Positions 1-64,000 of a DNA stretch of 64,000 bases are shown here, piece after piece; position 1 is the first letter of the stretch; each line of letters begins with the position of its first letter. Location: the sequence record MW822008.1. One strand, 5' to 3'. This stretch comes from Escherichia phage BF17. Both the position numbers and the translations under genes were made by a program. The notes under the pieces were generated by a model, which did no database searches, was not told the DNA's origin, and saw only the letters and a list, made by a program, of their open reading frames with translations.

Positions 1-364
1 AGTAGGCAGAGGAAGTCTGCCGTACTTTTTAGTTTCCAAGCTCCTTTTCCATTTTTCAAATTACATCAAATGTAATCAAAAGTAATCACGCAATGATTAG
101 TACTGAATTATTACTTTCACCTTAATTTCAATTACCCTTTTACCCGTCGGGGTAAAATTCAATTACCCCTTGAGGCTCCAGAAAAAAGTTGGTTAGTACT
201 CCATCCTAAATCTCGATCCTAAAAATTTTGGAGTACCTATGAAATAAAAGTTGGATCTTCGAAAGTTGAAATTTACGTTGGGACGTTTATGATTTGTGGG
301 ATATAATGATGTTTGTAGACGGGTAGTTCTCAAGAATATCAGTACTGAATAATGAAAGAAAGTT

Positions 365-393
365 ATTGACATTATGATTCAGTACTGTATAAT
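365..393 (+). promoter_or_regulatory. sigma70-like promoter in leader region (TTGACA-17-TATAAT)
   Basis: TTGACA 365-370, TATAAT 388-393, AGTACTG immediately upstream of -10. Confidence 0.5.
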
Positions 394-584
394 GTTCTAC
401 ATAGCTTCAAGGGTGATGAGTTGCTGCGAACAATTCATTTACTCTACCTCCTGTCGTGAGACAGTACAGAAAAGATAGTTCCTCCTGTGGTGGTACATCT
501 TTTTGAACCTCATATGAAAATCGTAATAACAGTACTGATATTAACAGAATGGTGTCAGTACTGATTTTAATCTAAAGCATTATG

Positions 585-604
585 CCACCAGCACAAGCTG
601 GTGG
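585..604. other. Inverted Chi pair CCACCAGC-acaa-GCTGGTGG
   Basis: CCACCAGC 585-592 and GCTGGTGG 597-604 read directly. Confidence 0.6.
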
Positions 605-729
605 ATTCCCTCTAACAGTATTCAGTACTACATGATAGTCTTCATCCTCCTAGGGTAACATAGTGAGGGCTATGATGGCAGTACTGAATACTCCCTTTCA
701 AAAGATAGATCTATGGTATAGTACTGACG

Positions 730-920
730 GATTTTGGGCGTAGTTACCCTGGATGGATTTTGGACGTAGATATGTCTAGCCCTCCAGAAGTCTGGAAGTA
801 AAGATGGCTATCCATCTAGACGGCTAAACGGCTAGATTTCTGGATGGCTAGATGGCTAGACGTTTGGACGGCTAAACGGCTAGATGGTTACACGTCTGGA
901 AGTATAGACGGCTAAATCAA
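730..920. repeat. Iteron-like short direct repeats (GGCTA[GA]A[TC]GG x8; GTCTGGAAGTA x2; GGATTTTGGRCGTAG x2)
   Basis: direct repeats visible at 731-770 and 790-915; candidate origin or packaging region. Confidence 0.65.
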
Positions 921-1085
921 AATTTTATTTTGTTTTTCCAATAGTTCCCCTACCGCGTGGGGATAGTTTCCCCGCAGTATCTGGAGTTAGATTTTTCTGA
1001 ATCTGGAATCATTATCTTATAAACTGGGGGCAATGTCAACGACCTGGACGGATATTTTTAAAAATTTTTTCAGTACTGAATTTTG

Positions 1086-1330
1086 GGCGTAACTATGCAC
1101 CCGGTGGGCTTGAGTCTTTCTCGACTTGATGGAACTATTATACAGTACTGAAAAAATAAAGCAATACCCTGGAAGCAAAAAAGTTTTAATTAATTTGCTT
1201 GCTATCCTGGGCCGGACTATGGTACTATATTTCAGTACTGAGAAAGTGCGTTTACCTGCTAGGGTGCGGGAGTGTATCCTTTTTTTATATCTTGAATTTT
1301 GGGCGTAATTTCGCACCCTCTGGGGTTTCC
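1086..1330. promoter_or_regulatory. Promoter-like sites with conserved downstream CCCACCGGGTGCATA-type elements in both orientations
   Basis: minus-strand TATAAT-like with element at about 1093-1108; plus-strand AGGGTGCGGGAGTGTATCC 1261-1280 then T-run; minus element about 1300-1320. Confidence 0.45.
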
Positions 1331-1673
1331 GCTTTCTCGCGTCTATGTAGTAATTATACGCTTTTTCAGGATCAAGTCAATACCTAAAAACAAAATAATT
1401 GAAAATAATTTAACGCGTTTAAACGGCCCGTAAAGCCCTGGAATGATTGGAATGGTGCAAATGTATAGCTTATGTGTATTAATGCGTTAGAATGCGTCTG
1501 AGGCCGTTTTACGGGGTATGGGGATGATTTGGTGGATTGATTCAGTACTGAATAATAGTACTACTATATAGAAAGATAGTTCCCCTGGATGGTTGCAGTA
1601 CTGAATGATAGTACTGAATAATAGTTCCCCTATATAGAAAGAAAACTATTTTAAAAGTATTTGTAGAAAGTAC

Positions 1674-1701
1674 TTGCAAACTAAGTTTAACGGCGTATAA
1701 T
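1674..1701 (+). promoter_or_regulatory. sigma70 promoter (TTGCAA-16-TATAAT) with 5' stem-loop
   Basis: TTGCAA 1674-1679, TATAAT 1696-1701; hairpin AGCGGGAAcactTTCCCGCT about 1714-1733. Confidence 0.7.
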
Positions 1702-1756
1702 GTTTTACATCGAGAGCGGGAACACTTCCCGCTACATATTACGAGAGATTAAAACG

Positions 1757-2119
1757 ATGGCGACTCAAATCACTAAAATTATTGCTAACCTGGTTAACTT
1801 TCGCGACGAGATGAAAGATCTTCCGGCAGAAACGGTAAAAATTCACATTTCAGCTTATCGGGAACTTATTGCAATGTTACCGCTTAAGCGTGAACAATAC
1901 GCCGCGACCGTGATGCTTGATGCGATGATCCATAAGATGATCGCCAGTGATTTAACGATGGTTTATCAGTATATGGGCGAAAATTTCGCGGTGTATAGTA
2001 AACCAGTACCAGGAATGGAAAGTACAGAAGTATTACACGGTTTAAATTTAAAACAAGATGCATGGGATAATATGCCTCGTTTCCTGGTATGGGCTGACAG
2101 TGGCAAAATTTACGAATAA
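1757..2119 (+). CDS. hypothetical protein (120 aa)
   Basis: internal ATG 1757 of ORF 1700; track start lies in promoter -10; promoter + stem-loop upstream. Confidence 0.7.
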   Translation: MATQITKIIANLVNFRDEMKDLPAETVKIHISAYRELIAMLPLKREQYAATVMLDAMIHKMIASDLTMVYQYMGENFAVYSKPVPGMESTEVLHGLNLKQDAWDNMPRFLVWADSGKIYE

Positions 2120-2133
2120 GTTTAATAAAGTAC

Positions 2134-2161
2134 TTGCAAACTAAGTTTAAAAGCGTATAAT
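2134..2161 (+). promoter_or_regulatory. sigma70 promoter with 5' stem-loop
   Basis: TTGCAA 2134-2139, TATAAT 2156-2161, hairpin GTGGGGAAtagtTCCCCAC 2173-2191. Confidence 0.7.
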
Positions 2162-2213
2162 ACTTTACATCAGGTGGGGAATAGTTCCCCACTATAATTA
2201 AGAGATTAATTTT

Positions 2214-2447
2214 ATGAGTACTATTTTAACTGTTTCTCAATCCGTTGCACTGACTGACCTATTAAACGCTTTAAGCCGTTGCACTGAGGTTGGCTTGTTT
2301 GATGTGGTTGACGTTGCACCGGACGTTATTAATCATTTTTGTGATGCGATGGAAGAATGTAAGGAAGATGATAGCCGTATGATGGCGGTCGCCTTTGAGG
2401 AAGTACAGCCGGGTGAGATCAAAGGTTTACCAGTACTGAAAAAATAG
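2214..2447 (+). CDS. hypothetical protein (77 aa)
   Basis: ORF track; promoter + stem-loop upstream; weak AAGAG RBS. Confidence 0.7.
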   Translation: MSTILTVSQSVALTDLLNALSRCTEVGLFDVVDVAPDVINHFCDAMEECKEDDSRMMAVAFEEVQPGEIKGLPVLKK

Positions 2448-2450
2448 TAC

Positions 2451-2478
2451 TTGCAAACTAAGTTTAAAAGCGTATAAT
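2451..2478 (+). promoter_or_regulatory. sigma70 promoter with 5' stem-loop
   Basis: TTGCAA 2451-2456, TATAAT 2473-2478. Confidence 0.7.
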
Positions 2479-2529
2479 ACTTTCTATCAGGTGGTGAATA
2501 GTTCCCCACTATATAAGAGGATTAAAAAA

Positions 2530-2769
2530 ATGGCTAAATCAAAAATGTTCTTAGGTCACAAAAACAAAACTCATTGGAATGTAAGCCTTTGGATTAATAA
2601 CGATGAGTCATTGTACCGGTTGGCCCAGGACTTTATTAATGATAGCACTAATCGCAATGATGCGGCCCGTCATATGATGCTATTTTTAGAACAGACTGGA
2701 CAAGATAAAACACCGGACGGATTCAAATATAGCACTACTGCGATCCGTGCGGCGATGGTTGGAATGTAA
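2530..2769 (+). CDS. hypothetical protein (79 aa); paralog of 4570..4809
   Basis: ATG 2530 with RBS AAGAGGA; shares HKNKT(H/Q)WNVSLWINN...TPDGFKYSTTAIRAAMVGM with 4570 gene. Confidence 0.75.
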   Translation: MAKSKMFLGHKNKTHWNVSLWINNDESLYRLAQDFINDSTNRNDAARHMMLFLEQTGQDKTPDGFKYSTTAIRAAMVGM

Positions 2770-2782
2770 TAGAATTTATTTA

Positions 2783-2819
2783 AAGTACTATCATTTTTTT
2801 GCGATAGTACTTTATAATA
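2783..2819 (+). promoter_or_regulatory. Promoter with palindromic operator-like site AAGTACTATC...GATAGTACTT
   Basis: inverted repeat 2783-2792 / 2803-2812 followed by TATAAT 2814-2819. Confidence 0.55.
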
Positions 2820-2855
2820 GTGTTTTATTCATACACCAACGATAAGGGTAACAGC

Positions 2856-3122
2856 ATGAATATTAAGTATTTTGCGACGCGTGAACAAGCTCGGATCGCC
2901 GCACGCCAGGACGGGGCAACGTTTAAAGATATGGGAGCGGGATCGGCAAGTGGTGAACGTTGGGCCATTGTAAAGCGTAGTACCGCCAGATCATTACAGT
3001 ACTGGTTAGCGGCGTTAAAAAGTCCCGATAGTGTATCGCGTCGAGTGGTAGAAATAAAGCTCGACCGAAAGGGCAACCGCGTGACCGTGTACCGTACTAA
3101 AAAGATTGCAGTACTTGAATAA
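2856..3122 (+). CDS. hypothetical protein (88 aa); paralog of 15228..15623
   Basis: ATG 2856; shares FATREQARIAAR...FKDMG...RKGNRVTVY with 15228 gene. Confidence 0.75.
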   Translation: MNIKYFATREQARIAARQDGATFKDMGAGSASGERWAIVKRSTARSLQYWLAALKSPDSVSRRVVEIKLDRKGNRVTVYRTKKIAVLE

Positions 3123-3129
3123 AAAGTAC

Positions 3130-3157
3130 TTGCAAACTATGTTTAATGGCGTATAAT
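3130..3157 (+). promoter_or_regulatory. sigma70 promoter with 5' stem-loop
   Basis: TTGCAA 3130-3135, TATAAT 3152-3157, hairpin AGCGGGAAcactTCCCGCC. Confidence 0.7.
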
Positions 3158-3209
3158 GTTTTACATCGAGAGCGGGAACACTTCCCGCCTATAACCTGGA
3201 GTAATAAAA

Positions 3210-3440
3210 ATGACTAATATGTATATGACTGAAGTTAAAACCGTAAAAGATACTACCACGAATAAAACTACTTACTTACAGCGGATCTGCGGTGTATGGC
3301 AACGTATCAGCAAATCAAAGTACTTTAAATTAACATCATATGCAAACCGTTCGGATTCATTCAGTACTGAAATAAAAGGTAATAAAGTACACCAATACGG
3401 CACTTATTATTATTATAGCCTGGACGCGATTGCAGTATAA
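3210..3440 (+). CDS. hypothetical protein (76 aa)
   Basis: ORF track; RBS GGAG 3198-3201. Confidence 0.7.
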   Translation: MTNMYMTEVKTVKDTTTNKTTYLQRICGVWQRISKSKYFKLTSYANRSDSFSTEIKGNKVHQYGTYYYYSLDAIAV

Positions 3441-3470
3441 GCAGTTTACAAATCTTTACAATTGCCGGTA

Positions 3471-3550
3471 TTGACTTATTTTGTCAGTACTGGCATAATG
3501 TATTCATTGGCAGATAAGCCGTAGCCCATAGGGTGCGGGAGTGTATCTAT
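3471..3550 (+). promoter_or_regulatory. Promoter (TTGACT-17-CATAAT) plus conserved transcribed element GCCCATAGGGTGCGGGAGTGTATC
   Basis: TTGACT 3471-3476, CATAAT 3494-3499, element about 3524-3550; no ORF downstream. Confidence 0.55.
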
Positions 3551-3563
3551 AGAAAAAGTAGTT

Positions 3564-3643
3564 TATTACAGTTACAATTGTGCACCCGGTGGGTTAGCTG
3601 TTGTCATGGGGTATATTATGCCAGTACTTGATAATGCTGTCAA
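3564..3643 (-). promoter_or_regulatory. Convergent minus-strand promoter (TTGACA-17-CATAAT) plus conserved element ACCCACCGGGTGCACAA
   Basis: minus-strand -35 at 3638-3643, -10 at 3615-3620, element about 3575-3595; faces the 3471 promoter. Confidence 0.55.
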
Positions 3644-3688
3644 TACTTTTTTTACTATTCAGTACTGAAAACTATTTTTAAAAAGTAC

Positions 3689-3716
3689 TTGCAAACTATG
3701 TTTAAAGGCGTATAAT
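3689..3716 (+). promoter_or_regulatory. sigma70 promoter P1 upstream of structured leader
   Basis: TTGCAA 3689-3694, TATAAT 3711-3716. Confidence 0.65.
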
Positions 3717-3721
3717 GTTTT

Positions 3722-3806
3722 ACATCAGGACGGGGAACGAAATAAGTAACTCCCCGTTAAGTAGCCCAGGAGTAAGGCACACGAAAAACTCCCCTGATAA
3801 AATAGT
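3722..3806 (+). ncRNA. Conserved structured leader / candidate small RNA between tandem promoters (copy 1)
   Basis: about 85% identical to 14031-14114; hairpin CGGGGA...TCCCCG with compensatory change in copy 2. Confidence 0.4.
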
Positions 3807-3834
3807 TTGACAAATGTTTTTAAAAGCGTATAAT
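3807..3834 (+). promoter_or_regulatory. sigma70 promoter P2 (TTGACA-16-TATAAT)
   Basis: TTGACA 3807-3812, TATAAT 3829-3834. Confidence 0.65.
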
Positions 3835-3866
3835 ACTTACATCAACTACTGAATGAGGGTTACAAA

Positions 3867-4478
3867 ATGAAAACTATCACTACTACTACTTTCGTTATGG
3901 ATTTTTCTGAATTGAACGCAGAACAAAAAACGTCAGCTATCGAACTGGTTCGGGAACGTGAAAAAAACTTAAACGATGATTATTTTTCTGAAAGTGAAAT
4001 TGAATACTATAAAGAAACAGTACTACCGGAATATGGCATTAATGACGCTGATTTACGTTTCAGTGGCTTTTGGTCCCAGGGTGACGGTGCATCAATCAGT
4101 ACTGACCACGTTGACGCAGTGAAGTTTTTACGCAAGGTAAGAGCATTAACTAAGTATCGCTCAATCCGTCACTTGCTGAATGAAGATGATTTGGCGATGA
4201 GTGTAAAGCGTTCTCACTCCCACTACTCGCATGAAAACACTGTAAGCGGGTACATTGAATCGGCTTACACTGATTTAACCGCAAAACAAGAAACGTTAGT
4301 TAATGAGCTTGAGGAACTACTCACTGAAACTATTCGTGAATTATCCCGCAAGTTGTACCGTGATTTAGAGAATGCATATGAGGATCAATTCACTACTGAA
4401 AACATTACGGCACTGATTGAGGGTAACGAATATCAATTCAATGTTATTGATGGCGTAGTAGAATCAATCGAATATTAA
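3867..4478 (+). CDS. hypothetical acidic protein (203 aa)
   Basis: ORF track; RBS GAGGG; largest module-1 ORF after the kinase-like gene. Confidence 0.75.
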   Translation: MKTITTTTFVMDFSELNAEQKTSAIELVREREKNLNDDYFSESEIEYYKETVLPEYGINDADLRFSGFWSQGDGASISTDHVDAVKFLRKVRALTKYRSIRHLLNEDDLAMSVKRSHSHYSHENTVSGYIESAYTDLTAKQETLVNELEELLTETIRELSRKLYRDLENAYEDQFTTENITALIEGNEYQFNVIDGVVESIEY

Positions 4479-4491
4479 TTTAAAAAAGTAC

Positions 4492-4519
4492 TTGCAAACT
4501 AAGTTTAAAAGCGTATAAT
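4492..4519 (+). promoter_or_regulatory. sigma70 promoter with 5' stem-loop
   Basis: TTGCAA 4492-4497, TATAAT 4514-4519, hairpin GCGGGGAgtggTTCCCCGC. Confidence 0.7.
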
Positions 4520-4569
4520 ACTTTATATCGAGGCGGGGAGTGGTTCCCCGCTCAAACGAGGATTTAAAA

Positions 4570-4809
4570 ATGGCTAGTTCTAAAACTTACAACGGGCACA
4601 AAAACAAAACTCAATGGAATGTAAGCCTTTGGATTAATAACGGTGAGTCATTGTATCGGCTTGCACAAAGTTGTATCGCACAAAGTAGAACTAAAGATAT
4701 TGCAGCGGAATGTATGTACCGCAGATTAAAAGCCAACGGTACTACTACAACGCCGGACGGTTTTAAGTATAGCACTACTGCGATCCGTGCTGCAATGGTT
4801 GGAATGTAA
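4570..4809 (+). CDS. hypothetical protein (79 aa); paralog of 2530..2769
   Basis: ATG 4570, RBS GAGGA. Confidence 0.75.
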   Translation: MASSKTYNGHKNKTQWNVSLWINNGESLYRLAQSCIAQSRTKDIAAECMYRRLKANGTTTTPDGFKYSTTAIRAAMVGM

Positions 4810-4866
4810 TATTCAGTACTGAGATAATGGCGGGTAATAGTTCCCGCCTTTACTGAGGGTTATCTA

Positions 4867-5127
4867 ATGAGTAAAGTAATAAAGTACAATGTGTTAAGCA
4901 AATCATTGTCTATCAGTGAATGCACCGATGGTTTTTGGATGTACGATGAAACGCGTGGCATGAATTTAGCTATGCGTGCAAAAACTGCTGAGGCGGCGTA
5001 TATTCAAGCACTGGAATACTACCAGGAACGTTTAAAGGAAGTAGAAGAAGATTATAAAAGCCTCAAAGCGAAAGTAGATCATTTCGTCGGTCAATTCATC
5101 GAGGAAGACGACGACAAACAATATTGA
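4867..5127 (+). CDS. hypothetical protein (86 aa)
   Basis: ORF track; RBS GAGGG; upstream stem-loop GGCGGGtaatagttCCCGCC. Confidence 0.7.
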   Translation: MSKVIKYNVLSKSLSISECTDGFWMYDETRGMNLAMRAKTAEAAYIQALEYYQERLKEVEEDYKSLKAKVDHFVGQFIEEDDDKQY

Positions 5128-5135
5128 AAAAGTAC

Positions 5136-5163
5136 TTGCAATTAGTTTTCAGTACTGTATAAT
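5136..5163 (+). promoter_or_regulatory. sigma70 promoter with 5' stem-loop
   Basis: TTGCAA 5136-5141, TATAAT 5158-5163, hairpin GGGAGAAatggTTCTCCC. Confidence 0.7.
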
Positions 5164-5213
5164 GGTTTACATCAAAGGGAGAAATGGTTCTCCCTGGTAA
5201 TGAGGAAAATAAA

Positions 5214-5435
5214 ATGGCTAATATCACTACTCTTTCCCAACTGGAAGCACTGGTTAAATCTATGCGGGAACATGCCGACAAAATCGGCGTACAAGATCCA
5301 GCCGTTTGCTTCTGCGACGAATTGAATGATGATACCCTGGTAATAGCAGAAGTCCAGGACGTTTCTAACTATTCATCGCGTTACACTGGCGGCGTAGCAA
5401 ATAAAGGTGACTTCTGTTTATACCTTACAAAATAA
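5214..5435 (+). CDS. hypothetical protein (73 aa)
   Basis: ATG 5214, RBS GAGG 5202-5205. Confidence 0.75.
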   Translation: MANITTLSQLEALVKSMREHADKIGVQDPAVCFCDELNDDTLVIAEVQDVSNYSSRYTGGVANKGDFCLYLTK

Positions 5436-5438
5436 CAA

Positions 5439-5471
5439 CGCGGGGAGATAATAACTCCCCGTTACTTTTTC
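5439..5471 (+). terminator. Rho-independent terminator
   Basis: hairpin CGGGGAGataataaCTCCCCG followed by T-run. Confidence 0.7.
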
Positions 5472-5502
5472 AGTACTGAATCATTTAATAGACGGATCTA
5501 TG

Positions 5503-5573
5503 CACCCGGTGGGTTAGTGACTGTTTCGTCTTGATGTAGTAATTATGCCAGTACTGGATGCACTTGTCAACAA
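5503..5573 (-). promoter_or_regulatory. Minus-strand promoter (TTGACA-17-CATAAT) plus conserved ACCCACCGGGTGCATAG element
   Basis: -35 at 5568-5573, -10 at 5545-5550, element about 5503-5518; no minus-strand ORF. Confidence 0.5.
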
Positions 5574-5603
5574 CTATTTTTCAAATACTTTTTATTAAAA
5601 TAC

Positions 5604-5631
5604 TTGCAATTAGTTTTTAAACGCGTATAAT
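5604..5631 (+). promoter_or_regulatory. sigma70 promoter with 5' stem-loop
   Basis: TTGCAA 5604-5609, TATAAT 5626-5631. Confidence 0.7.
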
Positions 5632-5678
5632 GTTTTGCATAGGGGGAGCGGTTCCCCTGGTAACTAAGGAATAATAAA

Positions 5679-5915
5679 ATGCTTGAACAAATCAAATCAA
5701 CGTCTTCGAATGTAACGGGAACGGTAGCACACTTTACTAGTGATGAATCGCGGGGCGTTCCCTATTGTGCTGTACATGTAAACACTGAGGGTAACTACTG
5801 GTTTACGGTTTACGGATCATATTCATTTGGACGGCCAGGGCATCAAAAAATTCTGGATAAAGTACAACCAACGGGTAAAAATATCACTGCTGAAATGTTT
5901 TATAAAAAATCATAA
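5679..5915 (+). CDS. hypothetical protein (78 aa)
   Basis: ORF track; RBS AAGGA. Confidence 0.75.
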   Translation: MLEQIKSTSSNVTGTVAHFTSDESRGVPYCAVHVNTEGNYWFTVYGSYSFGRPGHQKILDKVQPTGKNITAEMFYKKS

Positions 5916-5920
5916 AGTAC

Positions 5921-5948
5921 TTGATAATAGTTTTTAGTACTGTATAAT
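5921..5948 (+). promoter_or_regulatory. sigma70 promoter with 5' stem-loop
   Basis: TTGATA 5921-5926, TATAAT 5943-5948, hairpin GGGGGAGCGGTTCCCCC. Confidence 0.65.
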
Positions 5949-5999
5949 ATTTTACATCGCAAGGGGGAGCGGTTCCCCCTGGTAACTAAGGATAATCAA

Positions 6000-6299
6000 A
6001 TGAAAATTGCAATCATCGCCCTGGCTTTATCTGTTTCCTCTTTCGCTGTTAATGCGTCATTAGATGTAAGTAGTGAAAAATTCATTCAGTGCACTGTTGC
6101 AATGACCGATGAAAGTACTGGCGAGATTGTTTTAAAGGATTTAGAGATCCAGCCGGAAGCATTTAAAAACGGGCCGTTCCATGAAGAAGACGAAAAAGGT
6201 AGCACGACAATTTATTACGATGCAAGTACTAAACGCGGTTCGGTCACTGTTATGGATACTGAGAAAGTAACTCATACTGGCGTTATTAATTGCCGTTGA
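6000..6299 (+). CDS. secreted/periplasmic hypothetical protein (99 aa) with N-terminal signal peptide
   Basis: MKIAIIALALSVSSFAVNA-S: hydrophobic core plus AxA-like cleavage site. Confidence 0.75.
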   Translation: MKIAIIALALSVSSFAVNASLDVSSEKFIQCTVAMTDESTGEIVLKDLEIQPEAFKNGPFHEEDEKGSTTIYYDASTKRGSVTVMDTEKVTHTGVINCR

Positions 6300-6320
6300 T
6301 ATATACTACGGGGTAACATC

Positions 6321-6551
6321 ATGACTAAGCGAATTGTTTTACTTAACGAAAGCAGTACTACACAACTACTTAACGCCGTGCATTATGATATTGAAACGAG
6401 CGTTAATCTTATCAGTACTGTAGTACTGTTGGACACTGGAAAGGTCGCCAATGATAAAGCGATTGCAGGTATACTAACGGATCTTGAGCCTGGTAGCAGT
6501 GCATCAATAACGTTAAATGGTAAAGTGTTTAACATTTTACTTACTGATTAA
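6321..6551 (+). CDS. hypothetical protein (76 aa)
   Basis: ORF track; RBS GGGG; same operon as 6000 gene. Confidence 0.65.
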   Translation: MTKRIVLLNESSTTQLLNAVHYDIETSVNLISTVVLLDTGKVANDKAIAGILTDLEPGSSASITLNGKVFNILLTD

Positions 6552-6555
6552 GTAC

Positions 6556-6586
6556 ATAGCCCACCTGGTGGGCTTTTTTGTTTTTG
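6556..6586 (+). terminator. Rho-independent terminator
   Basis: hairpin AGCCCACCtGGTGGGCT then TTTTTTG. Confidence 0.7.
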
Positions 6587-6633
6587 TAGTATCGTAGTAC
6601 TGAGATACTTTGAAAATAGTTTTAAAAAAGTAG

Positions 6634-6661
6634 TTGACATTACCGCAGAAAAGCGTAGAAT
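6634..6661 (+). promoter_or_regulatory. sigma70-like promoter (TTGACA-16-TAGAAT) with long diverged leader
   Basis: TTGACA 6634-6639, TAGAAT 6656-6661; leader 6668-6770 related to the 3722/14031 leaders. Confidence 0.6.
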
Positions 6662-6784
6662 GTATTACATCAAGACGGGGAGCACTAAGTAGACCGCCAG
6701 TAAGTCGAACGAAAAACTGGACACGTCGAGAAAACTTTGATACACTAATAAACGTAAACTAAACTTTAATTGAGGATTTATAAA

Positions 6785-7267
6785 ATGGCTAATGTAAAAT
6801 CATTCATCAAAGCACTGGTAGCAAATGAAACTAACGTCGCGGCTGAGATCCTGGCTGAACTGGATAACGATACCATGAAAGCGGTACGCAATAATTTTAA
6901 CATCGCGTACAGTACTGCGAAAGAACTACAAGCAAATAAAGCGGCAGAAATTGAAGCGGCAAAGGCGGCCCGTGAAGCAGAACTACAAGCAACAATCGAA
7001 AGTATTCAGGCGGCAGTAGTTGGATTGGATCTGGAAGTAGTTACAGAGATGGCACAAAAAGCCCTGGCGGTTAAGTATGGGGAAGACAAGCCAGAAGTAA
7101 AAGCCAAAAAATGGATTCAGGAACGCGTAGCGGTAGTACTGGACAACGGGGAAGAATATCTGATTCCGGTGCGTGGTAACTGCATTGCGGTAGTACTGGA
7201 CGCGATTAACTCCAGTGGTATGACTCGCGAGGAATGGATCGAAGCTCATCGCAAAGTTGAAGCATAA
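6785..7267 (+). CDS. hypothetical protein (160 aa), Ala/Glu-rich helical N-terminal part
   Basis: ATG 6785 with RBS GAGG 6772-6775. Confidence 0.75.
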   Translation: MANVKSFIKALVANETNVAAEILAELDNDTMKAVRNNFNIAYSTAKELQANKAAEIEAAKAAREAELQATIESIQAAVVGLDLEVVTEMAQKALAVKYGEDKPEVKAKKWIQERVAVVLDNGEEYLIPVRGNCIAVVLDAINSSGMTREEWIEAHRKVEA

Positions 7268-7286
7268 CAATTAAAGTACTGAATCA

Positions 7287-7318
7287 CTAGCCCACTTATA
7301 CAGTGGGCTTTTTTGTGT
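7287..7318 (+). terminator. Rho-independent terminator
   Basis: hairpin AGCCCACTtatacAGTGGGCT then TTTTTTG. Confidence 0.75.
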
Positions 7319-7324
7319 TTATCG

Positions 7325-7440
7325 TTTACCAGGCCACCAGCACCGCCTAGAAACGATTCTAACGCATTAAACTGATTATCTGATGCATCACCCTAGCTGG
7401 TGGCGTTAAGGTCGTTAGAATGCGATTGAGTGCGTTTAAA
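7325..7440. repeat. Large imperfect palindrome with Chi octamers on both arms and TTAGAATGCG motifs
   Basis: CCACCAGC 7334-7341 and GCTGGTGG 7396-7403; ATTCTAACGCATT / CGTTAGAATGCG inside. Confidence 0.5.
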
Positions 7441-7468
7441 GTATTTTACAAAAAGTAATAAAAAGTAC

Positions 7469-7496
7469 TTGCACGATTAAGAGATTAGCGTATAAT
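7469..7496 (+). promoter_or_regulatory. sigma70 promoter with 5' stem-loop
   Basis: TTGCAC 7469-7474, TATAAT 7491-7496, hairpin GGGGGAAacggTTCTCC. Confidence 0.7.
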
Positions 7497-7551
7497 GTTT
7501 TACATCGAGAGGGGGAAACGGTTCTCCTTCCAAATCAAAGGAATCAAAACA

Positions 7552-7779
7552 ATGGCTATTATCATTACTCGCGTATCTGGTACTACTGGCAACGAACAAG
7601 TAGTTGCAGTCATTACCAACAAGGAAGGTGCGGAATTGCAAAATGCAATGAATACCTGGGCCGTTAATGAGTTCGGTCAGTGGGCAAGTGTAGCATACAT
7701 TGAAACCTATCAAGTGCCGTCGATTAGTTTAACTGATTTGGGCGTTGAGCGTATCCTTTGCCTTGATGAATTAAATTAA
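7552..7779 (+). CDS. hypothetical protein (75 aa)
   Basis: ATG 7552, RBS AGGA 7538-7541. Confidence 0.75.
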   Translation: MAIIITRVSGTTGNEQVVAVITNKEGAELQNAMNTWAVNEFGQWASVAYIETYQVPSISLTDLGVERILCLDELN

Positions 7780-7787
7780 AAAAGTAC

Positions 7788-7815
7788 TTGCAAAGTAAAT
7801 CGAATAAAGTATAAT
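7788..7815 (+). promoter_or_regulatory. sigma70 promoter with 5' stem-loop
   Basis: TTGCAA 7788-7793, TATAAT 7810-7815, hairpin GGGGAGAAaatgGTTCTCCCC. Confidence 0.7.
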
Positions 7816-7865
7816 ACATTACATCAAGGGGAGAAAATGGTTCTCCCCACTACAAGGAAACTAAA

Positions 7866-8009
7866 ATGAAAACTTGTCAATGTGGTCAGAAATCTATTAC
7901 GGGTTTAAAGCGGGGCGTTGCTCTTTGCCAGTACCATTATAATTTACAAGTATGGGGTAAAGAATGGGCCGACCAGGTGGAAGCAGCAAAGAAAGCAAAA
8001 AGTAAGTAA
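7866..8009 (+). CDS. small Cys-containing protein (47 aa; CQCG...CQYHY), below ORF-track cutoff
   Basis: translated by hand: MKTCQCGQKSITGLKRGVALCQYHYNLQVWGKEWADQVEAAKKAKSK; RBS AAGGAA; promoter upstream. Confidence 0.6.
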   Translation: MKTCQCGQKSITGLKRGVALCQYHYNLQVWGKEWADQVEAAKKAKSK

Positions 8010-8022
8010 AAATATTATCACA

Positions 8023-8057
8023 GTACTATTGACATAGTTTGATAGTACTGGCATAAT
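8023..8057 (+). promoter_or_regulatory. Palindromic promoter cassette AGTACTAT-TGACATAGTTTG-ATAGTACT (copy 1)
   Basis: TTGACA 8029-8034, CATAAT 8052-8057; about 60 nt (8007-8070) exactly repeated at 8299-8362. Confidence 0.7.
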
Positions 8058-8088
8058 AGATTTTATCAAGACGACTAAGGAAAACAAA

Positions 8089-8301
8089 ATGGCTATCATT
8101 ACAAAAATCAAAGTAAACAAATCACTGGTTAAACTTGAACAAGTGAAAGCAGGTTATAAAGTATCGTGGTGCGGTATGTATCGGATGTTCGCAGATATTG
8201 ATGAAGCGATCAATTATTACAGCGACACGGTTAAAAACTTTGTTCGTGCTGATGTGGTTATGGCAGTGGCAGCACATAAAGCAGCGAAAGAAAGTAAGTA
8301 A
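8089..8301 (+). CDS. hypothetical protein (70 aa); paralog of 11203..11382
   Basis: ORF track; RBS AAGGAA; MAII(T/A)K start shared with 11203 gene. Confidence 0.75.
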   Translation: MAIITKIKVNKSLVKLEQVKAGYKVSWCGMYRMFADIDEAINYYSDTVKNFVRADVVMAVAAHKAAKESK

Positions 8302-8314
8302 AAATATTATCACA

Positions 8315-8349
8315 GTACTATTGACATAGTTTGATAGTACTGGCATAAT
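8315..8349 (+). promoter_or_regulatory. Palindromic promoter cassette (copy 2, exact repeat of copy 1)
   Basis: TTGACA 8321-8326, CATAAT 8344-8349. Confidence 0.7.
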
Positions 8350-8390
8350 AGATTTTATCAAGACAACATATTAATTTAAGGAATACAAAA

Positions 8391-8714
8391 ATGGCTAAAA
8401 CTATCATTAACACCGTTTCCCTGGCTGCAATCCGTGCAATCAATGTTGACGGTAAACGTTGGACTGATTCATATGGCAATACTTATCATTCTTGTCATGT
8501 AAGCGTTGAACTGGATAACGGTTTGAATGATCTGGCGGTTGAATCATTTACTTATGGCTATGAAGATGCATATCAACAAACGGCGTTAGATCTCTTAAAG
8601 GAATCAGTAGACGGGCTTAATACTGATGAAACCTCCCTTACTCGTTTGTGCAATGATCTTAATATCCCGTTGCATTGTACTGTACAGAATGTTAAACGCA
8701 AAAAAGATCTTTAA
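8391..8714 (+). CDS. hypothetical protein (107 aa); paralog of 14809..15132
   Basis: shares RWTDS(Y/H)GNTYHSC(H/Y)VS and C-terminal RKKD(L/M) with 14809 gene. Confidence 0.75.
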   Translation: MAKTIINTVSLAAIRAINVDGKRWTDSYGNTYHSCHVSVELDNGLNDLAVESFTYGYEDAYQQTALDLLKESVDGLNTDETSLTRLCNDLNIPLHCTVQNVKRKKDL

Positions 8715-8794
8715 TTAGCTTTACTTTATGCAGATACTTTGATATAGTGTCTGCATAGGGGAAAGAAATTAAATTAACTTAAGAGGATCGTATA

Positions 8795-9064
8795 ATGAAA
8801 AATATCAGTACTTTAATCGATGCAGGTACACATGTTCGGCGGTCTATGGTTGCAACCAGTACTACAAAACAAGTAGCGAGCGGTTATCTTGTATTTGTGC
8901 ACGATGGTAAACTCCTGGAACGTTCAATCAATTTTGATGTTAAAAACAATTGCCGTTTTATTATCTTTAAGCGTGAACAATATAAAATTGATTTACCAGC
9001 GAAGCCCATAAGCGGGGCGTACAACGTGCAATCATTGTTTGAGCGTCAACCTTACACCTATTAA
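8795..9064 (+). CDS. hypothetical protein (89 aa)
   Basis: ORF track; strong RBS AAGAGGA; upstream inverted repeat ATGCAGATACT...AGTGTCTGCAT. Confidence 0.7.
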   Translation: MKNISTLIDAGTHVRRSMVATSTTKQVASGYLVFVHDGKLLERSINFDVKNNCRFIIFKREQYKIDLPAKPISGAYNVQSLFERQPYTY

Positions 9065-9115
9065 TCAAAACATCGTTAGCGGTCGTTTAAGGCCGCTTAT
9101 ATTGGGGATTATACC

Positions 9116-9388
9116 ATGAACGTTAATCAAGTACTGAATGAGATCGAAAGCATCATTAAACCGATGAAGCGTACTGATGCTATGTTAACACCGGAAGAAA
9201 GCCGCCTATATGAGCGTTACAGCGTCGAACAAGTCCAGGCAATGGCTATGGCTACGCCAGCCGTTAAACCGCCTGAGAATGCGTTACAGGACGTTACAGG
9301 GGATTATATCATTAATCCAGTACTAGGGAAGATGCCGCCAATCACCGAAGAACAAAAAGACTATTTGAGTCAGTACTTAAAAGGTTAA
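9116..9388 (+). CDS. hypothetical protein (90 aa)
   Basis: ORF track; RBS GGGG. Confidence 0.65.
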   Translation: MNVNQVLNEIESIIKPMKRTDAMLTPEESRLYERYSVEQVQAMAMATPAVKPPENALQDVTGDYIINPVLGKMPPITEEQKDYLSQYLKG

Positions 9389-9393
9389 TTAAT

Positions 9394-9603
9394 ATGCTTA
9401 CTGTACAGGATAAGATCGACATCTTAAAGGTTAATATGTATGTGATTGATGCCGTACCTGGTAAAGTATTTGCATACGATGATTCTAATCGCAGTCCTTT
9501 CTATTGTAGTCATGTAGTTGGATACGTGCCGTTGGCGTATGTTATCGAAAGAGTGGTTGATGCAGCATACAATCATTTTTTAGAAAATAATACTTGCAAT
9601 TAG
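9394..9603 (+). CDS. hypothetical protein (69 aa)
   Basis: ORF track; 5 nt after previous stop. Confidence 0.6.
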   Translation: MLTVQDKIDILKVNMYVIDAVPGKVFAYDDSNRSPFYCSHVVGYVPLAYVIERVVDAAYNHFLENNTCN

Positions 9604-9621
9604 TTTTTAAACGCGTATAAT
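9594..9621 (+). promoter_or_regulatory. sigma70 promoter with 5' stem-loop
   Basis: TTGCAA 9594-9599, TATAAT 9616-9621, hairpin GGGGAGAAatgaTTCTCCCC. Confidence 0.7.
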
Positions 9622-9672
9622 GTTTTACATGAAGGGGAGAAATGATTCTCCCCACTAATTAAGGAATATGAA

Positions 9673-9819
9673 ATGAAAGCATCAAAAAAGAGTAATACCA
9701 AGAAAGCATGTTCACCTTTCGCTGGGGTATTCCCTTTACGTTTCGTTGATGAAGTGGTTTCCTACCCGCTGGGCCTTACTCCTGAGATGGTAGAAAGTTT
9801 GCGTAAATCTAAAAAATAA
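9673..9819 (+). CDS. small basic protein (48 aa), below ORF-track cutoff
   Basis: hand-translated MKASKKSNTKKACSPFAGVFPLRFVDEVVSYPLGLTPEMVESLRKSKK; RBS AAGGAA. Confidence 0.55.
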   Translation: MKASKKSNTKKACSPFAGVFPLRFVDEVVSYPLGLTPEMVESLRKSKK

Positions 9820-9823
9820 TACT

Positions 9824-9850
9824 TGCAATTAGTTTTCAGTACTGTATAAT
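9824..9850 (+). promoter_or_regulatory. sigma70 promoter with 5' stem-loop
   Basis: TTGCAA 9824-9829, TATAAT 9845-9850. Confidence 0.7.
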
Positions 9851-9900
9851 AGTTTACATGAAGGGGAGAAATGATTCTCCCCAATAACAGGAGAAACAAA

Positions 9901-10053
9901 ATGAAACAATACAACGCTCGGTTTGATGTTACTATCGGCAACGGCAAAGGTCAATTCTCTTTCAGTACTCGCCGCAGTTATACAGAAAACTTCCTGCGAA
10001 ATTGTGCACTGACCGCCGCACAAATTAAACATTACTTCCAGGCTAAAAAATGA
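9901..10053 (+). CDS. hypothetical protein (50 aa)
   Basis: ATG 9901 with RBS CAGGAG; track start 9871 lies in leader. Confidence 0.6.
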   Translation: MKQYNARFDVTIGNGKGQFSFSTRRSYTENFLRNCALTAAQIKHYFQAKK

Positions 10054-10139
10054 AATCATTAGCTTATTACAGTTCGGCGGTGATCGGTGCATTGATCGCG
10101 GCATTGTTAGTAACCTATCTATTCTTTATGGTGATTTAA
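10050..10139 (+). CDS. tiny hydrophobic single-TM peptide (29 aa)
   Basis: ATGA overlap with upstream stop; MKSLAYYSSAVIGALIAALLVTYLFFMVI. Confidence 0.35.
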   Translation: MKSLAYYSSAVIGALIAALLVTYLFFMVI

Positions 10140-10259
10140 ATGAATCCTAACGGTTTAATTTACAGTACTACTAAAACGAAAGCAGATAAAGCGAAAGTAA
10201 AGGAGTACATTAAGCAAGGCATGACGCGAAAGGCGGCAGTACTGAAAGCTAAAAAATAA
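10140..10259 (+). CDS. small basic protein (39 aa)
   Basis: ATG adjacent to previous TAA; MNPNGLIYSTTKTKADKAKVKEYIKQGMTRKAAVLKAKK. Confidence 0.35.
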   Translation: MNPNGLIYSTTKTKADKAKVKEYIKQGMTRKAAVLKAKK

Positions 10260-10267
10260 ATGAAAAA

Positions 10268-10350
10268 AGTGGTTGACTTCGGTCAGCCATTTTGCTATTA
10301 TATATTCATTGAGAGATAGCTCACTAGCCCACCGGGTGCATAAGTGTATC
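10268..10350 (+). promoter_or_regulatory. Composite module: terminator-like hairpin overlapping promoter (TTGACT-17-TATTAT) plus conserved element GCCCACCGGGTGCATAAGTGTATC
   Basis: hairpin 10271-10288 with T-run; TTGACT 10273-10278; TATTAT 10296-10301; element 10327-10350. Confidence 0.55.
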
Positions 10351-10394
10351 TATTATATAAGTATTGAGTACTGAGAACTATTTTTAAAAAGTAC

Positions 10395-10422
10395 TTGCAA
10401 ACTATCTCAATTGGCGTATAAT
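10395..10422 (+). promoter_or_regulatory. sigma70 promoter with 5' stem-loop
   Basis: TTGCAA 10395-10400, TATAAT 10417-10422. Confidence 0.7.
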
Positions 10423-10473
10423 GTTTTACATCGAGAGGGGGAACGGTTTCCCCTGGTAATAAGGAAACGAATC

Positions 10474-10815
10474 ATGACTATCTCAATTGCTCAATCTAAC
10501 TTTGAAAATGAAATCATCGCCCAGGCACTGCGTTTAAATGATGGTCGGGCCGAAATTAATTACGGTTTCAATTCAGGCGGTTGTGAAAACTATCAGTACT
10601 TTGTAACTGCTGATGGCGGTGTCCTGGGCATCAATACCGTTATTGTAAACATTCAGAAAATTAATTTCAATGATCCAGACGATAGCCAGTTTTACATTGT
10701 AGGCGTAGACGTGAACTATGAGGATGACTCACTAACTGATGATCACACTGGCGAGAAGTTAGAAAGTGCATACGGTGAAGATGATTATCAGTCCGGTCCA
10801 GAAGATTTTGAATAA
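10474..10815 (+). CDS. hypothetical protein (113 aa), acidic C-terminus
   Basis: ATG 10474 with RBS AAGGAA. Confidence 0.75.
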   Translation: MTISIAQSNFENEIIAQALRLNDGRAEINYGFNSGGCENYQYFVTADGGVLGINTVIVNIQKINFNDPDDSQFYIVGVDVNYEDDSLTDDHTGEKLESAYGEDDYQSGPEDFE

Positions 10816-10828
10816 TATTAAAAAATAG

Positions 10829-10857
10829 TTTGACAATAGATTATAGTACTGTATAAT
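10829..10857 (+). promoter_or_regulatory. sigma70 promoter (TTGACA-17-TATAAT) with 5' stem-loop
   Basis: TTGACA 10829-10834, TATAAT 10852-10857. Confidence 0.7.
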
Positions 10858-10906
10858 AAGTTACATCAAGGGGAGAATAGTTCTCCCCACTAACAGAGAA
10901 AACAAA

Positions 10907-11119
10907 ATGGCTAATATCTGCACTGTACTGAAAAATGCAAAACAAGTTTTATTTTCTGACCACGATTATTTTAATAAAGATATTACAGGCGTTCGGAATA
11001 TCAAAGATGTAAAAAGTGTTATGGGTATCTATTGCAATATGAAACGTGTTGGAACGTTCGGCGACAAAGTACTATACCAGGCAGGGGATTACAATTTTAC
11101 ACTGACTATCATTAACTAA
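10907..11119 (+). CDS. hypothetical protein (70 aa)
   Basis: ORF track; RBS GAGAAAA. Confidence 0.7.
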   Translation: MANICTVLKNAKQVLFSDHDYFNKDITGVRNIKDVKSVMGIYCNMKRVGTFGDKVLYQAGDYNFTLTIIN

Positions 11120-11132
11120 AAATATTATCACA

Positions 11133-11167
11133 GTACTATTGACATAGTTTGATAGTACTGACATAAT
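11133..11167 (+). promoter_or_regulatory. Palindromic promoter cassette (copy 3)
   Basis: TTGACA 11139-11144, CATAAT 11162-11167, flanked by AGTACTAT / ATAGTACT. Confidence 0.7.
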
Positions 11168-11202
11168 AACTTTTATCAACTACACTACTAAGGAATTAAA
11201 AA

Positions 11203-11382
11203 ATGGCTATCATCGCAAAAACTGAAATCGTTGGTCTGGATTCTATCATCATGACGTTTGAAGATCAAAAAGGTATGTATGTAGTTTCATATGGTGATTA
11301 TGTTCGGGAGTATGAAACGGTAGACGAAGCCTTTGAAAGTTATATTCGCCAGGTGAATAAAGCATACGACGACTACCGCTAA
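11203..11382 (+). CDS. hypothetical protein (59 aa); paralog of 8089..8301
   Basis: hand-translated; RBS AAGGAA. Confidence 0.6.
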   Translation: MAIIAKTEIVGLDSIIMTFEDQKGMYVVSYGDYVREYETVDEAFESYIRQVNKAYDDYR

Positions 11383-11403
11383 AATATATTACCAGTACTA
11401 TTA

Positions 11404-11437
11404 AAGTTATTGACATAGTTTGATAGTACTGTATAAT
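11404..11437 (+). promoter_or_regulatory. Palindromic promoter cassette (copy 4)
   Basis: TTGACA 11410-11415, TATAAT 11432-11437. Confidence 0.7.
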
Positions 11438-11481
11438 AAGTTTTATAAACAGTAGTTAACTTAACCTAAGAGAGAAATAAA

Positions 11482-11625
11482 ATGATCGCACTGGATTCAT
11501 TCATCGACGCAGTACTGGCAAAAACTGGCGAGGATCTGACCGCAGAACAATACGCGATGATCGAGCAATGTCAGCAAAACGGTAAATCGGTGAAAGATAC
11601 TGTTAAGATTATCCGCAAGATGTAA
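11482..11625 (+). CDS. small protein (47 aa), below ORF-track cutoff
   Basis: hand-translated MIALDSFIDAVLAKTGEDLTAEQYAMIEQCQQNGKSVKDTVKIIRKM; RBS AGAGAAA. Confidence 0.55.
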   Translation: MIALDSFIDAVLAKTGEDLTAEQYAMIEQCQQNGKSVKDTVKIIRKM

Positions 11626-11631
11626 GATTAT

Positions 11632-11665
11632 AGCCCACTGGTTAACGCTGGTGGGCTTTAATCCT
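11632..11665 (+). terminator. Terminator-like hairpin containing a Chi octamer
   Basis: AGCCCAC...GTGGGCT stem; GCTGGTGG 11647-11654; weak T-run. Confidence 0.45.
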
Positions 11666-11730
11666 TTACCCTATACAATGTCAGTACTAAACCGTTTATC
11701 TCATTAGAATGCGTTACAGGACGTTTGACA

Positions 11731-11928
11731 ATGATTAGCATGAAATCAGTACAAAAACAAATAGAAACATTATCAAAAATTAAACGTAAACAGTACTCGT
11801 TAGAATATACAATCAATGGTAACTATCATCTAATGAAAGAGAATAATTTTATCGTCATTGATGAATCATTGCAAGTTATTAGTATAGTACTGAAAGCATT
11901 AATTAATGATAGAAAAAAATTAAAATAA
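11731..11928 (+). CDS. hypothetical protein (65 aa), AT-rich codon usage
   Basis: ATG 11731 (track start is TTG 11725); weak RBS; no promoter seen. Confidence 0.4.
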   Translation: MISMKSVQKQIETLSKIKRKQYSLEYTINGNYHLMKENNFIVIDESLQVISIVLKALINDRKKLK

Positions 11929-11932
11929 TCTA

Positions 11933-12013
11933 TTGACAATATCCTCCAGTACTGGCATAATACTTACATCAAGACGAGAACGTCACTAACCCATAGGGTG
12001 CACAAATGTAACT
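11933..12013 (+). promoter_or_regulatory. Promoter (TTGACA-17-CATAAT) plus conserved element ACCCATAGGGTGCACAAATGTAAC
   Basis: TTGACA 11933-11938, CATAAT 11956-11961, element 11988-12013. Confidence 0.55.
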
Positions 12014-12020
12014 GTATAAT

Positions 12021-12057
12021 ATTGATCAAAAAATGATCTGATCAATACTTGATCAAT
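12021..12057. promoter_or_regulatory. GATC cluster: 4 GATC sites in 31 bp, three as TGATCAA
   Basis: GATC at 12024, 12035, 12040, 12051 within the leader upstream of the TraR-like gene. Confidence 0.6.
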
Positions 12058-12259
12058 TTGCGTAAAGTAGTATAATTCTATGCAGTTGGTTAGACGAAAG
12101 GTTATGATTAGTAGTGCAAGTGTATAAAAATTTTCATGGTGTATCGTTCCGCACATATGGCAATGAATATGTGGTATCATGTGGATTGGAAAAAGTAAGA
12201 ACAAGTAATATTATTGTCGCATTACAGTACTATAGTATTTTTATAATGAGGTTAAAATA

Positions 12260-12517
12260 ATGGCTGTAGGATTCGCGAAAGATGGGGCCGAACAAGACGA
12301 GATTAACGCAGTGATTCAGGCCGCCGTTAACCACGCTAGAAAGCAAATTAACGCACAAATAGAATCACTGATACATTGCCTCGACTGCGGCGATATAATC
12401 CCTGAGAAACGACGCCAGGCCGTTAAGGGATGTAAGTACTGCATAACTTGCCAGGAGGATCATGATAGTACTTTTAAACGTCCCCCGCGTAATTGTTGGC
12501 ATAGATCTATGAGATAA
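12260..12517 (+). CDS. TraR/DksA-family C4 zinc-finger protein (85 aa)
   Basis: CLDCGDIIPEKRRQAVKGCKYCITCQ = C-x2-C-x13-C-x2-C-x2-C arrangement with IPE..RR typical of TraR; RBS GAGG. Confidence 0.75.
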   Translation: MAVGFAKDGAEQDEINAVIQAAVNHARKQINAQIESLIHCLDCGDIIPEKRRQAVKGCKYCITCQEDHDSTFKRPPRNCWHRSMR

Positions 12518-12523
12518 AAAGTA

Positions 12524-12552
12524 TTGACAGTACTATCCAGTAGTGTTATAGT
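12524..12552 (+). promoter_or_regulatory. sigma70 promoter (TTGACA-17-TATAGT) with 5' stem-loop
   Basis: TTGACA 12524-12529, TATAGT 12547-12552, hairpin AGGGGAAacatcTTCCCCT. Confidence 0.65.
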
Positions 12553-12598
12553 ACTTACATCAAGGGGAAACATCTTCCCCTACTAAGAGGAAATGAAA

Positions 12599-12787
12599 AT
12601 GGAAAACTTATCAAGTATTTTAGTACAAGATGATTTCGGTAATCCTGGAAGTGCTATCATTGTTCGGGGTAATAAAGCAACATTTGTTATTGCTGGTGGA
12701 CCTGTACAGCGTAGCATTAAAAACAATGCCGTTACTATTAATAATGTACGCTATCGCTTAGATAAAGAATTGATTCATAAACTGTAA
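12599..12787 (+). CDS. hypothetical protein (62 aa)
   Basis: ATG 12599 with RBS AGAGG (track start 12593 too close to RBS). Confidence 0.65.
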   Translation: MENLSSILVQDDFGNPGSAIIVRGNKATFVIAGGPVQRSIKNNAVTINNVRYRLDKELIHKL

Positions 12788-12814
12788 TATTAATTTAATA
12801 GAGGATAACAATAA

Positions 12815-13138
12815 ATGTACATTCATACTACTATCACAAAGGAAGTCCGTTGCCAGTTCGAAAGTATTCCGGGCGTATGTTTCATCACTGGTACGTTTTC
12901 CCCTGGTGATCGTGATAATCCAGTACTGTTACAATTACGCCATCCATCATGGGATAAAGCATTTGATCTACCGTTGAATGAATTCGCAACTACTGCTGAA
13001 AAGTACATTAAAAATATTCGCGAGAATGATCGACTATTCATTAATGCTTTCAGTGATTCCGCGTTAAGCGAGATCCACAGCGTATTGGTTGCAATCATGG
13101 AATCAATGGAGAAAACTAAATTCAAACAAGGTGAATAA
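12815..13138 (+). CDS. hypothetical protein (107 aa)
   Basis: ORF track; RBS AGAGGA. Confidence 0.7.
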   Translation: MYIHTTITKEVRCQFESIPGVCFITGTFSPGDRDNPVLLQLRHPSWDKAFDLPLNEFATTAEKYIKNIRENDRLFINAFSDSALSEIHSVLVAIMESMEKTKFKQGE

Positions 13139-13144
13139 AAACTA

Positions 13145-13172
13145 TTGACAAGATAATCTAGTACTGTATAAT
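13145..13172 (+). promoter_or_regulatory. sigma70 promoter (TTGACA-16-TATAAT) with 5' stem-loop
   Basis: TTGACA 13145-13150, TATAAT 13167-13172. Confidence 0.7.
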
Positions 13173-13221
13173 AAGTTACATGAAGGGGAGAAATGATTCT
13201 CCCCACTGAGAGGAAAGAAAA

Positions 13222-13434
13222 ATGCAAGGTCAACTAATCGTTCGTAAATGGTCTGATACTAACGCTAAACCGTGGGATGTACAATACATCGGACCGGATG
13301 GGGTATCACGTTATCAGCCTGGCGTAACGCATAGTACTGAGCAATATGCCGCCGCTCACCGCGAACGCCTGTTAGAATCCATGAAACAGGGATACGGTGA
13401 AAAATTCATTCAAGATCATTGGCTGAAAGATTAA
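13222..13434 (+). CDS. hypothetical protein (70 aa)
   Basis: ORF track; RBS GAGAGGAAA. Confidence 0.75.
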   Translation: MQGQLIVRKWSDTNAKPWDVQYIGPDGVSRYQPGVTHSTEQYAAAHRERLLESMKQGYGEKFIQDHWLKD

Positions 13435-13451
13435 TATAAGGAGTACAGCTT

Positions 13452-13544
13452 ATGCAAATGAATCCGATGATTATTGTGTTAGCTGTACTTATGATCATTC
13501 ATGCAATAGTAAAAGTATTAACGCAATCAGGAGTAATAAAATGA
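13452..13544 (+). CDS. tiny hydrophobic single-TM peptide (30 aa)
   Basis: RBS AAGGAG 13436-13441; MQMNPMIIVLAVLMIIHAIVKVLTQSGVIK. Confidence 0.4.
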   Translation: MQMNPMIIVLAVLMIIHAIVKVLTQSGVIK

Positions 13545-13714
13545 TTCAAGTAGAATTATCAGTACTGAAAGATCTGTTTTATCGGTTAGGTACTACTGGC
13601 GAGTATCCTAAAAGTGATACCGCAAAACTTTTTGTATCACTCGACTTATGGCAACGCGAACAATTAGTAATGTCCTGGCGTAAAGGTAAAGCAGATAGCG
13701 AGGTGAAAGCATGA
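13541..13714 (+). CDS. small protein (57 aa)
   Basis: ATGA overlap with upstream stop; RBS CAGGAG. Confidence 0.45.
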   Translation: MIQVELSVLKDLFYRLGTTGEYPKSDTAKLFVSLDLWQREQLVMSWRKGKADSEVKA

Positions 13715-13860
13715 AAGAATTCTTATTCGAAGTAGTGTTTCAAGGTGTCGGTAGTAACCAACTGATTCGCTCAAGTGGTTATAATGTTAACCAGGCATGG
13801 AATAACATTAAACAAATGTACCCGAACGCTATCACCTATCGCAACCCGAAAGAAGTTTAA
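13711..13860 (+). CDS. small protein (49 aa)
   Basis: ATGA overlap with upstream stop; RBS GAGG. Confidence 0.45.
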   Translation: MKEFLFEVVFQGVGSNQLIRSSGYNVNQAWNNIKQMYPNAITYRNPKEV

Positions 13861-13873
13861 AAATATTTGAAAA

Positions 13874-13952
13874 AGGGATTGACTCCGGTCAGTCCCTTTG
13901 CTATTATATACGCATAGAAACAAATCAGCCCACAGGGTGCATAAATGTATCT
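13874..13952 (+). promoter_or_regulatory. Composite module: bidirectional terminator-like hairpin overlapping promoter plus conserved element AGCCCACAGGGTGCATAAATGTATC
   Basis: hairpin GGGATTGACtccgGTCAGTCCC 13875-13896, TTGACT 13878-13883, element 13927-13952; Chi GCTGGTGG 13960-13967 just downstream. Confidence 0.55.
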
Positions 13953-13998
13953 ATTGTTTGCTGGTGGCTAGTACTGAAAACTATTTTTAAAAAAGTAC

Positions 13999-14026
13999 TT
14001 GCATTGTACTTAGAATCAAGTATAAT
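13999..14026 (+). promoter_or_regulatory. sigma70 promoter P1 (TTGCAT-16-TATAAT)
   Basis: TTGCAT 13999-14004, TATAAT 14021-14026. Confidence 0.65.
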
Positions 14027-14030
14027 GTTT

Positions 14031-14114
14031 TACATCAGGACGGGGAACGAAACAAGTAACCCCGTTAAGTAGTCCAGGAGTAAGACATAAGAAAACCTCC
14101 CCTGATAAAATAGT
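14031..14114 (+). ncRNA. Conserved structured leader / candidate small RNA (copy 2)
   Basis: about 85% identical to 3722-3806; stem CGGGG...CCCCG one base pair shorter on both arms. Confidence 0.4.
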
Positions 14115-14142
14115 TTGACAATAGAAAGTAAACGAGTATAAT
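14115..14142 (+). promoter_or_regulatory. sigma70 promoter P2 (TTGACA-16-TATAAT)
   Basis: TTGACA 14115-14120, TATAAT 14137-14142. Confidence 0.65.
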
Positions 14143-14175
14143 ACTTACATCAACCACTGATAAGGAAACATTAAA

Positions 14176-14451
14176 ATGCGGATTCTACTGACAGCTAACG
14201 AAATCGAACAAGTACTGACTACTAACCTGGAAGACTGGAAACGTGAAGCAGATATCCAGGCGGTTCAACTGCTTAACGATAAGTTAACGCCGGATGACTT
14301 AAGCAAGATTGTAGATCCTCAATTCTACGAAGATATCCACGACACCGCGTTAAGCGTCGAGGATGTACTAGATAAGCACTACATTGATATTGATTTGCAG
14401 GTTTACGGTCGTAAAAACTTTATCACTATTCACGACATTTATAATAATTAA
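14176..14451 (+). CDS. hypothetical acidic protein (91 aa)
   Basis: ORF track; RBS AAGGAAA. Confidence 0.75.
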   Translation: MRILLTANEIEQVLTTNLEDWKREADIQAVQLLNDKLTPDDLSKIVDPQFYEDIHDTALSVEDVLDKHYIDIDLQVYGRKNFITIHDIYNN

Positions 14452-14454
14452 GTA

Positions 14455-14482
14455 TTGACAAAGTATCTTAGTACTGTATAAT
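14455..14482 (+). promoter_or_regulatory. sigma70 promoter with 5' stem-loop
   Basis: TTGACA 14455-14460, TATAAT 14477-14482, hairpin GGGGGAAtggTTCCCCTCC. Confidence 0.7.
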
Positions 14483-14537
14483 AGTTTACATCGAGAGGGG
14501 GAATGGTTCCCCTCCTAACAAAGAGAGAGAAATAAAA

Positions 14538-14720
14538 ATGGCTAAATGCACTATCTGCAAGAAAGAAATAGTATTAGTTCCAAGTGCCCGTGAACGTGCC
14601 GCTCGGTTCGGTGGCAAAGCGTCAGACTATACAAAAATGTTTACTACCCATGCAGCTTGCCAGGTAGCAAAACGTTCACAAGAAAGCGTAGAATTAATGC
14701 GTAAACTTTCCAAAAAATAA
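14538..14720 (+). CDS. small Cys-containing basic protein (60 aa; CTIC...ACQ)
   Basis: ORF track; RBS AGAGAGAGAAA. Confidence 0.7.
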   Translation: MAKCTICKKEIVLVPSARERAARFGGKASDYTKMFTTHAACQVAKRSQESVELMRKLSKK

Positions 14721-14723
14721 GTA

Positions 14724-14751
14724 TTGACAAAGTATCTTAGTACTGTATAAT
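14724..14751 (+). promoter_or_regulatory. sigma70 promoter with 5' stem-loop
   Basis: TTGACA 14724-14729, TATAAT 14746-14751. Confidence 0.7.
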
Positions 14752-14808
14752 AGTTTACATCAAGTGAGGGGAAACGGTTCCCCTCCTAACAAAGAGAGAG
14801 AAATAAAA

Positions 14809-15132
14809 ATGGCTATGATCCTTGCCCAGAAAGTAGAACTGAAAATTGTAACCTCCTTTGACATTAAAGTTAATCGGTGGACTGATTCACACGGCAATAC
14901 TTACCACTCTTGCTACGTGTCCGCGTTAATTGGCGACCGCTGGGAAGACTTGGGACATGAAACCTTTACTTACGGTTACGGTACACAAGGAGAATACACG
15001 GGCTTGGAGATCATTAAAGAAACCGTTATAGGTTTCAACCCGAAAGAAAAAGTTATTCACCGCATCGAAAAAGAGATTAACAAAGAAATAACAGTTCGCT
15101 ACTACGATGTAAAACGTAAGAAAGACATGTAA
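14809..15132 (+). CDS. hypothetical protein (107 aa); paralog of 8391..8714
   Basis: ATG 14809; track start 14764 lies in leader. Confidence 0.75.
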   Translation: MAMILAQKVELKIVTSFDIKVNRWTDSHGNTYHSCYVSALIGDRWEDLGHETFTYGYGTQGEYTGLEIIKETVIGFNPKEKVIHRIEKEINKEITVRYYDVKRKKDM

Positions 15133-15146
15133 TAGAATCCATTTAA

Positions 15147-15183
15147 AGTACTATTTGACATTGCCCAGATAGTACTTTATAAT
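15147..15183 (+). promoter_or_regulatory. Promoter TTGACA-17-TATAAT enclosed by palindrome AAGTACTAT...ATAGTACTT
   Basis: TTGACA 15155-15160, TATAAT 15178-15183; same architecture as 2783-2819. Confidence 0.65.
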
Positions 15184-15227
15184 AGACTCTAACTTGTAGT
15201 ACTAACTCAACTAATAGGATGTATACC

Positions 15228-15623
15228 ATGATTACTAAATTCTACGCTACCCGTGAAGCTGCCCGTATTGTTGCACGCGAGGAAGGAGCAGCATTTAAAG
15301 ACATGGGCAAAGATGCACCGAAAGGTCAACGCTGGGCCGTACAGTTCAAAGAAATCTCTGATATTGTGAATTCACCTGAGCCAGTACTAACAGCAGCAGA
15401 ACTAAAACGAGCGGATTTACTGGCGGCAGTACTTAACGCACAAGATGAATTTATCGCTGATTCTGATATCAAAGTACAGACAAACCATACCGCTTGGACT
15501 CACGCGGATCACCTGGCAAACCTTAAGCGTCCAAGTGAACTGGTTCGCAACCAGAAAGAGATCCGACACGACCGTAAGGGTAATCGTGTAACAGTATACA
15601 GTAAACGCCGCCAGGTTATCTAA
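15228..15623 (+). CDS. hypothetical protein (131 aa); paralog of 2856..3122
   Basis: ATG 15228 with RBS AGGA 15215-15218. Confidence 0.75.
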   Translation: MITKFYATREAARIVAREEGAAFKDMGKDAPKGQRWAVQFKEISDIVNSPEPVLTAAELKRADLLAAVLNAQDEFIADSDIKVQTNHTAWTHADHLANLKRPSELVRNQKEIRHDRKGNRVTVYSKRRQVI

Positions 15624-15643
15624 TAACTTGCAGTACTAACAAC

Positions 15644-15671
15644 ACGGCGGGATCAGTTCCCGCCTTTTTTA
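15644..15671 (+). terminator. Rho-independent terminator
   Basis: hairpin GGCGGGatcagttCCCGCC then TTTTTT. Confidence 0.75.
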
Positions 15672-15685
15672 TAGGATAAACTAAA

Positions 15686-15940
15686 ATGATTAAGGTACAA
15701 CTATCTAAAGATAATATCTTGCGGGTACACTATAAAGCACCACAGAGAATCATCACAAAGGCCGTACAGCTTGCTAATGAGTTTATTAATGGTAACCTAT
15801 TACCAAGGAAGTTAAGCAACGGAAAACTGCGTGTAATCGATGTAGACACTAACAACAGAATAGTAATTGAGAACACAGGAAAGATAAACCTATATGAACA
15901 CCAACAATATAATAAGAAAATAAAACTAATATCACGTTGA
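15686..15940 (+). CDS. hypothetical basic protein (84 aa)
   Basis: ORF track; RBS AGGA. Confidence 0.65.
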   Translation: MIKVQLSKDNILRVHYKAPQRIITKAVQLANEFINGNLLPRKLSNGKLRVIDVDTNNRIVIENTGKINLYEHQQYNKKIKLISR

Positions 15941-15965
15941 CAGTACTCAATTGTTTTAGTATTAT
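15937..15965 (+). promoter_or_regulatory. sigma70 promoter (TTGACA-17-TATTAT); duplicated cassette with 16213-16241
   Basis: TTGACA 15937-15942, TATTAT 15960-15965; leader TACACATACCAACACGGG shared. Confidence 0.6.
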
Positions 15966-15993
15966 GTACACATACCAACACGGGAGAAACAAA

Positions 15994-16212
15994 ATGAAAT
16001 TATCTAAAATCGAAAAGAAAACTATTGATGAAGCAGTTAAGCACGGTTATACCTTTCGTAATGATTCACATTTTACCAATTTTCAACAAGGCCAAAGGAC
16101 TATTAAAAAACTAATTGACAAAGGTTTATTAGTTAAAGTAGATAACGGTAACGGCATTGAGTATCAGCCAACCCAAGACGCATTATCTTTAAAGAAATAT
16201 GCAATTATCTAA
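15994..16212 (+). CDS. hypothetical protein (72 aa)
   Basis: ATG 15994; track start 15937 is the TTG of the -35. Confidence 0.7.
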   Translation: MKLSKIEKKTIDEAVKHGYTFRNDSHFTNFQQGQRTIKKLIDKGLLVKVDNGNGIEYQPTQDALSLKKYAII

Positions 16213-16241
16213 TTGACAGTACTCAAATGTTTTAGTACTAT
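16213..16241 (+). promoter_or_regulatory. sigma70 promoter (TTGACA-17-TACTAT)
   Basis: TTGACA 16213-16218, TACTAT 16236-16241. Confidence 0.6.
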
Positions 16242-16269
16242 ATGTACATACCAACACGGGGAAAACAAA

Positions 16270-16512
16270 ATGATTACTTTAGAAAAACGTATCAAAGAAA
16301 CTACATCGCTGGTGGAACTGTTAACAGTACTGAAATGCCGTACTACTCGGTTTAGTACACCGGACTTTATTAATATGGTTGATGTTAACGGTCGTTATCG
16401 CATTGCAGTAGAACATGGAACAGCGAAAGTATTCAGTACTAAAAACACTAAGGAAGTGATTCACGCGGTTAGTGTGAAAAAAGTGGTTGCCATTGATAGT
16501 AAAGTACTGTAA
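16270..16512 (+). CDS. hypothetical protein (80 aa)
   Basis: ATG 16270, RBS GGGGAAAA. Confidence 0.7.
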   Translation: MITLEKRIKETTSLVELLTVLKCRTTRFSTPDFINMVDVNGRYRIAVEHGTAKVFSTKNTKEVIHAVSVKKVVAIDSKVL

Positions 16513-16543
16513 GATAGTTTCATTAACTCAAGGAGAACATGCA

Positions 16544-17128
16544 ATGCGTAATTATACTAAATTCATCCGTACCCTGTCAGAAATGGAAACCAACAAAGAG
16601 ATCCTTTCAGCTTGTCGGTTAGCTGGTCTGGAGATCATCGGTGCGGGTTCTTCCCGTATTGTATTCGCTTTAAATGATCGGTTAGTGATTAAGGTCGCCA
16701 ATTGTGATGCGGGTGTAGAACAAAATGAAACTGAATGTAAGGTATGGAATTTTTTAGACTATGACCGCCCTCAATTGAAACAGTACTTTGCAAAGGTGCA
16801 TATGCATTTATGCGATCCTGATAATATGTTTATCGTTATGGATCGGTTGAGTACTGCAAGCAAAGGCAGTGTAAAGCACGTTAACGCGTGCAACGAATTA
16901 AAGTACAATATTAAACGTAATGCCATTGAACGCCAGCACCGCTTTGCTGATGCACTACAACACGTCGATGATACATTATCAACACTAACGATAAGAGATA
17001 TCAGAAAACAGAATATCGGCCAGGATCGTAATGGACTTATTAAAGTACTTGATTACGGTTTAACCCGCAATATCTGGAATCAGTACTATAAAAAGCGTGA
17101 TGTGGCAGCAAGTAAAGTAACACGATAA
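16544..17128 (+). CDS. putative small atypical protein kinase (194 aa) with Hanks-like catalytic motifs
   Basis: IIGAGSSRIVF (Gly-rich loop), VIKV (Lys), IRDIRKQNIG (cf. HRDxKxxN), VLDYGL (cf. DFG); ATG 16544 with RBS AAGGAG. Confidence 0.55.
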   Translation: MRNYTKFIRTLSEMETNKEILSACRLAGLEIIGAGSSRIVFALNDRLVIKVANCDAGVEQNETECKVWNFLDYDRPQLKQYFAKVHMHLCDPDNMFIVMDRLSTASKGSVKHVNACNELKYNIKRNAIERQHRFADALQHVDDTLSTLTIRDIRKQNIGQDRNGLIKVLDYGLTRNIWNQYYKKRDVAASKVTR

Positions 17129-17141
17129 AAAAGATTAAAAA

Positions 17142-17225
17142 AGGGATTGATTTCGGTCAGTCCCTTTGCTATTATATATTCATTGAGAGATAGCTCACTG
17201 ACCCACAGGGTGCATAAATGTATCT
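17142..17225 (+). promoter_or_regulatory. Composite module: terminator-like hairpin overlapping promoter plus conserved element ACCCACAGGGTGCATAAATGTATC
   Basis: hairpin GGGATTGAtttcgGTCAGTCCC 17143-17165; element 17201-17225. Confidence 0.55.
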
Positions 17226-17268
17226 ATTATATAAGTATTCAGTACTGAAAACTATTTTTAAAAAGTAC

Positions 17269-17296
17269 TTGCATTGTACTTAGAATCAAGTATAAT
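17269..17296 (+). promoter_or_regulatory. sigma70 promoter with 5' stem-loop
   Basis: TTGCAT 17269-17274, TATAAT 17291-17296. Confidence 0.7.
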
Positions 17297-17351
17297 GTTT
17301 TATATCGAGAGGGGGGGAACGGTTCTCCCTCAAAGAATAAGGAATAAAATC

Positions 17352-17573
17352 ATGACTACAATGACTTGCATTTACGCTTCCAATCTTCTGAATGATGCGG
17401 CCTTTAATGTTGATTCAGAATATCAATGTTATCGGGATGAAAATAAAAAAGTTTTTGTAGTTGATAATAATGGTTTCCATATTGAAATACAATCCGGCTT
17501 CACTGGTGTTGATGGTAAATCAGTATGGGGCGTACAGGATGATAACGGTACATATCATTTTAAACGTAATTAA
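17352..17573 (+). CDS. hypothetical protein (73 aa)
   Basis: ATG 17352, RBS AAGGAA. Confidence 0.75.
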   Translation: MTTMTCIYASNLLNDAAFNVDSEYQCYRDENKKVFVVDNNGFHIEIQSGFTGVDGKSVWGVQDDNGTYHFKRN

Positions 17574-17576
17574 GTA

Positions 17577-17604
17577 TTGACAAAGTATCTTAGTACTGTA
17601 TAAT
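17577..17604 (+). promoter_or_regulatory. sigma70 promoter with 5' stem-loop
   Basis: TTGACA 17577-17582, TATAAT 17599-17604. Confidence 0.7.
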
Positions 17605-17657
17605 AGTTTACATCAAGGGGAGAATAGTTCTCCCCGATACTAAAAGGAAACAAAATT

Positions 17658-17930
17658 ATGTCCAGCTACTCCGCTACTATGATCATTAAAGATATGAACG
17701 GTAATCCTACTTCCGCTGGTGGATCATTTGGAAACATTAATTTAGATGGTCGGTTATCCATGCAATCAGCCATCGATGCAGCGAAAGAAGTTTTTAAGAA
17801 TGAATGCACTGTAAGCAAGCTGGATTATATGGGATTCGCTATCGAGAAAACTAATCGTTTTGTGAACTACAAAAATCCACTGATGATTGATACTAACCTG
17901 AAAGCTAACGAAGTGGAATACTTATTATGA
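17658..17930 (+). CDS. hypothetical protein (90 aa)
   Basis: ORF track; RBS AAGGAAA. Confidence 0.75.
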   Translation: MSSYSATMIIKDMNGNPTSAGGSFGNINLDGRLSMQSAIDAAKEVFKNECTVSKLDYMGFAIEKTNRFVNYKNPLMIDTNLKANEVEYLL

Positions 17931-18118
17931 CAGTTGAAGAAGTTAAAAAAGTACTGGCAGTACTACGCTATCATAATCATTGCAAGGTGAAGAATGATCC
18001 TGATTATGTTGATTCATCCCTGGAGGAAGACACATTAAACGCAATAAGCCATATGCAAACATTAGCAAAGCGTATGACCGAAAAGAATAGACCGGACTAT
18101 ATCGGAAATAAAATTTAA
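17927..18118 (+). CDS. hypothetical protein (63 aa)
   Basis: ATGA start/stop overlap with 17658 gene. Confidence 0.6.
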   Translation: MTVEEVKKVLAVLRYHNHCKVKNDPDYVDSSLEEDTLNAISHMQTLAKRMTEKNRPDYIGNKI

Positions 18119-18125
18119 AAAGTAC

Positions 18126-18153
18126 TTGCATTGTAGTTAGATTAACGTATAAT
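18126..18153 (+). promoter_or_regulatory. sigma70 promoter with 5' stem-loop
   Basis: TTGCAT 18126-18131, TATAAT 18148-18153, hairpin GCGGGGGAAtagtTCTCCCGCC. Confidence 0.7.
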
Positions 18154-18204
18154 GTTTTACATAGAGCGGGGGAATAGTTCTCCCGCCAGTCCAGGAGATA
18201 CACC

Positions 18205-18468
18205 ATGAACACTATCGAAATCACTATCAATGCACACGTATACGACAACGTAGTACTGCAAACTACTATGACCGCTAACGATACCAGTACTTTGCGGAAT
18301 ACTGTTATTAGTGCCGTATGTGCCGCTATCGGTGATGTCGCCCTGGAAAATGCAAAACACGTAAACGATGGTTTCACTATGTGCAAACGTGATAACGCAA
18401 AACATATCATCGTGGAAGGTTACGGCGGTGTAGAATTTAATGTTTATATGAAAAAAGTACTTGCATAA
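18205..18468 (+). CDS. hypothetical protein (87 aa)
   Basis: ORF track; RBS CAGGAG; 3' end overlaps next promoter -35. Confidence 0.7.
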   Translation: MNTIEITINAHVYDNVVLQTTMTANDTSTLRNTVISAVCAAIGDVALENAKHVNDGFTMCKRDNAKHIIVEGYGGVEFNVYMKKVLA

Positions 18469-18488
18469 TAACTAAAACAAAGTATAAT
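18461..18488 (+). promoter_or_regulatory. sigma70 promoter with 5' stem-loop
   Basis: TTGCAT 18461-18466, TATAAT 18483-18488. Confidence 0.7.
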
Positions 18489-18535
18489 GTTTTGCATAGG
18501 GGGAGATGTCCTCCCCCACTAAAAGGAGTAATAAA

Positions 18536-18760
18536 ATGGCTAACTTTGATGAACTGATGCGGGAAGTAGCTAACCTGGCAGAAGAGAAAAAATCATTCGA
18601 TTCTATCTATAACACCTCTTACCGTGATTCAGTACTGGCATGTAACCAGGATCAAAAAGATGAACTAATCGCCACCTATCATGAAGCATGGAAGTACTAC
18701 CGACAATGGGAGAAAGAAGAAAGAGAGTCTACCATTGACGGCCTCAATAATCTAATCTAA
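18536..18760 (+). CDS. hypothetical protein (75 aa)
   Basis: ATG 18536, RBS AAAGGAG. Confidence 0.75.
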   Translation: MANFDELMREVANLAEEKKSFDSIYNTSYRDSVLACNQDQKDELIATYHEAWKYYRQWEKEERESTIDGLNNLI

Positions 18761-18773
18761 AAGTTTTATTTCA

Positions 18774-18808
18774 GTACTATTGACATAGCTTGATAGTACT
18801 GATGTAAT
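18774..18808 (+). promoter_or_regulatory. Palindromic promoter cassette (copy 5, diverged -10)
   Basis: AGTACTAT-TGACATAGCTTG-ATAGTACT; TTGACA 18780-18785. Confidence 0.6.
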
Positions 18809-18836
18809 AACTTTACTAACTACAAGGGGAAACATC

Positions 18837-19094
18837 ATGGAACAATTCACACAATATCGGGTAAATCCTCAAGCTATGGCCTACGTAGAAGACCATAAAA
18901 CGTTACCAGTACTGCAACCAGTTAAAGGCCATATCTATCGTGCAATGTCGTGGAGTACGGCCCAGGATGGCTATAAAACCGTAGCCGTTGGTATGTACTG
19001 CGGTAATGGTGAATGGTTTGATCCAAATAATCCGGTAGCCATTGACAGTACTGAAAAAATGAAATGGGCCGACTACATCGAAGATATTTCATAA
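18837..19094 (+). CDS. hypothetical protein (85 aa)
   Basis: ORF track; RBS AAGGGGAAA. Confidence 0.7.
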   Translation: MEQFTQYRVNPQAMAYVEDHKTLPVLQPVKGHIYRAMSWSTAQDGYKTVAVGMYCGNGEWFDPNNPVAIDSTEKMKWADYIEDIS

Positions 19095-19107
19095 AAAGAA
19101 TAAAAAA

Positions 19108-19187
19108 AAGGAGTTGACTTCGGTCCGCTCCTTTAGTACTATATACGCATAGAAACAAATCAGCCCACAGGGTGCATAAGTGTATCC
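19108..19187 (+). promoter_or_regulatory. Composite module: terminator-like hairpin overlapping promoter plus conserved element AGCCCACAGGGTGCATAAGTGTATC
   Basis: hairpin about 19109-19133; element 19162-19187; Chi GCTGGTGG 19222-19229 downstream. Confidence 0.55.
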
Positions 19188-19254
19188 AAAATATATAGTT
19201 AATAACGGTGAGTAACTATCTGCTGGTGGAACTAAAACTATTAATAAAAAAGTA

Positions 19255-19283
19255 TTGACAAAGTATATCAGTACTGCAATAAT
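19255..19283 (+). promoter_or_regulatory. sigma70-like promoter (TTGACA-17-AATAAT)
   Basis: TTGACA 19255-19260; GC-rich leader hairpin. Confidence 0.55.
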
Positions 19284-19336
19284 GTATCTCGTAGGGCGGC
19301 AATGGTGCGACGGCCCACAAAGTTAGGAGATTCAAA

Positions 19337-19669
19337 ATGAGTACTTCAATCGCTATCGTTAAAGCTTTCATCCGTACCAATGTTTCATCTGTATTCATCG
19401 ACGGTCTGGATCGGGAAGTAGAATACTCAATCATTATCGCACAGACTGCAAACGGTGCTCGGTATATCCTTAATGATAGTGAAGCAAATCACTACTACTT
19501 CACTAAAGCTACTGGCTTTAAACGCATCGATGCTGATGTAGTATACGCTAAGATGAATAAGCTGGTAGACAAGATTAACGCTAAAGGTACTATAGATTTA
19601 CAGTACTGGACCGAAACCGATCCAGAATATGGATCTCACCGCTACCTGAATCCAGGTATTAAAATGTAA
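19337..19669 (+). CDS. hypothetical protein (110 aa)
   Basis: ORF track; RBS AGGAG. Confidence 0.75.
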   Translation: MSTSIAIVKAFIRTNVSSVFIDGLDREVEYSIIIAQTANGARYILNDSEANHYYFTKATGFKRIDADVVYAKMNKLVDKINAKGTIDLQYWTETDPEYGSHRYLNPGIKM

Positions 19670-19676
19670 AAAGTAC

Positions 19677-19704
19677 TTGCATAGTACTTAGAATCAAGTA
19701 TAAT
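19677..19704 (+). promoter_or_regulatory. sigma70 promoter with 5' stem-loop
   Basis: TTGCAT 19677-19682, TATAAT 19699-19704, hairpin GGGGGAAatggTTCTCCCTCC. Confidence 0.7.
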
Positions 19705-19758
19705 GTTTTACATAGAGAGGGGGAAATGGTTCTCCCTCCTAAATTAAGGAGTTTTATC

Positions 19759-20160
19759 ATGACCTTCTCAATCAATTCCTTCGCTGACGTTTTAGTACTG
19801 GCTCGGACTTTCGGTAAAGATGCACTGGAGTACGCTGTAAGTAATGGCACTATCCAACCGGAACAGTGCCGCATCATTGGAAACTGCAAACGTTGGGCGG
19901 TATCCAATACTATTGCACTGGAAAACTTCCACGATGGCAACAATGAATATTCTGTTGATGTAGTATTCGAAGCCGTTGATCTCGGCGGTATCTATAATAC
20001 TAACCTGAATGATGTGCGTATCGTTCGCACGGGGTTCGGTGCTTATGATGTATCTATCCGTGAAGCTATGGACAACGGATACATTAGCAAGGACTTACTT
20101 GCTCACATCATGCAGCTGTGTACGGAACGTAACGAAGCACGCACTATCTTAGGACTGTAA
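19759..20160 (+). CDS. hypothetical protein (133 aa)
   Basis: ATG 19759, RBS AAGGAG. Confidence 0.75.
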   Translation: MTFSINSFADVLVLARTFGKDALEYAVSNGTIQPEQCRIIGNCKRWAVSNTIALENFHDGNNEYSVDVVFEAVDLGGIYNTNLNDVRIVRTGFGAYDVSIREAMDNGYISKDLLAHIMQLCTERNEARTILGL

Positions 20161-20228
20161 GCGTTACACATCACCAAACATCATAGGCCGCCTTGTAGCG
20201 GCCTTAACTATATCAGGAGTACATACAT

Positions 20229-20438
20229 ATGTTCTATACAGTATACAGCGTTCTAGGTACTATTGCAGGCGTACATGATAACGTCAATGATGCTATGCGT
20301 ACAGTACTGCAACAGGTTCCACTAAAGCCTAAGACCATTAAGCAGATGACAGCACGACTAACCAGGGCGACCGATGGCGTGGAAGTATGGCAGGACTACG
20401 GGGATACACAGATAATCGTTAGCGTAACGAAGGATTAA
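20229..20438 (+). CDS. hypothetical protein (69 aa)
   Basis: ORF track; RBS CAGGAG; GC-rich hairpin upstream. Confidence 0.65.
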   Translation: MFYTVYSVLGTIAGVHDNVNDAMRTVLQQVPLKPKTIKQMTARLTRATDGVEVWQDYGDTQIIVSVTKD

Positions 20439-20439
20439 T

Positions 20440-20720
20440 GCGTAAAGGGATCTAGTACTGATTCAGAAAAAAGTCAAGGCGTTTTTAAAATTATGCGTTA
20501 AAAAAATGCATAGGTAATCCCTTGACTTTTTTGAAATAAAAGGGATTGGACTATGGCAAAATGCGTAGGGGGCTAAAGGGCGGGTAACCTTTAGCGACTT
20601 CGAAAAAAGGAGTGATAGGGGCTTGACTTTTTATATAATTCTGATAATATATAGTCTATATTATATTTCATTCATATTTTATATGTTAGTTACATTAACT
20701 CAACTTTAGAGGTCACCGAA
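20440..20720. other. Intergenic boundary between moderate-GC early module and AT-rich paralog-array module
   Basis: three YTTGACTTTTT copies in alternating orientation; GC-rich GGGGGCTAAAGGGCGGG; promoter/RBS style changes after this point. Confidence 0.5.
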
Positions 20721-20722
20721 CT

Positions 20723-21088
20723 ATGAATCCATCATCTAATAAATGTGGTACTTCCTTTAATGTAGAATGGTTGTTTTTTAAACCTACATCTACTATAAAA
20801 TCATTCATTGCTGATATCACTGAAGCACCTGACACCCTTGTATCAGTTGTTAGCAACAATAACGAAATGGTATTTTCTATTGATGAAAATCAATATGCAG
20901 ATATCTATTCATTGATTCGTATAAAAAACTTAGTTGTACTGTCCGAGAAAGCGTTCGCAAAAGAAGCGAAGAAATGGGATTTTAAACTTCCTATTGAATT
21001 GGTACGTGAAATACAAAAATTGGGATGTACTACTATTGAGAATTGTAAAGACTCACGTGCTACTGGGAATATTTCATTTGAAGTATAA
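20723..21088 (+). CDS. hypothetical protein (121 aa), first gene of AT-rich module
   Basis: ORF track; RBS AGAGG. Confidence 0.65.
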   Translation: MNPSSNKCGTSFNVEWLFFKPTSTIKSFIADITEAPDTLVSVVSNNNEMVFSIDENQYADIYSLIRIKNLVVLSEKAFAKEAKKWDFKLPIELVREIQKLGCTTIENCKDSRATGNISFEV

Positions 21089-21111
21089 TGCATTTATATG
21101 AACAAAACATC

Positions 21112-21140
21112 TTGACATCATGCCTCACATGGGGTATGAT
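21112..21140 (+). promoter_or_regulatory. sigma70-like promoter (TTGACA-17-TATGAT) at head of family A array
   Basis: TTGACA 21112-21117, TATGAT 21135-21140. Confidence 0.6.
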
Positions 21141-21174
21141 GTTTTTTCACATATGAACCTATGGATTTTATCCT

Positions 21175-21372
21175 ATGCGTATTTTAACTAAAGAACAGCA
21201 CCACGAAAGACTTATCAATAACATGGCTATGATAATGTATAAGTCCCATGACCGTGGTATTGCCTATAAGCGTGAATTAATTATGGCACTATTCATTGGA
21301 ACTAACTTTCAGGAAAGGTATGTCAACGATTGGATTTGGTATTTAATTGAAGATATAACGAGTAAACTATGA
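21175..21372 (+). CDS. family A paralog (motif FIGTNFQE)
   Basis: ORF track; about 65 aa; conserved LGTNYQE-type core. Confidence 0.65.
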   Translation: MRILTKEQHHERLINNMAMIMYKSHDRGIAYKRELIMALFIGTNFQERYVNDWIWYLIEDITSKL

Positions 21373-21569
21373 AAATGCGTATTTTAAATAAAGAAGAATA
21401 TCAATCACTGTTACGTAAAAACTTCACAAAGATTTATAATACAGACACACACGTAGAACGAATGGAGTTATACCTTTTGATTACTTTGGGAACTAACTAT
21501 CAGGAAAGATGGGTGATTCAATATATGGATACATTGAAAAATAAAATATTGTCCACGAGGAAACAATGA
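21369..21569 (+). CDS. family A paralog (TLGTNYQE)
   Basis: ATGA overlap with upstream gene. Confidence 0.65.
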   Translation: MKMRILNKEEYQSLLRKNFTKIYNTDTHVERMELYLLITLGTNYQERWVIQYMDTLKNKILSTRKQ

Positions 21570-21775
21570 AAACTATAACACGAACCCAATCATACGGTCT
21601 TATCTTGAAATACATGGACTTAATGGTGGATATCAGCAAAGACCTTCCTAAAACTGAAATTGAAGTTGCAAGAGCAGAGATCCGCATGTTGGCTGTACTG
21701 AACACAAACCATCAGGAAGATTATGTTGAAGAATGGATTCGATTTTTAATAGAAGATATAAAGAGTAAATTATGA
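21566..21775 (+). CDS. family A paralog (VLNTNHQE)
   Basis: ATGA overlap. Confidence 0.65.
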   Translation: MKTITRTQSYGLILKYMDLMVDISKDLPKTEIEVARAEIRMLAVLNTNHQEDYVEEWIRFLIEDIKSKL

Positions 21776-21987
21776 TTATTATAGAAAACTCATATCAATA
21801 TACTGAACGCATCGCTGCCAGACAACTTGAAATCCTCATAATATACGAAGAGACTTCTGATTTAAACTTAGCCGAGGTATTGGAAAATGATATACTATTG
21901 GGTGCATTCTTAGGAACAGACTATCAGAAGTATTATGAGGAAAAGTATTTGTCATCTCTTGAGAAATATATCAGGAGCAAATTATGA
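21772..21987 (+). CDS. family A paralog (FLGTDYQK)
   Basis: ATGA overlap. Confidence 0.65.
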   Translation: MIIIENSYQYTERIAARQLEILIIYEETSDLNLAEVLENDILLGAFLGTDYQKYYEEKYLSSLEKYIRSKL

Positions 21988-22196
21988 TTTTTTTAACACC
22001 AGAAGAATATAAGAAACGTTTCAATTCCGCACAGGGTGAAATCTTACTTATATACCTTTCAAATGCAGACCTTAACTTATCAAGGGTATTAGAAAAAGAT
22101 TTACTTATGGGTGCATTCCTTGATACAGACTTTCAGGTGTATTATGTAGGGGAATACTTAATTGCACTCCAGAAATACATTAAGAGCAAACTATGA
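21984..22196 (+). CDS. family A paralog (FLDTDFQV)
   Basis: ATGA overlap. Confidence 0.65.
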   Translation: MIFLTPEEYKKRFNSAQGEILLIYLSNADLNLSRVLEKDLLMGAFLDTDFQVYYVGEYLIALQKYIKSKL

Positions 22197-22411
22197 AACA
22201 TTTAAGTAATTACGAGAAGAATAAAATTATCGTTGCTGCAATAAACAAATATTTTACACTTCCTCACACAGAAGGTTTATGTGTAAGGGAACACAGGATA
22301 AACACCACCGATATACGCATGATGGCTGTACTGGGGACGAACTTTCAGGAAGAGTATGTTGTTGCACACATAGTTGCCCTCACTGATTTAATAAGGGACA
22401 AATGCAAATGA
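22193..22411 (+). CDS. family A paralog (VLGTNFQE)
   Basis: ATGA overlap. Confidence 0.65.
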   Translation: MKHLSNYEKNKIIVAAINKYFTLPHTEGLCVREHRINTTDIRMMAVLGTNFQEEYVVAHIVALTDLIRDKCK

Positions 22412-22716
22412 AACACTTAACTGATGATGAATTTGAAACTATAATTCGTAAACTAACCCCCATCACAAGGATAGTCTACGGTGACCCCAGCCTTACATGG
22501 AACCAAATGCGAGCTAAAGTTAATGAGCTATGGTTGCTGTACTTTATGGGGACTCAATATCAAGATAAGTTTTGCACAGAATATATCGAACAATTAACGA
22601 ATGTTATACAGGATAAACTAGATGATTATTTGCTCACAAAACATGAAGATTTTATCAGGAGTGGAGTATCAGACTGCCCTCTTCTCTCTTCTAAACACCC
22701 TCCGCACGAACAATAA
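22402..22716 (+). CDS. family A paralog (FMGTQYQD) with C-terminal extension
   Basis: 104 aa; 3' end overlaps next paralog by about 74 nt. Confidence 0.55.
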   Translation: MQMKHLTDDEFETIIRKLTPITRIVYGDPSLTWNQMRAKVNELWLLYFMGTQYQDKFCTEYIEQLTNVIQDKLDDYLLTKHEDFIRSGVSDCPLLSSKHPPHEQ

Positions 22717-22894
22717 ACTTTATAATTCCCGTGAAGCTGATATCGTCAACGCTGATGTATATCTTAATAAATTCATAGGGACTAACTATCAAGAACTGTT
22801 CACTCTACGATATATCGCTGCATTGAGAAACGAAATATCAGATAAAACCCGTCAAGCCAGAAGAGAATGGAATAAACAATGCGACACAGACTAA
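22643..22894 (+). CDS. family A paralog (FIGTNYQE)
   Basis: internal ATG 22643 of ORF 22622. Confidence 0.55.
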   Translation: MKILSGVEYQTALFSLLNTLRTNNKLYNSREADIVNADVYLNKFIGTNYQELFTLRYIAALRNEISDKTRQARREWNKQCDTD

Positions 22895-23130
22895 ATCACA
22901 AAATGTATTGTAAACTATTACAGACACTGGCACAGAAACACTATGACACTGTATCTGAAATATTACCCTATGATATCATGCGTTTAATTCATAGTGAGGC
23001 AGAGATGCTTGTACTGATGACAGGCACTGATAAAAAAGCAATTGCCAAATCAATAGATATGTTCATCGAAGCACAATGTCAACACATTAGAACCGAGATA
23101 TGGAGACGAGAGAATGATAACACTAAATGA
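22879..23130 (+). CDS. family A paralog, divergent (LMTGTDKK)
   Basis: ORF track; position in array. Confidence 0.55.
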   Translation: MRHRLNHKMYCKLLQTLAQKHYDTVSEILPYDIMRLIHSEAEMLVLMTGTDKKAIAKSIDMFIEAQCQHIRTEIWRRENDNTK

Positions 23131-23329
23131 GTTTCAGTATCATTGGAGGTTACAAACTATCAAATCAAAAGTGTATAGTATTGTGTTAAACAAATCTATT
23201 GCACAAGAGGACAAATGTGTTATAATAGCTGAAATGAAGTTGGGTGCTTTCGTAGGGACAAACTATCAAAACATCTACACTGACGTATTGTTAAGTGCCT
23301 TACGTAACAAGGTGGTATCCAAAATATGA
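23114..23329 (+). CDS. family A paralog (FVGTNYQN)
   Basis: ORF track. Confidence 0.65.
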   Translation: MITLNEFQYHWRLQTIKSKVYSIVLNKSIAQEDKCVIIAEMKLGAFVGTNYQNIYTDVLLSALRNKVVSKI

Positions 23330-23544
23330 GAAATTTACAAGGCTTTGAATACATCAGACTCCTGAAAACATGCACCAGCAGAAGGAAAATCTTATCAAGC
23401 GATAAGAGCATCCAAGCTAACCTTAAGCACGCACTAGTAACTGAACTCTATGTAGGTGCACTCTTAGGCACAAACTATCAACAAATGTATGTAGATCTAT
23501 GGATTGACGCTCTACAGAAAGAGGTTAAAAGTAAATGCAAATGA
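23326..23544 (+). CDS. family A paralog (LLGTNYQQ)
   Basis: ATGA overlap. Confidence 0.65.
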   Translation: MRNLQGFEYIRLLKTCTSRRKILSSDKSIQANLKHALVTELYVGALLGTNYQQMYVDLWIDALQKEVKSKCK

Positions 23545-23753
23545 TTAATTTAAGTAAAGACGAATTTTATGTTATACTGGCGAAAACTTATCCAGCACGT
23601 AAGGCCGTTTATGATAGTCACATTATTGAACCCTCAAAGAAGTTGATTTTAGTAAATGAGATAAAGATGCTTTCAGTCTTAGGAACAAACTATCAAGAGA
23701 ATGCTGTACTGATGTTAATTGATGCCCTCCAGCGAGAGGTTAAACGTAAATGA
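23535..23753 (+). CDS. family A paralog (VLGTNYQE)
   Basis: ORF track. Confidence 0.65.
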   Translation: MQMINLSKDEFYVILAKTYPARKAVYDSHIIEPSKKLILVNEIKMLSVLGTNYQENAVLMLIDALQREVKRK

Positions 23754-23980
23754 AAATGATTAATTTAACTTACCATGAATATCAAAAACGTTTAAATGCA
23801 TCCAGAGATATAAGGATTCAAATATTCAATAACAAAAGATTGAAGCCTGATATCAGGAAAATCAAAATCATAGAAGCCGTGTTGTGCAACTTCCTAGGGA
23901 CTAACTATCAGGAAGGTAAGGTAGAAAACTATCTTATAGAACTCATGAATAGTATTGAAAATAAATGTAAGGGTAATTAA
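23750..23980 (+). CDS. family A paralog (FLGTNYQE)
   Basis: ATGA overlap. Confidence 0.65.
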   Translation: MKMINLTYHEYQKRLNASRDIRIQIFNNKRLKPDIRKIKIIEAVLCNFLGTNYQEGKVENYLIELMNSIENKCKGN

Positions 23981-23981
23981 C

Positions 23982-24221
23982 ATGAAAATGATTAAATTAT
24001 CTCAAGCAAAATATAAAGAACGCCTGGTAAAAATTGCACCTGGACTTAATGAAATCCATCACGGAGAAGTCATTAAACACGGAAATAAGATGATTATGAA
24101 ACTTGAGTTAAAGGTGGGTGCATTCATAGGAACAAACTATCAGGAGTATTATGTAGATGAATACATAATCGCACTTAAGAGATACATTGGAAGAAAACTA
24201 TATCTACAAACTAAAGAATAG
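23982..24221 (+). CDS. family A paralog (FIGTNYQE)
   Basis: internal ATG of ORF 23955; junction AAATGTAAGGGTAATTAACATG repeated at next gene. Confidence 0.6.
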   Translation: MKMIKLSQAKYKERLVKIAPGLNEIHHGEVIKHGNKMIMKLELKVGAFIGTNYQEYYVDEYIIALKRYIGRKLYLQTKE

Positions 24222-24250
24222 TATTGAAAATAAATGTAAGGGTAATTAAC

Positions 24251-24514
24251 ATGCAAATGATCAATTTAAGTAAAGATGAATATACCGAGCGTATGACAAA
24301 AATTACGCACAAACGTAATACAATCTATCACAACCCAGAAATTCAACACAGTAAGAAAATGATTATGATGCGTGAGTTAAAGATGGGTGTATTCTTAGGA
24401 ACAAACTATCAAGATACAGAAGTAAATCGCTTAATCGCGGAGTTGCTACTGGAAATCAGAGGTAAGCTGTACTTTCATCAAATGACCCAACCACTGAGGT
24501 GTACTAAGAAATGA
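24251..24514 (+). CDS. family A paralog (FLGTNYQD)
   Basis: internal ATG of ORF 24224; duplicated junction. Confidence 0.6.
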   Translation: MQMINLSKDEYTERMTKITHKRNTIYHNPEIQHSKKMIMMRELKMGVFLGTNYQDTEVNRLIAELLLEIRGKLYFHQMTQPLRCTKK

Positions 24515-24726
24515 TCAACATCACATTGCAAGAAAGATTCATCCGAATCAACTATGCAATTACCAAATTAGATGCTACTATAGGATTCCAAAGTCTACCA
24601 TACAAAACCAGATTGTTATTAGAGTGTGAAGCTAAGTTGGGTGTACTATTAGGGACGCAACACCAACAACGATATGTGGAAATCTGGATTGATCTTTTAA
24701 CCCAGGATGTACATGAGAGAATGTAA
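24511..24726 (+). CDS. family A paralog (LLGTQHQQ)
   Basis: ATGA overlap. Confidence 0.65.
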   Translation: MINITLQERFIRINYAITKLDATIGFQSLPYKTRLLLECEAKLGVLLGTQHQQRYVEIWIDLLTQDVHERM

Positions 24727-24981
24727 ATGCAAAATGAAATGATATACTTAACCTATAATGAATACGTCGAGAGATTAGTTCGTGCCAAGAGATATACCAA
24801 TAAACGTCCAATTGACCTAAACCAAACCCCTGCCGAAAGGAGTGCAGAAGTTTTATTCCAATCACTACCATACCTTCTTGGAACTGATAGACAAGAGGAA
24901 TATGTTGCACGTATGATTAGATATCTTAAAATCACTATTAAGGAAAAAGTAAATGCAAATGAAATACTTAACAGACGATGA
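24727..24981 (+). CDS. family A paralog (LLGTDRQE)
   Basis: ORF track. Confidence 0.65.
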   Translation: MQNEMIYLTYNEYVERLVRAKRYTNKRPIDLNQTPAERSAEVLFQSLPYLLGTDRQEEYVARMIRYLKITIKEKVNANEILNRR

Positions 24982-25204
24982 GTTAAAAGAACGACTAATT
25001 AAATCCAGAAAACTTACAAATCAACTTCCAAACGACACAAACAAGTCACATGCCGAAAGGAGTGCAGAAGTTTTATACATTCAACTCATGTACTTTCTTG
25101 GCACTGACAGACAAGAGTATTACATTGAAAGTATGCTTCGATATCTTAAATTCTCTATAAAGGAAAAGATACATGCTCAAGAATTTAAAAATCCTAACAG
25201 TTAA
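24953..25204 (+). CDS. family A paralog (FLGTDRQE)
   Basis: ORF track; close paralog of 24727 gene (HAERSAEVL shared). Confidence 0.65.
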   Translation: MQMKYLTDDELKERLIKSRKLTNQLPNDTNKSHAERSAEVLYIQLMYFLGTDRQEYYIESMLRYLKFSIKEKIHAQEFKNPNS

Positions 25205-25415
25205 TGAATATCATACGATTGTAATGAAAACTAATAGTGCAATTTCTAAAAAATCAAACCCCAAGTACATACTGGAACACACATTCGAAGAACGTCAATT
25301 AGCTTTAGTTGAAGCAAAACTTCTTGCACTCCTAGGAACAAACTATCAGGAAGAATACATCAGAAAACTAATATACCTTTTAACTAAACATATAAGAAAA
25401 AGAAAAAATGCATGA
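25173..25415 (+). CDS. family A paralog (LLGTNYQE)
   Basis: ORF track. Confidence 0.65.
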   Translation: MLKNLKILTVNEYHTIVMKTNSAISKKSNPKYILEHTFEERQLALVEAKLLALLGTNYQEEYIRKLIYLLTKHIRKRKNA

Positions 25416-25642
25416 AACACTTGACAGATGATGAACATGGACTTATAGTAATGGATGTAATCAACATCGAATACAAAAAGTTGATACGCTACCGTTGTTA
25501 TGAAGATAAGCAACTCGTTCTAGCAGAACAGAAGTTGTTTCGACTCTTAAACACAAACTTCCAAGCACAATACGAAGAATCGTATATGTACCTTTTGGCG
25601 AGGAAAGCAAAAAGAGATTATGAAAATTTTAAGCAAAGGTGA
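25412..25642 (+). CDS. family A paralog (LLNTNFQA)
   Basis: ATGA overlap. Confidence 0.65.
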   Translation: MKHLTDDEHGLIVMDVINIEYKKLIRYRCYEDKQLVLAEQKLFRLLNTNFQAQYEESYMYLLARKAKRDYENFKQR

Positions 25643-25841
25643 TTCAGTAATATTACTTATAGAGAGTTCAAGTAAATTCTTAAACATAACACTGTCTGAT
25701 ATAGATGAAGATGACAAAGAAGTACTGAGAGCAGATTTAAGAGTACTGTTACATATCGGAACAAACCTACAAGAAGAATATGTAGAGTGCTACATTAATG
25801 AACTTAAAGAATCAGTACTGAGAAAATGCAAATGCAAATGA
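25620..25841 (+). CDS. family A paralog (HIGTNLQE)
   Basis: ORF track. Confidence 0.65.
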   Translation: MKILSKGDSVILLIESSSKFLNITLSDIDEDDKEVLRADLRVLLHIGTNLQEEYVECYINELKESVLRKCKCK

Positions 25842-26065
25842 AAATCATTTCACCCACAGAATACAACCAACTATTAAGTAGTTTAATTCTAAAGCTGTTT
25901 ATAACAAAAAGCATGAAATTACCAGATGATGAAATAAGTATTCTAGTAAGTGAAATCTATGTTCAAGCTACACTAGGGACTAACTATCAAGAATGCAATA
26001 TTAATGATTACATCAATGAACTAAAAAGGTTTATCCAATGCAAATGCGAATCATTACCGAAGTAG
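25826..26065 (+). CDS. family A paralog (TLGTNYQE)
   Basis: ORF track. Confidence 0.65.
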   Translation: MQMQMKIISPTEYNQLLSSLILKLFITKSMKLPDDEISILVSEIYVQATLGTNYQECNINDYINELKRFIQCKCESLPK

Positions 26066-26280
26066 AATACCTAACAATCATAAATGGACTGTTTTCGAAG
26101 TTATTTGCCATTAACACATCAAAACTTCCAGATTCTGATAAAATTATTAAGTTAAATGAAATCTACGTTCAAGCTACTCTAGGAACAAACTATCAAGAAG
26201 CCAATGTGTATAATTACATTAATACACTCAAAAGGGTAATACAATTAAAATGCACAGACAGCACACACACAAACCCCTAG
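26038..26280 (+). CDS. family A paralog (TLGTNYQE)
   Basis: close paralog of 25826 gene. Confidence 0.65.
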   Translation: MQMRIITEVEYLTIINGLFSKLFAINTSKLPDSDKIIKLNEIYVQATLGTNYQEANVYNYINTLKRVIQLKCTDSTHTNP

Positions 26281-26480
26281 GAACAGCAGAATACATTGAA
26301 CTAATGGCTGCAAACTTCTCATCCTTTAAGAAACTGATGCAAGAATCAAAGAATGATTTAGAATATCACATCAAAAGTTCAGATTTAAGATTGCTACTCA
26401 CTCTAGGAACAGATTCCCAAGAGCGATTTGTCAATGAGCATATTAGAGCACTTTTAAATGGCATCAGGAATAAACTATGA
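26250..26480 (+). CDS. family A paralog (TLGTDSQE)
   Basis: ORF track. Confidence 0.6.
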   Translation: MHRQHTHKPLGTAEYIELMAANFSSFKKLMQESKNDLEYHIKSSDLRLLLTLGTDSQERFVNEHIRALLNGIRNKL

Positions 26481-26693
26481 AGGAAATATCAAATCAAGAG
26501 TACTTGGCACTATTCAGGAAGAATAATCACAAATATATGGCACTTGATTCAAGAACTGATATAAGTGAACTTGAAAAAAAATCTTTTGCGTTCAGAGATG
26601 ATAGTACTGACACTCTTAGGAACACAGCATCAAGAGAGAACTGTTAATTCACACATAGGGATTCTTATGCAGATAGTTCAGGAAAAGATATGA
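26477..26693 (+). pseudogene. family A paralog disrupted by +1 frameshift at an A8 homopolymer
   Basis: N-terminal frame MKEISNQEYLALF... stops at 26645-26647; the C-terminal ...MIVLTLLGTQHQERTVNSHIGILMQIVQEKI is in the +1 frame; A-run 26574-26581. Confidence 0.6.
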
Positions 26694-26911
26694 GAATCAT
26701 AACACAACAAGATATTCTTAAGTTCACAAGGGTTCATGCATCTGAATTTGATGCTATATTATCAAAAAGTTACAACAACCCTTATACACAAGATGTACAT
26801 TACAGTGAATTATGGATGTATATACTTTTAGGTACAAATAAGCAAGAGCAAGCCGTACAGAAGTATTTGACAGCTTTACGTGATGCTACTGCTAATGGAG
26901 TATGTGTTTAA
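26690..26911 (+). CDS. family A paralog (LLGTNKQE)
   Basis: ORF track. Confidence 0.65.
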   Translation: MRIITQQDILKFTRVHASEFDAILSKSYNNPYTQDVHYSELWMYILLGTNKQEQAVQKYLTALRDATANGVCV

Positions 26912-26912
26912 T

Positions 26913-27155
26913 ATGAAAGTACTGACAGAAATAGAAATGTATCATAGATTTAATAAGTACTATCATTTACTTAAGCCTATACAGAGGATTAAATGTCCAT
27001 TTGAAGAGAAACAGGTTTTAATCTATGAGCACAAGTTCTTTGTATCATTAGGTACAGATCAACAAGAGTACTATTTGACGTTGTACTTGATTACATTAAT
27101 AGATTTAATTCACTATAAAACCAAACAAGCTAATAAAGAGAAATATGAAAACTAA
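26913..27155 (+). CDS. family A paralog (SLGTDQQE)
   Basis: internal ATG of ORF 26880. Confidence 0.6.
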   Translation: MKVLTEIEMYHRFNKYYHLLKPIQRIKCPFEEKQVLIYEHKFFVSLGTDQQEYYLTLYLITLIDLIHYKTKQANKEKYEN

Positions 27156-27489
27156 TATACAACTCAAGGTATATAAATCATTTGAACATACATATATCAA
27201 AAGTAGTCTATGTAGAGATGTAATGGATTACAAGGGTAAGCCATTCACAATTACCTATGATTCTTATGTTAGTGATTTATATATATCATTTGTTAATTAC
27301 GAAAATAAAATATACAAGCACGTTGATATTAAAGATTTAAGTACTTTATCACCAGAGGAATACTTTCAGGAATCATTAGTATGGGATTTAGAGTTTCCTA
27401 TGCCATTAGTACATAAGATGATAGTACTAATGAAAGAATCTAAACAGGAGCCTAATGGTGATTATGAAGAACACACAGTTGAGTACTGA
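27145..27489 (+). CDS. family B paralog (PEEYFQESLVWD)
   Basis: ORF track; conserved acidic-aromatic FQ motif in C-terminal third. Confidence 0.65.
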   Translation: MKTNIQLKVYKSFEHTYIKSSLCRDVMDYKGKPFTITYDSYVSDLYISFVNYENKIYKHVDIKDLSTLSPEEYFQESLVWDLEFPMPLVHKMIVLMKESKQEPNGDYEEHTVEY

Positions 27490-27850
27490 TAATATTAAGA
27501 GTTATACAAGCTCAAGTACTGTGACAATCGAAGTGAATTCTATTAATGCTGGTAATGCAGTAGATAAGTTCTTTATTGCTCAAGGGTACAGGAAAGATAT
27601 TCATCAATATTGTTCAGTATATGGGGAGTACAATAGTACTGAAGATATAATTTATTGGTCAACACATCAAGATTATCTAACTAAAATTGGCGTTCCAGAT
27701 GTTAGTACTTTATCTGAAGAAGAATACTTTCAGTACAGCTTAGTACATGATGTACCTATACCTTTAGGGTTAATCAAGGGTATACAGGAAGAGGTTCATA
27801 AGCTTAAATCCATGAGTAAAGGTACTTTCATTAGAACAGTGCAATACTAG
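27455..27850 (+). CDS. family B paralog (EEEYFQYSLVHD)
   Basis: ORF track; RBS AGGAG. Confidence 0.65.
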   Translation: MVIMKNTQLSTDNIKSYTSSSTVTIEVNSINAGNAVDKFFIAQGYRKDIHQYCSVYGEYNSTEDIIYWSTHQDYLTKIGVPDVSTLSEEEYFQYSLVHDVPIPLGLIKGIQEEVHKLKSMSKGTFIRTVQY

Positions 27851-27851
27851 C

Positions 27852-27880
27852 TTGACAGTACTTTTCATTACTGATATAGT
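27852..27880 (+). promoter_or_regulatory. sigma70-like promoter (TTGACA-17-TATAGT)
   Basis: TTGACA 27852-27857, TATAGT 27875-27880. Confidence 0.55.
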
Positions 27881-27911
27881 ACCTGTACGTTAATCATTAG
27901 GGTAGAAAATT

Positions 27912-28157
27912 ATGTTAAATTTTTTAAATTTCCTTATCGTCTTGTGTATTGTTCTTGGGATTGCACCATTTGTATTGTATTTCATGGATTCAGATGAAAT
28001 GCAGAAGATGAATTGCACAAGGACAGGACAGAGTAGAGTAGAGACGATTCTTATGCCTGTTACGGTTATTGTTAACAACATGCCCATTACGAACATGGTC
28101 CCTACCCTAACGACAACGTACCAGTACTCTTGTGCTGACGGAGAGAGGTGGAGATGA
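27912..28157 (+). CDS. small membrane protein (81 aa) with N-terminal TM helix
   Basis: MLNFLNFLIVLCIVLGIAPFVLYF hydrophobic segment. Confidence 0.6.
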   Translation: MLNFLNFLIVLCIVLGIAPFVLYFMDSDEMQKMNCTRTGQSRVETILMPVTVIVNNMPITNMVPTLTTTYQYSCADGERWR

Positions 28158-28465
28158 AATTTAATATAGCAAAAACATCTAATATATGTATATTTGGTTA
28201 TGCCGAAGAGTTGGGTGATATTGACATTCTTTTGTACAAAAAGGATGGTGTTATGCATTTCAAGTACCAGGATGAAGAGGCAGACAATTATCTTTTACCT
28301 AATTTAGTACAAATGCAGGAAGATGAATTATTCCAGTACAGCTTAGTATACGACATTGATATTTGCACGATGCCAGTACTAATTAGTATTCAAAAAGTGA
28401 TGCTCGATATGTATGATAAGCTAATACAAGGTATGTCAGGGAGGATCATTGAAATTGACATATAA
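28148..28465 (+). CDS. family B paralog (EDELFQYSLVYD)
   Basis: ORF track. Confidence 0.65.
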   Translation: MEMKFNIAKTSNICIFGYAEELGDIDILLYKKDGVMHFKYQDEEADNYLLPNLVQMQEDELFQYSLVYDIDICTMPVLISIQKVMLDMYDKLIQGMSGRIIEIDI

Positions 28466-28661
28466 GAATATACCTAATGCATATGAAATGAAGTACAGGG
28501 AGTTTATTAAAAATGTACACACCGATCCTTTTAATATCAAAATATCAGATTTTGATGTATTATTTTATCTAGGGACAATAGCACAGGATCAATGCGTTGA
28601 TAAGCTCATATGGTCCTTGAAAATGGAGATACAATGCAGACCCAAATATATAAAAAGGTAG
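28449..28661 (+). CDS. family A-like paralog (YLGTIAQD)
   Basis: ORF track. Confidence 0.55.
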   Translation: MKLTYKNIPNAYEMKYREFIKNVHTDPFNIKISDFDVLFYLGTIAQDQCVDKLIWSLKMEIQCRPKYIKR

Positions 28662-28897
28662 ATTCTTTATTGTACGCTTCAAAGTACAGGGATTTTTGTT
28701 TACGAGGGGGAGAGGAAGATTTCTCTCTGAGATTATCTGAATTTAATATGTTATTTTATCTTGGTACAAAAGATCAAGAAGATACAGTACAGAAATTTAT
28801 CAAGCACCTTGAACAAAAAATTCATATGCAAATTTTTATGCTTAAGGTACATAATGAGATAAACAAATATGAACCCAACAATAGTACAGGATCTTAA
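28634..28897 (+). CDS. family A-like paralog (YLGTKDQE)
   Basis: internal ATG of ORF 28610. Confidence 0.55.
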   Translation: MQTQIYKKVDSLLYASKYRDFCLRGGEEDFSLRLSEFNMLFYLGTKDQEDTVQKFIKHLEQKIHMQIFMLKVHNEINKYEPNNSTGS

Positions 28898-29255
28898 ACA
28901 AGTAATATTCCTTTTGAATACCAGAAGTGAATTGTATACAGAGTTAAAAGAGATTAATGCATTTTATCAGAATTTTGTAATCCAAGAGTTCAGTGATTTA
29001 ATTACAGATGCATTATTTGAATTCTCGGAGAAATACAAAGGAACAGAGTTCAGTGTTAAGAATGTTATTCGTCCAAGTACAAGGAAAATTATATTATCAC
29101 ATTTTACATTTGACAATAAAGATTTATTCAGTCATAATCCAAGTACAGCTTTATATTTTATTCCTGATTCAGATAAAAATCATCCTATTCATTACGGATG
29201 GATTTTGTCATATATAGTACAAGGAAAGGAGTATCCTATTAAATGGAAAGATTAG
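28869..29255 (+). CDS. hypothetical protein (128 aa)
   Basis: ORF track. Confidence 0.55.
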   Translation: MNPTIVQDLKQVIFLLNTRSELYTELKEINAFYQNFVIQEFSDLITDALFEFSEKYKGTEFSVKNVIRPSTRKIILSHFTFDNKDLFSHNPSTALYFIPDSDKNHPIHYGWILSYIVQGKEYPIKWKD

Positions 29256-29403
29256 GGCGATTAGATTATTACACAATTAATACAAATTATTTGTTGCGTA
29301 ATATAAAATCCGATTACAAAATATGGATAAAGAACAGAGATAGCATGTGTTATGAATTTTATTTAGATTATGCTATCAAACGATTTTTAAGAGAAGAACA
29401 TTA

Positions 29404-29607
29404 ATGCAAAAGATTAATACGATAACATTAAATGCATTACAGGATTCATTATTAGATAGTATTAAGATGTATTACAATATACATTTGAAGGGTGGTATTG
29501 ATGATTACGATTATTATTTGAGTTTAATTACATTTGAGCACCTTTCAGTACAGGACAGGATTTTACATCCTACAAATCCTAGGTATCCATCGATAGGTAA
29601 ATTATGA
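29404..29607 (+). CDS. hypothetical protein (67 aa)
   Basis: ORF track. Confidence 0.5.
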   Translation: MQKINTITLNALQDSLLDSIKMYYNIHLKGGIDDYDYYLSLITFEHLSVQDRILHPTNPRYPSIGKL

Positions 29608-30158
29608 ATGAGATAGAGTTATTAGCACACAAGATAAGTACAATAATGCTTATCCTCAATAACAACCATCCTATATCGCAGATAGATGGAATCCTGAGTC
29701 AGAGGACAGGTGGTAGTTTATATTTGTCCATAAACGCAGATATCGCAAGGAAATACATTGATATTGACATTGATGTTGAAATCGAATATGATACAACGGG
29801 GATTGTTGGTGTAGGTGCATTAATCAGTTCAAATCCAGTATCAGCATCCCCATTGACCAAAGATGTTAGTACAGGATTCGAAGGGTATTTGTGGTACAAT
29901 ACCAATGATGATTATTTTATATATCAGCATTCCAATACAAATTATGATGAAGACAAATTTCAGTTCATAGACCCTTATGATGAAGCTGAAGTATTTCAAA
30001 AATCATTAATCACAAAACCGCATGAGATGATGTATCTAATTTTATTCAGTACAATGCATTTGAATCCATTAATTAAAGGTTTAAAATTTTATATTCAATT
30101 AAATTTAGTCCATGTAGTTTATGATTTATTAATGCAAGGATATAGTTATGAAGTATAA
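29604..30158 (+). CDS. family B-like paralog (EAEVFQKSLIT; C-terminal LIKGLKFYIQ)
   Basis: ATGA overlap; copy 1 of a tandem segmental duplication. Confidence 0.65.
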   Translation: MNEIELLAHKISTIMLILNNNHPISQIDGILSQRTGGSLYLSINADIARKYIDIDIDVEIEYDTTGIVGVGALISSNPVSASPLTKDVSTGFEGYLWYNTNDDYFIYQHSNTNYDEDKFQFIDPYDEAEVFQKSLITKPHEMMYLILFSTMHLNPLIKGLKFYIQLNLVHVVYDLLMQGYSYEV

Positions 30159-30230
30159 AATGAAGTATAAAATGATGTATACCCCAAGATATGATTTATG
30201 TTGAATTAGAAGATGATGCATCCATCAATA
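30148..30230 (+). pseudogene. truncated remnant of the 5' end of gene 30738 created by segmental duplication
   Basis: GGATATAGTTATGAAGTATAAAATGA...CCCCAAGATATGATTTATGTTGAATTAGAAGATGATG nearly identical to 30728-30800 with 1-nt insertion. Confidence 0.6.
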
Positions 30231-30241
30231 GGTAATAATAT

Positions 30242-30748
30242 ATGAATGAGATAGAATTATTAGCACACAAGATTAGTACAGTAATGCTTATGCTCAAGAA
30301 TAATCATTCTATGCATAAGTACATTTATATAGGTGATTTACGCATAGAAGATAGATATGATAAATTATCGTTTTTGTTTAAAGATGAAAGTAATGCAAAA
30401 GTTTGTTTTGCAGCATTTGCCCAAGGCAATCCAGAACAAGCATCTCCTGTTATATACGAAAATAGTGAAGGGTATTTGTGGGTCAACACAAACGATTATT
30501 TCTTTTATGATTTGAAACAAAATGATGAAGTAGAAGCACGAATTGATTTAATTGATATTAGTTCAGATTGTAGTTCTGAATTATTTCAGAAATCGTTATT
30601 ATACAGTCCTCGTCAAATACATTATCTAAAGTTATTCAGTTCATTGTACGCGAATCCTTTAATTAAGGGTTTTAAATTTTATATCAAAATTCCGTACCTT
30701 TCAAACGTTTATGATATTTTGATGCAAGGATATAGTTATGAAGTATAA
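30242..30748 (+). CDS. family B-like paralog (SSELFQKSLLY); copy 2 of duplication
   Basis: N-terminus MNEIELLAHKIST shared with 29604 gene. Confidence 0.65.
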   Translation: MNEIELLAHKISTVMLMLKNNHSMHKYIYIGDLRIEDRYDKLSFLFKDESNAKVCFAAFAQGNPEQASPVIYENSEGYLWVNTNDYFFYDLKQNDEVEARIDLIDISSDCSSELFQKSLLYSPRQIHYLKLFSSLYANPLIKGFKFYIKIPYLSNVYDILMQGYSYEV

Positions 30749-31049
30749 AATGATGTATACCCCAGATATGATTTATGTTGAATTAGAAGATGATGACGAT
30801 GGGTGGAATTTGATTTATTCAAGAAGTTCAGGTTGGTACATGGCACATTTAAATGATTCGATAGTTACAGATTATTTTGTAGATTTCAATACATTATCCG
30901 ATGAAGAATTGTTCCAACAGCAATTAGTGATTGACACGGGTGGTTATGATGTCTTATTATTAAAAAAGATACAGAAAGCTGTTATTGATTTTAAGCCCAT
31001 GATATGGCAAAGGAAATATTATGACCTCGAAGTACCGTACCAGCAATGA
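30738..31049 (+). CDS. family B paralog (DEELFQQQLVID)
   Basis: ORF track. Confidence 0.65.
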   Translation: MKYKMMYTPDMIYVELEDDDDGWNLIYSRSSGWYMAHLNDSIVTDYFVDFNTLSDEELFQQQLVIDTGGYDVLLLKKIQKAVIDFKPMIWQRKYYDLEVPYQQ

Positions 31050-31587
31050 TATTCAGTACACCTACGCTAATGCAATCCTTATGGGACAAAAGTTAGCTTG
31101 TATTGTTGCAGCCTTATATAATGCACAGAAAGATTACAAGCGTCACATCCACAAATGTATTGGTATTATTCCATCGAAGTACAATACATATATTACGTGC
31201 ACGAGTCATTTTGATAAACGATTCAATACACCTGATAACCCAAATGCCCGTAGTGTTATTGGTCTTTTGGATTTTGCCCCTGGGGCTGTTATTGGAAAGA
31301 ATGATTTAGAGTACGCATGGTATAATAAAAATTCCCCATTAGTAATGGTAACATATAATAAAGAAACGAACAAAACAATAGAGTACAATACATATAAATC
31401 AGAGGAAGAATTTTTCCAAGGTTCAATGCTTGTACCAGTGCGTTTGTTATTTTATAATGTCATAATGAGTACAGTACACAATAGTCCATTACACAAGAAT
31501 CACAAAATTAATTTCAATTTTTGTGCTTATGCGATTGATGGTGTTTATGAGTGCTTAATGGAGATATTGAGTTATGAAGCTGAATAA
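31021..31587 (+). CDS. family B paralog (EEEFFQGSMLV)
   Basis: ORF track. Confidence 0.6.
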   Translation: MTSKYRTSNDIQYTYANAILMGQKLACIVAALYNAQKDYKRHIHKCIGIIPSKYNTYITCTSHFDKRFNTPDNPNARSVIGLLDFAPGAVIGKNDLEYAWYNKNSPLVMVTYNKETNKTIEYNTYKSEEEFFQGSMLVPVRLLFYNVIMSTVHNSPLHKNHKINFNFCAYAIDGVYECLMEILSYEAE

Positions 31588-31915
31588 TACATTTGATATT
31601 AATAAGTTAAGAGAATGGTTTTATAGTATTGAAATTGAAGCCATCCCGTATCATAGATATGAACAATATAATTTAACCAGTATTGATATCAGTGAGTTGT
31701 ACGCGTATTATCAAAGTGCATTAGAGATGCATAAGTTATTTTTGAGTACAGATTTTGTTCTAAATTACAATTTTGAGGAATTTAAAAATTATAATTTAGT
31801 ACAGAAATATGTAGTAGCAAAGTACATGTACAATCAAGGAATCAAAGGTTGCATCGAATTCAATACCGTTCTTGTTTTAGTTGAGGTAATTTTATGCACC
31901 GCATGTCTGATTTAG
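31574..31915 (+). CDS. hypothetical protein (113 aa)
   Basis: ORF track. Confidence 0.5.
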   Translation: MKLNNTFDINKLREWFYSIEIEAIPYHRYEQYNLTSIDISELYAYYQSALEMHKLFLSTDFVLNYNFEEFKNYNLVQKYVVAKYMYNQGIKGCIEFNTVLVLVEVILCTACLI

Positions 31916-32400
31916 AGTTCAGTTTAGATGCAGCATTTAAATTTGTTCACAAAATAGAAACAATATACAGTACATTATGTGCAATAACATCAGTATCAAA
32001 AGAGCTTGATGTTGGTGAAAGGTATCAGGTGTGGAATAATTCATTTTTTAATAAAGAACATTCTTCGACGGCATTTTATATTTTAGCATTTAATCCCACC
32101 AATTGTTACCCAGAGAAGCATGAACGTTATCCGAATGACGACATGTGGTTTGAGTACAAAGAAGATTCTTATATGTCGTCAATTGTAGTTCCTGATGATT
32201 TTAATGCACAAGATTTAACAGAAGAGTGGTGGTTCCAGCAGAATTTAGTACATGATGATATTGATTTATTTTTCTATATTGCATTTAAAATGCTTTATCA
32301 CAACAATATAGTTAAAGAAAGTGTATCGTTTTCATGTCTATATATTGATGATTTGTACAATGAAATTCAAATAAACATGCCCAGAACGCCTGTATCGTAA
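31894..32400 (+). CDS. family B paralog (EEWWFQQNLVHD)
   Basis: ORF track. Confidence 0.65.
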   Translation: MHRMSDLEFSLDAAFKFVHKIETIYSTLCAITSVSKELDVGERYQVWNNSFFNKEHSSTAFYILAFNPTNCYPEKHERYPNDDMWFEYKEDSYMSSIVVPDDFNAQDLTEEWWFQQNLVHDDIDLFFYIAFKMLYHNNIVKESVSFSCLYIDDLYNEIQINMPRTPVS

Positions 32401-32425
32401 GATATGGGCTTTTTTCGTTTTGGTA

Positions 32426-32454
32426 TTGACATAGAAGACCAAAGCTGTTATCAT
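32426..32454 (+). promoter_or_regulatory. sigma70-like promoter (TTGACA-17-TATCAT)
   Basis: TTGACA 32426-32431, TATCAT 32449-32454. Confidence 0.55.
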
Positions 32455-32482
32455 GTGTAATCATTTTAAAGGAGAACATATA

Positions 32483-32995
32483 GTGAGTTTCATAATCCCA
32501 AGTACATACGAAGATGCATCAAGTGCAGTTCATAAGATTCATTATATTTTTAATTTAATTATTAGATCTGCAAAAATTAAAATGTATGCACCTCTTGTGA
32601 CAAATAATCGAAATGAAGAAATTTTTATTAGCACAGACAAAATTATTTTTCCATCTTTCCATGAAGATAGATTGTGGTTCATGCATTTAGCTGCATTACA
32701 AAAATATAAAATGTCAATTCGTAATAATTTGGATATACCGTTATATCATCCTGATATTGGAGAGGATGAATATTTTCAGTACAGTACAGTACACCGCCAT
32801 GAAGATATCTTTGTTGCTATGCTTATTGCTAAATTGAATACCGTTGATTTGGAGCAGCACAAATATAATAATACATCATGTAAGATCATAATCCCTGCAT
32901 TCATAGCTCTTTATGATTATGTGGTGCATAACATAAAAGATGATACATATGCTTTCAATGAAGAGTATTTGGATTTTTTTAAGGAGAACATATGA
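32483..32995 (+). CDS. family B paralog (EDEYFQYSTVH)
   Basis: GTG 32483 with RBS AAAGGAG; track start 32453 lies in promoter. Confidence 0.6.
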   Translation: MSFIIPSTYEDASSAVHKIHYIFNLIIRSAKIKMYAPLVTNNRNEEIFISTDKIIFPSFHEDRLWFMHLAALQKYKMSIRNNLDIPLYHPDIGEDEYFQYSTVHRHEDIFVAMLIAKLNTVDLEQHKYNNTSCKIIIPAFIALYDYVVHNIKDDTYAFNEEYLDFFKENI

Positions 32996-33522
32996 GCAGT
33001 ACAACAGTACAGAAAGCAATGTCATTCAATGAAATTGGTACATTTAAAGATAAGATCATTGATTGCCTTGAATACATGATTTGTAGTAATATCGAAAGTA
33101 TCGAGATATTTAACAAGACAAATCGCTCTTACCATATGATGTACATTGCAAACAATAATGGTATCATTCCATTTATTTCGGATAGTACAATATGGTACGC
33201 ATGTGATACGAAAAAAACCACAATAGGTTTACATTTATTTGAGACACATTATGATCTAATTATTCCTGAACATTGTATGCAAGAAGAAGAATATTTTCAA
33301 ATGCAATGTATACATTCACCATTAGTGTTGTTTAGTTTATATATTATACCTTATATCACCAAATGTGTTCATGAGAATAAAGCTCCGTGGAATCATGAAT
33401 TTGTATCGTTGAAGTTATTGTATAATGTATTAGTAGAATATTATGATTACAGGCACAATGGTACAATCAGTGATGTATGGGATTTTGAATCGCTAAGGGT
33501 GAAAACATACACAGGTGAATGA
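32992..33522 (+). CDS. family B paralog (EEEYFQMQCIH)
   Basis: RBS AAGGAG; ATGA overlap. Confidence 0.65.
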   Translation: MSSTTVQKAMSFNEIGTFKDKIIDCLEYMICSNIESIEIFNKTNRSYHMMYIANNNGIIPFISDSTIWYACDTKKTTIGLHLFETHYDLIIPEHCMQEEEYFQMQCIHSPLVLFSLYIIPYITKCVHENKAPWNHEFVSLKLLYNVLVEYYDYRHNGTISDVWDFESLRVKTYTGE

Positions 33523-34138
33523 TATGACCAGAATTAAAATGTATGATTTGATGCAGTACAGTAAAATTGCCATTCCAGTGCTTAATAAAGTGCTGGATGC
33601 ATTCATTGCCAAATACCCTGAGAATTCAGTGTTATGTATTCCATTTAGCGTTCCAGATAAAGATGATATATTCCAAGTGAATGTCAGTACACGTGGTATT
33701 ACATTACAGCAGAAATACATGGATACGGAATATTATGGAATAAAGTTGGATTCAGTACAGGGTTCAAAATCAGCCTATGATTTTTTTGTTCCTAATAATA
33801 TAGAGTCATGGGAAACAAACATTTCAAAGAAAGATGAAAATGATGTTCCTATTAGTGGTGTGTTCAACAATAAAGTTTTTTATTATTACGAAACCGACAA
33901 ATTCCCTGAAGAGTTATATTACAATTCAGAAATGAATGAAGATGTAGATGCATTCATGTTTCAATTATCTTTAGTACATGATATCATTGATGTTCAAGAG
34001 TTAAGAGCAGAAATCAATTTAGCTAAAGAGTTATCGGACATGCTGCCACCGTTTAGTATGCTTTTTTGTGAAGGTGGTTATTTTTCAAAAGAAGTGTTTG
34101 AACATTTCGTAGATGTTGTAAAAGGGTTGGATATATAG
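33515..34138 (+). CDS. family B paralog (DAFMFQLSLVHD)
   Basis: ORF track. Confidence 0.65.
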   Translation: MNDMTRIKMYDLMQYSKIAIPVLNKVLDAFIAKYPENSVLCIPFSVPDKDDIFQVNVSTRGITLQQKYMDTEYYGIKLDSVQGSKSAYDFFVPNNIESWETNISKKDENDVPISGVFNNKVFYYYETDKFPEELYYNSEMNEDVDAFMFQLSLVHDIIDVQELRAEINLAKELSDMLPPFSMLFCEGGYFSKEVFEHFVDVVKGLDI

Positions 34139-34139
34139 T

Positions 34140-34334
34140 ATGCTTACAGTTGATGTTAAACAAAAATACCGTAAGTTTGATTGGTTCACCGATAGTTTCC
34201 AGCTTGAATTATTACATATGAATATCAGTGAAACATTATGTGCAGAAACACAAGATGAATTTGATGATAGAGTGATGAACATAGTAATGCTTTCTTGCTT
34301 TAAACATTTTGGTTATTTTTTCGGACAGAATTGA
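34140..34334 (+). CDS. hypothetical protein (64 aa)
   Basis: ORF track. Confidence 0.45.
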   Translation: MLTVDVKQKYRKFDWFTDSFQLELLHMNISETLCAETQDEFDDRVMNIVMLSCFKHFGYFFGQN

Positions 34335-34342
34335 GGTAAAAA

Positions 34343-34858
34343 ATGCATCAACACAAGCATCATTCATATGATTTTGCAATTAACATTATGAAGTTCATTC
34401 GAGCGTTGGAGGATGGGAAGCTTAGTCATAAGTACAGGAAAGAGGGTAACAATTGGTTCAGAAATGATTCCGAGTTCAGTTGTCATAAAATCGTGTATAG
34501 TAATCAGTACAGTGCCAATTACCTACAAGATGTAGTGATGTGTTTTGAATACGTGTTGCAGTTCAGGGGTTCAATCCAAGATGAGTTGATGGAGAACATG
34601 TACATCCGATACCTTCCAATGCTCAAAGATGAAAATGTATTATTAAATTCAATATACCAACGAGTTCGTGAAATTGAGTGCAGGGATATATTAGATACAG
34701 AAGAATCGTATTTCCAGCAATCCCTGATTTATTCACCTGATTTATTACAGGTACATAATTTGTTTAATACATTACGTCAGAACATCAGTACAGACATATT
34801 TTTGTCATTATCGGATTATGATACATTTGTCAAAGATTTAGAGGAAATAGGATTATGA
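34343..34858 (+). CDS. family B paralog (EESYFQQSLIY)
   Basis: ORF track; RBS GAGG. Confidence 0.65.
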   Translation: MHQHKHHSYDFAINIMKFIRALEDGKLSHKYRKEGNNWFRNDSEFSCHKIVYSNQYSANYLQDVVMCFEYVLQFRGSIQDELMENMYIRYLPMLKDENVLLNSIYQRVREIECRDILDTEESYFQQSLIYSPDLLQVHNLFNTLRQNISTDIFLSLSDYDTFVKDLEEIGL

Positions 34859-35196
34859 GTAGATTTTCGGTTTGTGTGGTAAACATAAAAAGTGATGGTA
34901 GTTTAATTGAATTAGATGTATATGATGATGATAATGCATATGGTATTAAAGTACAGGACAATGATGTGCAGTTCAGTTCAAGAACAAATTTTGAAAATCC
35001 AGTCCAAGTTCCTAATTTCATAGAAGATGAAGCAGCACGTTTCCAATACGAAACGGCATATGACAATGTACATATGCATATTATTATGCAACAAAGTTTA
35101 GTTCAATTAGTTCCTTTGTTCAGACAAAATATATATGTACATGAATTGTCGATCAATGACGTTCGCAGTTCCGTATTGTTCGATACAAATATGTAA
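34855..35196 (+). CDS. family B-like paralog (EAARFQYETAYD)
   Basis: ATGA overlap. Confidence 0.6.
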   Translation: MSRFSVCVVNIKSDGSLIELDVYDDDNAYGIKVQDNDVQFSSRTNFENPVQVPNFIEDEAARFQYETAYDNVHMHIIMQQSLVQLVPLFRQNIYVHELSINDVRSSVLFDTNM

Positions 35197-35206
35197 GGAA
35201 AGTACA

Positions 35207-35749
35207 ATGAGTTTATTAGATACATTAGAAAAAGACAGAAGTGCAATTAAGCGTTTAAAAGAGCAAGTACAAAAGATTGTATACAACGTTGATAAGTTTG
35301 AGGTTCCCGGAAGATTTGGTGATATTTCCCATACGGAGATCAAATCCCTTAAGTCAGATTTGTTGATTAAAAATAAAAATGGGTTGATTTTAGTTTTGAG
35401 TTCAGATATGATGGGGGCAACACATAGTTATAATGCAGTATCGGTGCGTTCAGAGTGTGAAGGTATATATCTATCACAGGGTTTCAATAGCGAGACACAG
35501 GTTTGTTTTTGTGATGCAGTACATGACCCTATGAAGTTCACGAGAAGTGAAGCCCAAGCGTTATTAGAGCTATCAGACGAGAGTTTGTTTCAGTACAGTA
35601 CAATGTATGACAATGATAAGCTTCGTTGTATGTACGCTGTAAAGCATTATACACAGGAGTTCTCTGGATTTGCATACCTTTTAGTTAGAACCAATACCAG
35701 ATATATTGATATGTTAGAAGATTACATCGATAAAGTTGTTAATGTATGA
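35207..35749 (+). CDS. family B paralog (DESLFQYSTMYD)
   Basis: ATG 35207 with RBS AAGGAAA; track start 35135 overlaps upstream gene. Confidence 0.6.
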   Translation: MSLLDTLEKDRSAIKRLKEQVQKIVYNVDKFEVPGRFGDISHTEIKSLKSDLLIKNKNGLILVLSSDMMGATHSYNAVSVRSECEGIYLSQGFNSETQVCFCDAVHDPMKFTRSEAQALLELSDESLFQYSTMYDNDKLRCMYAVKHYTQEFSGFAYLLVRTNTRYIDMLEDYIDKVVNV

Positions 35750-35770
35750 TTTTGTGATGGGATGATGCTA

Positions 35771-35941
35771 ATGAAAGAGTTATTTGAAGATCAGTTCAAT
35801 ACATATGTGGATAATATTCTTTATTCCAGTCGTGCCAGTCAACGAGGAAATCGTGCTTACAATATTGATTACCTATTGGTGGTGCTGAGTTCACAGTACA
35901 CCAATGCGGTACAAAGGGTTTATTATGAAAAGTGCAAGTAA
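35771..35941 (+). CDS. small hypothetical protein (56 aa), below ORF-track cutoff
   Basis: hand-translated MKELFEDQFNTYVDNILYSS...; fills gap in array. Confidence 0.35.
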   Translation: MKELFEDQFNTYVDNILYSSRASQRGNRAYNIDYLLVVLSSQYTNAVQRVYYEKCK

Positions 35942-36134
35942 TAGTGATATTGCAAAGGAGAAGTTTAAGTGCAGTTTAGATTACGGTTTAAATGATTTTC
36001 TTACATGCACAATGTACAGGGATGATGATTATGAACAATCCGTAATTTCGTTGCACAGATATTTAGAAATAATTTACGCAAGATATCTTAGAAGGTTAGA
36101 GGGAATAGGGGATTGGTATAATGATTACGTTTGA
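35925..36134 (+). CDS. hypothetical protein (about 69 aa)
   Basis: internal ATG of ORF 35904. Confidence 0.4.
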   Translation: MKSASNSDIAKEKFKCSLDYGLNDFLTCTMYRDDDYEQSVISLHRYLEIIYARYLRRLEGIGDWYNDYV

Positions 36135-36357
36135 AGAACCAGAAACAATGAGTCCATATACGATGAAAGGTTTTGAATTCATGATGGATTCGATTTTGAA
36201 GAGTTCGTGTTTAGTACACAATCCTGAGCGTGCAACAGTGAGGGAATATCAGGACAATGCATTACAGCGTGTAATGAATATGTACAGGAATACGAGTCGC
36301 AAGCTTTGTGCGTTGAAAAGGATTGAAGAAATCAAGGTTTCTAGGCTGAATAAATAG
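36121..36357 (+). CDS. hypothetical protein (78 aa)
   Basis: ORF track. Confidence 0.5.
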   Translation: MITFEEPETMSPYTMKGFEFMMDSILKSSCLVHNPERATVREYQDNALQRVMNMYRNTSRKLCALKRIEEIKVSRLNK

Positions 36358-36369
36358 AGACGTTTCATT

Positions 36370-36400
36370 TTGACAGGCCGCTGGAGGGGGTCAAAAAAAT
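36370..36400. repeat. GC-rich palindromic island TTGACAGGCCGCTGGAGGGGGTCAA in AT-rich array
   Basis: TTGAC / GTCAA arms flanking a 15-nt GC-rich core, followed by A-run. Confidence 0.45.
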
Positions 36401-36556
36401 TTCCGCTGAAAAACATGCTAAGGTATATGTTTAATATAAAGTTTTATATTGTGTTTTTTCAGAGTACAGTTCATGTTTCTTGAAACAAAAAATACCCCGC
36501 CGCCGAACGTTCTCCTTATATTGGAGTTTACCTTATTAATTATAGTAGAGATTAAG

Positions 36557-36934
36557 ATGGAAATAAAATATAATGAATTTTGTGCAAGGACATGGATGTA
36601 CACTGGTGAGTTAGTTACGCACTCTAACTTATACAAGGGTGATTTAAACTACGCTAGGGACAAGATTTTAAAGTACTGGAATGCTGACTTTTATTTGATG
36701 GATTTTAGTACTGGGTTTAGGGGTAAAGCAACCGAGATGTTGGACTATACAGTACTTGATGATTCTGCACTGTTTCAGGCGGCATTAGTATTTGATAAGA
36801 AGTACATCTGTACATTAGAAGAGATGATTGAATTACAGCGTAGAATTAAATGTATTCACAGGGAATGTATAGATATCTGGTGCAGTACTGGTGAAGATGA
36901 TTTTTGTAATCATTTCAATCTAGGGGAAGTGTGA
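36557..36934 (+). CDS. family B paralog (DSALFQAALVFD)
   Basis: internal ATG 36557 of ORF 36449; start uncertain. Confidence 0.55.
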   Translation: MEIKYNEFCARTWMYTGELVTHSNLYKGDLNYARDKILKYWNADFYLMDFSTGFRGKATEMLDYTVLDDSALFQAALVFDKKYICTLEEMIELQRRIKCIHRECIDIWCSTGEDDFCNHFNLGEV

Positions 36935-36936
36935 TG

Positions 36937-37095
36937 GAATTTGATTTTTTAATATCAGTACATTCTTTTAAGCACAGTTATCAGTACTTTTGTAATTTAA
37001 ACAAAGGTGATTTGATTATGGATACAGATACAGAGGCTGTATACAGTTCTAATATTCTGTACAAATTCAGTACTAATCTGAAGGAGATTTTATGA
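36937..37095 (+). pseudogene. duplicated 5' fragment of gene 37463 (truncated copy, 52 aa ORF)
   Basis: 36937-37030 nearly identical to 37463-37550 (ATGGAATTTGATTTTTTAATATCAGTACAT...). Confidence 0.55.
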
Positions 37096-37463
37096 AAAAA
37101 GAAATTAGAATTCAATTCGGTATGAGGAAAAGAGAGGTCATCTGTACACTGAATCATGCGGTCGTGGAAAGCCTTGGTGGTGCATTACAAAAATTCTCCC
37201 ATTTTGTTCTTGTACTATATGAAAATGGGTCTTTTAAAATCTTCACATATGATGATTCAAAAAATTACCGTAATGATTTTGTAAATCTGACAGTACTGTC
37301 AGAAGAGGAATTCTTTCAGGAAAGTACTGTCTGGAATTTACCAGGAGCACCAATTGAATACGTCCGTGCTACACAGGCAGAAATGATCAAAGTAATGCAG
37401 AACTATCCAGAAGATTATATGACTAAGTTTCCTGAATCTATTTATGTAGAGGTTGAGTACTGA
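37092..37463 (+). CDS. family B paralog (EEEFFQESTVWN)
   Basis: RBS AAGGAG. Confidence 0.65.
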   Translation: MKKEIRIQFGMRKREVICTLNHAVVESLGGALQKFSHFVLVLYENGSFKIFTYDDSKNYRNDFVNLTVLSEEEFFQESTVWNLPGAPIEYVRATQAEMIKVMQNYPEDYMTKFPESIYVEVEY

Positions 37464-37819
37464 TGGAATTTGATTTTTTAATATCAGTACATACTTTCAA
37501 GCACAGTTATCAGTACTTTTGTAATTTAAACAAAGGTGATTTAATGCACAGTGCAAATGAGTATATTCATTACACTCAGGGTAAATTTACATTCATTGAT
37601 TACAGTTCATTACAGTATCCACACCAAGATATGCCGGACTATACATTAATGGATACCGCAGAACTATTCCAAGAATCATTAGTATTTGATAAGAAGTACT
37701 TGTGTACATTTGAAGAAGTTATTGCAATACAAAATGAAATGAAAGAGTATGCTGCTTTGCATAAACCCAATGCAAGTATTAATCAAGAATACAAATTCAA
37801 TTTAGGAATTCAAGAATGA
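37463..37819 (+). CDS. family B paralog (TAELFQESLVFD)
   Basis: ORF track. Confidence 0.65.
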   Translation: MEFDFLISVHTFKHSYQYFCNLNKGDLMHSANEYIHYTQGKFTFIDYSSLQYPHQDMPDYTLMDTAELFQESLVFDKKYLCTFEEVIAIQNEMKEYAALHKPNASINQEYKFNLGIQE

Positions 37820-38175
37820 CATATGATTATTCTATGTACTATTATAAGTTACCTAAAGGATGGGACTTGTGCTGTAATCTTATTAAGGGCGACTCGGAAC
37901 ATGAGTTGAGTTTATATATGCATTACAAAGATTCTTGTTTTAAATTTATTCATGTATCACATGACGACTATGACTATGAATCTGAGAGTCTTATAGATTA
38001 TACAGTACTGGACGATGGTGAACTATTTCAGGCTGCATTAGTGTTTGATAAGAATAAGTACTCCTGTACATTTGAAGAAATGGTTTCTTTGCAAAATGAA
38101 ATGAAGAGATTTGAAAAAGAAAACGTATTTAATCCATCCCCATCAAGAACGAATAATTATTATTTCAATATATGA
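37816..38175 (+). CDS. family B paralog (DGELFQAALVFD)
   Basis: ATGA overlap. Confidence 0.65.
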   Translation: MTYDYSMYYYKLPKGWDLCCNLIKGDSEHELSLYMHYKDSCFKFIHVSHDDYDYESESLIDYTVLDDGELFQAALVFDKNKYSCTFEEMVSLQNEMKRFEKENVFNPSPSRTNNYYFNI

Positions 38176-38184
38176 GATTATAAA

Positions 38185-38676
38185 ATGACATTACAGAGTT
38201 CATTGGAAAAAGCAAAGAAGATTCATGAGTACATGAATATGGCAAAAGAAGGTTCAGTTTACGGTGTTTTCAAAGACACAAGTACTCAATATTATGTACC
38301 GGATAACCTCCTTTATAATGACTGCTCAGATACAGAAACGTGCGTACTGGATACAGAAACGTGCATACTAGATACCGACCCTAATGATTATGAATGCTTC
38401 ATTAATATGCATAATGAGTACATGGTCTATATTAATGATACAGATACCATCAACAGTACTGACAGCGATTCCAATGACATTATAATTCCGAGTGAAGTAC
38501 TGGAAGGTCCGTGGGATAGTGAAGAGTATTACTTCCAACAAAGTACTGTATATGATAATGAAGTACTTGATGTTATTATAATTATGTGGTACTTTAAAAG
38601 TATTGGTTCTGGGAACTTCTATTTCGATTACAAATACGTAAAGAAAACTGTAGATAACGGTATTAACAGGGGTTGA
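38185..38676 (+). CDS. family B2 paralog (SEEYYFQQSTVYD); contains 21-bp internal tandem repeat
   Basis: GATACAGAAACGTGC(G/A)TACT(G/A) x2 at about 38322-38363. Confidence 0.65.
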   Translation: MTLQSSLEKAKKIHEYMNMAKEGSVYGVFKDTSTQYYVPDNLLYNDCSDTETCVLDTETCILDTDPNDYECFINMHNEYMVYINDTDTINSTDSDSNDIIIPSEVLEGPWDSEEYYFQQSTVYDNEVLDVIIIMWYFKSIGSGNFYFDYKYVKKTVDNGINRG

Positions 38677-38677
38677 A

Positions 38678-39148
38678 ATGAGTTTAGAAAGAGCATTAGA
38701 GATTGCGAAGTTAATTGATTTATGCAGCAAAGAAATTGTAGCAAATTGTCTTAATGGATATCTATTCAAGGAAGGTAAATCATATTGTCGAATGAGATAC
38801 GATGACAGTAGTGAGTACATTCACATGTATGAAGAAAACTTAGATTCTTCTGAAACAACACTCAATGGGTGTGATGTTAATTTGGAAGATAATTACATGT
38901 ACTTCTGTCGTGATGCTGATATTTTAATACAAGATTCTGACATTATATCTGGTGCAGCAGAGAAACATCTTCCGTATTCAGTACTGGATAATGACTGGGG
39001 AAGTGAAGAGTACTACTTCCAGCAGAATACTATCTACGAGGAAGATGTACTTGACAAGCTTGTCATTCTGTGGTACTTTAATAATACAGATTGTCCTAGC
39101 TTCTATTTGGACTTGGATCTACTACGAGTTATTAAAGAGGATATATGA
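38678..39148 (+). CDS. family B2 paralog (SEEYYFQQNTIYE)
   Basis: N-terminus MSLERALEIAK. Confidence 0.65.
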   Translation: MSLERALEIAKLIDLCSKEIVANCLNGYLFKEGKSYCRMRYDDSSEYIHMYEENLDSSETTLNGCDVNLEDNYMYFCRDADILIQDSDIISGAAEKHLPYSVLDNDWGSEEYYFQQNTIYEEDVLDKLVILWYFNNTDCPSFYLDLDLLRVIKEDI

Positions 39149-39588
39149 GTTTAGCAAGTGCACTTGAACTAGCACACAGAATACATCACTTCCACGATAA
39201 CATAAAAAGTGGGTTCTATGGTGATAAAGTAAGTGCATTTGGTGATGAGTATTATCTATCAGGTATAAAGACATACTCTGATGATATTTTACTTATGGGA
39301 CAGGATAAAGACAATACTATACAGTACTCTTCATGTAGTCAATATACTAATTTTTTTGTATATATTCCAGGTACTAAGATTACTTTTGACACAACAAATA
39401 CACCTGTTGACTTCGGGGTACTTGATGGCCAGTGGGGTACTGAAGAGTATTACTTCCAACAGAGTCTCATTTTTAACCAAGAAATTCTTGATTCCTTGGT
39501 TGTGTTGTGGTACTTTAAGGAATTGAATTTTGAACCATTCTTTCTTGACTGGGGAGCATGTGAATATTTAAGTACAGGGGATTTGTAA
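39145..39588 (+). CDS. family B2 paralog (TEEYYFQQSLIFN)
   Basis: ATGA overlap. Confidence 0.65.
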   Translation: MSLASALELAHRIHHFHDNIKSGFYGDKVSAFGDEYYLSGIKTYSDDILLMGQDKDNTIQYSSCSQYTNFFVYIPGTKITFDTTNTPVDFGVLDGQWGTEEYYFQQSLIFNQEILDSLVVLWYFKELNFEPFFLDWGACEYLSTGDL

Positions 39589-40076
39589 TGTCATTACAAA
39601 GTGCATTGAAAGAAGCAAAGAAGATTCATGAGTACATGATTATGGTACAGGAAGGTTCAGTACCAGGTGTATATAAAACATCTGATACTGAATTTTTTGT
39701 AAAAGACCGTGACGATTATGACGAGTCCGAGATATGTGCAGAAACATTAGTACTGCACACTGATACTGGTGACAGTGATAACTGTGAATATCATATGTAC
39801 AATCAGTACATTAGTTATTGTCGTAATGAAGATATTACCATCTACAACACAGATAGTGATGCTGATGACACTATCATTCCTTATTCAGTACTGGAAGGAC
39901 CGTGGGATAGTGAAGAATATTACTTCCAGAATAGTACGTTGTACAATGAAGAAGAATTAGATGTTATTGTAATTATGTGGTATTTCAAAAGTATTGACTC
40001 CAGTAGTTTCTATTTTGATTATGAATATGTAGAGAATACTGTAGGAGAAGGTAATGTCATTACAAAGTGCTCTTGA
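39588..40076 (+). CDS. family B2 paralog (SEEYYFQNSTLYN)
   Basis: close paralog of 38185 gene. Confidence 0.65.
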   Translation: MSLQSALKEAKKIHEYMIMVQEGSVPGVYKTSDTEFFVKDRDDYDESEICAETLVLHTDTGDSDNCEYHMYNQYISYCRNEDITIYNTDSDADDTIIPYSVLEGPWDSEEYYFQNSTLYNEEELDVIVIMWYFKSIDSSSFYFDYEYVENTVGEGNVITKCS

Positions 40077-40506
40077 AAAAGCAAAAGAACTACATGGATA
40101 CTTTGACGATATAAAGGCAGGAAAGTTCAAAGAAGTGTACAAAGCCGAGAACGGCAACTACTACAAGGATGAAATGTATAATAACTCCGTTGGTGTAAGG
40201 GTTATTCTTGGGTTGAATTCCAATAGTCCTATATCGTTTTCTGAATACAATAGAGATGCAGAATTTATTAGTTATGTTGAAAATGGTAGCATTCGTTTTA
40301 TTAATCGCAAAAAACCATTAATTTTGAATTATGAAGTACTGGAAGGTCCGTGGGATAGTGAAGAGTATTACTTCCAAAACAGTACTGTTTACGATGATGA
40401 AGTACTTGAAGCATTAGTTATTATGTGGTACTTAAAGAGTGTTAACTGTCCTCGATTTTATTTGGATTTCGAAGAACTTCGTAAAGATCCAGAAGGTATA
40501 GAATGA
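40054..40506 (+). CDS. family B2 paralog (SEEYYFQNSTVYD)
   Basis: ORF track. Confidence 0.65.
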   Translation: MSLQSALEKAKELHGYFDDIKAGKFKEVYKAENGNYYKDEMYNNSVGVRVILGLNSNSPISFSEYNRDAEFISYVENGSIRFINRKKPLILNYEVLEGPWDSEEYYFQNSTVYDDEVLEALVIMWYLKSVNCPRFYLDFEELRKDPEGIE

Positions 40507-40817
40507 AAAACTTATTCAGTGTTCAGTACGTCCCTGGTGAAATTAGTTTATTGTATCTGTTTGATCATGATAATTCATTATTACTAGTAGTAAAGAAATG
40601 CCAAGCTAGTTCATTTGTTGAATACATTCACGATAGTGAATATATACCTGATTTTTTAGAGTGTGATTATTACGATGAACATGAATCATTTATTTTCCAG
40701 GAATCGCTCGTGTGGGATAAATCGATCAACTTCTTTACGTTAATTGAATTACAAAAGCAGGTGAAGTATCATTGGAATTACTTAATCACACAGGATTACA
40801 TTGAGATAGAAATATAA
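40503..40817 (+). CDS. family B paralog (ESFIFQESLVWD)
   Basis: ATGA overlap. Confidence 0.65.
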   Translation: MKNLFSVQYVPGEISLLYLFDHDNSLLLVVKKCQASSFVEYIHDSEYIPDFLECDYYDEHESFIFQESLVWDKSINFFTLIELQKQVKYHWNYLITQDYIEIEI

Positions 40818-41125
40818 TGACTAAAAATGAATTTGATTCACTTTGTACGGTTTATAATTCATTAACAGAAATACCTGACTTTATTAATTACATTTCAGCT
40901 TTAAATCAAATTATGCATAGTTTTGAACAATCGTTTGAAGAGAAATATGCTGGTAGAAAAGTTCTATGTCATATGTCAATGTACTTAGGAGATGGTGAGC
41001 CTTACACTACAAGTACTACATGTGAAATAAAAAAATATAATATATTATTGGGGACAATAGAATTCACAGTATCCAATGGTGGTAGTTATATGTACTTTAG
41101 AGATGGAGTGGTTGAATTATTATGA
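40817..41125 (+). CDS. hypothetical protein (102 aa)
   Basis: ORF track. Confidence 0.5.
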   Translation: MTKNEFDSLCTVYNSLTEIPDFINYISALNQIMHSFEQSFEEKYAGRKVLCHMSMYLGDGEPYTTSTTCEIKKYNILLGTIEFTVSNGGSYMYFRDGVVELL

Positions 41126-41571
41126 GTTACGAAAGTGCAATCAAGAAAGCAAATGATATTCTACGCGTCGTTAAATTCTTCAAAGAAAATCCTGAATACT
41201 TAGCTGATGAAAACCATGATCACGATGAGAGATTGAGACGAAAAATTGTCGCTTTATTTGACACTAATGCGGATAATTATAGTCTAATTGAGTTAGCATA
41301 CGATTATATTTCATTGAACCGAAACGGCAATATAGTTAATATAGAAAGACATGCAACTGAAGAATCTTTTAAAATTTCAGATATTTTATCCCTGAGTACT
41401 GAAGAAGGGTACTTCCAGGGTAGTACTGTTTATGAACAAGGGACACTTGACAATCTATGCACATTCAGTGTAATATATCAGAAATCTGTACTAGATGTAT
41501 TTTATCTTGACACTGCTGAACTGGATACACTAACCAATTTTGTTACTACTGAAGAGGCTACATTCGAGTGA
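41122..41571 (+). CDS. family B2-like paralog (TEEGYFQGSTVYE)
   Basis: ATGA overlap. Confidence 0.65.
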   Translation: MSYESAIKKANDILRVVKFFKENPEYLADENHDHDERLRRKIVALFDTNADNYSLIELAYDYISLNRNGNIVNIERHATEESFKISDILSLSTEEGYFQGSTVYEQGTLDNLCTFSVIYQKSVLDVFYLDTAELDTLTNFVTTEEATFE

Positions 41572-42104
41572 TGAAAGTTAACATCAATGACTTTGATGCA
41601 TTACAAGATTTATCAAAAAAGATTCGCACCATTGTACCAGTACTCAAAAAATGCAGTACTGGTTTAATCGATCCTAGTACTGTTGTTAATGAGAAGTACA
41701 ATTTTCATTATGTATTACAGGGTACTGGGGCATTCCAGAAGTGTGAGGTGCGTGAGACACACGTAATTGATACATCATTGTTTTCTATTGGTGCACCTGT
41801 GTCGAATAATACTATTTTCCTAGACAACGCTGGAAATATTCAACAATTAACATTTAAGAAAAGGAAAAAGAACAATAACATTGGTGTGTATGCGATGAAG
41901 TGGGGGCAACCTGATTTGAAGCGTGAAATTCACATCCCTAAGTACAATTACAATGCATTTGACGAACAGTGTTTTCAACTATCGTGTACTGACCCTGACT
42001 ATGCTATCATTCAGTTCTATATGGAATTGCAGATTGCATTTAACAGTAATTTGTATATTAACTTATTGGCGATGAACATCGATGAAGTATTCAAAAACAT
42101 TTAA
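41568..42104 (+). CDS. family B-like paralog (DEQCFQLSCTD)
   Basis: ATGA overlap. Confidence 0.55.
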   Translation: MMKVNINDFDALQDLSKKIRTIVPVLKKCSTGLIDPSTVVNEKYNFHYVLQGTGAFQKCEVRETHVIDTSLFSIGAPVSNNTIFLDNAGNIQQLTFKKRKKNNNIGVYAMKWGQPDLKREIHIPKYNYNAFDEQCFQLSCTDPDYAIIQFYMELQIAFNSNLYINLLAMNIDEVFKNI

Positions 42105-42300
42105 TCGAATTGAATACATGAGAACTGTGAGTGCAGTGTGGGACATATGGTTCACTACTAAACCAAAAATGGATTACCATGACTTTAAGCTCTTGTTCTT
42201 CGTTGGCTCTAACAAACAGGATGTTGCAATGAAGGGTTATATTCAGCACTTACAGGAACTAATCCAGAAGAGAATATATGAAAATAATAGACCAAAATGA
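42082..42300 (+). CDS. family A-like paralog (FVGSNKQD)
   Basis: ORF track. Confidence 0.55.
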   Translation: MKYSKTFNRIEYMRTVSAVWDIWFTTKPKMDYHDFKLLFFVGSNKQDVAMKGYIQHLQELIQKRIYENNRPK

Positions 42301-42469
42301 CATTGCTAAACTATTCAATATATATTCTACTAGAATGATGCAAACAGACTCATATAGTACTGAATTCAAAGAGTTGAAAGTACTGATGTACTTAGGAACC
42401 CAATACCAAGAACAAGTTATTTTAGAATATATTAATTCGTTGAAGAAGGATATCCGTTATGTACGATGA
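42278..42469 (+). CDS. family A-like paralog (YLGTQYQE)
   Basis: ORF track. Confidence 0.6.
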   Translation: MKIIDQNDIAKLFNIYSTRMMQTDSYSTEFKELKVLMYLGTQYQEQVILEYINSLKKDIRYVR

Positions 42470-43019
42470 TTTAGATCTTGCGTTTGAACGTATGGTAATT
42501 TTAATGCAATGTGCAGAAATGCATGAAACAATCCGTCGCACCAAAGGGATTGAATATACAAGTAAACTATTCTCATACGAAAGTCGTCGAGGGATGGATC
42601 ATTTTTACTGCACTGATTGTTCAAAGTTTTCAGTACTGAAATATTATCATCCTACTGTTTCCAATAATAGTTTAATATCCACATATGACGGTGTTCTGTT
42701 TAGTGTAATGTATGACACATTACATCCATCAATTTCAATCTATAAAGATTGCGATAGTAGTTTATCGTATATAATTGAAGATTACTTATCTCCTAATACT
42801 GAAGAGAATATTTTTCAGAACAGTGTGTTGCATGATGAATTAAGCATAAAATGCATCTATATGTTCAATAAGTTAAAAGAGTACGCCGATAATAATTACT
42901 TAATTGATAAGTTAGCAGTATTGTCTGTTTCCGTTTTTAATACAAATGACATTGATATGAAATACTATAATGAGATTTGTAAAGTACATCATATGTATAA
43001 GGAACTATTATGTCAATAA
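42459..43019 (+). CDS. family B paralog (EENIFQNSVLHD)
   Basis: ORF track. Confidence 0.6.
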   Translation: MYDDLDLAFERMVILMQCAEMHETIRRTKGIEYTSKLFSYESRRGMDHFYCTDCSKFSVLKYYHPTVSNNSLISTYDGVLFSVMYDTLHPSISIYKDCDSSLSYIIEDYLSPNTEENIFQNSVLHDELSIKCIYMFNKLKEYADNNYLIDKLAVLSVSVFNTNDIDMKYYNEICKVHHMYKELLCQ

Positions 43020-43612
43020 ATGCAAATAAATGTTGTAGTGCAGATGTGCATTTGTTTTTTAAGAAATTAGCAAATGATATTATATATATGCAGGAAATGA
43101 TTTATCACAAACGAGCGGATTTAGAAAAAGCATTAGTACAGTTCTCATTTATGCTTGATGGTGATATATTTCTAGAGAGTGATGCATTGCGAATAGTATT
43201 AGACAAAAATGCTAAAAGATTTTTATTTCATATAGATAATAAATTATGTTCCTCCGTATGTCGTACTTTTTATAATCGTGATTCGGACTTATATCAATTC
43301 CTTTATTCTAAAGGTGCAGTAGAAGCATCATATGGTGATGGTTATGCCCTAGGAAAGAGTATTCCATTTATGAAATCATTTAAAATAGAACACATCAGTA
43401 CTGATGAAGATGCAATGTTCACAAATGATATAACTATGGGACGTGAAGATGCAATGCGATATATTACAAATTCTATGCATACATTCTTTCAACGAACAGA
43501 ATTTGATAATGTATATATATCAAATGTAAATATTTTCAATGACCTGTGTCAGTACTTGAGAAGTGTTTGTGATTTTGATGAAAGCTATTGTAAGCTTTAT
43601 ACTGAGGTATAA
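43010..43612 (+). CDS. hypothetical protein (200 aa), weak family B resemblance
   Basis: ORF track. Confidence 0.55.
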   Translation: MSINANKCCSADVHLFFKKLANDIIYMQEMIYHKRADLEKALVQFSFMLDGDIFLESDALRIVLDKNAKRFLFHIDNKLCSSVCRTFYNRDSDLYQFLYSKGAVEASYGDGYALGKSIPFMKSFKIEHISTDEDAMFTNDITMGREDAMRYITNSMHTFFQRTEFDNVYISNVNIFNDLCQYLRSVCDFDESYCKLYTEV

Positions 43613-43617
43613 AACAA

Positions 43618-43980
43618 ATGAACACATTAAGTATTACATACTATACAACTAAAAAATTAGTTACTTGTTTAATATCATTGAAGACAAATCATGATGATAT
43701 GTTTGATATGGCTGCATATGAATTAGAATTATCAGAAGATGGCTTCAAGAGCTATGAAGTATATAGCTATGTTCGTGAAGATGTAATTGACACTACACTA
43801 ATGCAAGAGGATGAGTTATTCCAAGAAAGTTTAGTATGGGATAATAAGTACGATTGTAACTTTGATTTCTTATGTTTAATCCAGAAAGAAATGAAAAGAA
43901 TCTTTGATAATTATCCAGTGAAGAGATTGAGTACTGGACCGGAGCAGTACAGGAGAATTTTATTCCGTTATGAAGACTGA
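43618..43980 (+). CDS. family B paralog (EDELFQESLVWD)
   Basis: ORF track. Confidence 0.65.
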   Translation: MNTLSITYYTTKKLVTCLISLKTNHDDMFDMAAYELELSEDGFKSYEVYSYVREDVIDTTLMQEDELFQESLVWDNKYDCNFDFLCLIQKEMKRIFDNYPVKRLSTGPEQYRRILFRYED

Positions 43981-44305
43981 ATTAGTGAAAGTAATGTACG
44001 CTACTCATATTAAACTACTACTTGTGAAATTTGATTATAATAAAAAACATAATGATTTCTATACTTTAATTCGTGATGAAAATACATTCTCCTTGCGATG
44101 CAACAATATACCGTTGAAGATAAATGATTTTACTTCACTTGACGAGGGTGAATTATTTCAAGAATCATTAGTTTTTAATAGTAATATAAAAATTGATATA
44201 GAAGTTATTAAAAAATACCAGATTTTATTGAACAAAATTATGAATTGTTATCCATGTGAAATAGGTGGTCATATGCAGTTCAAATCAAAAATGTATGAAT
44301 TATGA
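43970..44305 (+). CDS. family B paralog (EGELFQESLVFN)
   Basis: ORF track. Confidence 0.65.
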   Translation: MKTELVKVMYATHIKLLLVKFDYNKKHNDFYTLIRDENTFSLRCNNIPLKINDFTSLDEGELFQESLVFNSNIKIDIEVIKKYQILLNKIMNCYPCEIGGHMQFKSKMYEL

Positions 44306-44312
44306 GGTTTAT

Positions 44313-44849
44313 ATGTTAGATGAAAAAATGAACAATGGAACACAATATAATCATCTTAAGTTAGATACATTCGAATCAGCTATCAGTACTGCACAAGATA
44401 TAATTGATATTATCAAGTTCATTAAAGAAAATAAGTTCAAATGTTTGAAAATACTAAATCGTTCAATGTACCGTGATAACAATATTCATGTATCAGTACG
44501 TAGACCGAAAGATAAAGAAAGTGGGAGAGATTTCTATAACAACAGTGAGCAGTTCGAATGTGAATATGATCCAGAATTCAGAGGCGGTTTCATGTGTTAC
44601 TGTATAAAGGATACCTCACACATTGAGATACGTTCATCGAAAGGTGGCATACGTACATTAGAGTTCATTGATATAGTTTTAAATCAGGAATACTACTTTC
44701 AACTATCATTGTTGTTTCCTGCATACGATTTAGGAGTTCTATTCATGTATAAGTACTTTTATGAGCACTGGAATGAAGACTTCTATCTGGACTTAGAAGA
44801 TTACCAATTAGTTTGGAAAGAAATGGTAGAACTTCGCAACCCATCTTGA
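44313..44849 (+). CDS. family B2-like paralog (NQEYYFQLSLLF)
   Basis: ATG 44313 with RBS GAGG 44304-44307; track start 44265 overlaps upstream gene. Confidence 0.6.
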   Translation: MLDEKMNNGTQYNHLKLDTFESAISTAQDIIDIIKFIKENKFKCLKILNRSMYRDNNIHVSVRRPKDKESGRDFYNNSEQFECEYDPEFRGGFMCYCIKDTSHIEIRSSKGGIRTLEFIDIVLNQEYYFQLSLLFPAYDLGVLFMYKYFYEHWNEDFYLDLEDYQLVWKEMVELRNPS

Positions 44850-44855
44850 CACCCT

Positions 44856-44909
44856 CCGATTCTTTGTGATATAATCTCTTTATATTAATTGTAAAGGGTT
44901 ATATCACAA
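44856..44909 (+). promoter_or_regulatory. Promoter with extended -10 (TGaTATAAT) inside inverted repeat TTGTGATATAA...TTATATCACAA
   Basis: TTGACA 44856-44861, TATAAT 44880-44885; 11-bp arms; GATTCTT(T)GTGATATAAT motif recurs at 57905. Confidence 0.55.
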
Positions 44910-45385
44910 TGTCCAAAGACCTATCATTTAGCAATGCACAAAAAATAGCAAAAGACATTATCAGGGTTTATAAATTCCTTGCGAATGTTACTGAAGATTT
45001 TTTCGTGGGGGAACATAAAGTTATTAAACGAAATGGATACCTTTCCTTTATGGATGGGTTACTCTATAGTTCAGATGAATCAACTTGTAGCATTAGAGTA
45101 CTTGATGAAGTACCAAGTGGTGATTTTATTTCATACCATTTTCCAAGTTCAGATAATTTCAAATACTACAATCATCTTCTTATAAATGAAGCATTTGATA
45201 CGATTGTAATTAACACTGAAGAAGAGTTCTTCCAGTACAGTACTGTGTATCCAGAGAGGATTGTTTTCAGTTCAGTGATTTACACTGCCCTTAAAAATGA
45301 ACTAAATTCCGATAGTGATCATTACTACTTGGACCTGAACAATGTCGATTGTATTATTGAGTACATGGAGAAAAATGGTTTATGA
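44909..45385 (+). CDS. family B2-like paralog (EEEFFQYSTVYP)
   Basis: ORF track. Confidence 0.65.
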   Translation: MSKDLSFSNAQKIAKDIIRVYKFLANVTEDFFVGEHKVIKRNGYLSFMDGLLYSSDESTCSIRVLDEVPSGDFISYHFPSSDNFKYYNHLLINEAFDTIVINTEEEFFQYSTVYPERIVFSSVIYTALKNELNSDSDHYYLDLNNVDCIIEYMEKNGL

Positions 45386-45876
45386 TTACTACAGAATATG
45401 ATTACTATGGTGTTTTAGAATTTACAGAAAATATCTATCGCATTGCAAAGGAGTTCAGAAGTCCTAAGCCTTTTGGTGGTATGTTTCAATACGATGAGTT
45501 CAGTTCATCTAAAGGAAGACTAGCATTTACTAATGTTAGAGGTAATCAAATCTACGCGGAGTACTTTGATGATAATGACTTTCATTACAAAGCCGAATAC
45601 ATTTCATATTGCCCTGGGTCTGATTTGAAGATTAATATTGATACCTTTAGAGATTCAGTGCTTGTCCCTTATAGTGAGTTAGTTTTCATGACAGAAGAAA
45701 TGTACTTTCAAGAGTCTTGTATTCATGATGTAAAAGTACTTAATGCTATGTTATTTTATGGTGCACTACTTCATCATTACAAATACAAACAACGATTCTT
45801 TTTAGATTTAGTAGTATACTATAAATGCGTGGATTATTTGAATGCAAAATACGACAACAATTCAGTACATGACTGA
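45382..45876 (+). CDS. family B paralog (EEMYFQESCIHD)
   Basis: ATGA overlap. Confidence 0.65.
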   Translation: MITTEYDYYGVLEFTENIYRIAKEFRSPKPFGGMFQYDEFSSSKGRLAFTNVRGNQIYAEYFDDNDFHYKAEYISYCPGSDLKINIDTFRDSVLVPYSELVFMTEEMYFQESCIHDVKVLNAMLFYGALLHHYKYKQRFFLDLVVYYKCVDYLNAKYDNNSVHD

Positions 45877-46204
45877 TGGTACTGAATACTTTGTTTCAAG
45901 ATATGTAATCAACCACAACCATTATGTAACCTATATTCCAGAGTACAATCAATTTTATATCCAGATTTATCAAAATAATGGAAAGATAAATGATATATAT
46001 TCAGAAATAAAAATCCCTGATTATAGTACTTTATCAGAAGAGGAATTATTTCAGGAGAGCACTATCAGTACTGAAGATGTGTACGAAATAATGGAATACC
46101 AGAAGGTACTTAAACATTTTCATGAAGCAAATGATATACAAATCGATATTGTTAAACCGTGGTGTTACAATACATATGAGGTAAATTATGTTAGAAATGA
46201 TTAA
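45842..46204 (+). CDS. family B paralog (EEELFQESTIS)
   Basis: ORF track; true start may be ATG 45869. Confidence 0.6.
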   Translation: MQNTTTIQYMTDGTEYFVSRYVINHNHYVTYIPEYNQFYIQIYQNNGKINDIYSEIKIPDYSTLSEEELFQESTISTEDVYEIMEYQKVLKHFHEANDIQIDIVKPWCYNTYEVNYVRND

Positions 46205-46601
46205 AATTATGCAACGCTGTCTTGTTGATCAACACGGGGTATATGGATATCGTTTAAGTGCTCCTATTGACAAAAATAAAACAACCTATGTAAGCTATAA
46301 TGCTGTACAAGGATTTGATATATTCATTAGTACTAATTATCAAATCAAACAAGCGAAAGATGTGTCTATAATGACCCCTGATGAGTTATTTCAGTACAGC
46401 TTAGTCTTTCCTACATGTATCGATTTACAACGTCTAGGAGCGATACAGAAGGTTTTACGCGAACATAAAGTACAACCCAATAAAGTCACACACATTCCAG
46501 AAACAATCTTCAAAACCATAGAAGTAGAAACTCCTGATTATATGTTAAGTGATGATGAGTACTACGAGAAACACTTCCCTGGTAAAGTTTGGAGAGACTA
46601 A
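46188..46601 (+). CDS. family B paralog (PDELFQYSLVFP)
   Basis: ORF track. Confidence 0.65.
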   Translation: MLEMIKIMQRCLVDQHGVYGYRLSAPIDKNKTTYVSYNAVQGFDIFISTNYQIKQAKDVSIMTPDELFQYSLVFPTCIDLQRLGAIQKVLREHKVQPNKVTHIPETIFKTIEVETPDYMLSDDEYYEKHFPGKVWRD

Positions 46602-47083
46602 TGAACCGAAAGTACAGAGAAACTATGAAGTTCGCTAAGGAGTGTTTAGAGACAGTTGATTTCATTTTCGATAACAAAGACTCACTGGGTCATCACTTCG
46701 TAATTACAAAGAAAGAAGATAAGAGATACAAGTGTGAAAGATTAGGATACAGTATTGAGTTCTCCTTAATGATTGATGGAATGATAAACTCCTTATATGA
46801 ATGTGGTAAGACTGATTACCTTTCATTTAGATCATGGAGTGAAGGTATCATGTTCTTGAGAACAAATGGAGTTTTATATCCGTTTCTTGATGATTTATCA
46901 GAAGAAAGTTACTTTCAAAATAGTTTAATTTACACAGAAAAAGAACTCAAAATGCTATTCATTATGTCGTACTTTAAAAAGTACTGCAAATTTAATACAT
47001 TATCTTTTGAGATTTCTGCAATGAAAGTATTCATTAAAAATGTAAAAGAATTAAAGAGGGCTTTTAATGTACATAGAAAATGA
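46589..47083 (+). CDS. family B2 paralog (EESYFQNSLIYT)
   Basis: ORF track. Confidence 0.65.
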   Translation: MERLMNRKYRETMKFAKECLETVDFIFDNKDSLGHHFVITKKEDKRYKCERLGYSIEFSLMIDGMINSLYECGKTDYLSFRSWSEGIMFLRTNGVLYPFLDDLSEESYFQNSLIYTEKELKMLFIMSYFKKYCKFNTLSFEISAMKVFIKNVKELKRAFNVHRK

Positions 47084-47609
47084 GAATGTAAAATGCATTA
47101 CTGACATTTGTATAAAATTAATGAAAATTTTCATTAACCCAAAATACAAGACTCGTTCTTTACGTCATAATATTGATGAGCATTGTACCATTAATATACT
47201 AGGTAGTATTCTTGATGTAAAATATGATGGTAAAATGTTATTCGGTATAAGAGAAGAGAAGATAGATGATGCATTCTTTTCTTCTAAAGATAAATTTGAA
47301 CCTTCTGATTATAAAGTGATTATTCGTGATGATAGCATCTATATTAGTAGTGATTATTCAAATTACTTCGATAAAATATACACTGAAAACGTTGACTACC
47401 ATTATGAAATGATAGATTTACCAGTAACAGACATTGATATGGAGAGAATCAAATTTTCATTATCAGATAATGAGTACTTAGGTATACAAACATATTATTC
47501 ACTACAAGGAAAGATTCCACCTGCTATGTATATAAGGATTGAGATTGGTAATGTATTCAATGATAAGGTTATATCAATTGCTGATAAAATATTGGGGGTT
47601 GAATTATGA
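47067..47609 (+). CDS. hypothetical protein (180 aa)
   Basis: ORF track. Confidence 0.55.
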   Translation: MYIENENVKCITDICIKLMKIFINPKYKTRSLRHNIDEHCTINILGSILDVKYDGKMLFGIREEKIDDAFFSSKDKFEPSDYKVIIRDDSIYISSDYSNYFDKIYTENVDYHYEMIDLPVTDIDMERIKFSLSDNEYLGIQTYYSLQGKIPPAMYIRIEIGNVFNDKVISIADKILGVEL

Positions 47610-48169
47610 ATATCAATGATTACCAATTTCATAGGCTTGAATTTCGTCATTGTGTTGCATTTGCAAAAACATTGATGTGCATCATTGACACTCTTTCATC
47701 CAAACAATTTCGTAAGGATAATGATTTATTTCTGAAAAAAGGTCGTGTAACATCAACCGATATCGGTATTGAACTATTTGTTGATATCAGTGTTGATACC
47801 GGAGACAGTACAAGGGTTGGTTGTATAGGTCATATTGGTACACATTGCTTCACATGGAATCCAAATACAAGTCAAGTACGAATTGATTATAGAAATTCAC
47901 GTTGGGTTGATCTTAGTACTGAATCAGATTTAGAATCAGCTATGTTCCAGCTAAGTTTAATTCACAATCCTAATGAACTTCTTTACATTATTACTTTCAG
48001 TTATCTGTTACAAAACTACAATAAACCATCAGGTTTTTTTATAGAATCAGATATAGATGAAATTATGGAAGAGATTCCCAGTTTAAAGGATATTCTGGAA
48101 GAAAAAGATTTCTATGAAGACTTAAGAGATTTATACGACATGCACTTGGAGTTATTTAAGAATGGATAA
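47606..48169 (+). CDS. family B paralog (ESAMFQLSLIHN)
   Basis: ATGA overlap. Confidence 0.65.
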   Translation: MNINDYQFHRLEFRHCVAFAKTLMCIIDTLSSKQFRKDNDLFLKKGRVTSTDIGIELFVDISVDTGDSTRVGCIGHIGTHCFTWNPNTSQVRIDYRNSRWVDLSTESDLESAMFQLSLIHNPNELLYIITFSYLLQNYNKPSGFFIESDIDEIMEEIPSLKDILEEKDFYEDLRDLYDMHLELFKNG

Positions 48170-48680
48170 AGATGATATTCTAATTAGACTAATTAATAGT
48201 TTAATAAAGTTCTCAAATAATGATGTCGATACATACAAAGTAGGGGATATTGAATACAAATCATTTGGTATGTACGGTGAGGATAAAACATATTATGCGT
48301 CAATGAAATTTCAAGATTTTCACGAGATGTTAATATCGTTATCATATGAAGATGTTGATCCAAGATGGAGTTCCAGTATTTCACTATCGAGAATGGTAAT
48401 TCGTAGTAAGCATCGTTATATTTCGTCAAAGAATACTCCTAACTTGATTAATATTGTGTTGAATGAAAATACAAATCCCCTATCTAAACATGATATCGTA
48501 CCGTTAACCGATGAAGTTCTTTTTCAATTGAGTACCATTTGTGATGAAGATGTGATATCATGTATGAAAATTTATGAGAAGGTTGGGAGTGATATTCCTA
48601 TGAACTATTACCTAACTATAGATGGAACGTACCTTCGAGATGATGTTTTAGCGTACATTGACAGTGTTTTACCAAAATAA
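48162..48680 (+). CDS. family B paralog (DEVLFQLSTICD)
   Basis: ORF track. Confidence 0.65.
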   Translation: MDKDDILIRLINSLIKFSNNDVDTYKVGDIEYKSFGMYGEDKTYYASMKFQDFHEMLISLSYEDVDPRWSSSISLSRMVIRSKHRYISSKNTPNLINIVLNENTNPLSKHDIVPLTDEVLFQLSTICDEDVISCMKIYEKVGSDIPMNYYLTIDGTYLRDDVLAYIDSVLPK

Positions 48681-48703
48681 AGACCCGTATGGGTCTTTTT
48701 GTG
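48680..48703 (+). terminator. Rho-independent terminator
   Basis: hairpin AGACCCgtatGGGTCT then TTTTTG. Confidence 0.7.
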
Positions 48704-48755
48704 TTTATGGCTTTACAAGAGCATTCAGGTGTGTTATACTTGATTTTAACTAGAG

Positions 48756-49334
48756 TTGGAGGAATCTATGAGTACTGAATTAATTAAAGAAGTCACATTA
48801 CTTCTGAAGCATTGTTTTAAGTTCATTCCTGATACTGGCTCACGCCAGTACATTAAAGTTAATGAGAAATATAACATCAATATCCTTGTATCTGAAACTG
48901 CGAGCAGTTATGCAAACATTGAGTTGGATTCTGAAGAAAAATATACAGTATTACAAATCATAGCAGATGTACAACGTAAACAAGATTATCGTTCTTCATT
49001 TTACAACGATCATCTGTGTGTTTGCTCAAACTTCAGTGAGAATAAAATTGTGTATAAGAATTTATACACACATGAAGTGATTGATACATATAATTATAAA
49101 ATTTCATCTGATGAATACAATGTTCTAATGTTCAACGCAAACCTTTTGTATGATGCCAGTACTGTACGCTGTTTAGAGTTAGCATATAAAATTCCAAAGA
49201 TCATGGAAAGAAAAGATTTGATTCACTTTAAAACTATTTTAAAATACAGTACAAAAGAATTAGAGGATTTAGTACAGGCTCTTAAGAATTTCATTAATGA
49301 ACATGTACCTGTTAAATTCGAGGATGCACAATGA
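48756..49334 (+). CDS. hypothetical protein (192 aa), family B-like
   Basis: RBS GGAGG. Confidence 0.65.
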   Translation: MEESMSTELIKEVTLLLKHCFKFIPDTGSRQYIKVNEKYNINILVSETASSYANIELDSEEKYTVLQIIADVQRKQDYRSSFYNDHLCVCSNFSENKIVYKNLYTHEVIDTYNYKISSDEYNVLMFNANLLYDASTVRCLELAYKIPKIMERKDLIHFKTILKYSTKELEDLVQALKNFINEHVPVKFEDAQ

Positions 49335-49915
49335 ACCATATCAGAACTAAAATTTTGAGACTCATGCATGACATTGCAGAACTTTCAGAGATTCATGACA
49401 TTACAGAAATTGTTGAATTTGATAATTATCGACTGAAAATTGAAAACAAATCCAAACATCGTTTTGGTTCAGTTCAGTTGGATGTATATAAAACTTATGA
49501 ATTTTCTAAAAAAATTAAAAGTTCATGGGATACGATTACTATGTACATTCGCACATCCAGAAATCGTGAACGTATTGGTTCTATTTCTTCTAATATGGTA
49601 TTTGCGAATGCATTACATGAAAAAATGAATAAAATTGTAGAATCTGATTTCAGTGAAGATGATGGTTTTATTGGGTTGGATGTTCCACCAGAATTAGACC
49701 AAAGTGAAGATATTCGAGATGCATTCATTTTCCAGAAATCATTGTTGGACAATTACAAAGAATTCGAGTACTTAATGCTTTGTTACGATACTGCAAAAGT
49801 TCTTGATTGTGGTGAACTAGTTATGTACAATGATTTTATCAATTACAAGACTGATGTTCTGAATACACTACTTCAAAATATAGAATCGGTTAAGGAAAAA
49901 TATGAACGCTTATAG
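49331..49915 (+). CDS. family B paralog (DAFIFQKSLLDN)
   Basis: ATGA overlap. Confidence 0.65.
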   Translation: MNHIRTKILRLMHDIAELSEIHDITEIVEFDNYRLKIENKSKHRFGSVQLDVYKTYEFSKKIKSSWDTITMYIRTSRNRERIGSISSNMVFANALHEKMNKIVESDFSEDDGFIGLDVPPELDQSEDIRDAFIFQKSLLDNYKEFEYLMLCYDTAKVLDCGELVMYNDFINYKTDVLNTLLQNIESVKEKYERL

Positions 49916-50483
49916 TTATATGACAGAACGCCATCAGTTATTATATGATATCAGTAAAAAAATGCTATCAATTGTTGGTAGTGCGAAAGAAATTGAAAAA
50001 CAATATCTCATCCGTGATGTATCAATTTCATCCAAATGTTGGTCAAATGAATATTACGACCACGGTATTCTTACTATTTCTGGGGCCAGAAATATTTGTA
50101 TTGTAAAAAATAAAAGTAAAAGTAATGAAGAGTGTGAGATTAGAACCGATATACAAATTAAGGATGATGGAAGTTTTTCACATCACCCATTCCATATTAG
50201 TACTATTGGTGTTTTATATAATATTAAAGTACTATTCGGTGATGAAGAGTATGTGTTAAAAGCTATCAATCCAGATTCAAGTACAGTTGAAGAAGAACTG
50301 TTCCAGATGAGCACTGTTATACCTGAAGAGGTTCTTAGTACTGTTGTTTTTTGTAGTTTAATTTATCATACATACAAAAAGAACCAATTCGATTTCCACA
50401 TTTTAGGAACGTACATCTTCAATACTTTGAATGTTGATCGTTTAAAAGCATTAAATGCAGCAATGGATAAGGTGCTACAATGA
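49902..50483 (+). CDS. family B paralog (EEELFQMSTVIP)
   Basis: ORF track. Confidence 0.65.
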   Translation: MNAYSYMTERHQLLYDISKKMLSIVGSAKEIEKQYLIRDVSISSKCWSNEYYDHGILTISGARNICIVKNKSKSNEECEIRTDIQIKDDGSFSHHPFHISTIGVLYNIKVLFGDEEYVLKAINPDSSTVEEELFQMSTVIPEEVLSTVVFCSLIYHTYKKNQFDFHILGTYIFNTLNVDRLKALNAAMDKVLQ

Positions 50484-50908
50484 CAAGAGATGATTGTTTG
50501 TACATATGGGATATAATTGAAACTACACTTTCAAATCCAGAAAATTATAAAACAAAAAAAAGACAACGACACAAAATATGGATAGATTTGTTCGTTGAGG
50601 GCATACACGCAGTGACTATTTGGGATTCACCGAGGGCATCAGCATCTACTCTATTGGACAATGAATGCATTGATTGCATTAATTCCACTTTTCATCTCTA
50701 CGGTACTACATTTTTCGGTACATTTCTGGATATTGAAAGTAAAGATGATATTGATTCACTTGCGTTACAATACCAAGTACTGTATAATACTAAATTAATT
50801 TACGATTTAGTACTAGCTTCTTATGTGTATAAATTAATGATGAAATATAATCATATTTCTGTTTCAGTTTATACTAAGGATATTCTTTCATTAAGAGACA
50901 AAACATGA
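50480..50908 (+). CDS. family B-like paralog (SLALQYQVLYN)
   Basis: ATGA overlap. Confidence 0.55.
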   Translation: MTRDDCLYIWDIIETTLSNPENYKTKKRQRHKIWIDLFVEGIHAVTIWDSPRASASTLLDNECIDCINSTFHLYGTTFFGTFLDIESKDDIDSLALQYQVLYNTKLIYDLVLASYVYKLMMKYNHISVSVYTKDILSLRDKT

Positions 50909-51414
50909 GTTTATTAAATGCACGCGAATTAGTTGAGATGTATGAGATTTTGTCTTCATATAAAAATTCTCATGGAGATGTGATTCTCGACAAAAAGTTC
51001 CATGTCAGTGTTGAACATATATCAAATATAGATATGATTTCTTTGGTGGAAAGTGATAAGTCAGGTCTTGAACGCGATATCATGCGTTTGATTTATATTC
51101 CCAAACCATCATATACTAATGATAGTTCAATTAGTAATGAGACATTCATGTATAGTCCTGGTACGGATTCTACTATAGTATCGCTGTCCAATAAATCAAT
51201 GGGTACTTTCCAATTCATCTATACCAGTACTGATAACATTGAAGAAATTGAATTTCAAAACAATACATTAAGTCCATGTAGTAGTGTTATAACCTTTATG
51301 TCATATCTATGGTCAACTAAAACAAGTGCTGTTGTATATAGTTCAAATTATACACAAGATAGTATTGTTGAATCATATAAAGTTCTAAAGGAATACTATG
51401 AAAATAACAAATGA
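50905..51414 (+). CDS. family B-like paralog (EEIEFQNNTLSP)
   Basis: ATGA overlap. Confidence 0.55.
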   Translation: MSLLNARELVEMYEILSSYKNSHGDVILDKKFHVSVEHISNIDMISLVESDKSGLERDIMRLIYIPKPSYTNDSSISNETFMYSPGTDSTIVSLSNKSMGTFQFIYTSTDNIEEIEFQNNTLSPCSSVITFMSYLWSTKTSAVVYSSNYTQDSIVESYKVLKEYYENNK

Positions 51415-51979
51415 TTTTATTAAAAGTGTAGTACACCCTATGCTTAGTATTATGAAAAAAATACAGAATCTACCGGAAGATAACGATTACAAGTTTAATC
51501 GTTTTGATTCAGATGTGTTTTGTATTGAAATTGAAATTAATAACAATCGCAATTTACATTTAAAATTCAAAGAATCGTCAAGTCCGTACTACAACTTTGA
51601 TATGAATTTTAAAATAGATACTGACATTGAAGAAAACGTAATATCAAATCATACTAGCAAAAATGGTTTTATGCATAGAACTACTATGTACAATAATAAA
51701 AATAGTATTATATCTAAATGGAATCATCAATTCACTAAAATTTGTGAAATTGAATATAGTGATTTTGGTGAAGAGAATTACTTTCAGTTAAGTACAATTC
51801 ATGAACTTCCACCGTATGATTATGTTAAAACATGGTTTGATATTCATAATATAATTGATGATGCAATCAAACTTCCATTTGGTGTGTCAATATCATATAC
51901 TGCTCCTAAAACATTTGTTTTTACTGAAGATATGATTATGAAAAAGATATGGGCAATTATCCCACTTATGATGGATTAA
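51398..51979 (+). CDS. family B paralog (EENYFQLSTIHE)
   Basis: ORF track. Confidence 0.65.
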   Translation: MKITNDFIKSVVHPMLSIMKKIQNLPEDNDYKFNRFDSDVFCIEIEINNNRNLHLKFKESSSPYYNFDMNFKIDTDIEENVISNHTSKNGFMHRTTMYNNKNSIISKWNHQFTKICEIEYSDFGEENYFQLSTIHELPPYDYVKTWFDIHNIIDDAIKLPFGVSISYTAPKTFVFTEDMIMKKIWAIIPLMMD

Positions 51980-51983
51980 ATTC

Positions 51984-52011
51984 GTACCAGGGGTTGACTC
52001 TGGTATTTTTG
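51984..52011 (+). terminator. Terminator hairpin overlapping a TTGACT -35 box
   Basis: ACCAGgggttgactCTGGT then T-run; RBS AAAGGAG downstream. Confidence 0.55.
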
Positions 52012-52040
52012 TATGATACATTGTCCTAAAGGAGAATTTT

Positions 52041-52592
52041 ATGAACTACAATCATGATCTTTTTACATTATGTGCATCCAAATGTGTTGATGGATGGACA
52101 GATAAAATCAATACCATAATTCATCGATATCTGGTCTTTAGTTCTCGTGCACGAAGTGAGGGGGCTATGGATTTCAAATATACACTATCTATTGATGGTG
52201 TAACTATCCATGCAGACGAAGAACGTCTGAGCATTAATTTGTATGATTCCTGTGTATTTGCTATTCACCAAAAGATGGGGAAAGGATGGGGTTGTAATAA
52301 CATTAACTCAAAAGCTATCTTTTGGGTTGGTCACCACCAGACAGTACTTGATCCTTCAATCAAATCTAATCTTTTATCCGATAATATGGTTTATGATTTA
52401 TTGTACTCCGAAGAACAACATTTTCAGTTAAGTACATTACATGATCTGGCACAGTACGAGGATTGTTACAAAACATTAGAACTATGCCATTCCCTTGAAC
52501 TTAAAGATAAATTGATACAAGTTTACCCTTCATTCTTTCATGAAGAAGTACAAAGTACACTAGATCATATTTTATATGGATACGATAAATGA
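52041..52592 (+). CDS. family B paralog (EEQHFQLSTLHD)
   Basis: RBS AAAGGAG. Confidence 0.65.
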   Translation: MNYNHDLFTLCASKCVDGWTDKINTIIHRYLVFSSRARSEGAMDFKYTLSIDGVTIHADEERLSINLYDSCVFAIHQKMGKGWGCNNINSKAIFWVGHHQTVLDPSIKSNLLSDNMVYDLLYSEEQHFQLSTLHDLAQYEDCYKTLELCHSLELKDKLIQVYPSFFHEEVQSTLDHILYGYDK

Positions 52593-53191
52593 GAAAAAGT
52601 TATCAAGAAGCTATTGACTTAATTCGTGAAGTTATCAAGGTGGCTCCTGCTGCTATTGAGTTCAAGAAGTCCATATACAAGAAGTATGGTTCAATGTCGA
52701 GTATGTGCTTTCAAAAGAAACGTAGAGCATTCACTACCCAGTACTGGAATGATTCTATCATCCTGAGCAATGAGACTCAGCGTATTTTAACACTAGAATC
52801 TGAACCTAATGAGTACGGGGAAGGGAACATTTGTGTACCTGATTATGATGAAATTAACTTCAACTGCGGTGATTTTGAAACAACATTATTACTTCATGAG
52901 GGTTATCCAGAAGGTGATGTATTAGCTGAGTACAATCCAAAAACTAAAATTCTCAAAAGAGGAATCCAGTTCACTATTAATAACAAAGATGATGTTCAAG
53001 CAGCACTGATGCAACTGAGTACAAGTGAACCTATCACTATTAGTGTAGAAGAGTTATGGGGAATTATTTCAGTACTCAATGAGTGCTACAAAGTAAAATC
53101 ATTGCGTAAACACAGCATTATATTACATACCAATATGGCAAATATAAAATGTAAGCACATTCAAGAAATGGTGGTTCCAGATGGACTTTAA
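52589..53191 (+). CDS. family B-like paralog (QAALMQLSTSEP)
   Basis: ATGA overlap. Confidence 0.55.
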   Translation: MRKSYQEAIDLIREVIKVAPAAIEFKKSIYKKYGSMSSMCFQKKRRAFTTQYWNDSIILSNETQRILTLESEPNEYGEGNICVPDYDEINFNCGDFETTLLLHEGYPEGDVLAEYNPKTKILKRGIQFTINNKDDVQAALMQLSTSEPITISVEELWGIISVLNECYKVKSLRKHSIILHTNMANIKCKHIQEMVVPDGL

Positions 53192-53765
53192 AGAAATTGA
53201 AAGTAAATTAAAGTACTTCAAAGATATCAAACTTCTTTGGAAAAAGTATAAAGTTGATTACAATTTCAGTGATGATGAGACAATAAAATACATTGAGATT
53301 AATATCAAAATCAAGTTCAAGAATAATAATTATGGTGAAGTAACCTTAAATCATACTGGTATATCACTCAAGGACTATGATGGTACAACACTCGCATATT
53401 TTGACTTCACACCAGAACCAGGTGAAACACTACTTAGTGAGATAAATTCCTATGACATGGAAGTGTTCGGCGGGAATCCGTTACTGTTCCGACTTTCTGA
53501 AGAGTGGAGTGAAGAGTACTACACTTACAAAGATGGTGTAGTACTTGATATTCATGGAGAAGTTGTGAATGACTTGGAAGAACGTTTGTTCCAAGAATTG
53601 TGTGTTTCAAATACTTCATATGCATACAATCATATCCTTGACATGTTTGATTTATATAGTAAAATAGATGCTGAAATGAAGGCACATGGTATTCATTACC
53701 TTACAATTAACGACTATGCTCAACTCGAAACCGCTGTGAAAGCATTGACTAAAGTACTGAAATAG
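53181..53765 (+). CDS. family B-like paralog (EERLFQELCVSN)
   Basis: ORF track. Confidence 0.55.
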   Translation: MDFKEIESKLKYFKDIKLLWKKYKVDYNFSDDETIKYIEINIKIKFKNNNYGEVTLNHTGISLKDYDGTTLAYFDFTPEPGETLLSEINSYDMEVFGGNPLLFRLSEEWSEEYYTYKDGVVLDIHGEVVNDLEERLFQELCVSNTSYAYNHILDMFDLYSKIDAEMKAHGIHYLTINDYAQLETAVKALTKVLK

Positions 53766-53774
53766 GAATGAAAT

Positions 53775-54188
53775 ATGAAACTGTATCATGCGAGTACTGT
53801 AAAAATTGATAACTTTTATATCCCGTATGGTGGTCTTCATATGGGAGGTAAACACAGTGCTTTGGAAGCTGCATTACGCAAGCTGAGAAGCCCACTGAAC
53901 GTAGTAGACGCATGTACAGTATACTTGCATACCTTAGAAGTTGATGTTGATAACGTGCTTCTGTGTGAAGATTTAGGCAGTGATGATGAGTGGCGTTCAC
54001 TTATTGAGAATTGCACTGCTCAAGGTTATGATGCTGTTCAGTACAAAAATGATTACGAGCCAGACAATGTTCCTAGCTTTATGATTTGGGATGCATCTAA
54101 AGTTCGCATCATTGAAGTTGATGCTATGCATATGGATGAAGCTGAAATGATTATCGAAGATTTTCTTGATGAATATGAAGGTGTATAA
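53775..54188 (+). CDS. hypothetical protein (137 aa), not a family A/B member
   Basis: ORF track; RBS AGGAA. Confidence 0.6.
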   Translation: MKLYHASTVKIDNFYIPYGGLHMGGKHSALEAALRKLRSPLNVVDACTVYLHTLEVDVDNVLLCEDLGSDDEWRSLIENCTAQGYDAVQYKNDYEPDNVPSFMIWDASKVRIIEVDAMHMDEAEMIIEDFLDEYEGV

Positions 54189-54724
54189 TGTCTGAACCGA
54201 TGGTAGCACTGGCACGTACAAAATTACTATTAAAGATTGGTGAGATTTTTACGGTTCTTCTGTCCAATAATATTGATATCACTGAGCTAGATATTAAGCA
54301 ACCGTGGGAAGTGACTATGTTCTCGGCGTTCCACCGATTGTCATATAAAGGTGAAAGTGTTCTTGATTTTAACCCTAAAGCAAAATTCATAGATTATGCT
54401 GCGTTGTACAGAGAGTTGCACAGAAATATTTATTCCGGTTGTATAACCAATAACTTCAAAGAAATTAAAGTTCAAACTGCATCACATGAGTTCAATGATT
54501 TACTTTATCCAGAATTTAATCTAACGGAAGAATTACTCTTTCAGTACTCGTTAATTCTCACAAATCTCGAAACACTAGAGTTCTACAAAGAGTTAGTAGA
54601 TATTTTTATGAATACACGACTTTCAAAAGATATTGTGATATTCTGGTATACAGAGCATGTTACGGAGGAATTGCTTACTGAATTTCTTCTAAATATGACA
54701 GCTATAAAGGAGAAGTTATGTTAG
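54188..54724 (+). CDS. family B paralog (EELLFQYSLILT)
   Basis: ORF track. Confidence 0.65.
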   Translation: MSEPMVALARTKLLLKIGEIFTVLLSNNIDITELDIKQPWEVTMFSAFHRLSYKGESVLDFNPKAKFIDYAALYRELHRNIYSGCITNNFKEIKVQTASHEFNDLLYPEFNLTEELLFQYSLILTNLETLEFYKELVDIFMNTRLSKDIVIFWYTEHVTEELLTEFLLNMTAIKEKLC

Positions 54725-55191
54725 ATATTTTAGGAAACATCGATACTGCAAATTATTTTATCCAGGACGCACTGTTCAATACAGTTCAACAAGGATTAGA
54801 AGTTCGTCATAACGTTTACCAAGGTGATGGTTATTTCGTTGATATTGTTGAGGCACGAAAGAATACGTTTAATGTTAACATTACAACACTGGGTAGACAG
54901 AACATTGCACGAATTTTAGTAAGTAAAGATGAAATTGTATTGAGATACAGTGCTAAGTTTATGTTGACTTATAAGAAAAAAACTGATATGTTCAGTACTA
55001 ATTTATTTGATGAGCCATTTGACCTTGAAGATATTGAAGCTACTTTCTTTACTCAAAGTACTATGGTAAAATACACTGATGTTCAATTTTCTGCTGATGT
55101 AATGTCAGAAACATTACAAATGATCAAGGTATTATTTTATGCATTTGAGCAATTTAGAGAAGAAAGAAACAAGGTTAACAACCACAGATGA
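54718..55191 (+). CDS. family B-like paralog (EATFFTQSTMV)
   Basis: ORF track. Confidence 0.55.
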   Translation: MLDILGNIDTANYFIQDALFNTVQQGLEVRHNVYQGDGYFVDIVEARKNTFNVNITTLGRQNIARILVSKDEIVLRYSAKFMLTYKKKTDMFSTNLFDEPFDLEDIEATFFTQSTMVKYTDVQFSADVMSETLQMIKVLFYAFEQFREERNKVNNHR

Positions 55192-55552
55192 ACTAATAGA
55201 GGCGATGACTAAGGAGTCAAAATACCACAAAGGGATTCGTCTATATTTTATAGATATTGGTTCAATGGAAGGCATATACATTTATGGTTCACAATCTTTA
55301 TCTTATGATGTAATGCCAAAAAAACATGTAAAAATCTTTTTAGGTTCAAATAAAAAAACTTTCTTGACAATTAATGATAAAAACGTTATTATGAATTCGT
55401 TGGGTCATGATAAGGTGGAAATTGATCTAAACACACTGGAGGATATTGATTTTTTTCAATACGAGTGTTTAGGTGTTGACTTACATGGCATTAGTAGCGA
55501 TATGATAAAATCATTAATCAAATATTTCGAAGGTGTTCATAAATGTATCTAA
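55139..55552 (+). CDS. family B-like paralog (IDFFQYECLGVD)
   Basis: ORF track; true start may be ATG 55205. Confidence 0.5.
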   Translation: MHLSNLEKKETRLTTTDELIEAMTKESKYHKGIRLYFIDIGSMEGIYIYGSQSLSYDVMPKKHVKIFLGSNKKTFLTINDKNVIMNSLGHDKVEIDLNTLEDIDFFQYECLGVDLHGISSDMIKSLIKYFEGVHKCI

Positions 55553-56040
55553 CTAAATCAATGAAAAATTCATTTGATAAAATCAAGAGTTGTCTTGATG
55601 GGGAAAATATTACAAGTGTTACACAAACTGCTGACCAAATTCAAAGCAGTTCAAGTGATTGTACTGTTATTTTAGGTTTACATAGTCTACGTTTATCAAT
55701 AGTAAATAATATTGACAACACTGCTATTGTAATCACACCATGCCATATTCAAAATGAGAATGGTGTATATCTTCATCACATGGGAACAGTATTTCATATT
55801 TTCAATACAAACGAAAACATTGTTAAGGAATACAATACTCTTAATATTGATTCAGGTGAATTATTTCAAATGAGTACTTTGTACTCATGTAATTTTACAG
55901 ATACTTCATGTATTTTGCCATTTTTCTTGGAAATTATTAAGAAAATGGAAAATTTAAAACGTGAATACAATAAAGAAATGGTTCCTGAAGCTATATTAAA
56001 TATTACTAATGCTATAGAGAAGTATAATGCAGTGACTTAA
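55543..56040 (+). CDS. family B paralog (SGELFQMSTLYS)
   Basis: ORF track. Confidence 0.65.
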   Translation: MYLTKSMKNSFDKIKSCLDGENITSVTQTADQIQSSSSDCTVILGLHSLRLSIVNNIDNTAIVITPCHIQNENGVYLHHMGTVFHIFNTNENIVKEYNTLNIDSGELFQMSTLYSCNFTDTSCILPFFLEIIKKMENLKREYNKEMVPEAILNITNAIEKYNAVT

Positions 56041-56082
56041 TAAAAACGCACATGGAGTGCATTAGAAGATCAAGGATAGATC

Positions 56083-56556
56083 ATGGAGATTAAAACTGTT
56101 GAAAATGGGAAAATTGATGACATTTTAGAGTTGGACGCATTCAAAGTTCATGATATAATGTTTAATGTGAAGGACATTATTCAATGTCTATTTTTGTGTA
56201 GCAAGACAATGCATGATTTTTTTCACAACCCAAATACTAACGTTTTTATACTAACAATCAGTACTGAAAACTCGTTTATCATGGGTATGCCTATGAGTAC
56301 AAATGAACAATATATTGATTGTGTTATTCGTAATAACGATAGTATTACGCCACAATCTGAAGTACGTAAAAAGAAAAACACCTACACAATCAAAGATGAT
56401 AAAATTATGATGTGCTGTAGTAAAGGGTTTATATTAGATAATTTTATCGTAAAAGACAGTTATCACGACTTTAAAGTATCTGAAAATCAATCCAATGTAG
56501 TTCTTTATGCGAGTGACATAGAAAGTCTAACAGTTAAAGATCCTAGTTTGGAGTAA
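56083..56556 (+). CDS. hypothetical protein (157 aa)
   Basis: ORF track. Confidence 0.6.
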   Translation: MEIKTVENGKIDDILELDAFKVHDIMFNVKDIIQCLFLCSKTMHDFFHNPNTNVFILTISTENSFIMGMPMSTNEQYIDCVIRNNDSITPQSEVRKKKNTYTIKDDKIMMCCSKGFILDNFIVKDSYHDFKVSENQSNVVLYASDIESLTVKDPSLE

Positions 56557-56558
56557 TT

Positions 56559-56690
56559 ATGTCGAAGAAAGTTAACAATTTCGTACAGAAACACATGAAT
56601 GAGTTTAATAAACCTCAGACACATGTGGATCGTAAAAAAGAAATGAAAAATGGTAAAGTAAAACACAAGTCGAGATTTATTCTCGACTAA
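56559..56690 (+). CDS. small basic protein (43 aa), below ORF-track cutoff
   Basis: hand-translated MSKKVNNFVQKHMNEFNKPQTHVDRKKEMKNGKVKHKSRFILD; RBS GGAG; terminator overlaps 3' end. Confidence 0.4.
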   Translation: MSKKVNNFVQKHMNEFNKPQTHVDRKKEMKNGKVKHKSRFILD

Positions 56691-56697
56691 TTTTTTG
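56668..56697 (+). terminator. Rho-independent terminator
   Basis: hairpin GTCGAGAtttatTCTCGAC then TTTTTTG. Confidence 0.7.
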
Positions 56698-56719
56698 TCT
56701 AAATTTATGAGGATTGTAT

Positions 56720-57568
56720 ATGTTAGACATTTCAGATTTTCTTAATTTTAAAAAGTATTCAGTACTTGAACATATCAACGAATTTCTGAATTCTACTACA
56801 CCATTTGGTATCAGTACATCAGATGCATACGATGGATATACAATCTTCCCATACAATGACTTTCAAATTTCCGTCAAAAAAGGTATTACAAAAGAAGTTG
56901 CAATTCGTGATGTAGTAATGTATAGCGATTCTTCTATTTCTTACTGTCATGATGTGAACAAGTTTGAATCTCTTGCAACACCTAATTGTTCATACTACAA
57001 ATCCCATGACACGATGATGTATAAAGAACAACATATCAATGGTGTTTCGTTCTATAAAACTAGCAGTGATAAATCATATACATCTAGAGATGATTTTGGA
57101 AAATACACATGTACTATGCACACGGATAATGAAAAAACAAATTACACTCATTCATTCGAGTCCAAATTCCAAGAGAGTGAAGTTTCAAATATCACTATAC
57201 AAGAACAGGTTTCAGAAGGCATTGTATATCGTAGCACTGCATTCTTTCGCATGAAAGATATTGCCACAGGCAGACCAATGATGTACAATATTGATATATA
57301 CATGAAAGGTGATATATCCGAAGTAGTGATTAGTACTGGTTATCGTGAAAAATATACAGTTACAATGGAATCACCAGATGCATCATTAGTTCACCTCTTT
57401 AACAATTTATATACATTCCAATTCGAACTTAGTTTCGATCCAAATGAATATCAAATATTTGATATATTAAAAAGTAATATTATTAATAAGTTAGAATATT
57501 ACTACAAGTTAGGTGGTAAGATGTGCATAGTTAATACTATGTTACATAACATAAAAGAAACATTATAA
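56720..57568 (+). CDS. hypothetical protein (282 aa)
   Basis: ATG 56720 with RBS GAGGA; track start 56714 is TTG. Confidence 0.7.
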   Translation: MLDISDFLNFKKYSVLEHINEFLNSTTPFGISTSDAYDGYTIFPYNDFQISVKKGITKEVAIRDVVMYSDSSISYCHDVNKFESLATPNCSYYKSHDTMMYKEQHINGVSFYKTSSDKSYTSRDDFGKYTCTMHTDNEKTNYTHSFESKFQESEVSNITIQEQVSEGIVYRSTAFFRMKDIATGRPMMYNIDIYMKGDISEVVISTGYREKYTVTMESPDASLVHLFNNLYTFQFELSFDPNEYQIFDILKSNIINKLEYYYKLGGKMCIVNTMLHNIKETL

Positions 57569-57584
57569 ATCTGGAGGATTTGGT

Positions 57585-57878
57585 ATGGATACTAAATTCA
57601 AAATTATTTTTAAAACTAAGCCGTATATTCCACATACAGCAGAACGTTTTATACCACATGGTGCTGAGGAAATTATTCACCAAGATGGTACTAAGTTATA
57701 CCTTGTTCCTTGTTCTTATGAACGTGCAGTAGAAATGTTACTAATGAATGCTAGACTATGCAAAAACAAGTACATTAGTTACCTATACAATGAACATATT
57801 TTAGATTTCAATGATGAAAATATGTTCATTCTAGCAATCGAGGATTTTGATAACTGGTACAATATTATTAAAATCTAA
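57585..57878 (+). CDS. hypothetical protein (97 aa)
   Basis: RBS GGAGGA. Confidence 0.7.
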   Translation: MDTKFKIIFKTKPYIPHTAERFIPHGAEEIIHQDGTKLYLVPCSYERAVEMLLMNARLCKNKYISYLYNEHILDFNDENMFILAIEDFDNWYNIIKI

Positions 57879-57888
57879 TGAAAATAAT

Positions 57889-57935
57889 GTGAACATATTA
57901 GATTCTTGTGATATAATGTTCACATCTTTTTTTGA
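57889..57935 (+). promoter_or_regulatory. Inverted repeat GTGAACAT...ATGTTCAC with T-run, enclosing extended -10 promoter motif GATTCTTGTGATATAAT
   Basis: TATAAT 57913-57918; same motif as 44868-44885. Confidence 0.55.
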
Positions 57936-57949
57936 TAACGGAGATATAG

Positions 57950-58336
57950 ATGAATACAAGTTCAATCCTAAAAGCAATTGGTGGTGTTTTACTCATTGAA
58001 GTAAAAGGTGAGCCAAAGCTATGCTGTTTAGAAGATATGAAGAATACAAAACACTTCAGTACTGGTCAGATTTTCAATGCCATTCGTATTCTAAATGACA
58101 AATCCATTGCTGATTATGGAAAAGTTTGGCCTGTATATCAAAATGCTGATGGTGATATCAGTACTGATTGGAAAACAATTGAGGCGGTACGACAAAGTTG
58201 TGAGAGTGATTGGGACTTCATTGTTGAAGTTTGTGATCAACTACAAGAAGATGTTCCAGAAATTGTCGAACGAAAAGAAGTCCTAGCACGACTTGAAAAA
58301 TTCCGTCACGGAACACTACAGTATAACACAATCTAA
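57950..58336 (+). CDS. hypothetical protein (128 aa)
   Basis: ORF track; RBS GGAG. Confidence 0.7.
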   Translation: MNTSSILKAIGGVLLIEVKGEPKLCCLEDMKNTKHFSTGQIFNAIRILNDKSIADYGKVWPVYQNADGDISTDWKTIEAVRQSCESDWDFIVEVCDQLQEDVPEIVERKEVLARLEKFRHGTLQYNTI

Positions 58337-58385
58337 TCTGCTTATTAAAAATATCTAATTAACATTATATAAAAGGAATTTAAAA

Positions 58386-58691
58386 ATGGAAGACAATGGA
58401 ATGAAATTTGATATGTTTGAAGGTGTACCAGAGTTCGATTTCAACAAACTTGAAGAAGGTGAGGAATCAGAACTAGTCAGTGTTACACTTAAAGCAGATT
58501 CTAAGAAGAAATATTCATCAGCAGTACGTTCACGTTCACAAGAAGAATACGAAACATTTATTGAAAGTATTCATTATGAAACATTCCATCATGCAGATGG
58601 AACTCCATATGAAGTACGTGTAACAGTACTGAAGCCTGAAGTAAATCCAATGGAAAATCTACGTCCTGTTTACTGCTGGGCAAGTCACTAA
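58386..58691 (+). CDS. hypothetical acidic protein (101 aa)
   Basis: RBS AAAGGAA. Confidence 0.7.
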   Translation: MEDNGMKFDMFEGVPEFDFNKLEEGEESELVSVTLKADSKKKYSSAVRSRSQEEYETFIESIHYETFHHADGTPYEVRVTVLKPEVNPMENLRPVYCWASH

Positions 58692-58696
58692 TAAAC

Positions 58697-58733
58697 CAAA
58701 GGACGGGATTTGTTATCTCGTCCTTTTTTTGTC
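58697..58733 (+). terminator. Rho-independent terminator
   Basis: hairpin AAAGGACGggatttgttatctCGTCCTTT then TTTTTT. Confidence 0.7.
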
Positions 58734-58742
58734 TGGAGATGT

Positions 58743-59597
58743 ATGAAACTTTATCTAATCGTTGACTACAATAAGGATTATGCTGGTAACTTCACCGAAG
58801 ATTCGGATGGATATTGCACATCGACTAATGTCAATGTACGTAGCAGTAGTGCTCATGAACATGAATCTTGTAAAAATCTAAAAGATTTTATCGCATACCG
58901 AGCATTTGAAAAGAACTTCTGCCGCAGTAGATATTCGAAGTTTGAGTACCCGTTAATTGATGTTCCTGATGATTTAATGTTCCAGTTAATGCTAACTGGA
59001 GTTCAAGATTATGATTACATAGCATATAATCATATTACTAAGAAAATTTATATTGGTACATCATCACATGACACTTCTATGTATGCATCATGCCCAGATG
59101 ATCGAATGAATGATAGAAAATCATACTATAGTGGATCAGTTGGTTTAAATGATTCATTAAATGAAAATTTATTCTTTGAGTATGTTTATGATTACCATCA
59201 TGAGAAAAAAGAACGTGAAGATTACTGTATAGCAATTGATAGTACTAATGGGTATGAAGACGTGAAAGAAGCACTTATGCCGTACATTATTGAAAAGTAC
59301 TACAAAGATTTTCAGTACTGTAGTAATTTTCTAATCAGAAATTCTATTATAATCGGTCGCCAATCTAGTGCATACTCTCAGTACTATAATGATTCACCAG
59401 TAGCATCGGCAAATGAAATGTGTGATATTTTACAAATTCCACGTGAAGATATGGCATTCATTTTTACATCTTTTATTGAAGATGATGAGTTGTATATTAA
59501 AAATAAACACCGTTTCATGCCAAGCAAGATTGAGGTTATTCGAAGTTTTAGTGTTGATATACTAACAAATTTCACAGAAAAAACCGAATATAACTGA
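58743..59597 (+). CDS. hypothetical protein (284 aa)
   Basis: ATG 58743 with RBS GGAG; track start 58710 lies in terminator. Confidence 0.7.
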   Translation: MKLYLIVDYNKDYAGNFTEDSDGYCTSTNVNVRSSSAHEHESCKNLKDFIAYRAFEKNFCRSRYSKFEYPLIDVPDDLMFQLMLTGVQDYDYIAYNHITKKIYIGTSSHDTSMYASCPDDRMNDRKSYYSGSVGLNDSLNENLFFEYVYDYHHEKKEREDYCIAIDSTNGYEDVKEALMPYIIEKYYKDFQYCSNFLIRNSIIIGRQSSAYSQYYNDSPVASANEMCDILQIPREDMAFIFTSFIEDDELYIKNKHRFMPSKIEVIRSFSVDILTNFTEKTEYN

Positions 59598-59625
59598 GAC
59601 AAATGATAAGTTAATGATATAATAT

Positions 59626-59661
59626 AAGGTGACAACATAATATGTTAGTCACCTTTTTTTA
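59626..59661 (+). terminator. Rho-independent terminator
   Basis: hairpin AGGTGACaacataatatgttAGTCACCT then TTTTTTT. Confidence 0.75.
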
Positions 59662-60200
59662 ATCCTGAAAGGTTCCCATAAGGAAATGATTAAAAGCCTA
59701 ATCCACTCGAAAATGTAGAGGGTAGATGAGTAGTCCTTTCAGTACGAACAGCAGATGAAACCCGTTAGATGATGGCATAGTTTGAACCACTCACGGCAAT
59801 GCGGCTGTATAAAGAACTCCAATAGGATAAAGAGAGTTCCTCGATAGACATATAAGGATCGCACCTTACCAATTATCTAAGGGAGATTTCATAAGAAATA
59901 TGCGGTCGGAATTATACAATATAGTTGCGTCCAAATTTTGTGAAATCAAATACAAGTACTGGTCATATGGTATTTGTATTATGTGTCGGGATGTTTAAGA
60001 CCGACGACCGTTGCTACAAGAACCGCGATAGAGAGAAACAGAGCAACCCGCTTTCGTCTCGTAAGAGAATTCGTGATATGAACTATGTGAAGGCCACCAG
60101 CGTCAAACTTTTTTGTTCTTTCCCCTGCGGGGGGGATGAAATATGCTCAAGCAAACCCCGTCAATATTAATTAAAAGAAAATAGTACTTGTAGAATTAGA
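59662..60200. other. ORF-poor, relatively GC-rich intergenic region; candidate structured RNA or replication/recombination site
   Basis: no ORF with RBS; long-range complementary segments (GACGACCGTTGC / GCAACCCGCTTTCGTC); CCACCAGC 60094-60101; CCCCTGCGGGGGGG hairpin. Confidence 0.35.
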
Positions 60201-60279
60201 CATGCGTAGCATGGTAATTCTACTGATGTTGATGAAATCAACGTCACGTATATTCATTGATGTTTCCATAGGAATAATG

Positions 60280-60822
60280 ATGGCATTTATTAGAAAAGAA
60301 AAAACTGTTACTTATAAAACTTTGAATTTTGATGATTGCATTAATCAATCACAAGACGAAGATATCTTTACTGGATATGTGGTTATTAAAGAAAAAGGAT
60401 GCATTTCTTATATAAAGGAATTGCAAAATGGAATTGAAGTGACTTCAGTTAAATTACTTCCTACTCAAAAACCAACAATATCAAAAGCCCAGTATGGTAA
60501 TTATTTTGAAGAAAGATATAGTAATAATTCAATAAGTGTTAAGGCTCATATTATTAAAGGAGAACTAGAAGGAGAATATAGAAAATACAACCCACAAGGA
60601 AAATGTGTTTGGGTTAAATACTTCAATTCAGGATATGATGTAACATCTGAAATTATAGAGTTCTTAGGTTTAAAATGTACCCCTGAGACTATTCACGATT
60701 ATAAGTTCAATACTGAAGAAGAGTTTAATCTGATGATGCGTTACGGTTCACATTTTAAATTTTTATATGAATATAACATTGACAGTAGTACTTTTGATAA
60801 GATAGTACACAACTGTCTCTAA
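60280..60822 (+). CDS. hypothetical protein (about 180 aa)
   Basis: ATG 60280 (or 60277) with RBS AGGA; track start 60202 lacks RBS. Confidence 0.6.
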   Translation: MAFIRKEKTVTYKTLNFDDCINQSQDEDIFTGYVVIKEKGCISYIKELQNGIEVTSVKLLPTQKPTISKAQYGNYFEERYSNNSISVKAHIIKGELEGEYRKYNPQGKCVWVKYFNSGYDVTSEIIEFLGLKCTPETIHDYKFNTEEEFNLMMRYGSHFKFLYEYNIDSSTFDKIVHNCL

Positions 60823-60838
60823 CAAAAGGAATTATATA

Positions 60839-61360
60839 ATGTCGAAGAAGGATGCTTCGAAAAAACATTCAGTACATTTTAGTACTGGAAAAGATAACTG
60901 GACAACTCCAAAGGATTTCTTTGAAGATTTGGATGAACTCTGGGAATTTACACTAGATGCAGCATGTGTCAAAGAAACTGCATTGTGTGATAATTTTTTC
61001 ACTCCAGAAGATGATTCACTGTCACAGGATTGGGGAAATAATATAGTTTGGTTGAATCCACCATATAGTGACTTGAAAACTTGGTTATCTAAAGCAGTAG
61101 ATGCATATAATAACGGGGCAACTGTAGTTATTCTTGTACCCTCAAGAACCGATACAATTGCTTTTCAGGATTATGCTGCTAAAATATGTGATTGTATTTG
61201 TTTTATTAAGGGAAGATTGAGATTTGGTATACCAGAAGAACCCGATAAGAAAACAGATTCAGCACCATTTCCTTCGTGTCTGATAGTACTGGATAAGTAC
61301 TTAACCACTGCTAAAATCAATTATCTTAAATCTCTTGGGTTGGTGATGAAGAATTTATGA
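60839..61360 (+). CDS. phage Dam-family DNA N6-adenine methyltransferase (173 aa)
   Basis: WTTPKDFF...LDAAC...WLNPPYS: NPPY catalytic motif plus overall pattern of the small phage Dam family; RBS AAAGGAA. Confidence 0.75.
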   Translation: MSKKDASKKHSVHFSTGKDNWTTPKDFFEDLDELWEFTLDAACVKETALCDNFFTPEDDSLSQDWGNNIVWLNPPYSDLKTWLSKAVDAYNNGATVVILVPSRTDTIAFQDYAAKICDCICFIKGRLRFGIPEEPDKKTDSAPFPSCLIVLDKYLTTAKINYLKSLGLVMKNL

Positions 61361-61890
61361 AAGAAACATGCGTATTAACTTTTGGACGTGTTAATCCCGT
61401 ACATCGTGGACATGGTTTAGTTTTTGAAAAGGCCAAAACATTACAAGAACAGTACAATGCTGATTTAAAAATATATCTAAGCACCAGTACTGACAATATA
61501 AAAAACCCACTCCCACCTGAACTAAAAATGTATTATACAGAGGGATTCTATCCTTCAGTGCAAGAGAACATCTACACAGAAGACAATCTATTTGATATAA
61601 TGAGAGAACTGGATGGAAAGTACTTAGATGTTCTTTTCATATGTGGTTCTGACCGTATTGATTCTTTTCAAAAAACTCTTGACATGTACAATGGTAAGTT
61701 GTATAATTTTTGTAGTATAAAAGCAATTCAAGCAGGTATTGACCGTAATGTAAGTCAATATAGCTCAACACAAATGCGTAACTTCGCAAAAAATGAAGAT
61801 TTTGATAGTTTTCGTGAGTTTTTACCTGGAAATGACGAGGACTTAAAAATACAATTATTTGAAGACGTTATAAAATACATGAGGAAATAA
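61357..61890 (+). CDS. nucleotidyltransferase with HxGH motif, NMN adenylyltransferase-like (177 aa)
   Basis: N-terminal TFGRVNPVHRGH matches the G(R/K)FxPxHxGH signature of NadM/NadR-type adenylyltransferases; ATGA overlap with methyltransferase gene. Confidence 0.55.
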   Translation: MKETCVLTFGRVNPVHRGHGLVFEKAKTLQEQYNADLKIYLSTSTDNIKNPLPPELKMYYTEGFYPSVQENIYTEDNLFDIMRELDGKYLDVLFICGSDRIDSFQKTLDMYNGKLYNFCSIKAIQAGIDRNVSQYSSTQMRNFAKNEDFDSFREFLPGNDEDLKIQLFEDVIKYMRK

Positions 61891-61892
61891 TT

Positions 61893-62186
61893 ATGTCAGT
61901 ACTGTTCAAAACCAATCCAGTACTTTGGGATCAAAATGAGCAATCAGGATTTCGTTCCATCCATGTTGAATACAAAGGTAATACTGTAGTTGCAATTATT
62001 GCTAACAAAACTCTAGGAAACTGGACTGCACAGGTTGTTCCTATGGGATATTCTTACACATCTGATGAGGTTCAATTCCTGGCTGAACTATATCGTCAAG
62101 TGCCGTTTATCATTAATGTACTAGAAGGTAATGATACATTATCACATGCAGATGTGATTAATTTTCTTGGAAACTTGCATGTGTGA
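61893..62186 (+). CDS. hypothetical protein (97 aa)
   Basis: RBS GAGGAAA. Confidence 0.7.
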   Translation: MSVLFKTNPVLWDQNEQSGFRSIHVEYKGNTVVAIIANKTLGNWTAQVVPMGYSYTSDEVQFLAELYRQVPFIINVLEGNDTLSHADVINFLGNLHV

Positions 62187-62466
62187 TGAAATAAATCTTA
62201 CAGGATATTTTTTACAAGAATCAATGATTAAATTTAGTGATAAATTTTCAGTACTGGATGGTATCGAAATGTGGCATGTCAAACCACTGTTCCACACTTT
62301 CAGTAAAGAGCACAAAATGTTATTGACTGAAGCCAGTAAATCAAATAACATATGTGAAATCAAAATTGGTGTAAATGTCTATAAAGGGATGGTTATCTTT
62401 TTTGACAATAACAGCAACTACTTTTATATTGTTAAGGAGCATTACGTTGACAAATACAAATACTAA
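62179..62466 (+). CDS. hypothetical protein (95 aa)
   Basis: ATG 62179; track start 62167 is TTG. Confidence 0.6.
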   Translation: MCDEINLTGYFLQESMIKFSDKFSVLDGIEMWHVKPLFHTFSKEHKMLLTEASKSNNICEIKIGVNVYKGMVIFFDNNSNYFYIVKEHYVDKYKY

Positions 62467-63067
62467 TACATATTTCCGTTATCTTCGATTAGGTCTTTCC
62501 CTACGTCCGATCCGTGGAAAGTGCGATTCACTCGCTGACCTTGACTATGCATATGCATTACATCATGAAGGTGTACAGTATGTATTGGGTGATTATGGTG
62601 AATTTGAAGAAACAAATGACAGTACTGGAATTAATGCTGGTGTAGAAAATCTTAACAACATTGCTAACAGTTCTCGCCATGACATTGTGTTACAGATTCA
62701 AAACTTTATTGAGCAACACACAGGCAAACGTGTTTGGTGCTATGTCGGTACTGATGCACAAATGTCAATTTCATTCGGTAACGATGAAGGATATGTTGCA
62801 CAGCTTATTATGGATTTTGAATCTGAAGAGAAGTTTTTAGAATTCAAAGAAAAGATTATTCAGTCACTTGTTGATATGGGTATCCCCGAAGATAAAATGC
62901 CAGAAGTTCAAAACATTGATGAATTTGTTTTGATTCCATCTGATGAGAAATATGATGCAATGTTTACTGCTCTTAATATTCCAGGAGTTATTGTGGAGTA
63001 CTTTGATGATGGTGATGATAGTATCTATATCGATCTAGATGACGATGACGATGACGACGATGAATAA
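62447..63067 (+). CDS. hypothetical acidic protein with poly-Asp C-terminal tail
   Basis: TTG 62447 preceded by RBS AAGGAG 62434-62439 (start uncertain; track gives 62375); C-terminus DLDDDDDDDDE. Confidence 0.5.
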   Translation: MTNTNTNTYFRYLRLGLSLRPIRGKCDSLADLDYAYALHHEGVQYVLGDYGEFEETNDSTGINAGVENLNNIANSSRHDIVLQIQNFIEQHTGKRVWCYVGTDAQMSISFGNDEGYVAQLIMDFESEEKFLEFKEKIIQSLVDMGIPEDKMPEVQNIDEFVLIPSDEKYDAMFTALNIPGVIVEYFDDGDDSIYIDLDDDDDDDDE

Positions 63068-63073
63068 TGTACA

Positions 63074-63102
63074 TAGCCCGACATAAGTTCGGGCTATTTT
63101 TG
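63074..63102 (+). terminator. Rho-independent terminator
   Basis: hairpin AGCCCGAcataagtTCGGGCT then ATTTTTG. Confidence 0.75.
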
Positions 63103-63113
63103 TAAGGGGATAT

Positions 63114-63389
63114 ATGAATTATAAAGTTCTACAATATACATACAGTGTTTTGTTTGATTTACATCACAATGGAAGATATCTCAATACAATACGAGAAAAC
63201 ACATTCACTCATACTATCTGGATTAATCACTTAATAATGATACGTGAATATTTTGTTAATAGTGAGATAATCATTCGTGGTAAAAAACAGAAGATAGAAC
63301 AAGTTAATAGTTTTGGTGGTAAATTAGTACTATCATTTATAGATAGTAATACTAATGAAAGATATAGTATAGATTTGGTGGACATATGA
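63114..63389 (+). CDS. family C paralog (MNYKVLQYTYSVLFDL...)
   Basis: RBS AAGGGGA; N-terminal motif shared with following genes. Confidence 0.65.
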   Translation: MNYKVLQYTYSVLFDLHHNGRYLNTIRENTFTHTIWINHLIMIREYFVNSEIIIRGKKQKIEQVNSFGGKLVLSFIDSNTNERYSIDLVDI

Positions 63390-63652
63390 ATTATAAAGAT
63401 TTCCTACTAACATACAAGATTATTCGAGATTTAGCACACGACAATGATAGCCCTAGTCTAGAAGACACATGCACTGAAATGATTCATACGATTCGTGGTA
63501 AGATTAAAAAAAAATTCAGTACTGTTATTATTGGTGATGACCATGCAGAATTTTCTGATATAATCATTAGACGTGATGGTAAAGTTGAGGTTCAGTACTA
63601 CACTGATTTTGGATTTACCAGTATTCCGTTGGAGATATTCCCTTGGGATTAA
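63386..63652 (+). CDS. family C paralog (MNYKDFLLTYKIIRDL...)
   Basis: ATGA overlap. Confidence 0.65.
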   Translation: MNYKDFLLTYKIIRDLAHDNDSPSLEDTCTEMIHTIRGKIKKKFSTVIIGDDHAEFSDIIIRRDGKVEVQYYTDFGFTSIPLEIFPWD

Positions 63653-63954
63653 ATTTAAATGATATACAATTCACTTATAAGATCCTATATGATTTGTATG
63701 ATGTATACCTTGTTAGTAACAACATAGGTTCACATAACCGATCCAAAGAACAACCATTTATTGATTTATATATTGAGTACTTAGATTCAGTAGGTGAATA
63801 TATAAAAAAGAATTACAGTACTTTTATCGATGGAAATGATAAATTCGATTTCTATGGTGTACAATCATATAATGGTATAATCCATGTTCAATTTCAGGAA
63901 ATAACCGATAGGGGATTTATCGAGATTAAAGTTGTGAAGTTGGTGAATTTATAA
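63643..63954 (+). CDS. family C paralog (LNDIQFTYKILYDL...)
   Basis: ORF track. Confidence 0.6.
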   Translation: MGLNLNDIQFTYKILYDLYDVYLVSNNIGSHNRSKEQPFIDLYIEYLDSVGEYIKKNYSTFIDGNDKFDFYGVQSYNGIIHVQFQEITDRGFIEIKVVKLVNL

Positions 63955-63964
63955 GAGGTTACAT

Positions 63965-64000
63965 ATGTTATTAAATGATATACAATTCACATACAAATTT
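63965..64000 (+). CDS. family C paralog, 5' partial (MLLNDIQFTYKF...), runs off window
   Basis: ATG 63965 with RBS AGAGG; same N-terminal motif. Confidence 0.5.
   Translation, partial: MLLNDIQFTYKF

Follow-up and report, generated by a model that had tools for sequence, protein, structure and literature searches.

The palindrome AGTACT is present at 9 to 15 times the chance level across the genome of this jumbo coliphage, and we tentatively propose, at somewhat less than an even chance, that it is a recognition word under selection, bound by a putative DNA reader of two-fold symmetry, and that it labels phage DNA as self. The excess is symmetric in its flanks, conserved across a clade of phages while individual sites turn over, opposed to the composition of host DNA, associated with loss of GCGC and placed with regular geometry in early promoters. 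We analyzed a stretch of 64,000 nucleotides (the window), taken from the left end of an Asteriusvirus (121Q/PBECO4-like) genome, together with related phages and host DNA.

AGTACT is overrepresented in coding and non-coding DNA

1..64000, no strand: iterated palindrome AGTACT, 252 copies, 63 of them as CAGTACTG

An earlier, sequence-only reading of this DNA had estimated by eye more than 100 copies of AGTACT where about 20 were expected. The excess proved stronger than claimed, with 252 copies against 21 expected from mononucleotide composition and 17, 44 and 98 from Markov models of order 1, 2 and 3. This is 15 times the order-1 expectation and still well above order 3, and AGTACT ranks first of all hexamers by z-score whichever model is applied. 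Synonymous-codon shuffling, the other control that the reading had proposed, did not remove the signal, as ORFs in the window contain 173 copies compared to 47.8 ± 6.6 after shuffling (z = 19, 3.6-fold). Sites in plus-strand ORFs use all three codon phases (62/51/40), and density is about twofold higher in non-ORF DNA (6.8 per kb) than in ORFs (3.3 per kb). In the closest relative, the whole 346-kb genome holds 893 copies against 99 expected, late structural genes included, and each of its regions exceeds synonymous-codon shuffles by 3.3- to 4.1-fold (z = 15–20).

The word is sharply defined. C precedes it in 45% of sites and G follows it in 51%, giving the preferred form C-AGTACT-G, and genome-wide we found no sequence information around the sites beyond ±1. 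The octamer CAGTACTG occurs 63 times in the window compared to 0.49 ± 0.77 in dinucleotide shuffles. One-mismatch variants are enriched only 1- to 2.4-fold versus 9-fold for the exact word, and none of these neighbours is depleted; the specificity has the enzyme-like sharpness of restriction-modification systems. The general expectation that phages deplete palindromes applies strongly here, with about 30 of the 64 hexamer palindromes at 0–2 copies and no GCGC where 177 are expected, which makes the AGTACT excess more remarkable.

Sites are densest in the terminal repeat and embedded in its promoters

1..20454, plus strand: left direct terminal repeat, about 45 small genes with one promoter each; boundary placed by homology
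320..1690, no strand: ORF-free left-end region, about 15 AGTACT, mostly TCAGTACTGA(A/T), and other repeat families
5131..5163, plus strand: example promoter with both embedded sites, AGTACTTGCAATTAGTTTTCAGTACTGTATAAT; sites at 5131 and 5151, -35 TTGCAA, -10 TATAAT
8022..8057, plus strand: example of a second promoter class, AGTACTATTGACATAGTTTGATAGTACTGGCATAAT; sites 22 bp apart that flank the -35 element and fill the spacer

Position 1 of the window aligns with position 1 of vB_Ec-M-J, CRJP21, fEgEco12, ELP-22 and E9.1, and direct terminal repeats of relatives are annotated at 1–21525 (vB_Ec-M-J) or measure 20,993 bp (fEgEco12), 20,668 bp (Sharanji) and about 20,152 bp (CRJP21). The repeat carries 134–135 AGTACT (6.6 per kb, the peak density of the window), about one per 150 bp compared to one per 250–550 bp elsewhere. 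The ORF-free left end, where the sites had been described as concentrated, is indeed dense, but so is the entire 1–20.45 kb. Other repeats in the left end are AGTACTGAATAAT (2.2 copies at 1597–1625) and a GGCTAGA-type tandem array at 806–914.

A promoter scan of the terminal repeat yielded 109 promoter-like sites compared to 67 ± 8 in shuffles, ten of which were perfect (12/12). The fixed promoter positions noted from the sequence held up, with an embedded AGTACT in 28 of the 37 strong sigma-70-like promoters in 1–20.45 kb. Relative to the -10 hexamer, the word starts at -7/-8 in 18 cases (AGTACTGTATAAT / AGTACTGGCATAAT), at -27 in 10 cases (AGTACTTGCAA) and at -30/-31 in five (AGTACTATTGACA), and the spacing of AGTACT pairs peaks at 20–24 bp. 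The promoters form a few near-identical families, the second class recurs near 8314, 11132 and 18773, and ten strong promoters are without AGTACT. Promoter-embedded sites make up 35 of the ~134 in the terminal repeat (~26%) and ~14% of the window total.

A strand-specific variant replaces the palindrome in one array

20455..25720, plus strand: Block A, 5.3 kb, paralog array (about 21 genes of ~70 aa), no AGTACT
25721..28375, plus strand: island between the blocks, 17 AGTACT sites
28376..36671, plus strand: Block B, 8.3 kb, with 0 AGTACT, 47 AGTACA and 0 TGTACT
36672..64000, plus strand: paralog arrays and early genes, 100 AGTACT (3.7 per kb)

Paralog arrays occupy 20–56 kb. Within them lie two AGTACT-free stretches, 20454–25721 and 28375–36672, that the sequence-only reading did not mention. 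For Block A the codon-shuffle expectation is itself only 1.7, and its 11 TGTACT copies fall mostly in the paralog peptide motif xAVLx. In Block B the strand-specific variant AGTACA takes the place of the palindrome, in the form C-AGTACA-G with the same C/G flanks as canonical AGTACT. We counted 45 AGTACA compared to 14.2 ± 2.9 in codon shuffles, about threefold, with phases 17/14/16, and tandem (AGTAC)n runs at 31468–78, 32778–93, 32998–33011 and 35592–602. The pattern is kept in CRJP21 and in copies just 75–80% identical, and weaker versions occur in Munch and Yen9-04. Outside Block B neither asymmetric form predominates (289 AGTACV, where V is any base but T, versus 287 BGTACT, where B is any base but A). 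The detail that the conserved protein motif FQYS, TTTCAGTACAGC, overlaps AGTACT is wrong, since this sequence holds AGTACA. Nor did we find support for array genes carrying the site through a protein motif, as FQYS accounts for only 2 of the 47 AGTACA copies (28.4–36.7 kb), which use all three phases. ORFs in 36672–64000 contain 90 AGTACT compared to 24.2 in codon shuffles (z = 15.4).

Two phage lineages share the word and the loss of GCGC

AGTACT enrichment is common to all enterobacterial RaK2-like genera sampled, most comparison genomes being represented by pieces of 22–50 kb only. AGTACT is the top hexamer in RaK2 (119 observed/12 expected), GAP32 (253/14), fHe-Yen9-04 (215/14) and Munch (205/15). 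The enrichment was found neither in the non-enteric relatives PA5oct, XacN1 and Atu_ph07 nor in T4, T5 and rV5. Enrichment and GCGC elimination coincide perfectly, with 0–1 GCGC in 14 of 14 enriched samples and in 0 of 9 controls. E. coli DNA holds 10 AGTACT in 150 kb (0.07 per kb) and 7 GCGC per kb. Phage and host thus have opposite two-word identities, AGTACT-rich and GCGC-free in the phage and the reverse in the host. Between genera only ~20% of sites lie at a shared aligned position (~80% move) while density is kept, and within a genus sites are conserved at 94.8% compared to 87.2% for flanking hexamers. In our reading, selection acts on copy number and not on position.

We also identified a second AGTACT-rich lineage with the same flanks, unrelated lambda-like prophages of Leclercia, Enterobacter and Escherichia. 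Its flanks are sharper (C 64%, G 61%; 44 CAGTACTG versus 0.44 expected), it too has lost GCGC, and enrichment ends at the prophage/chromosome junction, the chromosome flank not being enriched. The trait is thus common to a virulent myovirus and a temperate siphovirus with different replication machineries and, except for a lysozyme, no detectable gene in common. Because these prophages were found by searching with AGTACT itself, ascertainment explains in part why the word is the same, but not the shared host order or the GCGC loss. That both lineages are AGTACT-rich and GCGC-free suggests a sequence "identity mark", not described before, that separates phage from host DNA.

A candidate methyltransferase and a putative reader

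60280..60822, plus strand: conserved 180-aa protein, directly upstream of the methyltransferase
60839..61357, plus strand: Dam-family N6-adenine DNA methyltransferase, NPPY motif (PF05869, E = 2.3e-31)
61357..61887, plus strand: cytidylyl/adenylyl-transferase-like gene, downstream of the methyltransferase (weak matches to PF01467, PF06574, TIGR00482 and TIGR00125)

The methyltransferase, which also matches TIGR01712 below its curated cutoff (E = 1.6e-25), is the only recognisable DNA-modifying enzyme in the window and hence a candidate, unproven reader or modifier. Among the other enteric genera, the sampled pieces include this locus in three (Munch, Yen9-04 and GAP32), and all three keep the enzyme clustered with both neighbouring genes. 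We found no solved relative of the enzyme and no Pfam or NCBIfam family for the 180-aa protein, whose low-confidence AlphaFold2 model (pLDDT 55) shows a beta-hairpin repeat region and helices with no recognisable nuclease or HTH fold. The search for a matching methyltransferase or DNA-binding protein that the earlier reading had suggested thus gave one methyltransferase candidate, while profile searches of the window gave no HTH or other recognisable DNA-binding family. No reader candidate common to both lineages emerged at the BLAST or profile level, and no known E. coli protein with AGTACT specificity turned up.

From these patterns we infer a protein reader, its self-marking role and its effect on promoters. 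A sequence-specific, two-fold-symmetric protein would read AGTACT on double-stranded DNA and so tell phage from host DNA in a phage without base modification. By analogy with T5, the terminal repeat, densest in the word, may enter the cell first; there AGTACT takes up the only places left open in the early promoters, next to the -35 element and throughout the spacer, such that a reader bound to it would cover these promoters too and probably set the timing of early transcription or switch it off. Since the two lineages share word, flanks and GCGC loss but no gene besides the lysozyme, the reader would be a host protein of the Enterobacterales or, if encoded by the phages, a protein that is small and evolves fast. 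On this model, arrays of CAGTACTG would be bound more strongly than arrays of CAGTACAG or of scrambled sequence. Against it stands the strand-specific variant of Block B, which such a reader does not predict. Of the functions first suggested, a binding site or modification target remains the best general class, given the symmetric flanks, hexamer specificity and density kept despite turnover.

Alternative explanations

Sharp restriction-modification-type specificity would also fit a site of a phage orphan methyltransferase, candidate 60839–61357. The methyl mark would then be the signal, for example to tell old from new strands or injected from replicated DNA, as proposed for HIP1, and this would be why AGTACT stays dense. 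The NPPY enzyme sits in a cluster kept in Munch, fHe-Yen9-04 and GAP32, a genome that purges other palindromes would run a risk with some 900 ScaI-type sites left unprotected, and HIP1 has been linked to orphan methyltransferases (PMC4390886). We nevertheless consider this unlikely, as the enzyme falls below the TIGR01712 cutoff and has no solved relative, the second lineage showed no methyltransferase among ~63 ORFs scanned, and methylation alone gives no reason for 9- to 15-fold enrichment. Characterised members of this Dam-type family (T1, HP1 and VT-2 Dam) methylate GATC. In addition, fEgEco12 virion DNA is cut as predicted by ten enzymes, ScaI not being one of them. Quite improbable, in our estimate, is a Chi-like attenuator that modulates a host or phage DNA-translocating helicase-nuclease and spares word-rich DNA. 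Density selected with positional turnover, an enrichment factor resembling that of Chi in E. coli, and a GCGC loss that fits sorting of DNA by sequence content are consistent with it, and genuine E. coli Chi is enriched 10- to 40-fold in all RaK2-like phages sampled (8 on the plus and 3 on the minus strand of the window versus 0.24 expected). Known Chi words, however, are asymmetric, orientation-biased and enriched in the host chromosome, whereas AGTACT is palindromic and not enriched in host DNA, and we identified no candidate nuclease. We give a similarly small chance to a signal that is recognised on a single strand, in single-stranded DNA or in RNA (e.g. a priming site or RNA motif), and that the palindrome simply puts on both strands. 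Block B, with 47 AGTACA and no TGTACT in canonical flanks, maintained with turnover over 20–25% divergence and echoed in Munch and Yen9-04, speaks for it; the balance of asymmetric variants outside Block B, the many sites upstream of transcription starts and the differing replication machinery of the two lineages speak against it.

The excess might instead have no function and result from biased mutation or repair, or from the copying of promoter cassettes and paralog arrays. Terminal-repeat promoters are indeed few near-identical families, arrays fill 20–56 kb, and the origin of HIP1 is likewise debated. This reading is already disfavoured by the evidence and we hold it very unlikely: single-copy late genes show equal excess, sites occur in all codon phases and diverse contexts, one-mismatch neighbours are not depleted, host DNA and prophage-adjacent chromosome are not enriched, sites are conserved better than their flanks, and the trait occurs in both a virulent myovirus and a temperate siphovirus. 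Slimmest of all is the chance that AGTACT is part of early sigma-70 promoters, as a UP-proximal or extended -10 element. The proximal UP subsite has the consensus AAAAAARNR, which AAAAAGTAC fits; the last T of AGTACT doubles as the T of the -35 hexamer or of a TG motif; and offsets are fixed in 28 of 37 terminal-repeat promoters. Yet only ~14% of window sites lie in promoters, the offset varies between promoter classes, ten strong promoters lack the word, no information extends beyond ±1 and late genes are equally enriched. As a general explanation, which the sequence-only reading had entertained, a promoter element is refuted; locally, such a role may exist.

Comparison with known systems

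In SPO1 (TF1) and T4 (hydroxymethylcytosine), a modified base marks phage DNA versus host DNA, and SPO1 early promoters lie in the terminal redundancy and are bound by a phage protein. The likeness of our self-mark reading to these systems is one of concept only, a phage-specific DNA property that directs factors to phage DNA, although in SPO1, too, early promoters cluster in a long terminal repeat. The mark proposed here would lie in the word content of DNA without modified bases, and we identified no TF1-like protein. Restriction-site avoidance is known from phages, and the EcoP15I sites of T7 have a single orientation. Our genome shows extreme palindrome avoidance yet enriches AGTACT, and the one-orientation AGTACA of Block B recalls strand-biased sites but is ~3-fold enriched over codon shuffles. 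Chi (GCTGGTGG), USS/DUS and KOPS likewise combine selected density with turnover and separate DNA populations, but are asymmetric, oriented and host-enriched, whereas AGTACT is a palindrome and not host-enriched.

The E. coli SlmA-binding site GTGAGTACTCAC (PMC3020112), read by a two-fold-symmetric dimer of an enterobacterial host, has the identical central hexamer AGTACT. SlmA needs G1, T2 and a purine at position 3 (PMC3020112), and phage sites favour C at that position; GAGTACTC occurs in 4 of 893 phage AGTACT sites and the full GTGAGTACTCAC in none. The closest analogue is HIP1 (GCGATCGC), the highly iterated palindrome of cyanobacteria (PMC5861425, PMC4390886), likewise a short palindrome in many-fold genome-wide excess in coding and non-coding DNA, maintained clade-wide by selection with specificity as sharp as that of restriction-modification enzymes, its function still open. 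AGTACT is a different word of 6–8 bp with an AT-rich core, its cognate methyltransferase is a candidate only, and it is borne by viruses and not by hosts, tied to GCGC loss and found in two unrelated phage lineages with a common host order.

AGTACT is a sharply defined word throughout an Asteriusvirus genome

The sequence-only reading proposed that the palindrome AGTACT is over-represented in the window, and we found this excess under every background model: 252 copies are present against 21, 17, 44 and 98 expected from mononucleotide composition and from Markov models of order 1, 2 and 3, respectively. AGTACT is the top hexamer in each case, with its own extensions CAGTAC and GTACTG ranked next, and CAGTACTG occurs 63 times compared to 0.49 in dinucleotide shuffles. 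Across 346 kb of CRJP21 (OQ708376.1), the closest relative and the source of our whole-genome counts, AGTACT occurs 893 times against 99 expected and the octamer 185 times against 4.3. The excess withstood control for codon usage: open reading frames (ORFs, called by a simple longest-ORF heuristic) in the window hold 173 copies versus 47.8 +/- 6.6 after synonymous-codon shuffling, and the early, structural, replication and right-arm regions of CRJP21 exceed their codon shuffles 3.3-4.1-fold (z = 15-20). Sites fall in all codon phases (62/51/40), and density outside ORFs is doubled. The suggestion that sites in the coding arrays originate from a conserved protein motif fell away given these phases and the diversity of encoded peptides, surviving only for TGTACT in one array (block A, below); paralogy was likewise rejected, as single-copy late genes are equally enriched.

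Outside the hexamer, the sole information is a symmetric pair of flanks, C at -1 (43-45%) and G at +1 (46-51%), the most disfavored being G at -1 (10% of sites) and C at +1 (6%). One-mismatch variants in CRJP21 are barely enriched (1-2.4-fold compared to 9-fold for exact AGTACT), and recognition of the word, whatever performs it, thus matches restriction or modification enzymes in sharpness.

By megablast, the window belongs to the genus Asteriusvirus, jumbo coliphages of the 121Q/PBECO4/slurp01/phAPEC6 type (~350-380 kb), of which CRJP21 and others are 94-98% identical to it. Its position 1 is also position 1 in five records whose sequence begins at the physical left end. A direct terminal repeat is annotated over the first 21,525 bp of vB_Ec-M-J and was placed by PhageTerm and restriction mapping at 20,993 bp in fEgEco12 and 20,668 bp in Sharanji; in CRJP21, copy 2 begins at 346,150 of 366,301. 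Based on these position-1 matches and repeat lengths, we infer that 1 to ~20.45 kb of the window is the left terminal repeat, after which come genus-specific small-gene arrays and then conserved early genes. Besides ~40 Asteriusvirus records, megablast of positions 1-20000 returned 13 Campylobacter phage records and rV5-like phages (Phapecoctavirus, Justusliebigvirus).

Each 5-kb bin of CRJP21 contains at least five AGTACT sites, two blocks excepted, with a density of ~6.5/kb in either copy of the terminal repeat, falling to 3-4/kb across the early arms and to 1.5-2/kb where structural and replication genes lie. Because the ratio to codon shuffle is about constant, the pressure for AGTACT appears uniform, with coding constraint seeming to limit the density realized. 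Regular spacing was rejected, intervals being near-random, if a little more even than a Poisson process would give (CV 0.78-0.90).

The number of sites is conserved across enteric jumbo phages

We compared AGTACT counts in RaK2-like jumbo phages of other enteric genera, in remoter relatives and in unrelated coliphages.

AGTACT in comparison genomes (22-50 kb pieces unless stated), observed/expected
RaK2 (Klebsiella): 119/12
GAP32 (Cronobacter): 253/14
fHe-Yen9-04 (Yersinia): 215/14
Munch (Salmonella): 205/15
PA5oct (Pseudomonas): 1/8.8
XacN1 (Xanthomonas): 0/5.1
Atu_ph07 (Agrobacterium): 1/3.6
T4: 8/4.4
T5: 5/5.7
rV5: 4/4.6
E. coli K-12, 150 kb: 10/~14.5

AGTACT ranks first among hexamers in all four sampled enteric genera (five with Asteriusvirus, to which the four show <30% ANI), and its excess is absent from the sampled pieces of remoter relatives on non-enteric hosts and of unrelated coliphages. 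Relative to E. coli (0.067/kb), AGTACT is ~60-fold denser in the window, ~100-fold in the terminal repeat and ~40-fold on average in CRJP21.

Individual sites turn over. When reciprocal-best-hit orthologues were threaded codon by codon, ~20% of AGTACT sites were shared at aligned positions between CRJP21 and RaK2, GAP32, fHe-Yen9-04 or Munch (13, 6, 11 and 6 sites), and despite this turnover each genome keeps 2-4 sites/kb. At the shorter distance between the window and CRJP21 (96.3% identity), 94.8% of AGTACT sites are intact; the figure for hexamers in general is 85.7%, and for those lying 8-30 bp from a site 87.2%. On this comparative evidence, the pattern is that of Chi, USS or HIP1: numerous sites, each weak on its own, that are selected collectively.

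An unrelated temperate lineage carries the same word

An IMG/VR scan for two CAGTACTG within 4-34 bp returned at least 120 loci. Among the matches listed, besides RaK2-like contigs, were at least 23 loci (L027, L034, L039 and others) on contigs mostly of 31-35 kb (range ~11-35 kb, with one of 7.7 kb), at GC 0.40-0.44 and 3.6-5.6 AGTACT/kb. These encode lambda-like TerL, portal, tape measure, J-type fibre and serine recombinase and represent a second lineage, temperate siphoviruses unrelated to the RaK2-like group. Neither they nor other AGTACT-dense IMG/VR loci matched cultured phages by megablast. The lineage is uncultured, ~33 kb long, with GC 0.41 and a serine integrase, and is unusually AT-rich for hosts of GC 0.55.

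TerL searches connected the lineage to prophages of Leclercia sp., L. tamurae and Enterobacter bugandensis (90% identity), Escherichia sp. ESNIH1 (41%) and Atlantibacter subterraneus (45%). Two Leclercia prophages contain 110 and 108 AGTACT per 22 kb and the Escherichia prophage 58, and in Enterobacter 41 sites in 14 kb of prophage give way to a single site over 7 kb of chromosome. At the same GC, only 2 occur in the Atlantibacter prophage. Flanks are sharper than in jumbo phages (C 64%, G 61%; CAGTACTG 44 against 0.44 expected), and sites occupy every codon phase at 3.5-4.4-fold over codon shuffles. As the lineage was found by searching for the word, its sharing the identical word is partly ascertainment; the common host order and the loss of GCGC (below) are not.

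BLAST and 118 family HMMs against the complete jumbo genome yielded no reader gene (a gene for a protein recognizing AGTACT) common to both lineages, the only shared genes being a GH24 lysozyme and a probable receptor-binding protein. The latter, a 929-aa protein at 107460-110249 of CRJP21, is 50% identical over 952 residues to a protein of the Escherichia sp. ESNIH1 prophage (L147) and has probably been horizontally exchanged.

AGTACT excess coincides with elimination of GCGC

The expectation that phages deplete palindromes was borne out in this genome: ~30 of the 64 hexamer palindromes occur 0-2 times in 346 kb (GGTACC 0/31, CCATGG 0/46 and CTGCAG 0/35 observed/expected), and CRJP21 has almost no other GC-containing palindromes. 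AGTACT, enriched 9-15-fold, does not behave as an avoided restriction target, and against this palindrome-poor background ~900 ScaI-type sites are extraordinary. DNA of fEgEco12 is digested by ten enzymes as predicted in silico, and there is therefore no sign of general base modification.

GCGC is missing entirely, with 0 copies versus 42 expected in the window and 0 versus 177 in 346 kb. All 14 AGTACT-enriched samples (the window, CRJP21, RaK2, GAP32, fHe-Yen9-04, Munch, four prophages and four further IMG/VR loci) contain 0-1 GCGC against 4-177 expected, whereas 8 of 9 non-enriched controls (the Atlantibacter prophage, PA5oct, XacN1, Atu_ph07, T4, T5, rV5, the Enterobacter chromosome flank and E. 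coli) are near normal, from 20/26 to 1072/1153, and XacN1 is partly depleted (53/120). GCGC absence thus matches AGTACT enrichment perfectly across the 23 sampled genomes and loci, the Atlantibacter prophage lacking both features. E. coli DNA contains 7.1 GCGC/kb; given their opposite abundances in phage and host, AGTACT and GCGC are mirror-image discriminators of phage and host DNA.

The Chi word of E. coli is enriched 10-40-fold in all RaK2-like relatives sampled. In the window, GCTGGTGG occurs 8 times on the plus strand and 3 times on the minus strand versus 0.24 expected (CRJP21, 18 and 7 versus 1.5), with copies at, for example, ~583-604 (CCACCAGC-N4-GCTGGTGG), ~6558-6574 and 7289-7309. 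Some copies lie within terminator-like hairpins of the form AGCCCAC..GTGGGCT.

Early promoters account for a minority of sites

Strong sigma-70-type promoters crowd the terminal repeat, roughly one per small gene with a conserved 5' hairpin after each; a scan found 109 promoter-like sites, including ten perfect (12/12) ones, where shuffles gave 67 +/- 8. The fixed promoter positions claimed for AGTACT are real in 28 of 37 strong promoters and fail as a general rule, with 86% of window sites elsewhere. Three placements recur. When AGTACT starts at -27, its final T doubles as the opening T of the -35 hexamer (AGTAC-TTGCAA); at -30/-31 the arrangement is AGTACTATTGACA; and at -7/-8 the final T gives the TG motif adjoining the -10 hexamer (AGTAC-TGTATAAT, AGTAC-TGGCATAAT). 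These fixed offsets explain a 20-24 bp peak in the spacing of AGTACT pairs. A protein bound at such sites would overlap RNA polymerase contacts.

Ten strong promoters have no AGTACT, and only 35 of the ~134 terminal-repeat sites are promoter-embedded. With just these 35 sites at fixed offsets and late genes equally enriched, the proposal of a promoter element as the general cause does not hold. AGTACT looks instead to have been fitted in wherever these very compact intergenic regions leave one of their few positions free of constraint.

The terminal repeat contains further elements. The 5' hairpin (GGGGAGAAnnGTTCTCCCC or GCGGGAACACTTCCCGC) opens nearly every transcript, a few bases past the predicted start site and upstream of the Shine-Dalgarno sequence (e.g. 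2175-2195, 3170-3190, 10875-10895 and 13190-13215). A composite element found four times (10266-10301, 13872-13907, 17140-17175 and ~19100) consists of a 12-bp-stem hairpin (AAAGGGATTGACTYCGGTCAGTCCCTTT) with a -35-like TTGACT within the stem, followed by GCTATTATAT, and looks like a terminator overlapping a promoter. Several repeat families, which may be packaging or end-recognition elements, occupy the left terminus:

1-1690: ORF-free left terminus
56-88: TCAAATGTAA repeat
near 735, 1083 and 1296: repeats of TTTTGGGCGTA.. type
806-914: GGCTAGA/GGCTAAAC tandem array
four copies within the left terminus: TAGTTCCCCT

Rfam families were absent from the window.

One block maintains a one-strand variant

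Two AGTACT-free stretches of 5.3 kb and 8.3 kb are unique genome-wide (next gap, 2.3 kb). Block A (20.45-25.72 kb) consists of arrayed paralogs of ~70 aa, with AGTACT at background level. Block B (28376-36671) contains 47 AGTACA, all on the plus strand, with no AGTACT or TGTACT. These sites occur in phases 17/14/16 and diverse peptide contexts, are flanked by C and G like the canonical word, and in places form tandem (AGTAC)n runs; block B ORFs hold 45 compared to 14.2 +/- 2.9 in codon shuffles.

Block B is restricted to Asteriusvirus (27.5-35 kb in CRJP21; also L021 and L022). The CMSTMSU copy (80% identical) has 43 AGTACA, 0 AGTACT and 0 TGTACT with 22 of 42 aligned sites in place, and the ph0011 copy (75%) has 27, 5 and 0. 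Since counts persist in 75-80% identical copies despite positional turnover, comparison of the copies indicates that the one-strand variant is maintained by selection on number. Recent duplication was rejected as the origin of the holes, given weak paralogy inside block B and its retention across 20-25% divergence. One 2.5-kb bin of Munch (AGTACT 1, AGTACA 11) is a weaker analogue.

Candidate readers

We searched 62 ORFs from the terminal repeat and 56-64 kb and 88 array ORFs for a matching methyltransferase or DNA-binding protein. Three candidates emerged and no other nucleic-acid families; the 88 array ORFs had no Pfam match.

12260-12517: DksA/TraR zinc finger, terminal repeat, kept in other genera of the group
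15686-15940: ParE-like toxin domain protein, terminal repeat, kept in other genera of the group
60839-61357: Dam-family N6-adenine methyltransferase (PF05869, E = 2.3e-31; NPPY motif)

The methyltransferase has no solved relative. The idea that the 180-aa protein upstream of it acts as a nuclease or as a specificity partner was rejected: this protein matched no family, and its AlphaFold2 model (pLDDT 55, low confidence) has no nuclease or HTH fold. The ParE-like protein is possibly a gyrase-directed host take-over factor, and its downstream 'antitoxin', considered as a GTAC-binding Phd/YefM-type protein, is not conserved as a neighbor and has no family match. Product names in OQ708376.1 are apparently shifted or unreliable; for instance, 'terminase large subunit' is assigned to only 300 bp, and 'methylase' to the upstream neighbor of the true Dam-family gene.

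Discussion

AGTACT is a genuine iterated palindrome in two unrelated Enterobacterales phage lineages, coupled to GCGC elimination; our search of the literature found no report of it. We tentatively favor, at somewhat less than even confidence, the reading that AGTACT is a selected recognition word: a putative DNA reader with two-fold symmetry would bind it, mark phage DNA as self and, incidentally, sit on early promoters. Host-driven mutation bias was rejected because host DNA and the chromosome flank adjoining a prophage are not enriched. A methyl mark is a weaker explanation: the Dam-family methyltransferase and both its neighbors are conserved in Munch, fHe-Yen9-04 and GAP32, but characterized members of this family methylate GATC, and about 63 scanned ORFs of the second lineage included no methyltransferase. 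Also weaker are a strand-specific signal, for which the one-strand AGTACA of block B is the main evidence, a Chi-like attenuator and a functionless by-product.

An extension of the recognition-word reading, which we consider rather unlikely, is that unmodified AT-rich enterobacterial phages use, instead of base modification, a self word code of many AGTACT, no GCGC and extra Chi. A putative factor would read AGTACT, and GCGC-containing host DNA would be handled differently, e.g. degraded or ignored; block B would be a region left deliberately half-readable through its one-strand variant. As two unrelated phage lineages converge on AGTACT, the factor may be a host protein.

The word is carried by viruses and not by their host, in a genome purged of nearly all other restriction-type palindromes. 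An AGTACT reader, if there is one, would give phages that lack modified bases a new means of telling their own DNA from that of the host, and would be a handle on early-gene timing in poorly understood jumbo phages that are therapeutic candidates. AGTACT richness with GCGC absence also provides a simple, testable signature by which metagenomes could be screened for such phages and prophages.

Chi, USS and HIP1 belong to a rare class, the iterated genome words, and every member that was understood has exposed a DNA-handling machine. Chi is asymmetric, oriented and enriched in its host, whereas AGTACT is palindromic and is found 10 times against 14.5 expected in 150 kb of E. coli. The LexA (SOS) box CTGT-N8-ACAG was rejected, with 0 copies in the window and 1 in 346 kb. 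The SlmA site GTGAGTACTCAC shares the AGTACT core, but SlmA needs G1, T2 and a purine at position 3, and the phage disfavors such flanks. In the site GTGAGT|ACTCAC, G1, T2, A4 and G5 are required (PMC3020112). We rejected SlmA sites, as 346 kb contain a single GTNAGTACTNAC and no GTGAGTACTCAC, and the needed G1, T2 and purine-3 are absent and disfavored. The closest likeness is to HIP-type words: AGTACT is palindromic, in excess genome-wide, present in all phases and in non-coding DNA, conserved across a clade and selected. HIP1 proper is GCGATCGC, and the phage word, (C)AGTACT(G), differs from it (CGATCG occurs once in 346 kb); AGTACT may nonetheless help with the long-open HIP1 problem.

Follow-up and report, generated by a model that had tools for sequence, protein, structure and literature searches.

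The first 1.76 kb of the window (the whole 64-kb stretch of DNA analysed here) are free of genes and are probably the non-coding left tip of a direct terminal repeat of about 20.6 kb, a composite of cis-acting sites and not a replication origin. By homology, the phage is a PBECO4-like jumbo coliphage of the genus Asteriusvirus and the window starts at its left end. The terminus itself is routine, since the ~20-kb repeat of these phages was already in the literature; the novelty lies in what its non-coding tip contains. Repeats that a preliminary description of this DNA had called iteron-like are 14 contiguous 8-bp units that qualify as MetJ met boxes by published criteria. The array looks like a row of binding boxes for this host methionine repressor, a binding and a purpose that we infer from sequence. 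Every feature listed in the preliminary description was recovered at its coordinates.

Homology to relatives with experimentally mapped ends indicates that the packaged DNA ends at base 1 of the window. This base is also base 1 in five independently deposited records of relatives, among them fEgEco12 and vB_Ec-M-J (J). The ends of fEgEco12 were set by PhageTerm and confirmed with restriction digests, giving a repeat of 20,993 bp (PMC13070987). A direct terminal repeat is annotated at 1-21525 (21,525 bp) in the J record, the Sharanji repeat measures 20,668 bp and that of G17, taken from coverage, about 20 kb, while the records of BF and XbC2 begin at the base equivalent to base 1 of the window. 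The right boundary of the repeat (20560-20600, ...GGGTAACCT|TTAGCGACTTCG) has its last base at 20590, where it maps in both J and fEgEco12. In J, the right-end copy opens with the same sequence as the left (L012 position 2550), and OR845138 shows a like arrangement (repeat end 21275, GCGACTT at 21278). We thus find an end mapped by homology, a copy at both ends with an inner boundary, and a conserved cut sequence. The genome terminus, terminal-repeat boundary or packaging region suggested in the preliminary description is borne out by the base 1 shared with five relatives and by a cut-site sequence common across genera.

That cut sequence is CACTA(A)^ (CAGTACTGATATGYCACTA(A)^), with AAGTCGC lying 12 nt inside the repeat (+13). 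Both are conserved in Asteriusvirus, Alcyoneusvirus, Mimasvirus and Eneladusvirus, and the cut site is common to Escherichia, Klebsiella and Cronobacter phages though the flanks are otherwise unalignable (junctions ...GATATGCCACTA|AGTCCGTTTATAAAGTCGC in RaK2, ...GATATGTCACTAA|AGTAGGCAGAGGAAGTCTGC in J and ...CCACTA|TATCTGTTCCTGAAGTCG in GAP32). In the window, the left physical terminus (1-32, plus strand), cut directly before base 1, consists of a hairpin at 1-26 with core stem GGCAGA/TCTGCC (5-21; -6.9 kcal/mol, z = -4.3) and a following T-run. It includes AAGTCTGC (13-20), the Asteriusvirus form of the AAGTCGC motif seen at +13 in the other genera. An inverted AAGTCGC (GCGACTT) is found at 20594-20600, about 3-4 nt past the right boundary, and is the sole copy of that 7-mer on either strand of the 64-kb window. 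The cut-site motif lets the ends of unmapped relatives be predicted by sequence.

The right junction reads CGCTAA|AGG on the minus strand and the left junction CACTAA|AGT, both sharing CTAA^AG. This shared stretch is 6 nt only, which counts against a nick reading. Under a T7-like proposal, terminase would nick opposite strands at both CTAA^AG junctions and the repeat would be duplicated via strand displacement. Further, 10-bp tandem repeats at 56-98 (plus strand; TRF 56-88, period 10) contain GTAATCA at 72-78 and 82-88. In J, copies of GTAATCA are located at -150/-130/-108 and +72/+82/+92 relative to the cut; in the concatemer, three further copies thus sit 100-150 bp upstream of the cut. Only nine copies exist in the whole 64-kb window and their number differs from strain to strain. 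These repeats flanking the cut may be docking sites for terminase, as candidate binding sites of its small subunit.

The met-box array itself extends over 802-913, with unit consensus AGACGGCT (canonical AGACGTCT), and degenerate units reach back from it to about 776; the GTCTGGAAGTA x2 repeat belongs to it, and TRF reports period 8 with 12.4 copies. The direct repeats placed at 730-920 by the preliminary description are real, but they form a strict 8-bp tandem array at 802-913 and not spaced iterons of 17-22 bp. Met boxes are defined as at least two adjacent 8-bp boxes, each with at least one quarter of the consensus score and together with at least the consensus score (Augustus & Spicer 2011, PMC3228920). 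With that matrix the array scores 105.1 bits against a threshold of 12.58, and each of the 14 boxes attains at least one quarter of the consensus. Three boxes at most were obtained in 100 simulated 64-kb sequences, and in a 350-kb relative this array is the sole one of more than two boxes. BF and AhSzw-1 have exactly AGACGTCT as their unit consensus, and the frequencies at each position follow those of the published matrix. The units differ among themselves but have kept both phase and consensus. Near-identical strains have between 8 and 14 copies, with indels of 16 and 48 bp. BLAST matched 807-958 to BF, GAP32 and phages of Erwinia and Yersinia.

Arrays of this kind were also found in PGT2 (9 boxes at 38-109), KPV811 (6 boxes, 65-120 bp from the right end), Pontus (15 boxes at 484-603) and AhSzq-1 (28 boxes), and one uncharacterised viral contig has up to 36. 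Their near-end location may just reflect where phages keep non-coding DNA. Five orders bear MetJ, including Enterobacterales and thus E. coli (PMC3228920). The named hosts of BLAST-matched array phages all belong to MetJ-bearing orders except that of Xanthomonas phage XbC2, which carries an intact 14-box array though Xanthomonas lies outside these five orders. RaK2 and Muenster keep the cut-site sequence and lack the array wholly. Muenster lacks met boxes and carries Fur-like ones at 787-905, and Fur-box-like repeats occupy the array position in the Klebsiella relatives; the leader of the window (1-1756) contains no Fur boxes. Two copies of GGATTTTGGRCGTAG at 726-772 (plus strand), with related GAATTTTGGGCGTAA copies at 1075-1095 and 1291-1311, sit where Klebsiella and Serratia relatives have Fur-like boxes. 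A collection of E. coli genomes gave no match to the array, and our literature search found no link between MetJ or met boxes and phage ends. Since the promoter scan showed no promoter overlapping 802-913 and no met gene is adjacent, we speak of a MetJ-type box array and not of a met-regulon operator. The TrpR operator, with CTAG at 8-bp spacing, was dropped as an identity for the array as the flanks fit MetJ better.

We propose that the host MetJ-SAM repressor would polymerise on the array, as Fur would on the Fur-like boxes of the Klebsiella relatives. The most likely consequence would be titration of MetJ as genomes amplify, by which methionine/SAM supply would be derepressed, and/or a SAM-dependent roadblock against a leftward transcript entering the array. 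Such a transcript could start at a minus-strand promoter at 1011-1039 (TTGACA-17-GATAAT, 11 of 12 in the promoter scan) and would traverse a hairpin at 975-940 on its way into the boxes. The segment concerned (914-975) starts as a T-rich tract and continues into alternative CCCC/GGGG hairpins (ATAGTTCCCCTACCGCGTGGGGATAGTTTCCCC) with a weak fold (z = -1.8), which on the minus strand form the 5' hairpin of this transcript. It is conserved beside the array in BF, GAP32 and XbC2, with an identity of 0.99 for 901-950.

More broadly, and with more doubt than conviction, we suggest that three unrelated phage families on MetJ-bearing gamma-proteobacteria (Rak2-like jumbo myoviruses, T5-like Demerecviridae and T7-like Autographiviridae) carry MetJ operator arrays of 6-28 boxes (up to 36 in the uncharacterised contig) at non-coding repeat tips, with Fur boxes swapped in by Klebsiella jumbo phages. 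Phages may in this way draw host repressors that sense metabolites to their genome ends, or sequester them there, reprogramming methionine/SAM (or iron) supply or gating early events by host physiology. If MetJ coats a 14-box array on every repeat copy, the virus would possess a protein-free tap or sensor of host methionine/SAM metabolism; if true, the MetJ reading would also explain enigmatic short repeats beside T7-like and T5-like phage ends.

Box position 6, reportedly contacted directly by MetJ in the crystal structure of the MetJ-operator complex, is G and not T in about 60% of phage units. Because G predominates there, MetJ affinity could be low, or the ligand could be another ribbon-helix-helix protein. 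A phage-encoded ribbon-helix-helix or other protein would account for this systematic G and for the intact array in XbC2, isolated on Xanthomonas, and short tandem repeats are generally known to typify ribbon-helix-helix operators; the likeness to met boxes would then be convergence on 8-bp CTAG-phased repeats. We nevertheless regard such a protein as a rather unlikely ligand, as no protein is evidently common to Autographiviridae, Demerecviridae and Rak2-like myoviruses, several lineages have exactly the AGACGTCT consensus, the other named hosts are all in MetJ-bearing orders, and the parallel Fur-like boxes in relatives point to host repressors. It is improbable that the array is instead the pac signal proper, recognised by the terminase small subunit, although it lies less than 1 kb from the cut in jumbo, T5-like and T7-like phages and small terminases are generally known to bind short repeats often. 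The 8-bp unit is common to these three families, which one would not expect to have a small terminase in common. Further, the cut-site sequence is conserved without the array in RaK2 and Muenster, box number varies between near-identical strains, and the GTAATCA repeats beside the cut are the better candidate.

The remainder of the leader is dominated by promoters and compact transcription units. As the preliminary description had stated, no plausible gene precedes 1757. The longest open reading frames upstream (99 aa at 1017-1316 on the minus strand, others of 59-62 aa) were rejected as genes, since frameshifts or stops interrupt them in close relatives and no PHROG matched them, whereas gene 1 (1757-2119) matches phrog_7352 (1e-58). 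Promoter-like sites had likewise been noted in both orientations; they are present, with three scoring 11-12 of 12 and several shared between genera, but their number (10) is no higher than in shuffled sequences (7.0 +/- 2.2). At 266-393 (plus strand), two rightward sigma-70-type promoters with no open reading frame after them, TTGGGA-18-TATAAT (278-307) and TTGACA-16-TATAAT (366-393, 12/12), are conserved in relatives, and all four genera have a strong rightward promoter 270-390 bp from the terminus (Muenster 272-300, BF 269-297, GAP32).

Three ORF-less early transcription units of one repeat-restricted family with a covarying 5' hairpin were found in the leader, out of about 11 across the repeat. 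The first (1065-1164, minus strand) has its -35 at 1164-1159, its -10 at 1142-1137 and a 5' hairpin AGTC-GAGAAA-GACT followed by CCCACCGGGTGC. The second (1199-1287, plus strand) comprises TTGCTA (1199-1204), an 18-nt spacer, TACTAT (1223-1228), a GAGAAA loop and AGGGTGC (1261-1267), ending in a weak hairpin and a run of seven Ts at 1261-1287. It is convergent with the third (1281-1380, minus strand), which consists of TTGACT (1380-1375), a 16-nt spacer, TATAAT (1358-1353), a 5' hairpin CGC-GAGAAA-GCG and then CCCCAGAGGGTGC. The block 1199-1287 is the best conserved of the leader across genera, with 1137-1359 matching Muenster 1156-1383, RaK2 and K64-1. The 5' hairpin of these GGGTGC units was tested alignment-free, MAFFT having failed to align the short stems. 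Gene 1 is preceded by an early gene cassette (1665-1756, plus strand) of AAAGTAC-TTGCAA-16-TATAAT (1674-1701), a 5'-UTR hairpin AGCGGGAACACTTCCCGCT and a ribosome-binding site ahead of the ATG at 1757, and the cassette recurs ahead of gene 2 (2108-2194). No Rfam 15 covariance model matched 1-2300 at E <= 1, and a tRNA/tmRNA scan of the window found none.

Smaller elements include a direct repeat AAWTTCAATTACCCYTT x2 at 124-171 (plus strand) flanking a hairpin TTTTACCC-GTCG-GGGTAAAA (138-157; -6.4 kcal/mol, z = -2.8), and a cross-genus conserved block GATCCTAAAAATTTTGGAGTACCT ... GATCTYCGAAAGT at 199-265 (plus strand) with within-genus identity of 0.97-0.99. An inverted repeat CCCGTAAA / TTTACGGG enclosing GCGTTAGAATGCG had been described around 1420-1520; its 8-bp arms exist (1428-1435 and 1508-1515, within 1426-1516), but it folds no better than shuffled sequences (z = +0.46). 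BF and GAP32 have a related GCCGTGTAAAG...ATGCGTT segment.

Dense ORF-less promoters with A/T-rich DNA downstream could suggest a replication origin, in which the 8-bp repeats would be iterons for a phage initiator and orphan promoters would prime R-loops beside AT-rich unwinding tracts, as at T4 oriF/oriG. It is established that T4-type phages use promoter-driven R-loop origins together with end-driven recombination-dependent replication, and one-copy assemblies show a change of GC-skew sign exactly at the left boundary. The skew was positive evidence in an 11-kb view and dissolved genome-wide: in the 350-kb relative it tracks the coding strand without a replication pattern, and the negative stretch preceding the terminus covers 30 kb of mostly minus-strand genes. 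We found no support for the iteron-type origin put forward in the preliminary description. The repeats are contiguous 8-mers, unlike spaced 17-22-bp iterons, a sister genus has Fur-like boxes in their place, DnaA boxes (TTWTNCACA) were absent from the leader of the window and from those of Muenster and BF, and the neighbouring genes are small unknowns. With the small ORF-less units spread over the repeat and not confined to the leader, we consider an origin here unlikely.

The inverted Chi pair noted earlier at 585-604 was confirmed as CCACCAGC (585-592) and GCTGGTGG (597-604), which together form an 8-bp hairpin (-9.9 kcal/mol as DNA, z = -5.1). The former faces the left end, in the orientation that RecBCD recognises when it enters there; the latter opens a series of eight plus-strand Chi sites within the repeat, which face the right end of the repeat copy. 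The remaining repeat sites (7334-19229) are at 7396, 11647, 12692, 13960, 16308, 17715 and 19222 on the plus strand and at 7334 on the minus strand. In total the window has 11 sites against 0.42 expected, ten of them within 1-20590. Site density came to 0.52/kb in the repeat and 0.05/kb elsewhere, and the Muenster repeat follows the same pattern with seven plus-strand sites and one minus-strand site. The stems are invariant in seven of eight leaders while the loop flips between ACAA and TTGT. The hairpin has an ARNOLD terminator annotation in G17; the consensus terminator scan did not call it, and we rejected it as an intrinsic terminator because the stem is followed by ATTCCCTC and no U-tract.

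The Chi at 585 would halt RecBCD coming from the left end ahead of the first gene, and the eight plus-strand sites would do likewise for the right-end copy of the repeat. Chi at both ends would then lead to RecA-mediated recombination between repeats, yielding circles or concatemers. The repeat-confined set thus suggests a way for a 370-kb linear genome to escape RecBCD and pass into replicative forms. Pooled over two genera the strand bias is 15:3, about 2.8 times the composition expectation (~1.8:1); as the excess is no larger than this, the notion that the right end enters first gains little from it.

About 15 palindromes of the CAGTACTG type had been described as a cluster in the leader. 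They are present (10 exact copies and 17 AGTACT cores in 1-1756) but not leader-specific: AGTACT density is 9.7/kb in the leader and 10.4/kb in all intergenic DNA of the terminal repeat. CAGTACTG would be dense here merely because the leader is the longest intergenic stretch. CAGTACTG occurs 63 times in the window (0.49 expected), and AGTACT is a clade-wide motif (252 copies, 21 expected). At 1540-1640 (plus strand), AGTACTGAATAAT-type units with AGTACT directly upstream of -10-like hexamers stand together with ATAGTTCCCC motifs (TRF 1597-1625, period 13). A dimeric, probably phage-encoded protein would bind CAGTACTG throughout the clade. The SlmA-binding site (GTGAGTACTCAC) was dropped as an identity for AGTACT, its flanks being C/G-reversed and GAGTACTC occurring 0 times. 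A full-text literature search for CAGTACTG returned primers only, and a search for AGTACT in the jumbo-phage literature nothing relevant. Along with the GGGTGC units, AGTACT is a clade-wide signal marking the early, repeat-borne gene set.

The comparable AGTACT density, the cassettes shared with other intergenic regions of the repeat and the strain-dependent array length might all be expected of ordinary decayed intergenic DNA, i.e. promoter cassettes minus their genes plus a neutral minisatellite, with only the cut site functional. We find this very improbable, given that four genera with otherwise unalignable sequences all retain an ORF-free leader of 1.3-1.8 kb in which the elements follow one order, that mutually diverged array units hold phase and consensus, and that Chi stems do not vary while the loop flips.

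Several known systems resemble parts of this composite tip. Cyanobacterial HIP1 (GCGATCGC) is a highly iterated palindrome; like it, AGTACT/CAGTACTG is an 8-bp palindrome of about one per kb in coding and non-coding DNA, kept via synonymous codon choice, and it differs in sequence, in host and in the strong positional link of AGTACT to promoters. The Chi sites are the exact E. coli octamer GCTGGTGG, over-represented next to DNA ends and in both orientations at the first site. In contrast to E. coli Chi, they lie in the terminal repeat of a virulent jumbo phage and partly inside a hairpin, and their function is inferred. With the left terminal repeat of T5, ours shares the long direct repeat, small early genes on host-RNAP promoters and a kb-scale untranslated stretch of direct and inverted repeats, palindromes and host-protein boxes that is better conserved than nearby ORFs (Davison, bioRxiv 10.1101/866236). 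The T5 boxes are DnaA boxes at the inner (right) end of the repeat, whereas here they are MetJ-type and at the outer left tip, and the T5 injection stop signal, paired DnaA boxes in large inverted repeats at the inner repeat end, has no counterpart here. This bears on a T5-style injection pause, in which host proteins on the first-entering DNA would hold the genome back until the early proteins have been synthesised. To this we give very little credence, despite the T5-like architecture and the 15-box array adjoining DnaA boxes in the T5-like Vibrio phage Pontus: our leader is devoid of such boxes and lies at the wrong end of the repeat, two-step transfer is without evidence in this clade, and T5 itself has no met-box array.

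Natural met operators have two to five boxes and overlap promoters. The present array shares with MetJ operators the strict tandem 8-bp units, CT|AG junctions and matrix-like frequencies, passing the score thresholds many times over (PMC3228920). It departs from them in its 14 boxes, in overlapping no met gene promoter and in the predominant G at position 6. Lastly, the left end of T7-like phages has a comparable layout of a unique cut site, short tandem repeats in the first few hundred bp and strong inward sigma-70 promoters. Our repeat is 20.6 kb long, compared with 0.16-0.25 kb, and the unit of T7 itself (CCTAAAG) is unlike the 8-bp unit here. Yet the T7-like phages PGT2 and KPV811 carry this same 8-bp unit, and CTAA^AG is on opposite strands at the two junctions, as the T7 nick model requires.

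Megablast of window 1-1760 matched 43 phage records, all of them PBECO4/121Q-like jumbo coliphages of the genus Asteriusvirus, and 34 of these matches were full-length with 90-98% identity. Base 1 of OQ718158 (E. coli phage vB_Ec-M-J, hereafter J), OQ708376, OR699282, PP777464 (fEgEco12) and PP886230 aligns to window base 1, and positions 1-21525 of OQ718158 are annotated as 'Direct Terminal Repeats'. A 20,993-bp repeat was determined for fEgEco12 via PhageTerm, with restriction digests in agreement (PMC13070987), and repeats of ca. 20 kb and 20,668 bp have been reported for G17 and Sharanji, respectively. Since the final 40 repeat bases of J, like those of fEgEco12, align with window 20551-20590, we assigned window 1-20590 as the terminal repeat. 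The genome terminus suspected in the preliminary description is thus a real feature, already known for close relatives, with base 1 corresponding to their mapped or annotated repeat start. In the one-copy assemblies of PBECO4, G17 and 121Q, non-coding DNA extends ca. 270 bp further upstream of base 1, so that the gene-free region of a concatemer measures about 2.0 kb and includes the cut. That no gene precedes position 1757 was also borne out. Candidate leader ORFs (34-99 aa) are interrupted by frameshifts or stop codons in close relatives, lack a PHROG match and were discarded as genes; gene 1 (1757-2119) matches phrog_7352.

The sequences upstream of and after the cut read AGTACTGATATGCCACTA / AGTCCGTTTATAAAGTCGC in Klebsiella phage RaK2, AGTACTGATATGTCACTAA / AGTAGGCAGAGGAAGTCTGC in J and CCACTA / TATCTGTTCCTGAAGTCG in Cronobacter phage GAP32, and AAGTCTGC is located just inside the left terminus of the window (13-20). 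The records of Klebsiella phage Muenster (PhageTerm), phage BF and Xanthomonas phage XbC2 start exactly at the equivalent cut positions. Because the DNA around the cut is unalignable between genera apart from the cut-site sequence itself, the latter represents a conserved recognition sequence. Further, GTAATCA, with a background frequency of ca. 1 per 7 kb, has three copies at 100-150 bp before the cut and two to three copies at 72-98 bp after it, making these repeats candidate terminase docking sites.

Chi (GCTGGTGG) was found 11 times on both strands of the window compared with 0.42 expected occurrences, and 10 of the 11 sites, eight plus-strand and two minus-strand, lie inside the repeat (585-19229). 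In the Muenster repeat, which is unrelated in sequence, the same was seen for 8 of 8 sites (5138-18934; seven plus, one minus), and no Chi was found in the next 6 kb beyond it. A whole relative genome has 0.52 Chi sites per kb inside the repeat and 0.05 per kb outside it. Confinement of Chi to the repeat is robust and was observed in two genera with unalignable repeats. By established RecBCD polarity, an enzyme entering at the left end reads the minus-strand Chi at 585, located 585 bp from that end and ahead of any gene, and one entering the right-hand repeat copy at its right end reads the plus-strand sites. The plus-strand excess is only suggestive of a real bias, since base composition alone predicts a strand ratio of ca. 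1.8:1. The Chi pair at 585-604 folds into a stable hairpin, with stems that do not vary in seven of eight leaders. Among the eight Asteriusvirus leaders, its 4-nt loop is ACAA in some strains and the reverse complement TTGT in others, which looks like an inversion of the loop within the palindrome.

Searching for the recurring GGGTGC yielded a family of predicted small transcription units, each consisting of a sigma-70 promoter, a 3-5-bp hairpin with a purine-rich/GA-rich loop of 6-8 nt, CCC-N3-4-GGGTGC, ca. 6 nt and GTATC. A stem of at least 3 bp occupies the same place in 20 of the 24 copies compared across four genera (shuffle control: mean 6.4 copies, maximum 14), and this covarying hairpin comes in 16 different stem sequences. 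GGGTGC is located at 1262, 3531, 10334, 11996, 13935, 17208 and 19170 on the plus strand of the window and at 5507, 3587, 1318 and 1102 on the minus strand. In the 350-kb relative OR845138, 10 of 12 strict CCC-N3-4-GGGTG[CG] matches fall inside the repeat. Such units are also present in Muenster, BF and GAP32, and a comparison of window 1-2300 with Rfam gave no match at E <= 1. With the plus-strand leader unit at 1199-1287, the minus-strand units at 1065-1164 and 1281-1380 form a convergent pair which constitutes the best cross-genus-conserved block (leader 1137-1359 matching Muenster 1156-1383). Convergent overlapping pairs are common among the units. At window ~10270-10300, 13880-13910, 17150-17180 and 19110-19140, terminator hairpins of preceding genes are overlaid with the next promoter: the hairpins, such as GGGATTGAC-TCCG-GTCAGTCCC followed by a T-run, include the TTGAC that doubles as the next -35.

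All remaining features previously listed for the leader are present in the sequence, three of them with caveats. The number of promoter-like sites is within chance range (10 vs 7.0 +/- 2.2), and the inverted repeat at 1426-1516 is without structural support. Transcript starts are predicted near 314, 400 and 1235 for rightward and near 1004, 1130 and 1346 for leftward promoters. The described CAGTACTG copies exist, but do not form a cluster specific to the leader, where the density of the AGTACT core equals that of other intergenic DNA of the repeat. AGTACT outnumbers every other hexamer in the window (252 copies vs 21 expected), occurs ca. 913 times in OR845138 and is enriched to the same extent in Muenster, BF and GAP32. 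Given this enrichment in relatives and the equal intergenic density, AGTACT/CAGTACTG is a clade-wide signal and not a property of the leader. The hexamer is found in all three reading frames, and coding DNA contains 158 copies compared with 48.7 +/- 5.7 in synonymous-codon shuffles (3x); it is maintained by synonymous codon choice. Relative to -10-like hexamers, AGTACT occurs at +7/8 at 30 sites (5.5 expected) and at +27, abutting the -35, at 19 sites (2.8 expected). Its flanks favour C...G, with a count of 0 for GAGTACTC, and it is nearly absent from window 20.6-36.5 kb. Several CAGTACTG copies at 36.8-46.1 kb lie within a repeated coding context (...TCAGTACTGGATAATGACTGGGGAAGTGAAGAGTACTACTTCCAG...), which indicates a paralogous gene family that inflates the motif count there.

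The leader repeats described as iteron-like in the preliminary description have a period of 8 according to TRF. In register, the first seven units of the array (802-913) are AGATGGCT ATCCATCT AGACGGCT AAACGGCT AGATTTCT GGATGGCT AGATGGCT and the last seven AGACGTTT GGACGGCT AAACGGCT AGATGGTT ACACGTCT GGAAGTAT AGACGGCT. A MetJ operator has this layout, consisting of tandem 8-bp 'met boxes' with the consensus AGACGTCT. We scored the array with the half-metbox matrix of Augustus & Spicer (PMC3228920, Table 3) and their thresholds, which gave 14 consecutive boxes totalling 105 bits (site threshold 12.58). The longest array in Markov simulations (100 x 64 kb) comprised three boxes, and in the complete 350-kb relative this type of array is the sole one above two boxes. 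Array indels between strains measure 16 and 48 bp, so that the phase is kept. The unit consensus is AGACGGCT in the window and exactly AGACGTCT in BF and AhSzw-1; no sequence resembling the array was found in E. coli genomes. A MetJ-type operator array is the best explanation for the supposed iterons.

An origin at this location was not supported, although it retains a low probability. The leaders of the window, Muenster and BF contain no DnaA boxes. In an 11-kb view of PBECO4, GC skew is negative right up to the boundary and positive from there on, and because this looked origin-like, the complete, unannotated OR845138 was assembled for genome-wide skew analysis. Here, regions with long plus-strand ORFs all have positive skew, and negative skew coincides with the two blocks of minus-strand genes, at 150-190 kb and in the last 30 kb ahead of the terminus; skew thus tracks the coding strand, and no replication-type V was found genome-wide. 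In OR845138, ca. 22 tightly packed plus-strand ORFs of ca. 60 aa precede the right-hand repeat, at -5.1 to -0.3 kb from the terminus, with a skew of -0.14 to -0.22, every other plus-strand block being positive. Upstream of them lie seven paralogous minus-strand ORFs of ca. 380 aa, an arrangement also seen in the upstream parts of L002 and L003.

Muenster has the cut site, leader layout and AGTACT motif in common with the window, but scoring of its leader revealed no met boxes. This argues against the array being a packaging signal (pac site), as it is dispensable for cutting and packaging. Instead, Muenster carries sequences 3-4 mismatches from the 19-bp Fur box GATAATGATAATCATTATC at 787-905, 1079, 1306 and 2422, where the window has the met-box array and the GAATTTTGGGCGTAA motif; BF has one Fur-box-like sequence, at 1034. 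Homologous replication machinery would not tolerate such a swap, which also speaks against the iteron set of an initiator. MetJ and Fur are host co-repressors which both polymerise on short tandem units. Considering this shared property and the swap, we read the array position as a putative docking platform for a host repressor. We favour two possible functions: titration of the repressor as genomes, each with 28 boxes in the virion, build up by the hundreds, or a SAM-dependent roadblock to leftward transcription. Downstream of a near-consensus leftward promoter (1039-1011) come the usual 5' hairpin and, in the position of a gene start, the array.

Equivalent arrays are found at the same place, ca. 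650-850 bp from the repeat start, in BF, Erwinia phage pEa47, GAP32, CBB and XbC2. Similar arrays are present in unrelated phages, with 9 boxes in T7-like PGT2 (38-109), 6 in Drulisvirus KPV811 (65-120 bp from its right end), 15 in T5-like Vibrio phage Pontus (484-603, within a 1-kb ORF-free start) and 28 in Aeromonas phage AhSzq-1; none was found in T5 itself. The Pontus leader (1-1000) additionally contains at least eight copies of ATTTGCACCT, whose reverse complement AGGTGCAAAT resembles GGGTGCATAAAT of the jumbo phages, and consensus DnaA boxes (TTATCCACA) at ~703-770. Hosts of the array BLAST matches belong to MetJ-bearing orders, one genus in the tally being unnamed, with the exception of XbC2. 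This Mimasvirus, reported on Xanthomonas vesicatoria, which is outside these orders, starts at the same base as BF and retains an intact 14-box in-phase array (648-775). Either the phage naturally infects an enterobacterial host or MetJ is dispensable for the array. A strict three-box pattern matched 15 contigs of IMG/VR, the longest array comprising 36 boxes. The 36 near-identical AGATGTCT/AGATGTCC boxes of IMGVR_UViG_3300031658_004036 (7257-7544) lie near the end of the fetched locus, and a 5-box site with two perfect AGACGTCT boxes (435-474) near the start of that of viral contig L025.

In the searchable library, no description of MetJ-type operator arrays at phage ends was found. The terminus itself can be compared with that of T7. 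The right repeat boundary of the window reads GGGTAACCT / TTAGCGACTTCG, with GCGACTT beyond it at 20594-20600, the sole occurrence of AAGTCGC on either strand of the 64-kb window. In the 350-kb relative, the boundary GCGACTT is one of ten copies and again 3 nt off the boundary. In minus-strand orientation, the sequence at the right junction is CGCTAA^AGG, compared with CACTAA^AGT at the left one. The two junctions share CTAA^AG on opposite strands, as a staggered-nick and strand-displacement scheme of the T7 type would require; such a scheme may operate here, as far as 6 nt allow the inference.
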